Assembly: GCF_026571515.1 (NCBI RefSeq)
Contig: NW_026864227.1
Span: 1 to 64,000 of the forward strand
Direction of reading: 5' to 3'
Source: Ruditapes philippinarum
Taxonomy: Eukaryota
Length of the DNA stretch: 64,000 nucleotides
Made by a program: the position numbers and the translations under genes. The notes under the pieces were generated by a model. It made no database searches. It was not told the origin of the DNA and worked only from the letters and a program-made list of their open reading frames with translations. The first letter of the stretch is position 1. The number at the start of each line of letters is the position of its first letter. Of the stretch, positions 1-64,000 are shown one piece after another.

Positions 1-3000
1 CGTCACTGAAATAAAAAACTTACTTACTTACTTAGGGTTAGGCGTAATGTCCGCTACATGCTAGGAATAAGTGTTTATTTTAACAGATACAGAACAAGAC
101 AATGGGTTAATTTGTATACTGCAATTCCTCTAACAATCAGCTCATAAAGACGTATAAAATCTTTATATAAAGAAATAAAAATTAATGCAAATATGTCTGA
201 AAACTTCAGACACTTTTTATTTCAAATAAGTACTGTTACGCAAAATAAATATGTCTGCCTCCTAAAAGCATGGGCTGGTAATGAATAATTTCAGGATATA
301 TATACAATACAACCGAGTTACATGAAAATACAACTTGGTAATTTTTATATTACGTTTACGTTAGAGCTTCGACTATTTTCTTTAATATCAACCGCTCTAT
401 GTTTCTCCACACAAAAAAATAATACAAAATTATATCAATTTTACTTTATCTGTAAGTTTCGTTTTCTCCGTGAATACTTTGATGATTGATATCATTGCAA
501 AGTAAAAATTGTATTATTTAACTTTGAAAGTTTATAAAATAGAGAGAAATAAAGAATCCCTCAAGAACGCTAAAAACGACAAAATTGAAAATGTTGCAGG
601 CTCGGTTTGATTGAGTCTGTTCATGGACAGTAATGGAAAGTGCAAGTTACCGTCCACGCCCCATAGAACCGGCTTAAGCAGTATTCAACATATAACATGA
701 ACTGGTAAAATTTGGAATTTTGAAACATCCTTTGATGTGTTCATATGGCGGTTATCATGGAACCTTCAATGTGACACGTTAGTGCCATTCCATGGAAAGC
801 GGCATATTGAATATGTGTGTCCTAAACGAGAAAACAATGGACGGAAATAAGTAAAATGGAATTTTGAAAGGGGATCAGAGGTTATGAAGCCTGCATATCA
901 CAGATAAGACGTCAAAAGACAAATTTAAAAAGCAGGCCAATATTCTAGGGGTGATTCAACAGTATTCAAGTGAGGCATACTGGAACCACCGAGGCCATAT
1001 ATCTGCTGCATGTAGTCTACCAAATTATTATTTGAAAAAGAATAAATTCAAAATTCCTTTATGAAAGAAATATATTTGTATATTTCCTTAAAAGCAAATT
1101 AAACATGTACGAATATGTTGCCAAAACCTACATCAAATAACCGCATGATATTTTGTTCCGGAACATTTTCTTCTGTTTACGTTCGTATCATGAGTGTCCA
1201 ATAACCAAAAATTTATATACAACTTGCAAGAATCCACTATAAGTTCGGAAACATCGTAATTTTAACATTGCATGATAAATTTTAGTTTAAACAATATTTA
1301 TTTCTTCATCAATATTTACAGACAAGATTACAATATATAAATTTCATTCAGGATTGAGTAGAAAGCTTGGAGCTTATATGAAACTCTCTCCTGATAAATT
1401 TTATAAAAATATTTTATTATATTTAGCTTTTTACCCTTAAAGATTAATTTTATAAACATACGATAAGTTAAGCACTATTTTGACATAGCAAAACAAATGC
1501 TTTGCAAGTGTGAGCGTAGGTGTTATTTTTCATCATTACACCAACTAAATAATCATGAAATGTATATATTAAAAGCTTGTTCACTGTTTTAACATAACAA
1601 ATCCACGGTCATACATATCGGCGTTTTATTAATACGATTTTAAACATTTTACAAAGTGAAAAAGGGTATTTAACTAAACAGTACTATTTTTCAAATAATT
1701 TATGACACAGAGTTTATGAAGATGTTATTGATGAGATATATATACGACGGATGCGAAAATATTCAAGCTATCTGTTAACTTCAATAGAATATTAAAATTA
1801 CCATTTGAATTATGATCCCCTAATCATACGCTTGAAATATTTTAATCATAAAGCAATTATCTTTTTATACAACTCTGGATGAATGATTGGAGAACTGCAC
1901 CTAAGTCGTTTATAATCAATAAAAAAACTCAACATGATAGAAAAGATACCATTAATGCACGCGTGCCTTCAGTAAAAATATTTTTATGGTCATTTAAAAA
2001 TCAATGAAAAAAAACGCTAAAGATTTGCCAAACTAAGTACAAAACCATATGCAAATTTATAAAAATATTTGATTCTTAATTTACAAATTACTAAATTCAG
2101 TTCGAATTCACCGTACATAGTTACTTTATATTAGAATAAACAAAAAACGTTGTTCTTACATAATTAAAATGACATGGAAAATAAAGAATTTTAAAAAGTT
2201 ATTGAGCGTTTTTTAATTGTGGAAATGTTAACTTTACCTTTTTAAGTGAGCTCATGGGATTCTATCTCAAAACATAATTTTCGTTTCATCGAAATTGAAT
2301 TAGACTCATAAAATGAGGATTGTTATATCTTAAGCTAAGTTTTATTAACAGTACATCTCATTATATAGTGACAGTGACACAATTTACATTTAACATGCTA
2401 ATGTAATTGATCGATTTGTACTTCAAATAACTTTCGTTTGTCAACCGCATTTATTGAGCACAGGGGAAATTATTTTTAACTTAATAAACGCTGATTGCAC
2501 TTTTTTCTTAAAAGTGGTAAATCGATGTGTAGACCAAATGAATACGTTAACGAGAAACAAATGTAAAACTGTACAAAAAGAAGTCTTCATCACTAGAATC
2601 CTTTTTCTTTCCTTTACAGCGAATTCGCTTTGTTAACTGTCATTTAAAATCTTGTTTTTTTTCAGCGGTTAAATTCTTCTCATTCATACACTGTTTCAAG
2701 TATAATACAAGAAACATGCAATATTGATACCCGTTAGATTGATATATATTTTGTAACCTGACTCCATTAATAAAAACTATGTTTTGTTCTGTTTAAAATA
2801 GAATGGAATTTACAGGGACACGTCTTATGATTTATAATTTCAAAGTAACACACCGTACAATCAAATTGGCAGACAGCAGTTCAAGCGTCGACAGCTGTAC
2901 CAGTATATACATGTCGGCGCACGAAACACAATTGACGGACAGTCAGTATTCATCTATATTAAACATATCCCAACTGTGTTCAAGTAAATCAATGTTATGG

Positions 3001-3435
3001 ATTTATAGTCAACATCCAAAGGAGCATGCTAACAAATTTCTGGCCCTGTGCAAGCTTTACTTCACGTGAATTTTGACTGAAAATAACCACACTATCCGAT
3101 GAGATGCGGCATTTTTATTTTTAAGTCACAAAAACCTATATTTTCTCCTGATAATAAATTCTTTTATCATACAATTCGTAAACGTCACCATTTCGTCATT
3201 AAATATTCCAAACCATACCTTCAAAAATGCTTTTCTGTTAAAGTTATAGGGTATTTAAGTTTGAGTGTCATCAAAATTTTAGTAACGTCATCAGCCGTTC
3301 GCCTCTTTTTAATGATAACATCGACAGCCATTCATCGGCAAGAATAAATAACGCTGAAAGCCGTTCAAGGAAACATTTTTCAATGGATAAATGGATAATG
3401 GTGTCTCAGCTAAGATACAACAAATAATAGCCCGT

Positions 3436-3592
3436 NNNNNNNNNNNNNNNNNNNNNNNNNNNNNNNNNNNNNNNNNNNNNNNNNNNNNNNNNNNNNNNNN
3501 NNNNNNNNNNNNNNNNNNNNNNNNNNNNNNNNNNNNNNNNNNNNNNNNNNNNNNNNNNNNNNNNNNNNNNNNNNNNNNNNNNNNNNNNNNNN
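3436..3592. other. Assembly gap (157 N), followed by an (ACTA)n-like microsatellite to about 3685
   Basis: Run of n in the sequence; actaacta repeats directly after it. Confidence 0.99.
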
Positions 3593-5109
3593 GAACTTAC
3601 TTACTAATTAACTTACTTACTAACTAACTAACTAACCTACTAACTAAGTAACTAACTAAACTAACTAACTAACTACCTAACTAACATATTTTTTTACACA
3701 AAAGTGTTAGATTTCATTTCTCAAATGGGATTGTAGATACATAACATATGCCATCTCGTTGATTGTTAACCTTTGAAAAGTCCGAATGTCTTGATAAAGA
3801 AATATTTATCAAGATGCGTTAATGTTTCGCCAAGCTTTAATCAATTTCGCTAAAACATTTACACTGTATCCTTTGAGAACACCAGTCTCTGAAATATTAG
3901 CAATTTATGTTTAAGTTTCTTTCTTCCCAGTGTCGTCTGTTGCATTCAAAATGATTTACAATCACTAGCTTTATCAGAAGAAATAAACAATTATAAACAA
4001 CATGAGTTGTACTCTTCAAATCTCAAATGTAAAAAAATATATTTTTTATTACATACACATCCTGTGTTGTCATCATTTAAGAAATTACTCTTTGTAATGA
4101 AAACGAACACATTTCAAAACTCTCTAGATTCCCATACCTGTCTGTAGAATAAGAAAACAACTAAATAAACAGAATCATACGAAAATCATCGTGAAAGTAC
4201 CGCACACCTCTTTATTATAATAAAAGTAATAGCAAATAGGTTACTATTATTACTCGTAGTATCAAGTGTATAATATTAAGTGATTATCAGGCCTGAAGCA
4301 AAAAGTTAGAAATTATTTCTTATCTTCAATTATTCAATTTAAATCGTCATCTTTGAGTTTATTACATTATCAAAGACTCCCCTTCTTTGAAAGATAGTTA
4401 AATAGATATTGCATGTATTTAAATTCAGTTGGCCCGTCAAAGTTTATTGCACTGGTGGGACAAATATTCATATTTAAATATCTTTTTATGGTTATGTTTT
4501 TCTTAAATATTGTTCTGAATTGAAATGAATATCGCCACGCATTTTCAATTGCACGAAAGCATGTTTGTGTTTGTTTGGTTTTTTATTACTGATGTCAAAT
4601 TCCTAAGTCGTACCAGTTGACTACTTCATGCGTGTCTTATCTCCAGTTATCTCAGCAGCATAGACAGGAGGAAGTCAATAGAGAATCATAGCTACGTACG
4701 GTAATGTGGAAACCAACACAAATAACAGACAGTAAACACGAAATTTAGTTCGCACTTTATGTCCACCAAAATTTATAATATTGATAGATAGATGAACTTT
4801 ATTCATACAAAGGCAATATGCCCATCAGTCTACAGTAATAATACAATCAGCAGATAAATAACATCAATGGCATGATATAGCATGGTATACATAAAATAGG
4901 TCTATTAAAAAGTCAATTCTTATTCATCATAACAAATCTAGTGTATAATATATATGATTGTATAATATTTTATTCTAGACTATATAGTTTAATAGCACTG
5001 TAGTGGTGAAGTAAGCAATAAACAACAGCAGCTTTTCATAATATTTTATCATAGACGTCATTGTTAACACCGACGTTGAAAAAACAATAAAACAATAATT
5101 TTAACTAAT

Positions 5110-5192
5110 GTCATTTAACATATAACATATTACATGAGGCGCAAGTAAACAAAACGCATGTCATCTTCTGAAGGTTCACACACTGGACGAAA
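5110..5192 (-). pseudogene. PGGT1B: Disrupted PGGT1B exon 5 fragment
   Basis: After a cag acceptor it reads FRPVCEPSEDDMRFVY[+1]CASC[+1]ICYMLND (family motif DMRFVYCASCICYML). It has one base missing at the start and two single-base insertions, then similarity stops and a TAA follows. Confidence 0.75.
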
Positions 5193-5578
5193 CTGAAATA
5201 CAGATAAATATAAGCTGAGGTATAAATTTATAACTTAAAATTTGAGGGCACCAGTTCTTATGCTTGAAATCCATAAATCAATGGATGAGGGTGGGGGCAC
5301 AGAAAAGATTATTAATGTACTACATGTACATATATAAAGAAGGGCAATAATTCTACTAAATTAATCACAGAACTATGCTCCAAGGCACTTGATGACAAAA
5401 GTTCTGTGGGAATTTAACAAACTTCCTTAAGAACTGTCAGAATTTCACACAGAGTGTCATCTATATATTACATAGGTGAGAAAAACGACAACAAAATAAA
5501 ACAGTGTCATACATGCAATTTTGACTAAAATAAAGGTTGTAAAAACGAGGACAATATTCTCCATGGTTAATGATGTCA

Positions 5579-8858
<3,280 letters not shown>

Positions 8859-9712
8859 CGATCCCACTTACGTTAAGTAATATTTGTTGTGGTGAAATAG
8901 TCGTGGAAAAAATGGATATTTTTTTGTAAAATCTACGAATAGTCGCACAAAAAATGAGTGAAAAATGATCAGTTTTATGTTTTTTCTTCAATAAATTCAA
9001 TTTATTGTCAAATGACATATTAAATGTAAGTGGAATTTGGTTTTCAGTACAAATTATTTGGGCAACTCAACTGGTACAATATTTATACTCAACATCACTA
9101 ATTCCGCGTCATCACTTACCTCGCGGTAATGGCATATTTTCATGTGGCCAGTGTTAAAATTGGTCAGAATTGACATATTTTATTCAAACACCTTAACAAC
9201 AAAGTTTTTGTGCAAAATAATTTAAATCTATAGATTTTTACGTAAAACTGAGCAACATTTTACAAACTTCTGCAAAAAACAACAATAGTCCATTAAATTT
9301 GTGCATACGTCTGAAACAATCATCATTTTCTAAATGTTCTTGTTTGTTAAAAAAATAAATTTTGAGTTACAATGTAAAGATTATTTTAATATTTAAAATT
9401 ATGCAAAATAACATAAAGAAATTATAACTGAAACTTGAAAAAACTGAAATAAAACACCTTTACCGCGAGTTAAATGATGACATACTATTTTCAAAATAGC
9501 CGACACACGGTCTACATCTGACAAATTAAAACTAATTAAGATTGAATATATTGTTGTTTCCTTGTGTCATATAGCAGAAAAATGACTAAATGATACAGTT
9601 TATGACAATTTTTGTAGTGTGAGTTTATTGTTTGTGTTCTTTACTGTTTTAAAGTGTTAAGTACCGTGACCTAAGAGGAGCACAGTATATATTGAAACTT
9701 AAAAAAGTTAAA

Positions 9713-10589
9713 GGAAGTGGCTAGCCGCACGGGCCCGTACGGCTAGCCAAAAGTTCTAGCCATACGTGAGTCACGTACGACTAGCAAGGACACACTGTAT
9801 CGGCTAGCCATACAGCATTTTCAAAATTAGATGGAAGTCGAAAATGCATATGTTATTTTATGACTTTAAGCGAGGATTTTAACCTGGAAACAGCAATTGT
9901 CTTCGTATGTTTACTTTTTAGAGATTAATCGCCTTGTTGGCTACAGTAAAAAAAGTACAAATATCGATCTTTGTCATCTCAAGACGTTTAGAAAAAATAG
10001 CGTTTGGTCGCAGTTAAATATAACATCAATTGAAAAAGTTTACAAAATGTTAATGATAATCGGTTTTTGTTTCATTAAGTTTAATTTTCGACACCTTTAA
10101 AATGAAAAATTGTGGTTTGGCTCTGATAATTGCGTCAATTACCGACAGTATAGAGGTTTGTCCATCATTAAGGAAATTTTGCATGTTCCGTGAAACGCAT
10201 TTTGAAATTCTATTGTCAGTCCCTGGGTAGGCTTTAGTTAAGGCTTATTTCTTGATTGTGCTTTTATGTTCGATATTTATCTACTGTATTTGAAAATTAT
10301 AATAATTTTTGCTTTTCAAAGTTTTTTTTTTCAATGTTCTTTTTATTTATTCCACTCCGATTATTTATTCGATCCATGTGCTTAATGAACAAAAATTCAC
10401 CTTTCATACAAATAAAACTACAAATCATAATCATGAGGCACAAAATAACAGATGCATGTTCGACATTCATGTAAGTTTGAAAAGTGACGTACAACTAGAC
10501 AATACAGTGAGTCCTGGCTAGTCGTACGTGACTCACATACGGCTAGAACATCTGCCTAGCCCTACGGGCCCGTACAGCTAGCCACTTCC
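9713..10589. mobile_element. Non-autonomous DNA transposon (MITE), Mutator/MULE-like
   Basis: About 70-bp imperfect TIRs (GGAAGTGGCTAGC...GCTAGCCACTTCC). Perfect 9-bp TSD aaagttaaa at 9704-9712 and 10590-10598. Confidence 0.9.
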
Positions 10590-11175
10590 AAAGTTAAAAG
10601 GTCAAATTTCTGCTTCAACTATTGATTTTTATTGTCTGGATGACACTGTCACACTAGGGTTAAAAATCGCACAAATGTGATTAAATGGGAGTTAAACCTA
10701 CAGGAGGCTGATGCTCTACCTTGACATCACATAAGCCATAAACCAACATGCTATTTCTTTATAACTTTGTAAATTCTCAAATCCTGTATACACGTAGTTT
10801 TGGGAATCGAAATGCTTAAATACTGTATTACATTGTGATTGCTGTCATTATGTGTAGCATTGGGAATGCTCTTCTCCTGTGTGACCTTTGATATGCTCTT
10901 GTCCTGTATAGCTTTGTGAATATTCTAGTTATGAATAGCTTTAGGAATGCTCTAGTCCTGTTTAACATTTGAAATGCTCTAGTTCTGTATAACTTTGGAA
11001 ATGCTTAAGTTACAATGTATGTATAACTTATTGAATGCTGTAGTCTTGATTAATTTTGGTAATGCTCTGATCCTGTACAGCTTTGGGAGTTCTCTAGCGC
11101 TACAGTGTTTCAGGAATGCACTGGTTTTTATATATTTACAGGTTGAAACTCTACTGATTATAAAAAGACAGCAAG

Positions 11176-12790
11176 ATGAGCAAAAGATCTAAGTTGTCTA
11201 AGACGAAGAAGGAGACTTCAGAGGATATGGCAAAATATAATGCAAAGTCAAAGAAATCCTCTTTAAAGCACAATAGTGTTTTACCTGTAGTGCAAAGTCA
11301 GGCCATGGCACTTGATTCTGGGGTGTTACCTGTAGTGCAAAGTCAGGCCATGGCACTTGATTCTGGGGTGTTACCTGTAGTGCAAAGTCAGGCCATGGCA
11401 CTTGATTCTGGGGTGTTACCTGTAGTGCTAAGTCAGGCCATGGCACTTGATTCTGGGGTGTTACCTGTGGTGCAAAGTCAGGCCATGGCGCTTGATTCTG
11501 GGGTGTTACCTGTAGTCGAAAGTCAAGCTGAAGAATTACTAGATTCTGCAGGTTTCTCTGTCATGAGTCAGGCACATGATCTAGATTCTGACAATCCAAT
11601 AGGATATGGAGCTAGGTAAATTAAAATATTTGTTTACAACTTATTTTTACTTTATTTAACTCTTTGTAGAACATTTGGGTACTCAGATGAGGTATATATT
11701 ATTAGGTTGTACTATCGTATGTTCCAGGTTGTGACTGTCTTGTTGCCAGTTATTGCATTATACAGCATCTCCTAAACCACCAAACCTGTTGTATTTATAT
11801 CATAAAGATAGCAGTGGATAGCACTTTGCAAAAATAGAAAAATCATACCAGATGACTGAACAAGTATATTATTGTTGAACTGTTTCAGAAATTGATGTTA
11901 ATGCAGGATTATGTCATTAATGCTAAATTGTTACATCAGTTTCATCTAAATTTTCCTTATTAGTATGAATAAATGACACTGTGTAGTGATTTGACGGAAA
12001 TTGTGAGATTTTGATAAAAAAAATACAGCAGGAAGGTAAATATAGATACATGAGTGACAATAGAATCTGATAAATGCATTCTAATCCTCACTGTTTTTTA
12101 CATATGTGATATAAAAAGATAAAATACCAAATTATTTATTCTCCTGCAATGGCAGTATTGAATAATGCAAGATAATTATTTTGTCTTACATAAAAATCAC
12201 CATATACTATTATGCACAGTATTTAAAGATTTTCCTTCTTTGTGAAAAGATCAAAGAAAAAGATGCCGCCGCCACCACCACAACCACCTCCACCACAACC
12301 ACCACCACCTAAGTCACAACAGATGTCAGCTCCTGTACCACCACCTGTACCACCAGTGTCTAATCAGCTAAAGACCACAGCTTCCATACCACCAACACCA
12401 AAGATAACTGCCAGTGCTTTAGAACTGGAGAGGAAGAAATTAAAGAAGCCAGATGAAATAAAGAAACAAGGTGAGAATTTATCAATCAAGTAATTTTTCC
12501 CTCAGTGTTTCTCGTAATACTAAGATTATACATTGTATAAAAGCATCTTTCTATTTGATGATTTTAAAAATCTCATTTTGAAACAAATTTTGATAAAACA
12601 ACAAACAACTTTCTCAATGTTATGTCATCATTAGATTTTATTTATTATAAAATATTCATGTAAAATATATTCATGTAGTTTTAGTTGATGTTATATGCAT
12701 TATCATTTTTCTGTTCTAGTCAACCTGGAGCGGTCAGATTTTTTTGACATTCACCAGACTTACACACATATTCCATTATTGGAAGCAAGG
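11176..12790 (+). CDS. ROCO gene exons 1-3 (11176-11615, 12229-12470, 12720-12790): 15-aa repeat and proline-rich N-terminus
   Basis: MSKRSK...(VLPVVQSQAMALDSG)x5...; KKMPPPPPQPPPPQPPPPK...; VNLERSDFFDIHQTYTHIPLLEAR. Phases 2, 1, 0 are consistent. The exon 2 acceptor (aag) is weak. Confidence 0.75.
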
Positions 12791-15700
12791 GTAAGTTTTA
12801 AATATGCAATACATAGTTATGTTTTCTTCTTTTAAGCATGTGTTAATTTGGTTTTAAACAGTACAAAATAATTATACAGTCAGGACTCATTACAACGACA
12901 CTGTTGGTTCCCAAAAATATGTCAGTATATCGAATTTGTCAGTTTATTGAATTTCATCATTCATCATGTAATGATATGCTTATTCACTGGTATTTGAACA
13001 TTATGTATTTATATCTATAATAAACATCTATAATGAAAAACATTTTGTGTGTATGTGTTCACTTTATTATACACATTACATATCATACACATAATACATC
13101 ATAATAACTTTATTAAAATAATAACAACTAAAATGGTTTTAAAGTGCGCATCGGTTGAATGTTAAACTAACGCTCACTTCTGAAGTAGCGTGAGTGCATT
13201 CAGTAAGCTGCGAAGGGAGCGTAAAGATTGACATGAAAATAATAAAACTTTATAATATAAAAAACACATACAATGATAGAACTTCCTTTATATGAATTGA
13301 TTTCGTTTTTTGTTCAAAAGTTAAATTAGTCCGTTGACGTTTAGTTGAAGGTTCTGCAATTATTTTAATTAAAAAAGTCACAAGTTGGCAAGTGTAACAA
13401 AATTCAGCTGACAACAACACTTTGGTATTGTAATAAGGTATAACAATCAACTGACCAAGCTACAATACCTCTTTTAACACCTTGCTGCTTTTGTTCACGG
13501 CTCTATGACATGCGCGCTTGACTGACCAAGTGTCAGTTAAACGGGTACTGATTGTATAGAAAATAACACGTTTGGTTTCCCATTGTATTGTGTCGGAGTC
13601 GGAATACAAATTTTCCGTTATAAAGGATTATAATAATGTTGAAAAAATTTGGTTCCCACCAATTTACTGTCGTTATTTGAATTTGTCAGATGTATTGAGT
13701 CCTGACTGTATCTTGGTTAAAAAATTAAAGCAGTAGATAATATAATTTTATAATAAAAGTATGGTACATGTATTATGCTAAAAAATTGATTCATAAATAA
13801 TGTGTGTATGTATTTGTGTATTCCAGTGCATGTGTGTGTACTTGTGTATACAAGTGTGTGTACTAATGTGTGTTTGTGTGCCTTTGTGTACATGTATGTT
13901 AATGTGTTTGACTAGACGTGTATATGCCACTGTGTGTTTACTTGTGTATGTGATAATTGTCATTGTGTTTGTGTGTACTTTGGTATGCCACTGTGTTTTT
14001 GTGTTTGCCACTGTGTTTTTGTGTATGCCACTGTGTTTTTGTGTATGCCACTGTGTTTGTATGTTGTTGTGTATGCCAATGTGTACATGTGTATGCTAGT
14101 GTGTTTGTGTACTTGTGTACACCATAGTGTTTATTAACTTGTGTATACCAGTGTTTTTATGTGTATTTATATTATTGTGATGTAAGTATTATAATGCTGC
14201 CAGTGTAGGATAAAAGTCCCAATATCCCTGAACTGTCTTCATCGGTTCTACTTTTTCACCATCAAGGGGCTATGAGTCTTTCTCCCAGCTTTCACTGGGT
14301 TTTTGGATGTTATCTCCAAAACATCAGATAAGGGGCTTTGATTGATGGGCATTTGCACCTAGAATATTAGTTGCATATAAGTTAACATTGTCAGTGTTAC
14401 ATCCTTTAATTGTTGTTCTTTCTTCTATTTACTTAAGCATCATAGAATGATTGTAAAGGATGTTATATATCAACACTTTACCAAACTTTGTAGCTATCTT
14501 TTTTCTCTTTTCTGAGGTAAATTTCTAGCATCATATTGTAAACATAAGTAAAGTTAGCTGTCAACTCTAATAGCCCTATGTTTATATCTTTCAGGAGTCT
14601 CTTAGAATGTCAACTCTAAAGACAGAGGTTATTTCAATAAGCTTTGATGGGATTGAACAAATGTCAGATGGGTTCCTATTTAGTTTATTTCATTGTAAAC
14701 TTAACCTGAGTACAGTGAAATGGATCTCCTTAACAGGTAACTCATTTGTTGCGCAAGAAAATATATTTTATGTTCTAACAAGGATGATAATTGTGTATTA
14801 GAGCTGACAAATCTAAGATAAAATATGTTGCTTCTGCCAAATATTTAGAAAAAATGCTAAATAAATGCAAAATATAGAGAAACAGTGTGTAGTTACTGTA
14901 GTAACTGGCCATTATTGAGAAACAATGGGTAGTAATTGCTAGAAATACTGATTTAGCAATTTGTAATAATTGGCTATAAATGAGAAACACTTTTAAATAA
15001 ATGGCATTTTAATTGTGAACAAATGTGATTTGATTTGTATAAAGGTAAGTTGACAGTAAAAAGGCTTAGAAATTAGTTAATACATAGGTGGTTAGAAAAG
15101 CATACAAATAAATCAGATAATTTAAGCACATTTGAAGTCAAATTCATTCCATTAAAAGCTTAAGTCATACCATACCTGATATTTGCAGGAGCTATTGTTT
15201 CATTTTGTTGTCTTAGTTTTTGTGATATCTGTCTCACTTATGTTGAAAGAAGAAAGAAAAACAGTAATCTAAATATATATATTTGTATATTGTAGGATGT
15301 TATAACATGACAGCAGTAATCTAAATATATATATTTGTATTTTGTAGGATGTTATAACGTGACAGCAGTAATCTAAATATATATATTTGTATATTGTAGG
15401 ATGTTATAACATGACAGCAGTAATCTAAATATATATATTTGTATATTGTAGGATGTTATAACGTGACAGCAGTAATCTAAATATATATATTTGTATATTG
15501 TAGGATGTTATAACGTGACAGCAGTAATCTAAATATATATATTTGTATATTGTAGGATGTTATAACGTGACAGCAGTAATCTAAATATATATATTTGTAT
15601 ATTGTAGGATGTTATAACGTGACAGCAGTAATCTAAATATATATATTTGTATATTGTAGGATGTTATAACGTGACAACAGTAATCTAAATATATATATTT

Positions 15701-18700
15701 GTATATTGTAGGATGTTATAACGTGACAGCAGTAATCTTAATATATATATTTGTATATTGTAGGATGTTATAACGTGACAGATGAAGGTGTTTACTGGAT
15801 TTCTCAAACTTTCACAAACATTAAATCAGTAAGTGGTTTTTTATATGCATTCCTGAACCTTACATCCATAAGTAAACTAAAATCTGATTTTGATTGTGTT
15901 TGCTTTTTCAAACATTTCACAATAAAGTTTTTCTTTTGTTTTACTAAACCTGATATATCTATAAATTGTTGCAATTAACTTGCTTTCATAAGCCTTAAAG
16001 ATGAAGTCTTGAACCTCAAATCTGAAAACTACAAGTTTTATCTGTTAACATGGTTTCCTATACCTCAAATTTGAAACCTGTTTTTGTTTTGAAAGCTTAA
16101 AATCTCTATATTTTTTTTGCTTTCTGCAACAAATGGGCTTTTGTTTGTTATCGCTTTCCAAAACTTCAAACTGACCAGGCTTTGTTTGTTGTAGCAATCT
16201 CAAAATACAATATCGGAAGTTTTCATTAGCTTTCCCTCACCTCTAATACATGAGGTTTCATTTGCCGTTTCTGTCCCAAATTTCAATAATTTAGTTTTCT
16301 CGTGCTTTCTTGAACTGGCCATGAGTTTTTGTTTGCTTTCTCAGGTTTGTATTATGATGTTTTGTATGATGTTGCTTTCCCAAACCTTAGTATTAGAAGT
16401 TTTCTCTTGCTTTATCAAACCTCACACTCCCAATGAGTGTGCTCTGCATACAACACCCTATGTCAAATGTCAGCCTCGTCATTCATATCATTTTATTTAA
16501 GAAATGTTCAGTTTACTATCCAGCTAGTGATGCTGCTCCTCAGACAGTTTATGTTTTCATTATTTTCCAGTGAAACTATGTACAATCATTGAAATGTTAA
16601 TATTTTTCATTAACAATGCCCAGAACCACAGATAATCTGGTTATATACAATATGGTATCTACTGGTGACATATTTAAGGTACAAATATCAAAACACCATG
16701 ATAAATATGAACATATGATAAATATAAATATATGATAAATATGAAAATATGATAAATATAAATATATGATAAACATGAAAATATGATAAATATAAATATA
16801 TGATAAACATGAAAATATGATAAATATATGATAAATATGAACATATGATAAATATAAATATATGATAAATATGAACATATGATAAATATGAATATCTGAT
16901 AAATATGAAAATATGATAAATATAAATATATGATAAATATGAAAATATGATAAATATAAATATATGATAAACATGAAAATATGATAAATATATGATAAAT
17001 ATGAACATATGATAAATATAAATATATGATAAATATGAAATATGATAAATATAAATATATGATAAATATGAACATATGATAAATATAAATATATGATAAA
17101 TATGAAAATATGATAAATATAAATATATGATAAACATGAAAATATGATAAATATGAACATATGATAAATATAAATATATGATAAATATGAAATATGATAA
17201 ATATAAATATATGATAAATATGAACATATGATAAATATAAATATATGATAAATATGAAAATATGATAAATATAGATATATGATAAATATGATAAATATAA
17301 ATATATGATAAATATGAACATATGATGAATATAAATATATGATATGAACATATGATAAATATAAATATATGATAGATATGAACGTATGATGGATATAAAT
17401 ATATGATAAATATGAACATATACTGTGTTTTCAGATTCAGTTATCAGGATGTAACAAGATAACCGAGAAATCTATAAATTATTTGAAGAAACTATCAATG
17501 CAGGAAATTATCCTTGATGGTACAAACTGTGGGGTATTACCACTTGATGTAAACCTTGGACAAAACTTTCAGGCTAAACCTCATGCTCCAAGTATGTTAA
17601 TACAGTCAAATTTGATATATATAATGTTTATTATTGTAACACAATGTAGCTTTGTGTATATATTATAGTATATTTATAATTTCATAAATAAAAGGATGTT
17701 ATGCATCTTTTACACTACATAATTTGATAGCTGTATATTAAAAGAAATTCTATGTGATATTAGCTCTTTATATAGAAAGGAATGCCTTTGTTTTATTTAA
17801 TTACAATTTGTTGATGTCGTTTTATATAAACTGAACTTTCCATATGTTTGTTATTATATATTTTCAGGTGTAACTTTCAATGGCTGTCCTATGATGTCTC
17901 CAATGTTATCTGAAGTAAACAAGGAATCAGGCTACAAATCCTGGTCACCCGGCAACTTTCCAGGTAACTTTATACAACATTAGGAAAAAAACAGCTAGAC
18001 ATCAGTTTAGAAAAAAACATGATATCAAAGCAAACTGGTGACCATATAGTGTTATAATTTATTTCCATTTTTATCTATATTTTACTAATCTTATAACTGT
18101 ATTCCTAGAAATTATTTTGTCCTTTTTATGTAAGTGCTTTTTATGGTAGGGACATTTCCGCGAATATGTATAGCTGCGAATATGTTATTGTTTGGTAAAA
18201 GTACTATAGCAAATAATAAATATATTGATAAACAAATATCAATTAAATCTTAAAAAACAAATCACTACTGTACATTTGAAAAACCTTTTTCTCACCCATA
18301 AATGTTTATCATAAGAAGTCTTAATACTGTATTTTATCTCAGAATTTCATTTTACTTTAGGAGATACTTATTTTATTTTGATGTGCATAAATCTGAATAT
18401 CAAATGCAATTTTTTGAATATTTAATGTATTAAGTAAGAGACAATTATATTTTAATTACCCCTAATTACATTTTTGTAGTGTTCTCATTTTCAATAGTAT
18501 TACTACTTATTTTCACAAAACATTCAGTAAGAATATTGTTTATTGCAGCAACTCTAAGAAAATTGGTGATATTAACTCCAGAAAACCTACCATGGAATCC
18601 TCTAGCTATACTGACCAATGGTCAAGATATCACTGCAAAGTCTGGCCTGTTGTATAAACATAACTGGACACCTTTCAAGGACAACAAGATCAAAGATGTC

Positions 18701-21700
18701 AAGTCATCAGCTGAAATATTTAATGTGTTTCAGATTACAAGAGGAAAGGTAAGTACTTTACATCTAGTACTTCCCATGGTGTACTCTCCATTGAGTACTT
18801 CATTTCAGTACTGCACATGGAGTACTTTACATTGAGTACTTCCCTTCGAGTACTTCACATGGAGTACTACACATCAAGGTTTTTCCATTGAGTACTTCCC
18901 ATTTAGTACTTCACATGGAGTAGTTCCCATTGAGTATTTCATATTGAGTACTTCCCTTTGAGTACTTCACATGGAGTACTTCACATCAAGTTCTTCCCAT
19001 TGAGTACTTCACATGGAATATTTCCCATGGAGTATTTCACATGAAGTACTTCACATTGTTTACTCCATAAATATAAATACAAACATTCTGCAATGTATGT
19101 GATTATATTGTTTTGCTTGTAAACTTGTGATTGTAAACTTCTGCTTGCAAACTTGTGATTGTAAACTTCTGCTTGCAAACACTTGTCTGTGACTACAAAG
19201 CCCTGCTTACAAACACAAATGAAGACATTATTCTTAAGAATATGGTGCCAAAGATAGAAATAGTCCTAACAATGTCCTGACCTTACACAAGAGTATATAA
19301 TAGTCCTTTAAATGTCCTGACCTTAAATAAGAGTATATAATAGTCCTAAAAATGTCCTGACCTTAAACAAGAGTATATAAGAGTCCTAATAATGTCCTGA
19401 CCTTAAACAAGAGTATATAATAGTCATTAAAATGCCTTGACCTTAAACAAGAATATATATTAGTCCTAAAAATGCCCTGACCTTACACAAGAGTATATAA
19501 TAGTCCTAAAAATGCCCTGACCTTACACAAGAGTATATAATAGTCTTAGAATGTCCTGACCTTAAAAAGAGTATATAAGAGTCCTAAAATTGTCCTGACC
19601 TTAAAAAGGAGTATCTAAGAGTCCTAAAAATGTCCTGACCTTAAACAAGACTATATAATAGTCCTTAAAATGTCCTGACCTTAAACAAGAGTATAATTAT
19701 ATTAGTCCTAAAATGCCCTGACCTTACAGAAGAGTATATAATAGTCCTAAAAAGGCCCTGACCTTAAACAAGAATATATATTAGCCCTTACAATGTCCTG
19801 ACTTTCATCAAAAGAATATAATAGTTCTTACATTGTATTAACATTAAACAAGAACATGATGGAATAGTAACACATAGGTATCAGATGAGACTCTAAGGTT
19901 ATTTGATATGAGCGTGATAATATTTAGTAATGTATTTTTGATTATTTTCAGGGTTTGACAGAGTTGATCATGTCTCCAGGTAGCATTGTTATACTACCCT
20001 ACTATCTACACAAAGATATGCCGAAAGCCCCAGCTGCTGAACTGGCATATACCATAATATCAATCTTGTCTAAGGTCAGTTTCTTATAATTACGCTGAAT
20101 ATGAAAATATATAGTATTATATAAATATGAATTTTTTATACTTGCAAATTAAATAAATATGTAAATTTATGAGTTTAGTTACATTCTTTATTTTATCATT
20201 ATAAAATGACTGTAGTTTTGTTTGTGTACTTGTCACAGTATGATGACTGTAGTTTTGTTTGTGTACTTGTCACAGTATGATGACTGTAGTTTTGTTTGTG
20301 TACTTGTCACAGTATGATGACTGTAGTTTTGTTTGTGTACTTGTCACAGTATGATGACTGCAGTTTTTGTTTGTGTACTTGTCACAGTATGATGACTGCA
20401 GTTTTGTTTTGTGTACTTGTCACAGTATGATGACTGCAGTTTTGTTTGTGTACTTGTCACAGTATGATGACTGCAGTTATGTTTGTGTACTTGTCACAGT
20501 ATGATGACTGCAGTTTTGTTTGTGTACTTGTCACAGTATGATGACTGCAGTTTTGTTTTGTGTACTTGTCACAGTATGATGACTGTAGTTTTGTTTGTGT
20601 ACTTGTCACAGTATGATGACTGCAGTTTTGTTTGTGTTCTTGTCACAGTATGATGACTGCAGTTTTGTTTTGTGTACTTGTCACAGTATGATGACTGCAG
20701 TTTTGTTTTGTGGGGGATGAGTGATAGTAAAGACACTATTGACTATGAGCAGACAGTAAAGAAAATGCTGGAGAATGTAAACAAGTATTTTAACAAGTGG
20801 ATTGACAGACTTGATGGGTCTATACGTACAGCTATCCAGTATGTATCTTATATATTCATATACTGCTGTATCTTGAATTCTGCCATATTTTATCAATATT
20901 GTGTATATTTACACTTTGAATAATATTCTTTAACTGATAAATCTGTCAGCAATATATATATATATATATATACATGTAGGTAAATACATGTAGGTAAATA
21001 ATTTAAGCAGTAAGTACATTGACAAACTTTATTGCACTTCTTCAAGCCAAACAAACATTGACATAAACTCCTCACACATTTTACTGACTATTTGTTATCC
21101 TCTTTCAGGCATAAATCTTGTAACAGACCTAGAGTTAGGGTTATTATGATTTTATATGAATAATTTTCAGTACAAACTGGAGAATGGCAGCATTTAACTA
21201 TCTTGAGCAAGATTCCCTGTCACAGGGTGAGAAGATGCTGCGACACATGAGGTCATTGTTAAATCTTACAACCAGTTCTTTTGTAAGTTTATTTCTTATC
21301 TTGTCAGTGTTTCACACTTATTATATTCTCTCTTACTTTGGTGTGTTGTGTCACTTTTCTAATATGTGTACACCTTAATTATAAGTATAGAGACTCTTTT
21401 GTAATGTATATTTGTGCATGCCTTACTTTTTGTCCAATCTATAATTAGAGAATGCTTTAATCTACAGTCACCTGATTTGGTCATGACCAGAAGAGGGCCC
21501 ATATAAATTAAGAAAACAGGTGATCTGATTTGGTCATGACCAAAAGTGGGCCCATATAAATTAAGAAAACAGGTGACCTGATTTGGTCATGACCAGAAGT
21601 GGGCCCATATAAATTAAGAAAACAGGTGATCTGATTTGGTCATGACCAGAAGAGGGCCCATATAAATTAAGAAAACAGGTGACCTGATTTGGTCATGACC

Positions 21701-24700
21701 AGAAGAGGGCCCATATAAATCAAGAAAACAGGTGATCTGATTTGGTCATGACCAAAAGATGGCTATATAGATTGGGAAGTCTGGTGGAAACTGAAAAAAA
21801 TTTTTTTTTTAACTTTTGAAATTCCATAAGTGTTATTTATGAATTTATTATACCTGTGTTTGCATTATTCATGCACTGTTTATCTTCCCATTTCCCACTA
21901 CAGTTGTGAGTTACTGCTGCTGATGTTAGATGACAGGTTTATATAAACTATTGTTTGTTAATATTGATGTTTGTTAGTTAACTTTTTACTTTAATTGCTA
22001 TTTCTTACAGTATTTGAGTATTTGTTTGCCATTAAGTTGTTTTATATTTTGTATTACAGAAAGTTGGTGAGAAGTTGACCTCATCAGATTTGAGATTTCT
22101 GAGTGAGATAGTTGAATTAGATGAAACAAAATTTCCTTGGAACAGACAAGCAATGATGAGTGGAAAAGTTTGTACCATGTTTAATTTGTTTAACTTATCC
22201 CTGATGATCAAATATGTTACTTTATGATTTTGATTAAATGTATAGAAAACACATATAAGACGAATAAATAAATTTTGAGTTAATGTATAACATGAATGCT
22301 TACACAAACCCTTTTTGGTATTGAATTATGTATCATTTCACTTTGTAAAAGTTGAATACAAAAATTAAAATGTATGATAGCACACTTCATGTAGAAGTTA
22401 GAATATAGTGATAACACACTTCATTGATTATTGTAGGTGTTAGAATACATTGATAACACACTTCATTGATTATTGTAGATGTTAGAATACAGTGATAACA
22501 CACTTTATTGGTTATTGTAGATGTTAGAATACAGTGATAACACACTTCATTGATTATTGTAGATGTTAGAATACAGTGATAATACACTTCATTGATTAAT
22601 GTAGATGTTGGAATACAGTGATAACACACTTCATCGATTATTGTTGATGTTAGAATATAGTGATAACACACTTCATTGATTATTGTAGATGTTAGAATAC
22701 AGTGATAATACACTTCATTGATTAATGTAGATGTTAGAATATAGTGATAACACACTTCATTGATTATTGTAGATGTTAGAATACAGTGATAACACACTTC
22801 ATTGATTATTGTTGATGTTAGAATATAGTGATAACACACTTCATTGATTATTGTAGATGTTAGAATACAGTGATAATACACTTCATTGGTTATTGTAGAT
22901 GTTAGAATACAGTGATAATACACTTCATTGGTTATTGTAGATGTTAGAATATAGTGATAACACACTTCATTGATTATTGTAGATGTTAGAATACAGTGAT
23001 AATACACTTCATTGGTTATTGTAGATGTTAGAATACAGTGAAAACACACTTCATTGGTTATTGTAGATGTTAGAATACAGTGAAAACACACTTCATTGGT
23101 TATTGTAGATGTTAGAATACAGTAATAACACACTTCATTGGTTATTGTAGATGTTAGAATATAGTGATAACACACTTCATTGATTATTGTAGATGTTAGA
23201 ATACAGTGATAACACACTTCATTGATGTAATGTTAGTATGTTAGAACTATAGTTGATAATACACTTCATTATATGTAGTGTTAGAACAGTTAACACACTT
23301 CATTGATTAATGTAGATGTTAGAATACAGTGATAATACACTTCATATTAATGTAGATGTACAATACAGTAGATAACAGTGAAACACTTCATCGATAATGT
23401 AGATGTTAGAATACAGTGATAACACACTTCAAATTGATTATATGTAATGTTAGAATACAGTGATAATACACTTCATTGGTTATTGTAGAGTTTAGAATAC
23501 AGTGAAAACACACTTCATTGGTTATTGTAGATGTTAGAATACAGTTGAAAAACACACTTCATTGGTTATAGATGTTTAGAATACAGTAATAACACACTTC
23601 ATTGGTTATTGTAGGATGTTAGAATATAGTGATAACACACTTCATTGATTATTGTAGATGTTAGAATCAGTGATAACACACTATATTCGATTATTGTAGA
23701 TGTAGAATATACTTCATTGGTTATTGTGATGTTAGAATTACATGAAACACACTTCATTGATTAATGTAGATGTTAGAATACAGTGATAACACACTTCATT
23801 GATTATTGTAGATGTTAGAATATAGTGATAATACACTTCATTGATAAATGTAGGTGTTAGAATACAGTGATAACACACTTCATTGATTAATGTAGATGTT
23901 AGAATACAGTGATAATACACTTCATTGATTAATGTAGATGTTACAATACAGTGATAACACACTTCATCGATTAATGTAGATGTTAGAATACAGTGATAAC
24001 ACACTTCATCGATTAATGTAGATGTTAGAATATAGTGATAACACACTTCATTGATTATTGTAGATGTTAGAATACAGTGATAATACACTTCATTGGTTAT
24101 TGTAGGTGTTAGAATACAGTGATAACACACTTCATTGATTAATGTAGATGTTAGAATACAGTGATAACACACTTCATTGATTAATGTTGATGTTAGAATA
24201 CAGTGATAACACACTTCATCAATTATTGTAGATGTTAGAAAACAGTGATAATACACTTCATTGATTAATGTAGATGTTAGAATACAGTGATAACACACTT
24301 CATCGATTAATGTTGATGTTAGAATACAGTGATAATACACTTCATTGATTAATGTAGATGTTAGAATACAGTGATAACACACTTCATCAATTATTGTAGA
24401 TGTTAGAATACAGTGAGGAGCTGAAGAAATCAAGTATAAAACTGACAACAGTGTCTGATGTGCAAAACAAATGCAAGTTTAAAGGCCTTCCTGAAAGAAC
24501 ATATACAAATAACGTGGCAAAATTGTTGTCATATTCAACACTATGGGTATGTTTACACGTAACTTATTTTTAGGATTTAACTTTATCTTTCGTTACTGTC
24601 AAGTAATTCTTAAGCAAATGAATGCTGCTTGTATAGGTGAGTATTCCTTTGTTACTGTATCATATATAACATGTATATGTAGCATCCCTCTCTGAACGTC

Positions 24701-27700
24701 ATGTGTAATATTCATATCAAATAACCTGTTGATATTAAAAGATGTTATGATCAAGTCTTGTATAGACATGTTGTATGTTATGTTTGTATAGTTTCATGAG
24801 TTGACATTTGTTTTGTTGACAGGGACATAGTGTTTACTACCATGTATGTTATGTTTGTATAGTTTCATGAGTTGACATTTGTTTTGTTGACAGGGACATT
24901 GTGTTTACTACCCTGAGTTAGAGACTGCACCAGTTGTTACAGATTTCCAATTCTTAGCAGATATTATACAAAAATTGATGTTTACATCTGCACCTCAGAC
25001 ATGTGACATTCGTTGCCTTGGAGACAAAATACCTTGCTGGAAAAAACAGGATCTAAAAACAGTTTGGCCTGGAGCATCTGATGATGAAATTGTAAGTCAT
25101 CGATTGCTTAGATTATTGTTAAATATCCTTCAAACCAGCAATGTTTTAAAGTGAAAAAGAAACAGTTTGGTTCGTGTCATCATTTCTTACAGGTCATACA
25201 TTACATGTATAATGTTTGCGGTAACTTATATGTGATTAGTTCTATTTGAAATAATGCTTATCAGTTTACACTGTGATGTAAGTAAAGAAGCATTTTGTTT
25301 TTATTTATAGATGTTGTTGTTACGAGTTCTAGAGAAGCAAGGCATTTTGTTGACATTTGCAGTAGATCCATGGTGCAGTATACAGGATGTATCATACATC
25401 TTTGTCTTATATAAAGATTTACCAAGTGAAGCTTCAATGCTGGTAATCATTTGTTTACCTTTAATTTAACATGACTAAATTTGTTGTGAAATTGACCCAG
25501 CTTGGAATTTGAAAATGTTTTCAGCATTTTAAAGAGAATTCAGTATTAATATCTAAAATTGAGCATCCAAAAGTAAAGACACAAACATATAGGGCCTGGT
25601 CAGGCAGCAAACAAGTTAGGGCCATGCAACGCAAGTATAGGGCCTAGTCAGGAAGCAAACAAGTTAGGGCCAGGCAACACAAGTATAGGGCCTAGTCAGG
25701 CAGCAAACAAGTTAGGGTCAGGCAACACAAGTATAGGGTCTGGTCAGGCAGCAAACAAGTTAGGGTCAGGCAACACAAGTATAGGGCCTGGTCAGGCAGC
25801 AAACACATTAGGGTCAGGCAACACAAGTATAGGGCCTAGTCAGGCAGCAAACAAGTTAGGGTCAGGCAATACAAGTATAGGGCCTGATCAGGCAGCAAAC
25901 ACATTAGGGTCAGGCAACACAAGTATAGGGCCTTGTCAGGCAGCAAACAAGTTAGGGCCATGCAACGCAAGTATAGGGCCTAGTCAGGCAGCAAACACAT
26001 TAGGGTCAGGCAACACAAGTATAGGGCCTGGTCAGGCAGCAAACACATTAGGGTCAGGCAACACAAGTATAGGGCCTAGTCAGGCAGCAAACAAGTTAGG
26101 GTCAGGCAATACAAGTATAGGGCCTGATCAGGCAACACACACAAGTATGACCAGCTTGACTTCAGTTATAGCTTAGATTTTTTATTATAAGTACACACAA
26201 AGCGGAATTTTGTCTATGACACATTGAATAATATTTAGTATGAGTGGCTGGCTGATAATTTTTTTATCTTTTATTTCTGTGCTATACAATTAAATACTTA
26301 TGGAAGTACAGTTCCTTTAGAATGGTTAGCATATTTCAGTAAATGGGAAAAAAAACTTTACCTAATACAAAAAAATAAACAATGTTCCTATCATTCCATC
26401 AATGTATTACCCCAATATAAATGACTTATTCTTGAAGATAAATGGCTTTTCTTAATGCGTTTTTTGCAGATTAAAAATATTTTTACATTTACACTTTCAT
26501 TTTATAAATGAAAAAATAGGGAATATATCGAAACGGTTATGAGACCATTACAAGAAATGACGACATTACCTTCTTTGAAGTTATTATGTCCTGGGTAAGT
26601 TTTAATGTGTTTGATTATTTACAACCATAGATACAATCCACTTAAGTTTGAAAGTCCTCTGCTGTCAATAATAGAAGTTAAATCAAAAGTCTTCATATTT
26701 TGTAATCACCTCTCATAAAATGTACTTTTATTTGTTTTCTAGGAAGATTACTGGCCATTGACAAAACCTGATAAATTTGTTGAAAGGACAAAGTTTTACT
26801 TCTGTTGCCCAGGACTACCAGAATCATTCTTCCCAAACTTACTCAGGTGACTGTCTTTATTTCAAGATAAAATCTTTTTATTCATATTTATTTATACTTA
26901 TAGAAAACTTCTAGATTGTTCCTTTTGTTTTAATATAAGCTGTATAGCGGTAAAGATATCATCATAATATAAGCTGTATAGAGGTAGAGATATCATCATA
27001 ATATAAGCTGTATAGAGGTAGAGATATCATCATAATATAAGCTGTATAGAGGTAGTGATATCATCATAATATAAGCTGTATAGAGGTAGTGATATCATCA
27101 TATTATAAGCTGTATAGAGGTAGAGATATCATCATAATATAAGCTGTATAGAGGTAGAGATATCATCATAATATAAGCTGTATAGAGGTAGAGATATCAT
27201 CATAATATAAGCTGTATAGAGGTAGAGATATCATCATATTATAAGCTGTATAGAGGTAGTGATATCATCATGATATAAGCTGTATAGAGGTAGAGATATC
27301 ATCATAATATAAGCTGTATAGAGGTAGTGATATCATCATAATATAAGCTGTATAGAGGTAGTGATATCATCATATTATAAGCTGTATAGAGGTAGAGATA
27401 TCATCATAATATAAGCTGTATAGAGGTAGAGATATCATCATAATATAAGCTGTATAGAGGTAGAGATATCATCATAATATAAGCTGTATAGAGGTAGTGA
27501 TATCATCATAATATAAGCTGTATAGAGGTAGAGATATCATCATAATATAAGCTGTATAGAGGTAGAGATATCATCATAATATAAGCTGTATAGAGGTAGA
27601 GATATCATCATAATATAAGCTGTATAGAGGTAGATATATCATCATAATATAAGCTGTATAGAGGTAGAGATATCATCATAATATAAGCTGTATAGAGGTA

Positions 27701-30700
27701 GAGATATCATCATAATATAAGCTGTATAGAGGTAGAGATATCATCATAATATAAGCTGTATAGAGGTAGAGATATCATCATAATATAAGCTGTATAGAGG
27801 TAGTGATATCATCATATTATAAGCTGTATAGAGGTAGAGATATCATCTTTTCATATCCATTATTTTATGAAATATATTGTAGTATTATGTTAAATTGTAG
27901 TTTGATGTCAGATTATGTAAAACTATATATGAGCCACATCACAACAAAACCAACATAGTGCGTTTACAGTCTGATCAGGATCCATGCTGTTCGCTATCAG
28001 TTTCTCTACTTGTAAAAGGGTTGGTAAGCGAACAGCATGGATCCTGATCAGACTGTGCAGATGCGCAGGCTGGTCTCGATCCATGCTGGTCGCAAACGCA
28101 CTATGTTGGTTTTGTTGTGACAAGGCTCATATATTATTATGTAAACTGTTTAAATACATATAATCATAATAATATATTCAGATAATTATATAAGTATGGC
28201 CAGAATAAATCTGTATTTTTTAAATAGTGTTAAAAATAAAGCTTTTTGTTTTCAGACATGTGTTTAAGCTCGGAGGACCTTCTGTAGCTTGGGAAAGTGG
28301 AGCTGTGATCATTAAAGGACATTTAACAATTCTCATTGAAAGGATATATGACGTACAGGGTACATGTTACACTATATGTTTAAAAACACTGTATACCTCA
28401 TATATTGAATGATATATCTGAAGCATACATTGTTTACACAAATGTAAATGAATATAAATATTAATGATTCATGGGCGACTAGCTACCAATATAATGGAAT
28501 GGGGTTGTGTTTCCCTATATACTTGGCAAATCTTCCTATAAACTCTGGTGAGAGTTGTAGATTCATTTATTTCTTAAACAAACTATTTATCTGGGCTGCC
28601 AGTGATTGTGACTATGGTTGTTTATTATATACGGTCTGTTAGTGATTGTGAATGTTGTTGTTTATAATATCAGGACTGCCACTGATTGTGATTATTGTTG
28701 TTTATAATATCAGGACTGCCGGTGATTGTGATTGTTGTTGTTTATAATATCAGGACTGCCAGTGATTGTGATTATTGTTGTTTATAATATCAGGACTGCC
28801 GGTGATTGTGATTATTGTTGTTTATTATATCAGGACTGCCAGTGATTGTGATTATTGTTGTTTATAATATCAGGACTGCCAGTGATTGTGATTGTTGTTG
28901 TTTATAATATCAGGACTGCCAGTGATTGTGATTATTGTTGTTTATAATATCAGGACTGCCAGTGATTGTGATTGTTGTTGTTTATAATATCAGGACTGCC
29001 AGTGATTGTGATTGTTGTTGTTTATAATATCAGGACTGCCAGTGATTGTGATTATTGTTGTTTATAATATCAGGACTGCCACTGATTGTGATTATTGTTG
29101 TTTATAATATCAGGACTGCCGGTGATTGTGATTATTGTTGTTTATTATATCAGGACTGCCACTGATTGTGATTATTGTTGTTTATAATATCAGGACTGCC
29201 AGTGATTGTGATTATTGTTGTTTATAATATCAGGACTGCCAGTGATTGTGATTATTGTTGTTTATAATATCAGGACTGCCAGTGATTGTGATTGTTGTTG
29301 TTTATAATATCAGGACTGCCACTGATTGTGATTATTGTTGTTTATAATATCAGGACTGCCGGTGATTGTGATTATTGTTGTTTATTATATCAGGACTGCC
29401 AGTGATTGTGATTATTGTTGTTTATAATATCAGGACTGCCAGTGATTGTGATTATTGTTGTTTATAATATCAGGACTGCCACTGATTGTGATTATTGTTG
29501 TTTATAATATCAGGACTGCCAGTGATTGTGATTGTTGTTGTTTATAATATCAGGACTGCCACTGATTGTGATTATTGTTGTTTATAATATCAGGACTGCC
29601 AGTGATTGTGATTATTGTTGTTTATAATCAGGACTGCCACTGATTGTGATTATTGTTGTTTATTATATCAGGATTGCCAGTGATTGTGATTATTGTTGTT
29701 TATATATCAGGACTGCCAGTGATTGTGATTATTGTTGTTTATAATATCAGGACTGCCAGTGATTGTGATTATTGTTGTTTATAATATCAGGACTGCCAGT
29801 GATTGTGATTATTGTTGTTTATAATATCAGGACTGCCGGTGATTGTGATTATTGTTGTTTATTATATCAGGACTGCCAGTGATTGTGATTATTGTTGTTT
29901 ATAATATCAGGACTGCCGGTGATTGTGATTATTGTTGTTATAATATCAGGATTGCCAGTGATTGTGATTATTGTTGTTTATTATATAATGTCTGCCAGTG
30001 ATTGTGATTTTTGTTGTTTATAATATCAGGACTGCCAGTGATTGTGATTATTGTTGTTTATTATATCAGGACTACCAGTGATTGTGATACAAGTTAGAGG
30101 ACCTGGAATACAGGATATGAGACACTCGGAGGACTGGACAACTCTTAAACTTTACTGTAATGTGATGGATCATTTAGCAGTGAAGTACAAGCTCTCTGTT
30201 GCTGTAAGTTATAACATATGATAAAGTACAATATAACATATACTGATACAGTGCAATATAACATATACTGATGCAGTACAATATAACATATACTGATGCA
30301 GTTCAATATAAAATATACTGATGCAATACAATATAACATTTACTGATACAGTACAATATAACATTTACTGATACAGTACAATATAACATATACTGATACA
30401 GTAGAATATAACATATACTGATACAGTGCAATATAATATACACTGAAACAGTACAATATAACATGTTCTGAAACATATACTGAAAAAGTACAATATAACA
30501 TATACAGATACAGTATAATATAACATATACTGAAACAGTACAATATAACATATACTGATACAGTACAATATAACATATACTTTTACAGTGCGATATAACA
30601 TGAACTAAAACATATACTGATACAGTACAATATAACATATACTGATACAGTATAAGACATAGCAAAGGTTTAATTGGAATCTGCTTTCTTAGTTTTGATT

Positions 30701-33700
30701 TATGGTTTTAGGCATTCTTTGATAATTAGATTAAGAACTTTTTGTTCTAAAACTGTTCCATCATTTTTTTGACAATTTTAAGTGATTCATGTTAAAAAAA
30801 CTAGGCAGAAATATATGTACTTATAAAATTGTGGTTCATAATTCAGTTTTTTTTGTGTGTTTGGATATGTTACCTTTTATTTTACAGAAAACCATGCCAT
30901 GCTTGCATTGTGAGAATTCTACTGTTGGTGGTAGGTATGAAATTCTAGCTTCTAAGAAACCAGGAAGATACTTTCACGAGCATTTAGTACGTGGAGGGGA
31001 AAACCGGGATGTCAAATGTAAACATTGCCATCATCCATGTTCTGTCCCACTTCAGCTAGGACCAGGTATTAGTGTTATCTTTTATCGTGACAACACAGTG
31101 AAATAATATAATTTACAATAATAAGAGCTGTTTAACTATTTATATTTTCATTATTTAACAAACCTTTATGAATACATTACAAAATCAGTAAGAACAACAA
31201 CAAGAAATCACTCAATAACTTAGCTTATCAAGTGTATCAAGATTTTAAAAAACATAAGTTTTAAGATATCATGTATGTGACGGGAAATTTACAAATTATT
31301 TCTAATTGTTATGTTCTGTATTGAATATTTTAGGTATAGAGTTGAATGACCTTGTACCGTGGCATGATCGGGGTGGCAGTGCTGGGGATACCTCTAACTT
31401 TCTCAGTAGATGCCTCATGTGTGAGAACTGTGCCATAGATGGTATACAGTGTGAGGTCAATCTAAAACATGGCATTAAAAACTGGTTTGTTTATTTTATT
31501 CTATGATATAGCAAGAAAGTCTTGACAATTTTATCTTGATATTAAAGATGAATTTAAGAACTGGTCAATTTTATCTTGATATAAGTTGCAGTGTGACTAA
31601 GTGGTTAACAATTTGGACTACTAATCTAAGGATTGCTAGACAGTAGGGTTCCAGTCCCTTACGAGCAATTTGTTATTTGTTTAAGAGGAAACTTTACACT
31701 TATTGTTTAGTACTAGCAGGTTACAGGAACGGATTCAAGTGTGTGTCTGTAAGCTTATATCATCCTACACCATCAATGTAAAATAAGTTCTAATTATTAT
31801 TCATAAAACATGGTATTGAATCTGGTTAGTTTTATCTTAATATTAAACATTGTGTTAAAACTGGTTTGATGATCCTTTATATTGGATATGGCATTAAAAT
31901 CTGATGAATTTGTTCTTTAAATAAATATTTGCAATTAAAACTGGTCATTTTATTTTCATTTAAATCATGGCATAAAAACTGGCAAGTTTTATTATTATGT
32001 AAAACATATCTGCACTTTTTTGACCATTATTGACATTTTCTGGCTATTTTGGGTAGCAGTAACCAAGAAATAATACAAGTATATTGTTGCCCAGCTGATG
32101 TCTAGCTTGTATAAAAATGTCCTATAATTTCAGGAGGTGTGGCTGTGACAGGGAGGGGATGTTATGTAATTATTGTGGGATGTGTCAGAGATGCTTTATT
32201 TATATCAAGGTAGTGAATATTTTATTATCATATTATTATTTATATCAAGGTAGTGAATATTGTATTTTATTACACGCTTTTCGGTTGTTTATAGAAATAT
32301 ATCAGTGATATAAAACTGGTAATTTCACTGTTTGAAACATTGAAATTACCACTTTGGTAATTTCACTGTTTTGAATTTAAGCCCCTTACGTTGTTTCAAT
32401 GAAATACCAGTGTGCACAGTACTGGATACCAACTTAATGACGTGACGTGACAAATGACGTCACGTTGTATTATTATTTGGCGCGCTTTTCATTCAGTATT
32501 AGGTTTAATGTCTTTTTAAAACGTTCCTTGGCATGTAATAAAAAGAAAATTTGTTTAGTTTAGTGTAAGATCGAAATATATTTCACCTTGTGAACACCGA
32601 AAGTTCATATTTCACTCGTGGCTGCGCCACTCGTGAAATATACATTTTGGTGCTCACTCAGTGAAATATATTCCGATCTTACACTAAACTAAACAAATAT
32701 CCTCTATATCATTTATATCAAGGTAGAAATTATTTTATTATCATAATATCTTTTATATCAAGGTAGTGAATTTTATATTATCAGAATATAATTGATAATC
32801 ATAATGAGTGCCTCGCATGTGAACAGGCCGTCTCCCATCTATATTATTGTTTTCTTTCCCCAACTTCATTAAGGTAAGTACATTTTTTTGCCCACATTTT
32901 CCATACTTTTATTTTGTTTTTATTGTATGATGTATTAAATGGCAAAGTCTGTGCAAATGTTCTTATCTGATGTGTTACAAGTCAGTGTCTTCCTGTTTTA
33001 TGAGATACCTTGATTTGATGTTAATATGTTTTCTTTACACTCTTTTTTCCCCATAGAACTTCGTTTCTATAGGAACTTGTCATGAGCATTTTTTATTGAG
33101 AAGGTAAAATCAATTATCAGTAAATATTTTTATGTTCTGTTGTTGAACAGATTTTTATATTTATTTATAGAGGTCAGTATCTCTGGTTGAACCAATGTTT
33201 ACCTGATGTTTTTTTCTCGTTATAGATGTCGGTATCTGTGGTTGAACCGATGTTTACACCACTTGCATCAGGTAGATATTCCCATGATCAACTTGTAGCT
33301 AATGATGAGGTCAGTGTGACAGAGAAGGGAAGTGTAGTAGGATTGTTGACAGCTGAATCAGAGCTGATTGTAAAGAGCTGTATATTGACACCAAACTATT
33401 GTCCAGACATTACTCTAACAGTCATAAAAAATGCCCACTTTAAACTCAGTCTTCTTATGTAAGTTGAAAATTTTGTTATATTATCTGGCTGTCTCAATAT
33501 TGGTTACTGTAACATGTTATAAAATAGACATTGTTAAATGTTATAAAGACATTGTTGAGTAATTCACTGTTGTCTAGGACTGATTGCATTATACATGTAT
33601 ATTAAAATATTACAGGGTAAGCTATGGGCTGTTTGGATTGTTATCCTGAGATGTTTATTGTATCTTGATAATTTAACTGATATTTGAATGCTTTATGTTT

Positions 33701-36700
33701 GGTGGTGCTATGACATAGCCAGGTATATACATGTTAATCAAGACTTTTGTTATTCTCTTATAATTTTGCCAAGTAATTAAAGGTATACAAACATAACATA
33801 ATATAAATTTTTAGTAAGCATTAAACATATCATACAATGTTTATAGCCAAAATGAAGAAAAATTAAATGTTAATATATGCATAAGCTTACCTGGAATATA
33901 GAGATATGTTGTTCTAGAATTTTCTGGAATTTAAGATTTTTATTATTTCAGGGATAGAAAAGATGAGCAGGGATTACAGTATTTCAGTGACAGTGGTAGA
34001 GTGATGGAAGTTCTAGAAGAAAAGATAGAGAAAGAGTTACTAGGGAAAGATACATTCCGTACTTGTAAAGATGGTGATACTATGAAAGTATCGTTACGCT
34101 ACCTGAAAGTAAGATCTTAATGACACATCAATTTTGTTGGTTTTAATTTTGGATGAACCAGCCTTTTTGATTTTATTTTTATAATTTTAGGAACACACAT
34201 TATATCTTGAGAGATGTCCTGTAGTATTAAGTTGTGATTATACATATAAAAATTAATGTGTCATTTTTGTGAAGTTTATACTATTTTTGTATAAAATGCT
34301 GGATTGCTTAGACCTTAGTTCCCATAACTTTCATGTTAAAACATTTTTATTTTAATTTTAGATAAGTTACTTTGTTATGAAAATTTTACAATTTATGGGT
34401 GAAATTTTTACCTTGGGTAATAGTTTTATAAAGTTTATTCAATTGTTTATTGTGTTCAGATTGTTATGATGTTTCCAATGTTTTTCCAGTGATTGATATT
34501 TGTTAAATAAAGTTAACATTTTCAAGGCTGCTTCATATAACATAAAATTGAGCCATGTTGTACCTTGATGGTAGATACATTTAAACATTTTATATTTTTG
34601 TTATTAGTTTAATGTTGTTTTAGATGTTTAATATAAATTTTGTATTATCAGGGCACTTTTAATATAAATTTTGTATTATCAGGGCACTTTTCATATAAAT
34701 TTGTATTATCAGGGCACTTTTAATATAAATTTAGTATTATCAGGGCACTTTTCATATAAATTTTGTATTATTAGGGCACTTTTAATATAAATTTTGTATT
34801 ATCAGGGCACTTTTAATATAAACTTTGTATTATCAGGGCACATTTACATATAAATTTTGTATTATCAGGGCACTTTTAATATAAATTTTGTATTATCAGG
34901 GCACTTTTCATATAAATTTTGTATTATTAGGGCACTTTTAATATAAATTTTGTATTATCAGGGCACTTTTAAGATCAGGGCACTTTGATATAAATTTTGT
35001 ATTATCAGGGCACTTTTTAATATAAATTTTGTATTATTTGGGCACTTTTGATATAAATTTTGTATACCAGGGTATGTTAAAGATAAACATTTTGTATTAT
35101 CAGGGCACTTTTAATATAATTTTGTATTATTAGGGCACTTTTAATATAATTTTGTATTATCAGGGCACTTTTAATATAAATTTTGTATTATTAGGGCACT
35201 TTTAATATAAATTTTGTATTATTAGGGCACTTTTAATATAAATTTTGTATTATCAGGGCACTTTTAATATAAATTTTGTATTATTAGGGCACTTTTAATA
35301 TAAATTTTGTATTATCAGGGCACTTTTAATATAAATTTTGTATTATTAGGGCACTTTTAATATAAATTTTGTATTATTAGGGCACTTTTATTATATATTT
35401 TGTATATCAGGGTATGTTAAAGATATACATTTTGTATTATCAGGGTATGTTTAATATATAAATTTTGTATTATTAGGGCACTTTTAATATAATTTTGTAT
35501 TATCAGGGCACTTTTAATATAAATTTTGTATTATTAGGGCACTTTTAAATATAAATTTTGTATTATCAGGGCACTTTTAATATAAATTTTGTATTATTAG
35601 GGCACTTTTAATATAAATTTTGTAATTATTAGGGCACTTTTAATATGAATTTTGTATTATCAGGGTATGTTAAAGATATACATTTTGTATTATCAGGGTA
35701 TGTTTAATATATAAATTTTGTATTATTAGGGCACTTTTAATATAATTTATTTTGTATTATCAGGGCACTTTTAATATAAATTTTGTATTATTAGGGCACT
35801 TTTAATATAAATTTTGTATTATTAGGGCACTTTTAATATAAATTTTGTATTATTAGGGCACTTTTAATATAAATTTTGTATGTCAGGGTATGTTAAAGAT
35901 AAACATTTTGTATTATCAGGGCACTTTTAATATAAATTTTGTATTATTAGGGCACTTTAATATAAATTTTGTATATCATGGTATGTTAAAGATATACATT
36001 TTGTATTATCAGGGCACTTTTAATATAAATTTTGTATTATTAGGGCACTTTTAATATAAATTTTGTATATCAGGGTATGTTAAAGATATACATTTTGTAT
36101 TATCAGGGCACTTTTAATATAAATTTTGTATTATTAGGGCACTTTTAATATAAATTTTGTATTATCAGGGTATGTTTAATATATACATTTTGTATTATTA
36201 GGGTATGTTAAAGATACACATTTTGTATTATCAGGGTATGTTTAATATAAATTTTGTATTATTAGGGCACTTTAATATAAATTTTGTATATCATGGTATG
36301 TTAAAGATATACATTTTGTATTATCAGGGCACTTTTAATATAAATTTTGTATTATTAGGGCACTTTTAATATAAATTTTGTATATCAGGGTATGTTAAAG
36401 ATATACATTTTGTATTATCAGGGCACTTTTAATATAAATTTTGTATTATTAGGGCACTTTTAATATAAATTTTGTATTATCAGGGTATGTTTAATATATA
36501 ATTTTTGTATTATCAGGGCACTTTTAATATAAATTTTGTATTATCAGGGCACTTTTAATATAAATTTTGTATTATCAGGGTATGTTTGATATATACATTT
36601 TGTATTATCAGGGTATGTTAAAGATACACATTTTGTATTATCAGGGTATGTTTAATATATATTTTGTATTATCAGGGTATGTTAAAGATATACATTTTGT

Positions 36701-39700
36701 ATTATCAGGGCACTTTTAATATAAATTTTGTAATATTAGGGCACTTTTAATATAAATTTTGTATTATCAGGGCACTTTTAATATAAATTTTGTATTATTA
36801 GGGCACTTTTACATATAAATTTTGTATTATCAGGGTATGTTAAAGATATACATTTTGTATTATCAGGGCACTTTTAATATAAATTTAGTATTATCAGGGC
36901 ACTTTTAATATAAATTTTGTATTATCAGGGCACTTTTAATATAAATTTTGTATTATCAGGGTATGTTTGATATACACATTTTGTATTATCAGGGTACTTT
37001 TAATATAAATTTTGTATTATCAGGGCACTTTTAATATAAATTTTGTATTATAAGGGGAACTTTTAATATAATTTTGTATTATCAGGGTATGTTTAATATA
37101 TAATTTTGTATTATCAGGGCACTTTTAATATAAATTTTGTATTATCAGGGCACTTTTAATATAAATTTTGTATTATCAGGGCACTTTTAATATAAATTTT
37201 GTATTATCAGGGCACTTTTAATATAAATTTTGTATTATCAGGGCACTTTTAATATAAATTTTGTATTATCAGGGTATGTTTGATATATACATTTTGTATT
37301 ATCAGGGTATGTTAAAGATACACATTTTGTATTATCAGGGTATGTTAAAGATACACATTTTGTATTATCAGGGTATGTTTAATATATATTTTGTATTATC
37401 AGGGCACTTTTAATATAAATTTTGTATTATCAGGGCACTTTTAATATAAATTTTGTATTATCAGGGCACTTTTAATATAAATTTTGTATTATCAGGGTAT
37501 GTTTGATATATACATTTTGTATTATCAGGGTATGTTAAAGATACACATTTTGTATTATCAGGGTATGTTTAATATAAATTTTGTATTATTAGGGTATGTT
37601 AAAGATATACATTTTGTATTATCAGGGTATGTTAAAGATACACATTTTGTATTATCAGGGTATGTTAAAGATACACATTTTGTATTATCAGGGTATGTTT
37701 AATATATATTTTGTATTATCAGGGCACTTTTAATATAAATTTTGTATTATCAGGGCACTTTTAATATAAATTTTGTATTATCAGGGCACTTTTAATATAA
37801 ATTTTGTATTATCAGGGTATGTTTGATATATACATTTTGTATTATCAGGGTATGTTAAAGATACACATTTTGTATTATCAGGGTATGTTTAATATAAATT
37901 TTGTATTATTAGGGCACTTTCAATATAAATTTTGTATTATCAGGGTATGTTTAATATATATTTTGTATTATCAGGGTATGTTAAAGATATACATTTTGTT
38001 TTATCAGGGCACATATAAAATGATGAAGTTATCATTACATCTCAATGGTACTGTCATATATAGCAAAGAGATGAAAGCAATACAAGTGAAAGTAAAACTT
38101 AATGCTTTAAGTAATGATGGTGTTTTCCTACAAATAACTACACCAGGAAAGGTAACATTCTCTTTCTATTATTTTGATTTTGTTTATATAGTCTCAAGTT
38201 CCAAATTGATTTATAAACTTTATAATAAAATTTAATTTATTATATTGGTTAAAGAAATTGATACCTAACCCTTAAAGATTGTGCCTCATGTAGAATAAAA
38301 TTACAAAAAAAAGTAATGATATAATAACATTGTAACTCTAAAGTTCCTCTTTCATGCATAAAGAAAATTTAAAGCCAAACAATGCATTATAAGTCCATTC
38401 GCTTCTTATCTAGATATAAATGTCTGATTTTTAAAGTTCATATAAAGAATATAAATGTCTGATATTTAAAGTTCATAAAGGATATAAATGTCTGATATTT
38501 AAAGTTCATATAGGATATAAATGTCTGATATTTAAAGTTCATAAAGGATATAAATGTCTGATATTTAAAGTTCATATAGGATATAAATGTCTGATATTTA
38601 AAGTTCATAAAGGATATAAATGTCTGATATTTAAAGTTCATAAAGGATATAAATGTCTGATATTTAAAGTTCATATAGGATATAAATGTCTGATATTTAA
38701 AGCTCATAAAGGATATAAATGTCTGATATTTAAAGTTCATAAAGGATATAAATGTCTGATATTTAAAGTTCATAAAGGATATAAATGTCTGATATTTAAA
38801 GTTCATAAAGAAACAGACAGAAGTAAAGAAGAATGAGAAGAAAAATTGTGGTGAAGCTGTTAAAGGACTAACATGTGGTAAGATTTACGTGACAATATAC
38901 ATGATAACAATATACATGATAACAATATACATGATAATAATATACATGATAACAATGTACATGATAACAATGTACATGATAACAATATACATGATAACAA
39001 TATACATGATAACAATGTACATGATAACAATATACATGATAACAATGTACATGATAACAATATACCTGATAATAATATACATGATAACAATATACATGAT
39101 AACAATGTACATGATAATAATATACATGATAACAATATACATGATAACAATATACCAGATAATAATATACATGATAACAATGTACATGATAACAATGTAC
39201 ATGATAACATTGTACATGATTACAATGTACATGATTACAATGTACATGATAACAATATACCTGATAACAAGGTACATGATAACAATGTACATGATAACAA
39301 TGTACATGATATCAATGTACATGATTACAATGTACATGCTAACAATATACCTGATAATAATATACATGATAACAATGTACATGATAACAATGTACATGAT
39401 AACAATATACATGATAATAATATACATGATAACAATGTAAATGATAACAATATACCTGATAATGATATACATGATACCAATGTACATGATAACAATGTAC
39501 ATGATAACATTGTACATGATTACAATGTACATGATAACAATGTACATGATAACAATGTACACGATAACAATGTAAATGATAACAATGTACATGATAACAA
39601 TGTACATGATAACAATATCCATGATAACAATATACATGACATGGTTAGATTTACGTAACAATATACATGACAAGATTTACATAACAATTTTACATGACTA

Positions 39701-42700
39701 AGTTAGTTTTATGAAACATTATACATGACATAGTTAGATTTAGTGTCATAACAATTTGACACTACATAATTTTCGTTATATACAAACATAGCATTAAAGC
39801 ATGCTAATGTCAGTGTTACACTATAGGCATGTCAATGAAATATTACTCTTTTTTTAACTGTAAACTATTCTTGTTTTTGATATGTGATAAATAAAGTATT
39901 ATTATCTTGTACTAATTTTTTTAACTCGTTGAATAAACCAAAATTATGCTCACCAGGGGCTGGCATAATATAATTTCATTCAACTTATCCAACAAATTCA
40001 GTTTAAGATCTTCACTCATTCAATATCCTCTATTTAATTTAGTTCATCTTTCTGTTGTGTTTTAAAGACAATAGAGATGCAGTCAGGTAAATAAATATTT
40101 CAGATTACAGATAAAGTTTATCAGTATCATTATAATATTAACAGTTTAAAATAAAACAATATACACCATCATTTAAATGTACAATATTTATTATTTTCAG
40201 CTTTGGAGATGAAGATGTATAATATGTTAGAGTCAATGGAGAGTGTTTGTTTTAACGGTCGAGGTTTAAGCCTGTCCGGTTCTGCATGTGTAACTCTGCC
40301 ATCTAAGCTCACATTACAGAATCTTAAATACCCGAAACAAAGCTTGTTTAATGAGGTCATATATCACCATCTGTGTCTTACATGGAGTAAGTAGGAATTA
40401 TATATTTATACCCATAAATAATGCATGAAGGTTATCCTCCAAATTTATAAAGCTGTGTCTCACATGGAGTAAGTAGGTATTATATATTTATAGACATGAA
40501 TAATGCTTGAAGGTCATCCTCCAATTATAAAGCTGTGTCTCACATGGAGTAAGTAGGTATTATATATTTATACCCATAAATAATGCATGAAGGTCATCCT
40601 TCAATTATAAAGCTGTGTCTCACATGGAGTAAGTAGGTATTATATATTTATAGACATAAATAATGCTTGAAGGTCATCCTTCAATTATAAAGCTGTGTCT
40701 CACATGGAGTAAGTAGGTATTATATATTTATAGACATAAATAATGCTTGAAGGTCATCCTCCAATTATAAAGCTGTGTCTCACATGGAGTAAGTAGGTAT
40801 TATATATTTATACCCATAAATAATGCATGAAGGTTATCCTCCAATTATAAAGCTGTGTCTCACATGGAGTAAGTAGGTATTATATATTTATAGACATAAA
40901 TAATGCTTGAAGGTCATCCTTCAATTATAAATGTGAAAAGTTTGTCATGTGAGATTAACTGTATCATTGTGACATAAAACTCTGTTACAATAATATTATT
41001 ACAAAACTTTAGATATATAAATTTAAGTTTAATTGTGACATTTTGTAAAATATGAACTGAACCAAACTAACTAAATGCACTTCTAATGATCTTGCAACAT
41101 TTTTTTACTTCAGACCCTGTAGCAGGTCGTGCAACACTTTCTGTACGTAATCAAGGAGAAGCAATGATTGCTGATCGTAGAAAGTACAGTACATGGAACA
41201 TGAAGCGTCTTGTACATTTTAGTGATGGTAAAGGTATACATGACAGTGATGTAAACAGTAAAGAAGATTTGGTGCCAGTATTGTGGATGTGGCATTTTAT
41301 TATGACTACATACCCTGAGGTAATTATACTTAAAGGTCAACAAAAAAAAGTTTAATTATATCTATAAATTGTAACATTTTTATCATTCTGTAATTAAGAA
41401 ATAATGTTTTACATACAAAAAATACTTTGTAAGCATACATAAACTAGCTTGATATAAAAAATATACATATGAACATGATACAATATTAGATTAAAAAGCA
41501 TGTCATTTGTTTTGTGGAGATAATATAGTTGTTTTTCATTTATTATTTTAAAATTTAATCTCAGACATGTTTATATTGTTGGTAAAGCAGAACCCATGAG
41601 GGATTTGTTATGTACATTACCAGCAATTTGCTTAATTTGTATTGTCTTGATTAATTTTGTAGATGATACTGCCTGGTACAACTCAAAATTTGTTTCCAGA
41701 CAATTTTCTGACAGACAAGAACCAGATACAGGTAGGTGTATGTAATAAGTCAAACATTCACATAATTGATGGCTATATAGAAATCATGAAGTCCCGTCAT
41801 TATTTGCTCTTACACTTATCAACTTTGTTACAGAAGGGATTGACTTCAGGTTTCTTATTGGTGTCTTTTCTGTTAAAGCATAGGAATTTCATTTTCTCTT
41901 TCATTGGCATGGTCCAAGCATGGTACAAATATGTTATAGGTCTAATATTTCAGTTATACAGAAATAATAGTTTTGTGTCCAGTATTTAATTAGTTGAGCC
42001 ACTGTCTCCCCTGACAGCTCTTGTTCATTGAAACCAGAACTTATTTTAATTTAAAGATTAAACTACATAATTATGAAAAGACATAAACAAATTCCATAAT
42101 GCAAGATTTTACTTACAATTGATACTTAATGGACATTATGAAATTATTTAATTAATATTGTGTAGTTTAGTTCTTGAAGAAAGGTGGAATTTGTGATGAA
42201 AGTATTGGTTTATTTTTATATTTATGTACTTTATTAACCCAGTCTTTTGTTATGTTTTGTTTTGTTGTATGGGCACAATCAAAGCTAATACCTCTATCAG
42301 TACTTTTTGTATATATAAAAGCTTTTGTTACTGTACAATGTTATTTTATTTTTGGTATTCCATGCAATGGAACACTGCAGAAAATCCACTTTGTATTTAG
42401 ACCTCACTTGTTAGATTTAGCTAAATACCTACAATAATTACATTTTTTTTCTGTTAAAATGATTTATTATTTATATAAAATAAATCTGTAGTAGAATATT
42501 ATAACTAGACGATAGTCTTTGACATCAATGAATTAAACATTATATGTATGTGTATATGAAGGTGAAGGAAGGACTGCGTGCTCTCGTCATGGCAGGATTC
42601 TGGAAACATTTCAGCGAGTTTGATATCGGTTCTTTGGAGGATATGTTTCAGAAGAACTCAAAAGGCATCCTAATGTTTACTGGAGGAAATCCAATAGTGA

Positions 42701-45700
42701 AGAGCTCTTTGGTAAGATTCATTCTATTTTTAGCTTAACTTATATCAGCTGACAACATTGCATACAGTACAGGTTTTTTATTGCAATTTAATTTCTTATT
42801 TACTACTGAAGGTATTCTTTTGAAACAGTTTTATTTTATGTGACTGTCTAGGGCCCATGACCACCCTGCATGGACATGACTGGCTTGTCACTCTTTGTGT
42901 ATCTAAAAATATCTTAAGGCTATGAACAAGTTTTACCTCTACAATTACTGTATACATGTCTTCATTTGAACTTTAACTTTGCTGTTTGTCTATTATATAT
43001 GTGACTTCAGTGGTTAATTAATGTGGGTCCTGTGTCAGAGAAACATAAAAAGATTGATGCACAGTTTTTAAAAAATGTGCATCTTTTGGATGCATGGAAA
43101 TTGTACAGACTGTATCTCAAAATCTCATGATCAATGATTAGTATGCAACACAAGACAAATAATATTAGCATAGGTTTTCATGAATGATTCCCCTTTTGAA
43201 CTGAAGATCTGTTCTGGGTAAGTCATGTAATGAAGGTGCTATTCAGTAGTCAGATTATGTTCTTTACTTTCATCTTATTTATAATGAATCAAGATCATCT
43301 GCCAAAAGAACCTCCATATGCCAGATCTCCAAACACAGCTCAGGTGTACAAAATGTTGCCTTATTTTTTCTATTTGTTTTGTTTTCAAGTACATGGCTGT
43401 CAGGGAATGTTTCTATTTTCTTGTCTTCAGATACATTATTGTTGTATAATATATACATTTATTGTAATTACATTATAGTGATGTAACGTCAACATTTGTT
43501 ACATGATGTAGGTAATTATTAATGTTTATTTTTAGGAGTTACAAGAGATCCTACAGGAGAACATAGACAAGACAGGTTTAAAACATGTATATAGCAAATT
43601 CAACAAAAATATCAATCTGTATTTATGCCCAGGACATGCTAACTGTATGTGTATGAAGGATAACTTAGTGGAGGTGTTACCTGAACTATATGGACATTAC
43701 TCAGAATTCCTGTCTTTCATAGATCTTGGTTACAACAATCTAACTGTTATACCTGAAAACTTCTTCAACAGCTTACCAAACTTGCTGGATTTTAAAATAG
43801 CTCACAATTTCATCAGTGAAATACCAGGTAAACTGTCATCTACTTTAATTTTGAAATATATTCTTTGATATAAATGTATTATCAGGTGAATGGGTTTATA
43901 ATAAAAGGTTTGTGGTACATTAAAACTAAAAAAAAATGTTTAATCTCCTTTATAAAACATTGCTAAAAGAGTATGAAACATGTATGGAATTTGTATGCTT
44001 TAAATGAATAATGTGATATAACAATAATCACATACATTACAGGTACCATCCCCTACTCTAACTTATATACTTACATAAAAGTTGCCATGAATATTCAATT
44101 ATTAGAAAGACGGGCATGTATAACATAAGCTGAAATCATATAAAATGTAATTTTGTTAAAATAAAGTATAAATATGGAAGCTTAAAACATGTTCTGTAAA
44201 AAACTATTTTCATCTTACTTATACAGTTATAAATCACATAAAAATCAGACAGTGTAATGTTGGTAGGATATGTATCATCAGAATATCAATACTAAATGTT
44301 TTCATTTGATATAATTTATATCAGGTATGCCTTGTGTTTTCCTAACAACTTTCATTATAAGAAACTATTTAATTTAGAGATGGTCTCAATTTAGCAGCAT
44401 TGATTATATATATTTTTACAAACAGTTAAAATTGAAGTTAATGTTATTATATGTTTACATTTCAAATAAAACAATTTTAGTTTTTAACTACCAAGCTGTT
44501 TTTATTTTTAGCATCAGTAAAGAATTGTAAGAAGTTATTGAGTTTGGTTGCCATGGAGAACAACATTGCAGATCTACCTGATAGTTTATCAGAGTTGACT
44601 GCCCTTCAAATTCTTGAGCTTGGAAATAACTGTTTCCCTAAAGTACCGAGTGTTGTTACAAAGCTTACCAGTTTAACTAAGCTAACTTTCCCATACATGA
44701 TGCTCACAGGTAAACAATATTCTTCTTGGGTTCTTTTTATTGTAAAGTCGTCTTTGAATCTAGTAAATTAACTGTAGCATTAAGATTATTTCTTTTTATT
44801 GACCTATAGTAAACAGCTTTCAATAGTTGAATAAATATTACTTGTAATGTTATTTTGAATATAGAAATCATAATGTGAATGAAACAGTCAGATGTTCCCA
44901 GGCAGGGAAGTGTAACAATGGCCTGTAAACTAATAATGAAGTTGTAGATGCATAAGTTGTTAACTAACTGGTAAAGAAACAATAGCAGTTAGTTATTAAC
45001 CAGAAATTATATTGTAGTTATAATTTTCAGACATTGTATAATTAAAATAATTTACAGACATTGTATAATTACAGTTATAATTTACAGACATTGTATAATT
45101 ACAATAATTTACAGACATTGTATAATTACAGTTATAATTTACAGACATTGTATAATTACAATAATTTACAGACATTGTATAATTACAATAATTTACAGAC
45201 ATTGTATAATTACAATAATTTACAGACATTGTATAATTACAGTTATAATTTACAGACATTGTATAATTACAATAATTTACAGACATTGCATAATTACAAT
45301 AATTTACAGACATTGCATAATTACAATAAATTACAGACATTGTATAATTACAATAATTTACAGACATTGTATAATTACAATAATTTACAGACATTGTATA
45401 ATTACAATAAATTACAGACATTGTATAATTACAATAATTTACAGACATTGTATAATTACAATAAATTACAGACATTGTATAATTACAATAATTTACAGAC
45501 ATTGTATAATTACAATAATTTACAGACATTGTATAATTACAATAATTTACAGACATTGTATAATTACAGTTATAATTTACAGACATTGTATAATTACAAT
45601 AATTTACAGACATTGTATAATTACAGAAATGCCAGATGATATAGGTAATCTTGTCAACTTGAAGTACTTACATGTTCATGGTAATTGTTTTACCAAGCTA

Positions 45701-48700
45701 CCCAGTAGCTTCACCAAACTAGTTAATCTGGAAGAGTTCCTATGCAGTAAGATTTGTTTACATATTATCAACATTTTATTAATTATCCTTGTTTGTTATC
45801 TGATGTAAGGATCCTAAAAGCCTTTGAATTTTAAAGTTAGTAATGAATGTTAAAGGTATAAGGTGTAAGTTGAAGTTATTGATCTGAGTCTAATCTGTTA
45901 ATCTACAGTTGTGATCTGACACTAGGGTATTAATCTCAGTATTGATTTATGACTAAGATTTAATATTAATTTGAGACAAAGGTATTGATCTGAGACTGAG
46001 GTATTAATCTGAGACTAATGTAGATGTGAGACTAATGTAAAAGTGTTGATCTGAGACGGAGGTATTAATCTGAGACTAATGTAGATGTGAGACTAATGTA
46101 AAGGTGTTGATCTGAGACTGAGGTATTAATCTGAGACTAATGTAGATGTGAGACTAATATAAAGGTGTTGATCTTAGTCTAAGGTATTGATCTGAGACTT
46201 GGATATAAATCTCAGTCTTAGCTATTGGTCTTAGACTAATGTAATGATCTGAGTCTAAGTTAATGATCTAAATCTAAGGTATTGATCTGAGTCTGAGGTA
46301 TAGATCATAATCTAAGTTGATAGTGAGGCTTAAGTATTTATCTGAGACTTAAAATATTAATTTGAGACTTAAGTTTTGATTAATCTTGGTATGAAACTCC
46401 CATCTTTAAATATGCTGTTATATTTGCAGCTGGTGTTTCTGTAACATATCTATATTTATTTGTTTGTAACTGTGGATTTCATTATCATATAATATGCTTG
46501 ATTTTATGGTAATATACTTTTTTATTTTTTGTAATGTTTGACTATATCTTTGTTTGTATCTGTTATTTATTGTGATTACATTTTTTGATTGTATATACAT
46601 GTATATTAATTGTGTTGTGTTTGTTTGTAGATGGTGTTCAGTGGGCCAAGTTAAGCTCATCTCAGGACCATGTTTCCTATCAAGAGTTCAACTATTTCCT
46701 ACAAAGGAAGATTGACAGATGGCTGGAAGCAAATGGAAAGGTATTTTTTATCAGGGGAAATAACTTACTTGTCTGTATATACAAGAATAACTGATTAGAT
46801 AGACTTAACTGGCATTCATCAATTTACACTACATATAATCATCACATCAACAATTTAAAACTTTTCACCATCTGTTTTAAAAAAAAAAACCCATTATGTA
46901 TGATTTCTGGATGTTGTTTTTCTATAACAAGAATGTTTTATGAAATACGATGTTAAATTTGTAACCAGGTGTTATGGTATTGAATCCAGGTTTCTATATG
47001 ATTGAAACTAGGTGTGTATAACTTTTGTTCTTTTAAATTTTTTAGGATAAGAGGGAATTATTTCACATGTTTGATGAGAATAGTAATGGTGTGTTAGATA
47101 TTAAAGAAATAGGCAAACTAAATGCTGCTATATTTAATCTATTTCCACGTCTTGGATACAAAGGGAAAGAGCAGCCAGGTAATTATTTGTTAATACAAAA
47201 TAAATATAGACTTTATACATTATCTTTATAAAATTTTAGATTTGAAAATAATTATAAGCTTTAATGTAAAAGTGCCTTTTGCTTCTTGTAATGGAATGTA
47301 CAATGCTGATCCCTTAATACCTGCATGTTTTGGAGAGATAGTCAAGGCATTGGCAGATGATTGAAGATACTCTGCAGCATGTAACATGGCTTTCTATAGC
47401 TCAGGACTATGTTTAGGGGGGGGGGGCACTACTAAGCTTGCATGAAGTTAGCTGCCGATGTCCAGACTGAAGCCAATGGTAGGCAGGGGTGAGAAGGAAG
47501 GATACTGTGGTGCAAGAACCGCTAGTAGCAAGAAACGGCTTGAAGGGAGACATCCTTTACTAGCAACCTCTGCCATTATTGTTACAGGTTTGAAAAGTAG
47601 CGTTTGCTATCAAGTATGGCCATGGGCATTTCACCAGTCATACCCTTAAAGTTATAATTTTGAAAAGCAATAGTTGGAGTATAATTTTTCATTTATTTTT
47701 ACTTCTGTTTAGATGAATCTACCCCTGATGGTTTTCCCAGGGAGATATTAAGCTGTACAAAGTTGAAGGTGTTGATACTTGCGAACCAAGGAATTACCCG
47801 GATACCACCAGAGATCTGTCAGCTAACAAACCTGTATGAACTGAACCTCACTCACAACCCAAATCTACTCTCTGTACCTGCAGAAATTAGCCAGATCAAA
47901 TCATTAAAAAGTTTGTACATTTATTATATCATTTCCAATTATTACTGTGACTAAATTGGCATTTATTTATAAATAACATTTTGATGAATTAATGATGGGG
48001 TTTAAATGATGGCAATCAGGTTTACTGTTCCTATTCAGATTATATAATTTCAATGCAATGCTCAATTTTTCTGTTTTCATAGAGGTTGCTGACAATTATT
48101 ATGTTTTTTTTTCTAACTAATTGGCTAACTAACGCTCTATAACTCCTATACCACTTGAAGGATTTTCTTCAAATTTGGCTCAAATGTTCACCTCAGCAAG
48201 GGGATGTGCAGAATCCATGTTGCCCATGTGTCAGCTCAAGGTCAAGGTCACAGTTGAAGGTCAAATATCAAACACAATCATATATTAGACAGTTTGTCGT
48301 GTCCGCTCTGTAGGTCCTACAATAATTGAAAGATTTGCTTCAAACTTGGCTAAAATGTTCACCTCAACAAGGGGATGTGCAGAACTCATGTTGCCCATGT
48401 GTCATTTTAAGGTCAAGGTCACAATTGAAGGTCGAATATCAAACAATCAAATATTACACAATATGTCGTTTCCGCTCTGTTAGTCCTACACTAATTGAAA
48501 GATTTTCTTCAAACTTGGCTCAAATGTTCATTTCAACAAGGGGATGTGCAGAACCCATGTTGCCCATGTGTTAGCTCAAGGTCAAGGTCACAATTGAAGG
48601 TCAAATATCAAACAATCAAATATTACACAGTATGTCGTGTCCGCTCTGTAAGTCCTACACTTATTGAAAGATTTTCTTCAAACTTGGCTCAAATGTTCAC

Positions 48701-51700
48701 CTCAATAAGGTTATGTGCAGAACCCATGTCTTAAGGTCAAGGTCACACTTGAAGGTCAAAAATTGACTTAGAAAATGTTCTTAAATTTTAACATATATCT
48801 GAATATTTCTGAATCTAGGAAAGGTATTTGCTTGAAACTTAAAATATATATGAAGTGTCACAATTAAGATATGCTGGTCAAGTTTCATAACTCTGTATTG
48901 CATTTTAACAAAGTTATGCCCCTTTTTAATCTTCAAATTTACATACAATCACATATTAGACAATATGTCGTGTCCGCTCTATAAATCCTATACTAATGGA
49001 AGAATTTTCTTCAAACTTTACTCAAATGTTCACCTAAACAAGGTTATGTGCAGAATCCATGTCACCTTTGTGCAGGCTAAAGGTCAAGGTCACACTTGAA
49101 GGTCAAAAATTGACTTAGAAAATGTTCTTAGATTTTAACATGTTCTTGAATATTTCTGAAACTAGCACAGGTATTTGCTTGAAACTTAAAAGATATGAGG
49201 TGTCACAATTAAGATATGAAGGTCAAGTTTCATAACTCTGTACTGCATTTTGACAAAGTTATGCCCCTTTTTAAGTCTTTAAATTTACATACAATCAATA
49301 CTAGACAATATGTTGTGTCCACTCTATAAATTCTATACTAATGGAAGGATTTTCTTCAAACTTTACTCAAATGTTCACTCCAATTGGGCGATGTGCAGAA
49401 CCCATCTTACCCTTGTGCCAGCTTAAGGTCAAGGCCACACTTGAAGGTCAAAAATTGACTTATAAAAATTTTAGTATATTGGGAAAATGAAAGGTTATTT
49501 GTAACTGTTTCGAACATGATTTGATAATAGATATTTTTACTATTACCTGTACAATGAGTCTTTTTTTCACCCGAGATAATTTCTTTTTATGTATTTGTGC
49601 CACTTAAGTTATTCCCTTAACCACCTTTCCAAGTCGTCTTCTGTCAAGGACATTGGTGGGGGTATGAATCGCATTCAGCGATAGTTCTAGTTTTACAAAA
49701 CTTCATTAAACATGTAAGTTAACTAAATGTTCTGACTATTTTAAGTTTATATCCCCTACCAAAAAGGTAGCAAGGAGTATGGTTATAGTCTCCTTCTGTC
49801 TGTCCATCTGTCTGTCTGCTTCACATTTTTGTCCAGAACATAACTGGAAATGTATTTGAGATGTCAACATGAAACTTCTGTAATTTTTGTTACTAGAGTT
49901 AGACTTGGATGATTGTCCATTACTGAAGACACCTCCACGTGAGATACGAGATAAAGGTTTTCACTCAACATTTGCATATCTACAGAGGTTGTTGAGTGGA
50001 GCAGTTCTCAGTAAAAGAACTAAACTAATGTTAGTGGGGCTTGGTGGAGCCGGGAAAACTAGGTATTTTTACATTACTACAAATCTTTTACTTATGTTTA
50101 CTGTAGGTATATATACATTACTACAAATCTTATCCTTATGTTTACTGTAATAACAAATTATAACTTTATATGAGAAAAACAGACACAGATGTAAATATAA
50201 ATATAAGCGGCTTTTATGCTGAAAGCAACTTAACATAAATATAACCTAGTTTCACACTGTATATACTTATTATATATCAAATATACTTTGATTATTGTTT
50301 TAATAATGATGTTCTGTAAATTATATGTTGATTTATAGTTTAGTGAAGGCTCTATTGAGTGAAGATGGTGTAGCTAAACTAAAGCAAGGGGAAGATATCA
50401 CTGATGGTAAGATTATTACATACAGTATACTTTTATCACTTTTGAAAATCTTTATTATTTAAGACTATGTTTCTATAGATCAGTTATTTATTAAAGGCAT
50501 GAGATAGGTGAACAACTCCTTTTTAGAGATGTCTGCAATATATTTCAGTCGTCTATGTCACTTTTTATGCAAAACAAAAAGTGAGAGATAAGTTTACTTT
50601 TGGTGTACTTCTGTATCCTTATATCTATGTATCTATATATATGACAGGTATTGTTAATAGGTTATATATTAAATTACAAGAATTGTTTATTGATTATATA
50701 TTACATTACAAGAATTGTTTATTGGTTATATATCACATTGCAATAATCGTTTATTGGTTATATATCACATTACAAGAATTGTTTATTGGTTATATATTAC
50801 ATAACAAGAATTATTTATTGGTTATATATTACATTACAAGAATTGTTTATTGGTTATATACTTTATTACAAGAATTATTTATTGGTTATATATTACATTA
50901 CAAGAATTGTTTATTGGTTATATATTACATTACAAGAAATGTTTATTGGTTATATATAACATTACAAGAAATGTTTATTGGTTATATATTACTTAACAGG
51001 TTTTGTTTATTGGTTATATATTACATTACAAGAATTGTTTATTGGTTATATATTACATTACAAGAATTGTTTATTGGTTATATACTACATTACAAGAATT
51101 GTTTATTGGTTATATATTACATTACAAGAAATGTTTATTGGTTATATATAACATTACAAGAAATGTTTATTGGTTATATATTACTTTACAGGTTTTGTTT
51201 ATTTGTTATATATTACATTACAAGAATTGTTTATTGGTTATGTATTACATTTCAAGAATTGTTTATTGGTTATATATATCTTTACAGGTTTTGTTTATTG
51301 GTTAAATATTACAGGTGCTGTTTATTGGTTATATAATACAGGTATTGTTTATTGGTTACATATTTTTTTACAGGTATTGTTTATTGGTAATATATTACTT
51401 TACAGGTATTGTTTATTGGTTATATATTACAGGTATTGTTTATTGGTTATATATTACAGGTATTGTTTATTGGTTATATATTACAGGTATTGATATTCAG
51501 ACATGGCAGGTGAAACATGAAGAGGAGAAGATAACATACAATATTTGGGATTTTGCTGGACAAACAGTTTACTATAATACACATCAGGTATTATTATATC
51601 AATGAATTGATGTGTGACAATACAGTATGCACTTTATTCATTTATCTATAAAGGTTTAAACAGTTTGTCAACAGAGCTTTATGACTACTGCGGTTATATT

Positions 51701-54700
51701 TTCAGTTTTTCTTGTCTGACAACAGAGCTATATAAAAACTGCGGTTATATTTTCATTTTTTTCTGCTTGCCAACATAGCTATATAAAAACTGCGGTTATA
51801 TTTTCAGTTTTTCTTGTCTGCCAACAGAGCTTTATATTTACTGCGGTTATATTTTCAGTTTTTCCTGTCTGCCAACATAGCTTTATAAAAACTGGGGTTA
51901 TATTTTCAGTTTTTCCTGTCTGCCAACTGAGCTATATAACTACCATGGTTATATTTTCAGTTTTTCCTGTCTGCCAACATAGCTATATAACAACTGTGGT
52001 TATATTTTCAGTTTTTCCTGTCTGCCAACATAGCTATATAACTACCATGGTTATATTTTCAGTTTTTCCTGTCTGCCAACAGAGCTTTATAAATACTGGG
52101 GTTATATTTTCAGTTTTTCCTGTCTGCTTGCCAACAGAGCTATATGACTACTGTGGTTATATTTTCAGTTTTTCCTGTCTGCCAACTGAGCTATATAACT
52201 ACCATGGTTATATTTTCAGTTTTTCCTGTCTGTTTGCCAACAGAGCTATATGACTACTGTGGTTATATTTTCAGTTTTTCCTGTCTGCTTGCCAACAGAG
52301 CTATATGACTTCTGTGGTTATATTTTCAGTTTTTCCTGTCTGCCAACATAGCTATATAACTACCATGGTTATATTTTCAGTTTTTCCTGTCTGCCAACAG
52401 AGATATATGACTACTGTGGTTATATTTTCAGTTTTTCCTGTCTGCCAACAGAGCTATAAAACTACTGCGGTTATATTTTCAGTTTTCCTGTCTGCCATCA
52501 GAGTTTTATAACTACCATGGTTATATTTTCAGTTTTTCCTGTCTGTGAACAGAGCTATAAAACTACTGCGGTTATATTTTCAGTATTTCCTGTCTGGCAA
52601 CAGAGCTATAAAACTATTGCAGTTATATTTTCAGTTATTCCTGTCTGCCAACAGAGTTATATAACTACCATGGTTATATTTTCAGTTTTTCCTGTCTGTC
52701 AACAGAGCTATAAAACAACTGCGGTTATATTTTCAGTTTTTCCTGTCTGCCAACAGAGCTATAAAACTACTGCGGTTATATTTTCAGTTTTTCCTGTCTG
52801 CTTGCCAACAGAGCTTTTATAAATACTGCGGTTATATTTTCAGTTTTTCCTGTCTGCCAACAGAGCTATAAAACTACTGCGGTTATATTTTCAGTTTTTC
52901 CTGTCTGCCAACAGAGCTATAAAACTACTGCGGTTTTATATTCAGTTTTCCTGTCTGCTTGCCAACAGAGCTTTTATAAATACTGCGGTTATATTTTCAG
53001 TTTTTCCTGTCTGCCAACAGAGCTATATATTTACTGCTATGGAACGTACGACTGGGGCATGAACATGCAGGATTAGATTTTTGGTTGAGCTCAATCTCTG
53101 TTCAAGCTCCAAAAGCTCCTGTATTTGTTATAGGAACTCATATAGATCAGGTGATTCTTGTGTATTCTTTATCTGTTTCACTTGTCAAGAAAATTACTTC
53201 TAAAGGTGCCAATGGCAATAATAGCATGTGAAAAAATTCACAGTGTCCATTACTAATATATTTATACATGTACTAGTACAAGAACATGATCAAGCATTCT
53301 TGTAGGGTTATGTTTATTGAACTTAATTTCTGTTAGATTTCCGATACCTGATAAATATTCTTAGAATAAATACAGCCAGTTGAAAGTTTTAAATGATAAT
53401 GTTACTATGTAAATGTTTTAAATGTGTTTATAATATAAAAGTTAGCATATAACATCATTGGATATACATGTATATAGTTGATATTAAGGCTATATATCAG
53501 TAATAAAAGCTTAAAATAACTTGACAATTTTAATGAAAGTTAACTTGTAGTTTTTTTGTTTCTTTGAGCTAGATATTAATTTATCTTTGTCAAATTTGTA
53601 TTGCTTAAAAAAACTATAAATAATGAACTTGTGTTAGTGACTGTATAAATGATGTATTACAGGTCAGCAAGTCTGAGCTACCACTAGAAGAAATGCAGCA
53701 AAGGTACCCGCAAGTGGTCGGCTTTCATTTTATAAGCTCATACACTGGACAGGTATATATTGATATTGCTTTAATGCTATATTCTATAGGTTCACATATT
53801 TTGATTGTTTAGCCAAACTTGAAAATAGTTATTTAAAGCAATTTTATCTCAATATTTTAAAGTCTTAAAGGTTCATGTTTGACAAGTTGACATGAAGTTT
53901 TCTTATATGCTGTTTTCAACATTTCATCATATTCTTTAGCAATATCATTATTATTGTGAACAATAACCTTGTTTACATGTATATTACTTGTTATCATAGG
54001 TAGTATTGTTGTTTCATGTACATTTATGTTTTTATTATACTCTGCATTGTTGTTATCATGCCGATTAAACTGCATTGTTGTTATCATGCACTTAAAAGTT
54101 GTTATCAAGCTCTGTGTTGTTATTATCATGAGCACTAAAGTTGTTATCATGCACTCAATTGTTGTTATCATGTACATAAAGTTGTTATCATTCACTAAGT
54201 TTTTGTTATCATGTACCTTAAGTTGTTATGTTGTTATCATGTAAATAAAGTTGTTATCTTAAGTGAAGTATGTTATATTTACAGGGTGTAAGTTCACTAA
54301 AGTCAAGTATATTTGATGTGACACTACAGCAACAATATATGGGTGAACATATACCAGCAGTATGGCTAACATTTGAGAATAACATTGAAGTGTGAGTCTT
54401 ATATCTTAAGGGCTAAACCTAACTTTGTTACTTTATATGCTTCAATATCTCTATAAATAGATATTACAGAGTTATTTTTGAGAGTTCTGTTAAAGTTTCT
54501 GTTAGTTCTTTTTCTTCATTTTGTTAACTTAGTTTGGTTACAAATAACTGTAATAGAATTCATCCATGTCACATTTAGTTTGGTTTATTTTTATATAAGA
54601 AACATTTTTGAAGTAATTTTTTATTTTCAATTTATTTTTATACATGAATGTAAAGGACAACATCAGATACAATATTAACATATGTGTGAATACAGGGCAG

Positions 54701-57700
54701 TTGGTACAATGTTTGCATTTTTATGTACAAAGGACAGTTGGTTGATACAATATTACACCTGTTTGTATAAAGTATGCTTGATGAAATATTTATAGAATCA
54801 AGAAGAAGAACGACATTGTGACATACAATGAGATAGAATTGTTAGCCAACAAATCTGGTATCTTTGAACCTTCTGAGGTAAGTCTCTTAGATAATGGTAT
54901 TTATCTGAGGTAAGTCTTAGATAATGGTATTAATGTGAGGTAAGTCTCTTAGATAATGGTATTAATCTGAGGTAAGTCTCTTAGATAATGGTATTAATCT
55001 GAGGTAAGTCTCTTAGATAATGGTATTAATCTGAGGTAAGTCTCTTAGATAATGGTATTAATGTGAGGTAAGTCTCTTAGATAATGGTATTAATCTGAGG
55101 TAAGTCTCTTAGATAATGGTATTTATCTGAGGTAAGTCTCTTAGATAATGGTATTAATGTGAGGTAAGTCTTTTAGATAATGGTATTAATCTGAGGTAAG
55201 TCTCTTAGATAATGGTATTAATATGAGGTAAGTCTCTTAGATAATGGTATTATTGTGAGGTAACCTCTTAGATAATGGTATAAATATATGATAAGGCTTT
55301 TAGATATGCAATGGTATTAATATGAGGTAAGTTGCTTAGATAATGGTATTGATATGAGGTAAGTCTTTTAGATAATGGTATTAATATGAGGTAAGTCTCT
55401 TAGATAATGGTATTAATATGAGGTAAGTCTCTTAGATAATGGTATAAATATGAGGTAAGTCTCTTAGATAATGGTATTAATCTGAGGTAAGTCTCTTAGA
55501 TAATGGTATTAATCTGAGGTAAGTCTTTTAGATAATGGTATTTTTGTGAGGTAACCTCTTAGATAATGGTATTAATCTTAGGTAAGTCTCTTAGATAATG
55601 GTATTAATCTGAGGTAAGTCTTTTAGATAATGGTATTTTTGTGAGGTAACCTCTTAGATAATGGTATAAATCTGAGGTAAGTCTCTTAGATAATGGTATT
55701 AATCTGAGGTAAGTCTCTTAGATAATGGTATTAATCTGAGGTAAGTCTTTTAGATAATGGTATTTTTGTGAGGTAACCTCTTAGATAATGGTATTAATAT
55801 GAGGTAAGTCTCTTAGATAATGGTATTAATATGAGGTAAGTCTTTTAGATAATGGTATTGATATGAGGTAAGTCTCTTAGATAATGGTATTAATATAAGG
55901 TAAGTCTCTTAGATAATGCTATTAATGTGAGGTAAATCTCCTAGATAACTAGATAATAATACTTTTGTCATTTGTTGTTTTACAATTTATTGTTAAAGTA
56001 TTTTTTGTCTAAAAATGCTGCTTGTTATGATGATGGTCTATTTCATTACTTTTTCAAAGATTTCAAACTGACAACTTTTTTAACATTTAAGGCCTATAAT
56101 TCAACCTGGAGAATTTTAAAAAATTTTCCTCTATATTAACTCAAATTTCTTTTTGCCAGATATTTCAAGCAGTTCAGTTTCTTCATGACTTGGGAAGTGT
56201 CCAACATTTCACAAATGAGTATTTAAAGTCTAATGTTGTGATAAATCCACAGTGGATTGTAGATGTGATGGCATGTGTAGTGTCTGTGAAAAATGATTTC
56301 ATTAAAGTAAGTGATCATTTATTGTTTTTACAGCATTGATATTATTATAAGCCAAGTTTGAAATTATGCTGTAGTAATGATATATTACGGCATAAAAATT
56401 TAAATATTGTATATAAAAATACTTATAATGATGAAATAAATTTCTTTAATTCTGATTGCCATAAACACTTTGTAAACTATGTTGTATATACTGTGAAGAA
56501 CCGAACCACAAACAAATAACAATATATTTCAACAACGTAGAAGGTTAACTACATGTGTGTATAAAATTTATTATTGAGTTTTGTTCTTTTATGGCATATT
56601 TCTTGTTTCAAAAGTTGTTACTTATTGCACATAGTAAGCATAGTCATTGAACGGCACCATTTTCATGTGCTTCCTCAGTATCAAATACAGTTGATTTTTT
56701 AGCTTATCTGAACTCTATATTCTGCTGGCAAAAAGTGTAACATTGTTTTTAATTTATAGTTATTAATAATTTCCTTTAACAAGAATCTTTATTGGTTTCT
56801 GAGTCATATTAAGGCTTGTTTTAAGATAAATTTTATTTATTGTAAAGAATGGTCGCCTTGTTCATGATGATATTGACAAGGTATGGAGTGCTTACCCAAA
56901 GAAACTAAGATCCTGGCTGCTACGACTTACTGAAGAGTTTGACTTGACCTTCCAGCTTAAAGATCAACCTGTCAACCTTGTACCATGTCTACTCCCAGAA
57001 AAAAAACCAGAGGTAGAAATGTTCAAATGTATATTTTTCTACCACATAGAAATATTGCAAACACTTTCATTCTTTAACCACATTTAAGGCCTCAACATGC
57101 ACATCACTTAGCAGATATATAAACAATGAATGATTAATCTGTTTCTAGATATTCTTGATTCATAAATACTTAATGTTAAAGATTTAAGGAAGGATAATTC
57201 TGCAAATGCTGACAGTGCTGATGTGTGAATAAAATTGAAGAGATTTAGACATAAATAATTGGTGAAGTAAAGTATTATATTTGTATAAAAGGCAAAAGAG
57301 ATTTATCCAGTATTTTTTCAAGTCTTCCAGTATATAATTTTGTATTACTTCATACATTTATTTAAATTAAGGTTCCAGCTTCACAGCTCAATACGTGTTC
57401 TAATGTGTATTTTATATTTATATTGTTTGACAGTTTACATGGCCTGAGATTGAGAGAGGTTCAGATATTAGGGAGAACAAGATGGTGTATACATTTGAGT
57501 ACCTCCCTGCTGGACTCTTCAACAGAGCACAAGTATGTTCTTTTCTGTACATAAACATAACAAGTAGATTTGTCCTTAATATTCTGTACAACTTTATTCT
57601 CTGTAATTCTTTGATATAGGTTTAACTTCATTCTCTGTAATTGTTTTATGTAGGTATAACTTCATTCTCTGTAGTTCTTTGATGTAGGTACGATTTTATT

Positions 57701-60700
57701 CCCAGTAATTCTTTGATGTAGGTATAACTTTTTTCTCAATTTTTTAATGTAGGTACAACTTTATTCTCTGTAGGTACAACTCTATTCTTTGTAATACTTT
57801 CATTCTAGGTACGACTTCATTCCCTGTAATTCTTTGATGTAAGTGTGATTATATTCTCCTTAATTCTCTGATGTAGGTGCAACTTTGTTTTCTGTTATTC
57901 TTTCATGTAGGTATGACTTTATTCTCTATAATTCTTTCATTCTAGGTATGACTTCATTCTCTGTAATTCTTTCATTCTAGGTATGACTTTATTCTCTATA
58001 ATTCTTTCATTCTAGGTAAGACTTCATTCTCTATAATTCTTTCATTCTAGGTATGACTTCATTCTCTGTAATTCTTTCATTCTAGGTATGACTTTATTCT
58101 CTATCATTCTTTCATTCTAGGTAAGACTTCATTCTCTGTCAGATAGTGCACTCATCTGGAAGAAAGGTTCTTACCTTATAAAGAATGTCCATGTTGCTTT
58201 ACTACAACATGTTAGGTATGTAAAATACTACATTAAATCTTATGTAACGTGTTATGGAAATACAACAATCTTATGTTCACATGTTAGGTATTGAAATACT
58301 ACATGCACTTATCAAGTAAATAAAAGTTATTGGCCCATGCTTGTTTAGATTTGTTTGAAAGTAGAACCCATGTTCCCGAACAATTCTCGATTTTGACTTG
58401 TCTCAATACATCAAGTTCCAGATTTGAACTGATGAGATTCACAATAACAAAACAAAAACCTGATGATGTCTATGTAAACATCTGTTGTCAGGTAAAGGAA
58501 TGCTACATATTGATACCATTTAAAACGTTTACAATATCTTAATTAATAAGGATTTAATATGTTTCTAACAAAAAACATAGTTTCATCCATGAAATTATGT
58601 CAATGTATAAACAGAGATTGTGAGATGGTTGTAACAGCTCAAGGACCAAGACCAGAGAATATCCTGTTTCTTATACATGAAGTATTTGAAGGTCTCATTG
58701 CAGAATCTTTCCATGGTGTGACGTATGATTTTACAATGCCATGCCCAGAATGCCAGGCAATGGTTAGTGGTAACTTTCAATTAATAATTTTTATATTAAT
58801 TTACCTTTAAATTATAGAATAATAAGTGTTCAAATTCAAAGTGTTGTTGTGCAAAGTGTTGTTGTCCAGTAAAACCAAACAAAACAACAAAATGATCAAC
58901 ATTTTTATGTCATTTTCTTTAAGTGTTTATGCTTTTCTTACAAGGTATTTCGGATGCAGTGCATCAGCATAAAAGACGAGATGTATATAAACATTAACAT
59001 TTAATGTTACATGACATTTATTAGAAACACAATTGTAAAATGTATTGCAGGCAGTGAAAGACCCGCACATGTTTGCAGCTTCAACAATACGTAGAGCACT
59101 GGACATGCAGGCTCCGTTCCTTCAGTGTATAAAATACTTCCATACTATCTCATGTTCTGCTCTTCAGAGTAAGTAGAAATAGTTTTAAGGTAATTCACCT
59201 ACTAACTTGTTGACCATGACATTATACCCTATATCATTCATCTGTATATCTGAGATTTTGATGTGTCTATGAAAGGTATATTTTGTGACCAAATGTTTAT
59301 GGTCAAAAAATAATTTAACATACAATTGCGCAACTTCAATAACTGTAAATATATGGGATTTTTTTTATTTTAGCATTGTTGCCACCAGACAGTCACTGAG
59401 AATTTGTGATTTATTTTATTTTAGCATTGTTGCCACCAGACAGTCACAGTGACTTTGATGCACAGTTGGTACAGTGTGTACAAGGACTCAAACATTTACG
59501 CAAAGATTTAGCTGCAGGTATGTTTTTTTTCTATCTACTCTTCTTTTTCTTTAATTTCTTTTATTTCTATAATTATTTAAACTTTGTTTAATGAAGTAAA
59601 TTATTTGGTAATCTGATCTCTCACCTTAGTCTCTCACCTTGATCTCTTAACTTTGTCTCTTACCTTTATTTCTCACCTTGATCTCTTACCTTGATCTCTC
59701 ACCTTTTTATCTCTTACCTTAGCCTCTTACCTTAGCCTCTTACCCTGATCTCTTACCTTGATCTCTAAACTTTGTCTCTCACCTTGATCTCTCACATTGG
59801 TCTCTCACCTTGATATCTCTTATTAGTCTCTGACCTTGATCTTTTTTCTGAATCTCTGACCTTAATCTCTTACCTTGATCTCTTACCTTAGCCCCTTACC
59901 TTGATCTCTTGCCTTGATATCTGACCTTGATCTCTTACCTTAGCCTCATACCTTGATCTCTTACTTTGATTTTTTACCTTGATCTCTAACCTTGGTCTAT
60001 CACTTTGATCACTCACAGTTATCTCTCACATTGATCTCTTACCTTGACCTCTCACCTTGATCTCTCTTACCTTGATCACTCACATTGATCTCTCACCTTG
60101 ATCACTTACCTTGATCTCTCACTTTGATCTCACACCTTGATCTCTCACCTTGATCTCTCACCTTGATCACTTACCTTGAGCTCTCACCGTGATCTCTTTA
60201 TTTGATCTCCTACATGTATTAGTTACATCATAATATTTCTCTGAATCCATATTTATACATTTTCCTTTCAGTCTAATAAATGTGTTTTTTTATTATTTCA
60301 GATATATTTATTTCATATTGTGGTAAAGATAATCTATTGAATAAATCTTCCTTCATTGTGCCATCCAGAGTTCACAGTGACCTTGTAAATAAAGGATACA
60401 AGTGGTAAGTAAATGTTGGATACCATACTGGTTGTTCTACATCAAAACATTGAGCATTTAAGCTCATTTAATACAGCATGTAGTCTATAGTTTAATACAT
60501 GTATAAATTTGTAAACTTTTTTTTGTTGGCTTCTTTAGAATATCTTAATGTTAACTTGAGTATATTTCATAACCAGAAGTGCTCTATATTTTATAGTAGG
60601 TTACAACTAGACTCATAGATAAGGGATCAAAATGTCACATGATCACTGTTACAATATTGTAAGAGATTTATTTAACCTATTTAACTTATTGAATTGTTAT

Positions 60701-63700
60701 TAGATTGTCACTATAATTTTGTATAAGCTTTTTTTAATTGAAGTGTTTAAAGCTATATTATATGTTTATGTTTGAATTTCCAAAAGAATTCTTCCAAAAT
60801 GCTTGTATGATAAAGGTATGGTAGTATATTGCCTTTTAAGCAAATGACACAGGCATGAAATCATTGCTAACTTGTTAAAACCCTAATAGTGGCATAGTAT
60901 TTTGTTTCAGAACATTTTATTCTGTTTGTGTACAACATTCATGTGTGTAAAATAATACAGACATTCTTTATTAACTTTTTCACATTCTATATTAACTTTT
61001 TTAAGAATCAATCATAAGATTTTGGAAACAAAATATTATTTAACTATTAATAAATTTTATAATAATATTTCATTACAGATATAGCTTTATACCCTTTAAA
61101 AGTATCAAATGATTTATAACTATTGCAAATTAAAGATTGCAAATGCTTTAAATTCAGCCAAAAATGGGAATAACCCCTGTTCTCACTGCAGGTTTCTGTA
61201 CAAGGTCTGCTATGTTGTAGAATTTTTTTTATTTATATCATTAAAGTTTAAACTTAAAACATTTATTACAGTTGGTGTAAGACTGAGGCTAACAGTCAGT
61301 CCACGGATGATATGGCCAAATCTCTGATAGATTCATCTGTATTCATTGCTTTTATCTCCATGAATTATGCTGACGATATAGACTGTGTCAACATTTTCAA
61401 ATATGCTAGACTGATATTAAAGAAAACAATTGTTGTTGTTGCTATTGGTGATGGATTTGAATGGAAGCAAAGTAAACTTGGAATACTTTTATCAGATGAG
61501 GTGAAGGTTTATTATAATAATGTTAAGTTATTAATAATGTGATATGTTTTTAAATCTTTATTAAAACATATAGTGCACTAAAACTATGTTTACTTTACAA
61601 CTTATGAATAATGTTTAAATCAAAATCTGAAAAGTACAGGGCAGTAATATCTGTAAAAATGTCTGATAAATTGATAAGTACTTTGCAATACATGGATTAC
61701 AGAATAAAATATCATGTAAACCCTTTCACGGCCATAGGGACGGCATATGCCGTCCCTATTATTTTCGGCGTATTTGCCATATGGACGGCTTTTGCTGTTT
61801 CTTTAATAATAATAATAATTATAATAATAATAATAATTATAATAATAATAATAATAAATATATAGATAATTATACCATCGACAATAATTATTATTATACT
61901 AGCAGATTTGGAAACATATATAATTATCATAATACTAATAACAAATAATAATAATTATATTAATTAATAATATACTAATTTCTTAGAAAACCTTCTGGCA
62001 AATAGGTGATCAATAAATAAATAACCCTCTGGCAGCGAAAGGGTTAAGATTATTTGATATTGAATATTTATATATTTCTCTACATGTAGGTTTTTGTAAA
62101 CATGACAAAGGGGAAGTTTCAGTATTATGACAGTAAGTTTGATGAATTAATCAAGACATTGAAAGATAAGTCTAATGTTAGTACAGAATCTGATGCTGAC
62201 CCAAAACCTCAGGTTTTCTTCAGTTACACCTGGGTCAACTCGGCACAGGCTGTGACACTGGGAACAAGGTACACTATCTATTTTTTATGGTATATAAGTA
62301 CAACTAGCAATAATTTACTCAATTTTGTAATTTTTTAACATCATGTTCATGTATGTGTTTAGATTATTTTATTTTCTGTGTTTATGTCAAGATGATATGT
62401 TACTTAAAGAAAATGTGATCAATGTAATCTAATTTATTTAAGTTTATGATGTTAGAATTCTTATCTTATTAAGATATCTAGTTCTGCTTATCATTATAAG
62501 GGGCAGTTGTTAGACAAGGGGCATAATTATGAAAGCTATATTTTTGGAGTTATACCCCTTTTTAACTTAGTTGTTGCCCTCAACAGATAAGCTAACATGG
62601 ATGGGTTGCTCTTTCTCTACAGTAAATTTGCTAAGTGAAAAATATTTATCCCAGCTATACAAGGTCTGGGCATATCAATGGATGCTGTGTTCAAACCGGT
62701 GCTAGTTAGGGTGAGGGATGATGCACTTTTTCATTATCCCTCATATACAGACTCAATCAAACAGAGTCTGCAATTTTCATGTAATTTAGATTTGTTGTGA
62801 TTAGTAGTTCCCTAGTTAAGTAAAGTATATTTATCCCAGCTTTATACAAGGTTTGGGAATTTCAATGGATGTTGAGTTTTAAGTAAAATCTGATAAAATG
62901 GTCAAGATCAAGTTTACATTGATTTATATTCTGTGTATGAGAATAAATACAAATATTTTCAGGGAGGTTCCTGGTGCGTTAGGTTACGGAGATCCAAGGG
63001 AACTAAAATCATTCATAGAAGAGCATGGTGTAAGATGTTGGATAGATGTAGAACGTGTTGGAATGGTACGTCTTTAGCTGTGTTTTATGCTTTGTGATGC
63101 AATGTCTACAAAAATTATCAAAGGGTTTAAGACATGCATATACGTATTTAGAATGATATATAATGGTAACAAGATGATTTAAGCATTGATCATATATTTG
63201 TATTTTATGTTGTCTGAATATTATATTTATATTTTATAGAATGGACTGTTTGATGATATAGCTGAAGGGTTATTGAGTGCTAAAGTTGTGGTAGTTTGTG
63301 TATCAGATGAATACGCAAGCTCATCCACATGCCAGATAGAATTCCGTTATGCTGCCAACACTCTTAGATTACCAATTATAATGGCTGTTGTGGGAACAGG
63401 TGATAATTGGAGAGCTACAGAGGTATATTTTACTTGTGTATTGTTTCTTGTTATCATTTAGAGGACAGACATTATTGACATACAGTGTATGACTTATTCT
63501 ACAATCATACTGTACATGTTGTGTTATGTTTTAACACTGAATATTTAGTTTAATTTATTATTATTTTGTATAGGTGTCGCATATCAAACTTTAACTTGTA
63601 TATTATTTTGTCCCCTCTACAGAGTAGTGGTGACATATAGGAATGGCTTCCTTGTCCGGACTACTCCTCTTATACCACCAAGGCAATTTCAAGGAAACTT

Positions 63701-64000
63701 TAGAGGATTGATCTGTAGCTCAAGTCCTTGCATGGGTTTTCTGGTTGAATGAAAAATGTGTTTTTTGTGTGTTGCCATATACACAAAAGCTTGTCCTGAC
63801 TACTCCTCAAAAACAACTGATGCAATTTCATCCAAACTTAACTTGTATATTATATTTATGTATAGGTGGGACTGACGTCAGTTTATTACCCTATAGTAAA
63901 TTTTCAAGAAAAGACCAAAAATGCAAAGCAGAAGTTACTTAAACTGGTTACAGAAAAATTATCTGATAAAGATGACGCCACAACTACAAAAGCTCAGAAA
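11176..64000 (+). CDS. Giant ROCO-family protein: LRR - pseudo-Roc/COR - Cys knot - LRR/EF-hand - Roc - COR - TIR - TIR (3' end beyond window)
   Basis: 55 coding exons joined by GT-AG introns with matching phases, 7965 nt open in total. Roc motifs: G1 GLGGAGKTS, G2 TDGI, G3 WDFAGQ, G4 GTHID. COR motifs: FLHDLGS, INPQW, YLPAGLFNR. Two TIR domains. Confidence 0.9.
11278..11525 (+). repeat. Exonic 45-bp coding tandem repeat (VLPVVQSQAMALDSG, about 5.5 copies)
   Basis: gtgttacctgtagtgcaaagtcaggccatggcacttgattctggg repeated almost identically. Confidence 0.95.
12877..13708 (-). mobile_element. Pogo/Tigger-like (Tc1-mariner) deletion derivative
   Basis: TA-flanked TIRs CAGTCAGGACTCA...TGAGTCCTGACTG. 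An internal minus-strand remnant STKRQRTNLTFEQK resembles a pogo transposase N-terminus. Confidence 0.8.
13800..14170. repeat. Degenerate TG-rich microsatellite/minisatellite
   Basis: tgtgtgtatg and gtgtatgccactgtgtttt units. Confidence 0.85.
14595..17963 (+). CDS. ROCO gene exons 4-7 (14595-14736, 15764-15828, 17435-17591, 17868-17963): cysteine-containing LRRs
   Basis: VKWISLTGCYNVTDEGVYWI and IKSIQLSGCNKITEKSINYL fit the LxxLxLxGCxxITD FBXL/AMN1-type LRR; the segment ends with NGCPMMSP. Confidence 0.8.
15262..15781 (+). repeat. 52-bp x10 acceptor-spanning tandem array
   Basis: Unit cagtaatctaaatatatatatttgtatattgtag|GATGTTATAACGTGACAG; the last copy is the real exon start (15764). Confidence 0.97.
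16698..17421. repeat. AT-rich ATATGATAAATAT minisatellite
   Basis: Directly visible; it is the source of the spurious FIIYLYLSY ORFs. Confidence 0.95.
18549..31065 (+). CDS. ROCO gene exons 8-19 (18549-18748, 19952-20074, 20687-20838, 21171-21282, 22060-22167, 24400-24546, 24894-25091, 25311-25442, 26743-26846, 28256-28359, 30070-30203, 30888-31065): degenerate Roc-COR-like module
   Basis: Open and phase-consistent. Motif order parallels the downstream Roc-COR (RKLVIL, FNVF, FVLWG, LWGHCVYY, TDFQFLADI, LLRVLEK, YWP, GLPESFFPNL, AWESG, VRGP, MPCLHC), but there is no P-loop or DxxG. Confidence 0.75.
18749..19060 (+). repeat. GAGTACTTC-core minisatellite starting at a donor site
   Basis: The donor gtaagtactttacat is echoed as ggagtactttacat and gagtacttcccat units. 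Confidence 0.75.
19258..19850. repeat. 40-bp minisatellite, about 15 copies
   Basis: tagtcctaaaaatgtcctgaccttaaacaagagtatataa. Confidence 0.95.
20206..20712 (+). repeat. 37/38-bp x~13 acceptor-spanning tandem array
   Basis: Unit ...gtgtacttgtcacag|TATGATGACTGCAGTTTTGTTT; the last copy opens the exon at 20687. Confidence 0.97.
21468..21760. repeat. 53-bp minisatellite, about 5.5 copies
   Basis: gtgacctgatttggtcatgaccagaagagggcccatataaattaagaaaacag. Confidence 0.95.
22380..24416 (+). repeat. 42-bp x~48 acceptor-spanning tandem array
   Basis: Unit taacacacttcattgattattgtag|ATGTTAGAATACAGTGA; the last copy opens the exon at 24400. Confidence 0.95.
24772..24912 (+). repeat. 71-bp x2 duplication of an acceptor plus exon start
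   Basis: ...ttttgttgacag|GGACATWGTGTTTACTACC occurs twice. Confidence 0.95.
25588..26140. repeat. 48-bp minisatellite, about 11 copies
   Basis: agtatagggcctagtcaggcagcaaacaagttagggtcaggcaacaca. Confidence 0.95.
26931..27848. repeat. 34-bp minisatellite, about 27 copies
   Basis: taatataagctgtatagaggtagagatatcatca. Confidence 0.97.
27930..28129. mobile_element. Short hairpin MITE
   Basis: Long TIRs tgagcc..tcacaacaaaaccaacatagtgcgttt / aaacgcactatgttggttttgttgtga..ggctca in a TA-rich context. Confidence 0.9.
28593..30088 (+). repeat. 40-bp x~37 acceptor-spanning tandem array
   Basis: Unit tattgttgtttataatatcag|GACTGCCAGTGATTGTGAT; the last copy opens the exon at 30070. Confidence 0.97.
30210..30655. 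repeat. 25-bp minisatellite immediately after a donor
   Basis: tactgatacagtacaatataacata units. Confidence 0.9.
31334..32209 (+). CDS. ROCO gene exons 20-21 (31334-31484, 32134-32209): Cys-rich putative zinc-binding motif
   Basis: CLMCENCAIDGIQCEVNLKHGIKNWRCGCDREGMLCNYCGMCQRC contains 10 Cys. Confidence 0.8.
31585..31780 (+). mobile_element. Degenerate tRNA-derived SINE
   Basis: A-box-like tgactaagtggtt and B-box-like gggttccagtccc, followed by a unique tail. Confidence 0.55.
32262..32708. mobile_element. Non-autonomous element with a long internal palindrome
   Basis: Inverted repeat at 32551-32697 (tttgtttagtttagtgtaagatcg...cgatcttacactaaactaaacaaa) centred on cactcgtggctgcgccactcgtg. 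It ends in atatcctctat, as does a fragment near 39915-40033. Confidence 0.7.
33226..42711 (+). CDS. ROCO gene exons 22-29 (33226-33458, 33952-34108, 38008-38151, 38802-38877, 40201-40386, 41114-41319, 41663-41731, 42562-42711): possible SPRY-like segment and uncharacterised linker domains
   Basis: Open and phase-consistent. YFSDSGR...FRTCKDGDT...LHLNG weakly recalls SPRY motifs. The acceptors at 38801 and 42561 are weak (aag). Confidence 0.7.
34628..38012 (+). repeat. 31/33-bp x~105 acceptor-spanning tandem array with two unit types
   Basis: aatataaattttgtattatcag|GGCACtttt and aaagatatacattttgtattatcag|ggtatgtt; the last copy opens the exon at 38008 (GGCACA). Confidence 0.97.
38413..38810 (+). 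repeat. 33-bp x12 array spanning a probable acceptor
   Basis: gatataaatgtctgatatttaaag|TTCATAAAG; the last copy runs into the open exon 38802-38877. Confidence 0.85.
38892..39640. repeat. 15-bp minisatellite, about 50 copies, right after a donor
   Basis: aacaatrtacatgat units; source of the IVIMY ORFs. Confidence 0.97.
40371..40931 (+). repeat. 80-bp x7 donor-spanning tandem array
   Basis: CTGTGTCTYACATGGA|gtaagtagg...; the first copy is the real exon end (40386). Confidence 0.97.
43536..47910 (+). CDS. ROCO gene exons 30-35 (43536-43827, 44512-44709, 45627-45746, 46631-46740, 47046-47178, 47713-47910): LRR array with inserted EF-hand
   Basis: Typical LRRs (LSFIDLGYNNLTVIP, LQILELGNNCFPKVP, LKYLHVHGNCFTKLP, LYELNLTHNPNLLSVP). 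EF-hand loop DENSNGVLDIKE. Confidence 0.9.
45010..45626 (+). repeat. 27/30-bp x~22 array ending exactly at an acceptor
   Basis: tttacagacattgtataattacaataa units; final ...taattacag|AAATGCCA. Confidence 0.95.
45875..46385. repeat. Degenerate GATCTGAGACT minisatellite
   Basis: ggtattgatctgagact-like units. Confidence 0.8.
48130..49694 (+). mobile_element. Helentron-associated (HINE/pearl-like) element carrying ~170-bp tandem repeats
   Basis: Repeated blocks with aaggtcaaggtcaca and cttcaaacttggctcaaatgttcac; 3' end with a short hairpin (atcgcattcagcgat) and ctagtttt. Family assignment is from recall. Confidence 0.75.
49750..49880 (+). mobile_element. 5' fragment of a HINE-like element next to the acceptor of the P-loop exon
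   Basis: tatcccc...(ctgt)n microsatellite...tgtccagaacataact...gaaactt; a related fragment lies at about 63610-63845. Confidence 0.5.
49897..54391 (+). CDS. ROCO gene exons 36-41 (49897-50062, 50339-50406, 51487-51587, 53001-53150, 53663-53752, 54285-54391): Roc GTPase domain
   Basis: RTKLMLVGLGGAGKTSL; ITDGIDIQTW; YNIWDFAGQTVYYNTHQFFLS; PVFVIGTHID; ISSYTGQGV. Confidence 0.95.
50644..51492 (+). repeat. 32/27-bp acceptor-spanning array
   Basis: Proximal units are tttattggttatatattacag|GTATTG; distal units have diverged to ...ttacaagaattg. Confidence 0.93.
51664..53037 (+). repeat. 51-bp x~26 acceptor-spanning tandem array
   Basis: cggttatattttcag|TTTTTCCTGTCTGCCAACAGAGCTATA...; the last copy opens the exon at 53001 (FFLSANRAIYLLLW). 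Confidence 0.97.
53985..54260. repeat. Degenerate GTTGTTATCATG minisatellite
   Basis: Directly visible. Confidence 0.8.
54796..59517 (+). CDS. ROCO gene exons 42-49 (54796-54877, 56160-56306, 56848-57012, 57434-57532, 58121-58215, 58615-58762, 59051-59168, 59425-59517): COR domain
   Basis: AVQFLHDLGSVQHF; VVINPQWIVDVM; LLRLTEEFDL; LVPCLLP; YTFEYLPAGLFNRAQVRL; IWKKG; MPCPEC. Confidence 0.92.
54872..55945 (+). repeat. 32-bp x~33 donor-spanning tandem array
   Basis: TCTGAG|gtaagtctcttagataatggtattaa; the first copy is the real exon end (54877). Confidence 0.97.
57585..58138 (+). repeat. 35-bp x~16 acceptor-spanning array filling most of the intron
   Basis: taattctttcattctag|GTAWGACTTCATTCTCTG; divergence increases away from the exon at 58121. 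Confidence 0.93.
59613..60210. repeat. 13-bp ACCTTGATCTCTC minisatellite
   Basis: Directly visible, degenerate. Confidence 0.9.
60302..64000 (+). CDS. ROCO gene exons 50-55 (60302-60404, 61272-61500, 62090-62268, 62963-63065, 63240-63422, 63866->64000): two tandem TIR domains
   Basis: TIR1: DIFISY...GYKCW...VFIAFISMNYADDIDCVNIFKYA. TIR2: QVFFSYTW...GVRCWIDVE...LFDDIAEGLLSAKVVVVCVSDEYASSSTCQIEFRYA...PII. Confidence 0.9.
61721..62043. mobile_element. piggyBac-like MITE with an internal (AAT)n tract
   Basis: Ends CCCTTTC...GAAAGGG, right flank TTAA, left flank taaa (imperfect TSD). Confidence 0.7.

Follow-up and report, generated by a model that had tools for sequence, protein, structure and literature searches.

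The analysed window, a DNA stretch of 64,000 nt, contained one large gene of immune type whose splice junctions have repeatedly been drawn into tandem arrays. The array units were copied from real splice junctions and arose locally, and the arrays belong to a type of repeat already described, mirage minisatellites, and are not a new phenomenon. The best explanation, to which a probability of about 0.65 was assigned, is that the gene is a local hot spot of minisatellite formation in which 'mirage'-type minisatellites arose. About 20 amplified junctions had been proposed in an earlier reading of the letters (the sequence-only reading), and about 18 of these were borne out, the exceptions being those at 31470 and 18752.

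Host gene, paralogue and background

The host gene (14595..63425, + strand) has an LRR-Roc-COR-TIR layout with at least 48 exons and extends outside the window. The 48-exon model gave a single open frame of 6807 nt (2269 codons without a stop), and GT-AG was present at all 47 of its 47 introns. Exons were searched one by one, and the joined spliced model was used for the stop-codon count alone. Exons queried singly matched the Pfam families LRR_8/LRR_4, COR-A, COR-B and TIR_2, and the predicted product is a ROCO-type protein with LRR, Roc GTPase, COR-A, COR-B and two TIR regions. A phmmer search with the longest exon returned no full-length orthologues, the matches being generic LRR proteins and three single-exon fragments (P0006, P0013, and P0074). 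A collinear paralogue was found on another contig (G000:C9764:36.9-90.9 kb) and fixed seven array-bearing exon edges independently; no junction arrays were found in it. A run of 157 N near 3.4-3.6 kb was kept as masked.

Tandem arrays covered 46% of the region from 15 to 60 kb, and the median intron was 404 nt when every array was collapsed to one unit. The background comprised 110 kb around 30 kinase loci, plus 21 dynein loci, a sample too small for a genome-wide junction test. The locus is odd by about 4-fold in array births (1.2 arrays per kb of collapsed sequence in the gene vs 0.28 around the 30 kinase loci) and by about 10-fold in array cover (41% in the gene vs 4.2% in the 110 kb kinase background).

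Junction arrays and their units

Arrays were located with Tandem Repeats Finder (TRF) and two-copy ones with a separate repeat search, and TRF recovered each of the large arrays that had been listed from the letters. As in mirages, the junction arrays run head-to-tail, with periods of 27-80 nt and 2 to ~105 copies, and 17 of the 18 units span the boundary, carrying 3-37 exon nt beside AG or GT. The claim that the acceptor arrays hold the 3' splice site was confirmed for 13 of 13 against the 48-exon model, and the intron share of these units was 14-52 nt. All features described below lie on the + strand.

The acceptor array at 15262..15781 (52 nt x10, 98% identity) is built of 34 nt of intron end and AG followed by the first 18 exon nt, with the exon start at 15764 and AG kept in 10 of 10. 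At 20206..20708 (37 nt x13.6) each unit holds 22 exon nt, and the acceptor, 20687, rests on the model, with in-frame alternatives at 20663 and 20753. The array at 22390..24416 (42 nt x48; acceptor 24400) combines 25 nt of intron and AG with 17 exon nt and has kept AG in 40 of 44, while a 71-nt unit with 19 exon nt is present twice at 24772..24912 (acceptor 24894), at an exon start shared with the paralogue. The array at 28588..30088 (40 nt x37.5, 19 exon nt, acceptor 30070) has kept AG in 34 of 34. An older duplication is found at 33141..33250 (55 nt x2, 76% identity, 25 exon nt, acceptor 33226). The array at 34627..38012 (31/33 nt x ~105, 5 exon nt, acceptor 38008; AG kept in 97 of 98) showed a likeness to the exon-side copy of 70-76% for distal copies and up to 94% for proximal ones; a divergence gradient along the array was seen here and at 50650, and at no other array.

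Nine exon nt are included at 38413..38810 (33 nt x12, acceptor 38802) and none at 45020..45625 (27/30 nt x22), which stops within the AG of acceptor 45627 in an intron absent from the paralogue. The array at 50650..51492 (acceptor 51487, exon start shared with the paralogue) consists of an older 32-nt subfamily, mostly without AG, and a younger 27-nt subfamily (51258-51492) that reads CAG/GTATTG across the boundary, with 6 exon nt and decoys that are in frame and open. The unit at 51669..53037 (51 nt x27, acceptor 53001) has only ~15 nt of intron end and 36-37 exon nt, and the paralogue confirmed that FFLS.NRA.YLLLW in this array is coding. At 57586..58139 (35 nt x16, 19 exon nt, acceptor 58121) the array makes up 94% of its intron, the donor of which lies 54 nt outside it, and the unit contains TAG/GTAWGA, which is donor-like as well. 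The acceptor duplication at 59351..59452 is 51 nt x2 with 90% identity and ~23 exon nt (acceptor 59425).

Seven donor arrays had been described, and five of these hold GT plus 3-16 exon nt. The 40-nt donor unit at 32198..32797 has 12 exon nt and then GTAGTG (donor after 32209), with two tandem copies at the junction (32198) and two further copies at 32711-32797. The array at 40371..40931 (80 nt x7, donor after 40386, exon end shared with the paralogue) repeats the last 16 exon nt, GTAAGT and 58 further intron nt. Three exon nt are included in the duplication at 50060..50149 (44 nt x2, donor after 50062) and six, followed by GTAAGT, in the array at 54872..55948 (32 nt x34, donor after 54877). 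At 58207..58296 an 18-nt donor segment (donor after 58215) is repeated once, 72 nt downstream. The other two did not hold: only a 22-nt repeat (31521, 31561), downstream of donor 31484, was found for the array at 31470, and the one placed at 18749 starts at 18752 (18752..19056, 14 nt x22), which is intron +4, and so abuts the donor without including GT.

Of the 36 arrays in the gene, 15 are separated from the nearest junction by more than 30 nt, and another 4 halt just before the core splice signals. Besides 18752, 'spared-signal' arrays are those at 16698-17421, which ends 13 nt before acceptor 17435, and at 30219-30652 and 38892-39742, which lie 15 and 14 nt past a donor, respectively. Arrays of the same style deep in introns, with no junction, are found at 25588-26141 (48 nt x11.5) and 26931-27847 (34 nt x27). 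The idea that deep arrays are transposed junction copies was rejected, being true of 32711 only.

Cross-comparison showed the units to be mutually unrelated and each of local origin, as had been claimed, and array units were not found elsewhere in the assembly. The arrays have internal variant structure, with 31/33-nt and 27/32-nt subfamilies and 112- and 187-nt super-periods, and within-array identity ranges from 66 to 98%. This structure, the spread of identity and the intact exons between arrays argue against an assembly artefact in which arrays were lengthened or created; no second haplotype contig was found in the assembly, which leaves this reading some room, and it is considered highly improbable.

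Origin from RNA, with units copied from splicing intermediates or cDNA during repair, had been among the suggestions of the sequence-only reading and is not favoured, as the units are collinear with unspliced DNA. The intron share is close to the usual spacing of branch point and acceptor, a likeness that is not specific to such an origin. Against it, the intron-exon joins in the units are exactly those of unspliced DNA, no exon-exon joint was noticed when the unit consensus sequences were read by eye, arrays of the same style are present deep in introns, and free 5' exons or lariats would not yield junction-crossing units. We therefore give it next to no credence.

Junction overlap and the geometric expectation

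Splice-site overlap was tested within the gene against random placement and lay above chance, although the effect was modest: 14 of the 36 TRF arrays of the gene include a splice site. In the null each array was collapsed to one unit and placed either gene-wide or within its own intron. Gene-wide placement gave 4.65 expected vs 13 observed (P = 2e-4), and own-intron placement gave 7.05 expected (P = 0.003, or P = 0.025 for the strictest count). As the introns are short once the arrays are collapsed, junction overlap is frequent by chance, and geometry alone explains roughly a third to half of the junction-spanning arrays. The median unit was 38.5 nt in junction-spanning arrays vs 20.5 nt in the others, as geometry predicts. 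A 2- to 3-fold excess at junctions survived the geometric correction.

The earlier proposal of a process focused on exon boundaries finds only a weak indication in this excess, and the excess fades with shorter ancestral introns (P = 0.04 with introns 30% shorter, and not significant with introns 50% shorter). The polarity of the arrays had also been noted: the exon-joined copy does lie at the exon side, but this carries no information, because, whenever a tandem duplication straddles a junction, a single copy remains attached to the exon body and the rest fall on the intron side. Claims of junction-directed mutation need a null with arrays collapsed to one unit, because much apparent junction targeting is geometry, that is, short introns and many small duplications.

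The duplications could have been seeded by a mutational process genuinely directed at exon boundaries, for example through breaks or stalled forks at polymerase pauses or splice-site R-loops, or through meiotic breaks in nucleosome-free pyrimidine tracts. Besides the residual excess, it would agree with the 21 of 36 arrays lying within 30 nt of a junction vs 13 expected, and with the lean towards acceptors (acceptor to donor 11:3 for TRF arrays and 13:5 with small duplications; P = 0.06-0.10). Weighing against it are the loss of the excess when ancestral introns are set at half of today's non-repeat length, the choice of the window for its striking look, the paralogue and 21 dynein exons, which together showed at most one small junction duplication, and the arrays deep in introns. 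A process of this kind is only weakly indicated, and we hold it to be unlikely, though not negligible. It is similarly doubtful, though conceivable, that this is a lineage in which, as in amphioxus, the seeding of duplications prefers exon-intron boundaries with an acceptor bias and some genes, this one among them, are hot spots. In that case the gene would offer a natural setting in which as many as ~100 identical splice sites compete. The residual excess, the acceptor bias and the exon share of 17-19 nt in 5 of the 13 acceptor arrays were counted against the preferred hot-spot explanation, as was the hot-spot status of the gene, for which that explanation does not account.

Decoy sites, origin and known systems

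The claim of near-identical decoys, up to ~100 in number, stood, and almost every decoy has kept its AG or GT. When computed on the model, nearly any decoy, if used, would lead to a frame shift or a stop codon, and the exon-contiguous copies yielded an open, paralogue-like frame. As almost all decoys break the frame or add a stop, a correct mRNA depends on the copy contiguous with the exon, and mis-spliced transcripts would be possible targets of nonsense-mediated decay. The intact decoys and the early stops from most of them could also be read as the mark of selection, the arrays being kept as regulators whose copy number sets productive versus decay-destined mRNA or which slow splicing. Intact decoys are equally expected in young or homogenised arrays (86-98% identity), the unit lengths show no frame constraint, and the paralogue manages without such arrays, all of which makes a regulatory role very unlikely.

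In the hot-spot explanation, genomic stretches of 13-80 nt would have been tandemly duplicated at many independent places in the gene, and these duplications would then have grown, to ~105 copies at most, via replication slippage or unequal exchange. Introns before expansion would have been short (median about 400 nt), hence a 30-80-nt duplication would often cross an exon-intron boundary. A duplication straddling a junction would be tolerated because one copy keeps its link with the remainder of the exon; the additional copies would be intronic, giving the apparent polarity, and a correct mRNA would need the final copy of an acceptor array or the initial copy of a donor array. We infer that the mechanism acted at the DNA level, that tolerance came from the proximal site and that the junction association is mostly geometric. 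In the three cleanest arrays the number of copies is an integer, which means blunt junctions. Slippage between sizeable direct repeats as a source is unsupported here, as the ends of the three readable clean arrays were all blunt and without microhomology.

The sequence-only reading had known of no named description of such arrays; the named phenomenon is the mirages of amphioxus, reported for Adh3 (Canestro et al. 2002, as cited in PMC3087553), the globins BflGb6 and BflGb9 (PMC3087553) and PGBD5 (PMC3902484), with troponin C also an example. In both systems minisatellite-like tandem duplications have units across the intron-exon boundary, 5' and 3' boundaries are hit, many copies retain AG or GT, units are of 10-160 bp with several arrays possible per gene, and cluster edges are left out of homogenisation. 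The present case differs in its genome (1.4 Gb, 30% GC, not amphioxus-like) and in reaching ~105 copies and 18 junctions in one gene. Amphioxus mirages leave splicing undisturbed (PMC3087553, PMC3902484), and normal splicing and length instability were shown there. Should the animal indeed carry the present arrays, they extend mirages from cephalochordates to a distant genome, and the spliceosome must select among up to 100 near-identical intact copies at 18 junctions; as nearly every wrong choice would be detectable as a frameshift, the gene would lend itself well, as a natural model, to the study of how proximity and exon definition govern splice-site choice.

A donor-side example is the 37-bp VNTR in intron 7 of human F7, in which only the most upstream donor is used, by 5'-to-3' scanning (PMC1557585). 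Its first element lies across the exon-intron boundary, with identical pseudo-donors downstream of it, which is the layout of 40371, 54872 and 50060, with GT kept in 7 of 7 at 40371 and 29 of 29 at 54872. The F7 repeat is a single, experimentally studied locus with few copies, whereas the present arrays are mostly on the acceptor side. Tandem copies with splice signals inside genes are also found in models in which introns arise from tandem arrays or by internal duplication (Rogers 1989; Zhuo et al. 2007; Gao and Lynch 2009, as cited in PMC3087553), and in the mirage model such copies could turn into new exons or introns. Here the donor and acceptor of one intron never occur in the same repeat family. 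Birth of introns from tandem arrays, as in the Rogers and Zhuo models, would have both splice sites of an intron derive from copies of one repeat; the donor units proved unrelated to the acceptor units (best local score 15.5), and the three introns absent from the paralogue showed no sign of origin from duplicated exon sequence.

No core motif was shared among the units beyond a weak excess of TATAA, which was present in 12 of 23 units vs a 95th percentile of 9 in shuffles made without dinucleotide preservation. Classical hypervariable minisatellites tend to be GC-rich and to occur close to recombination hot spots, with units of 10-100 bp and high turnover. The present arrays share their unit length and turnover, their internal variant repeats and their locus-specific hot spots, and differ in being AT-rich (about half of the units with TATAA) and confined to one gene body.

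Gene model and paralogue

A single large plus-strand gene of the LRR-Roc-COR-TIR type was found to run from 14.6 kb past the window end, in an assembly of 1.41 Gb with a GC content of about 30%. Open-frame anchors were linked via the best frame-compatible GT...AG pairs into a 48-exon model, which showed GT-AG at all introns (47/47) and 0 stops over 6807 nt. Single exons matched Pfam LRR families, COR-A, COR-B and TIR_2, and the Roc GTPase motifs GLGGAGKT, DFAGQ and THID were recognised by eye in other exons. Exon 47046-47178, placed after the LRR block and before the Roc domain, encodes an EF-hand-like stretch (DENSNGVLDIKEIGKL; 62% identity to the paralogue). The region 5' of the modelled gene holds a 45-nt x5.4 array (11164-11616; repeated peptide VLPVVQSQAMALDSG) within a 151-codon open frame, which is followed by a proline-rich open frame (12227-12490).

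A collinear paralogue was located on another contig (G000:C9764:36.9-90.9 kb). Codon-by-codon comparison placed many exon starts and ends at equal positions in both genes, which is evidence for the exon edges independent of the repeats, and at seven junctions (24894, 32209, 40386, 51487, 53001, 58121 and 59425) the exon part of the repeat unit was coding sequence according to the paralogue. No junction array, that is, a tandem repeat whose unit includes a splice site, was found in the paralogue, and the repeats there were mostly 140-346-bp satellites, presumably transposon-derived. The 169/345-nt satellite of intron 29 in the window (48133-49467) showed translated similarity to 164-nt satellites of the paralogue locus (C9764:56.8-57.5 and 65.4-66.1 kb), which assigns it to a dispersed family and sets it apart from the local minisatellites. 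Introns 43828-44511, 44710-45626 and 45747-46630 split an LRR region that is one continuous exon in the paralogue (locus L007, C9764:69363-69980), while the paralogue has an intron at about C9764:59647-60083 where the window gene has a single exon (40201-40386). Among single-exon fragment proteins from a phmmer search with the longest exon, P0006 and P0013 end at the start of the first of these three extra LRR introns and P0074 reads through.

Array content of the locus

From the first modelled exon to the last, Tandem Repeats Finder (TRF) returned 36 arrays, covering 46.5% of 15.0-60.3 kb versus 7.7% and 4.4% of the flanks. A splice site lay inside 14 of the 36, comprising 11 acceptor arrays (15262, 20206, 22390, 24772, 28588, 34627, 38413, 45020, 50650, 51669 and 57586) and 3 donor arrays (40371, 50060 and 54872). 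A separate repeat search added small acceptor duplications at 33141 and 59351 and small donor duplications at 32198 and 58207, giving 18 junctions with an array or duplication (13 acceptor, 5 donor). All 13 acceptor arrays listed by the sequence-only reading therefore stand (11 by TRF and two by the repeat search), as do 5 of its 7 donor arrays, while 31470 showed no repeat and the array at 18752 begins at intron position +4 and lacks the GT. Its claim that the units are mutually unrelated was borne out by unit-versus-unit comparison, and three tested units occurred nowhere else in the assembly. Four long arrays (16698-17421, 18752-19056, 30219-30652 and 38892-39742) end 3-15 nt from a splice site and spare the core donor or acceptor signal.

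The truly unusual feature is the locus itself. Arrays with a period of 10-100 nt numbered 1.2 per kb of collapsed sequence in the gene, with a cover of 41%; the corresponding values for 110 kb surrounding 30 kinase loci were 0.28 and 4.2%. Across 21 dynein exons and their flanks, at most one small donor duplication was seen, so that 18/94 junctions carried an array or duplication in the gene versus 1/42 in the dynein set (Fisher P = 0.007). Outside this gene, a possible small junction duplication lies at L055:1700-1760, where a 20-nt x2 repeat with donor-like GTAAAT and GTAAGT follows a dynein heavy-chain exon.

Junction excess and origin of the arrays

The polarity of the arrays (acceptor arrays upstream, donor arrays downstream), described in the sequence-only reading, is imposed by geometry and carries no information on mechanism. 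For the null model each array was collapsed to one unit, because a fair null counts events and not bases. Collapse reduced the median intron from 694 nt to 404 nt, so short that a 30-80-nt duplication would straddle a junction of its own intron with a probability of 10-55%. Junction-spanning arrays numbered 13 against 4.65 expected under the gene-wide null (P = 2e-4), 14 against 7.05 under the own-intron null (P = 0.003), and 12 at the strictest count, with 20206 and 45020 scored as non-spanning (P = 0.025), all in a window picked for its striking appearance. As geometry predicts, spanning arrays had longer units (median 38.5 nt versus 20.5 nt for the others). The most defensible reading is that geometry accounts for about a third to a half of the junction pattern. 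The proposed focus of duplication on exon boundaries retains a 2- to 3-fold excess, but a fragile one, with P = 0.04 if ancestral introns were 30% shorter and P = 0.29 if they were 50% shorter. The acceptor to donor ratio was 11:3 or 13:5 (P = 0.06-0.10). In 5 of 13 acceptor arrays (acceptors 15764, 24400, 24894, 30070 and 58121) the unit held 17-19 exon nt, tighter than a uniform break point predicts, though noted post hoc.

RNA-templated repair had been offered as one source of the arrays. Unit sequences run collinearly with unspliced DNA, no spliced joint was noticed in unit consensus sequences read by eye, same-style arrays are also present deep in introns, and whole-number copy counts indicate blunt junctions in the three cleanest arrays (15262, 24772 and 26931). 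These features argue against RNA-templated repair and favour tandem duplication of DNA, which would have occurred at many sites in the gene and then expanded by slippage or unequal exchange. The blunt junctions of those three arrays also argue against slippage between sizeable direct repeats at this locus.

Known counterparts and splice-site choice

The earlier statement that no named description exists does not hold, since minisatellites spanning an intron-exon boundary are already known in amphioxus as mirages, which leave splicing undisturbed and whose mechanism of origin was called unclear (PMC3087553, PMC3902484). Text searches of the literature turned up no mirages described from molluscs. 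The donor arrays share their layout with the intron-7 VNTR of human F7, where experiments showed that the most upstream donor alone is used (PMC1557585).

Decoy AGs were intact in 10/10, 13/13, 40/44, 34/34, 97/98, 12/12 and 25/26 copies of seven acceptor arrays, and decoy GTs in 7/7 and 29/29 copies of two donor arrays. Computed on the model, decoy use would lead to a frameshift or stop in nearly every case; the frame would be kept and stay open only for the 27-nt array of acceptor 51487, for single copies at 38008 and 45627, and for a donor copy at 58287. Correct mRNA would therefore depend on choice of the exon-contiguous copy. In acceptor arrays 57586-58139 and 51258-51492 the unit reads AG|GTAWGA or AG|GTATTG, so each decoy acceptor, once used, would regenerate a donor, a layout in which the true site might be reached by recursive splicing. 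At 37960-38012, variant units of the 3.4-kb acceptor array have the sequence CAG|G|GTATGT, in which a donor-like hexamer begins one base after the acceptor.
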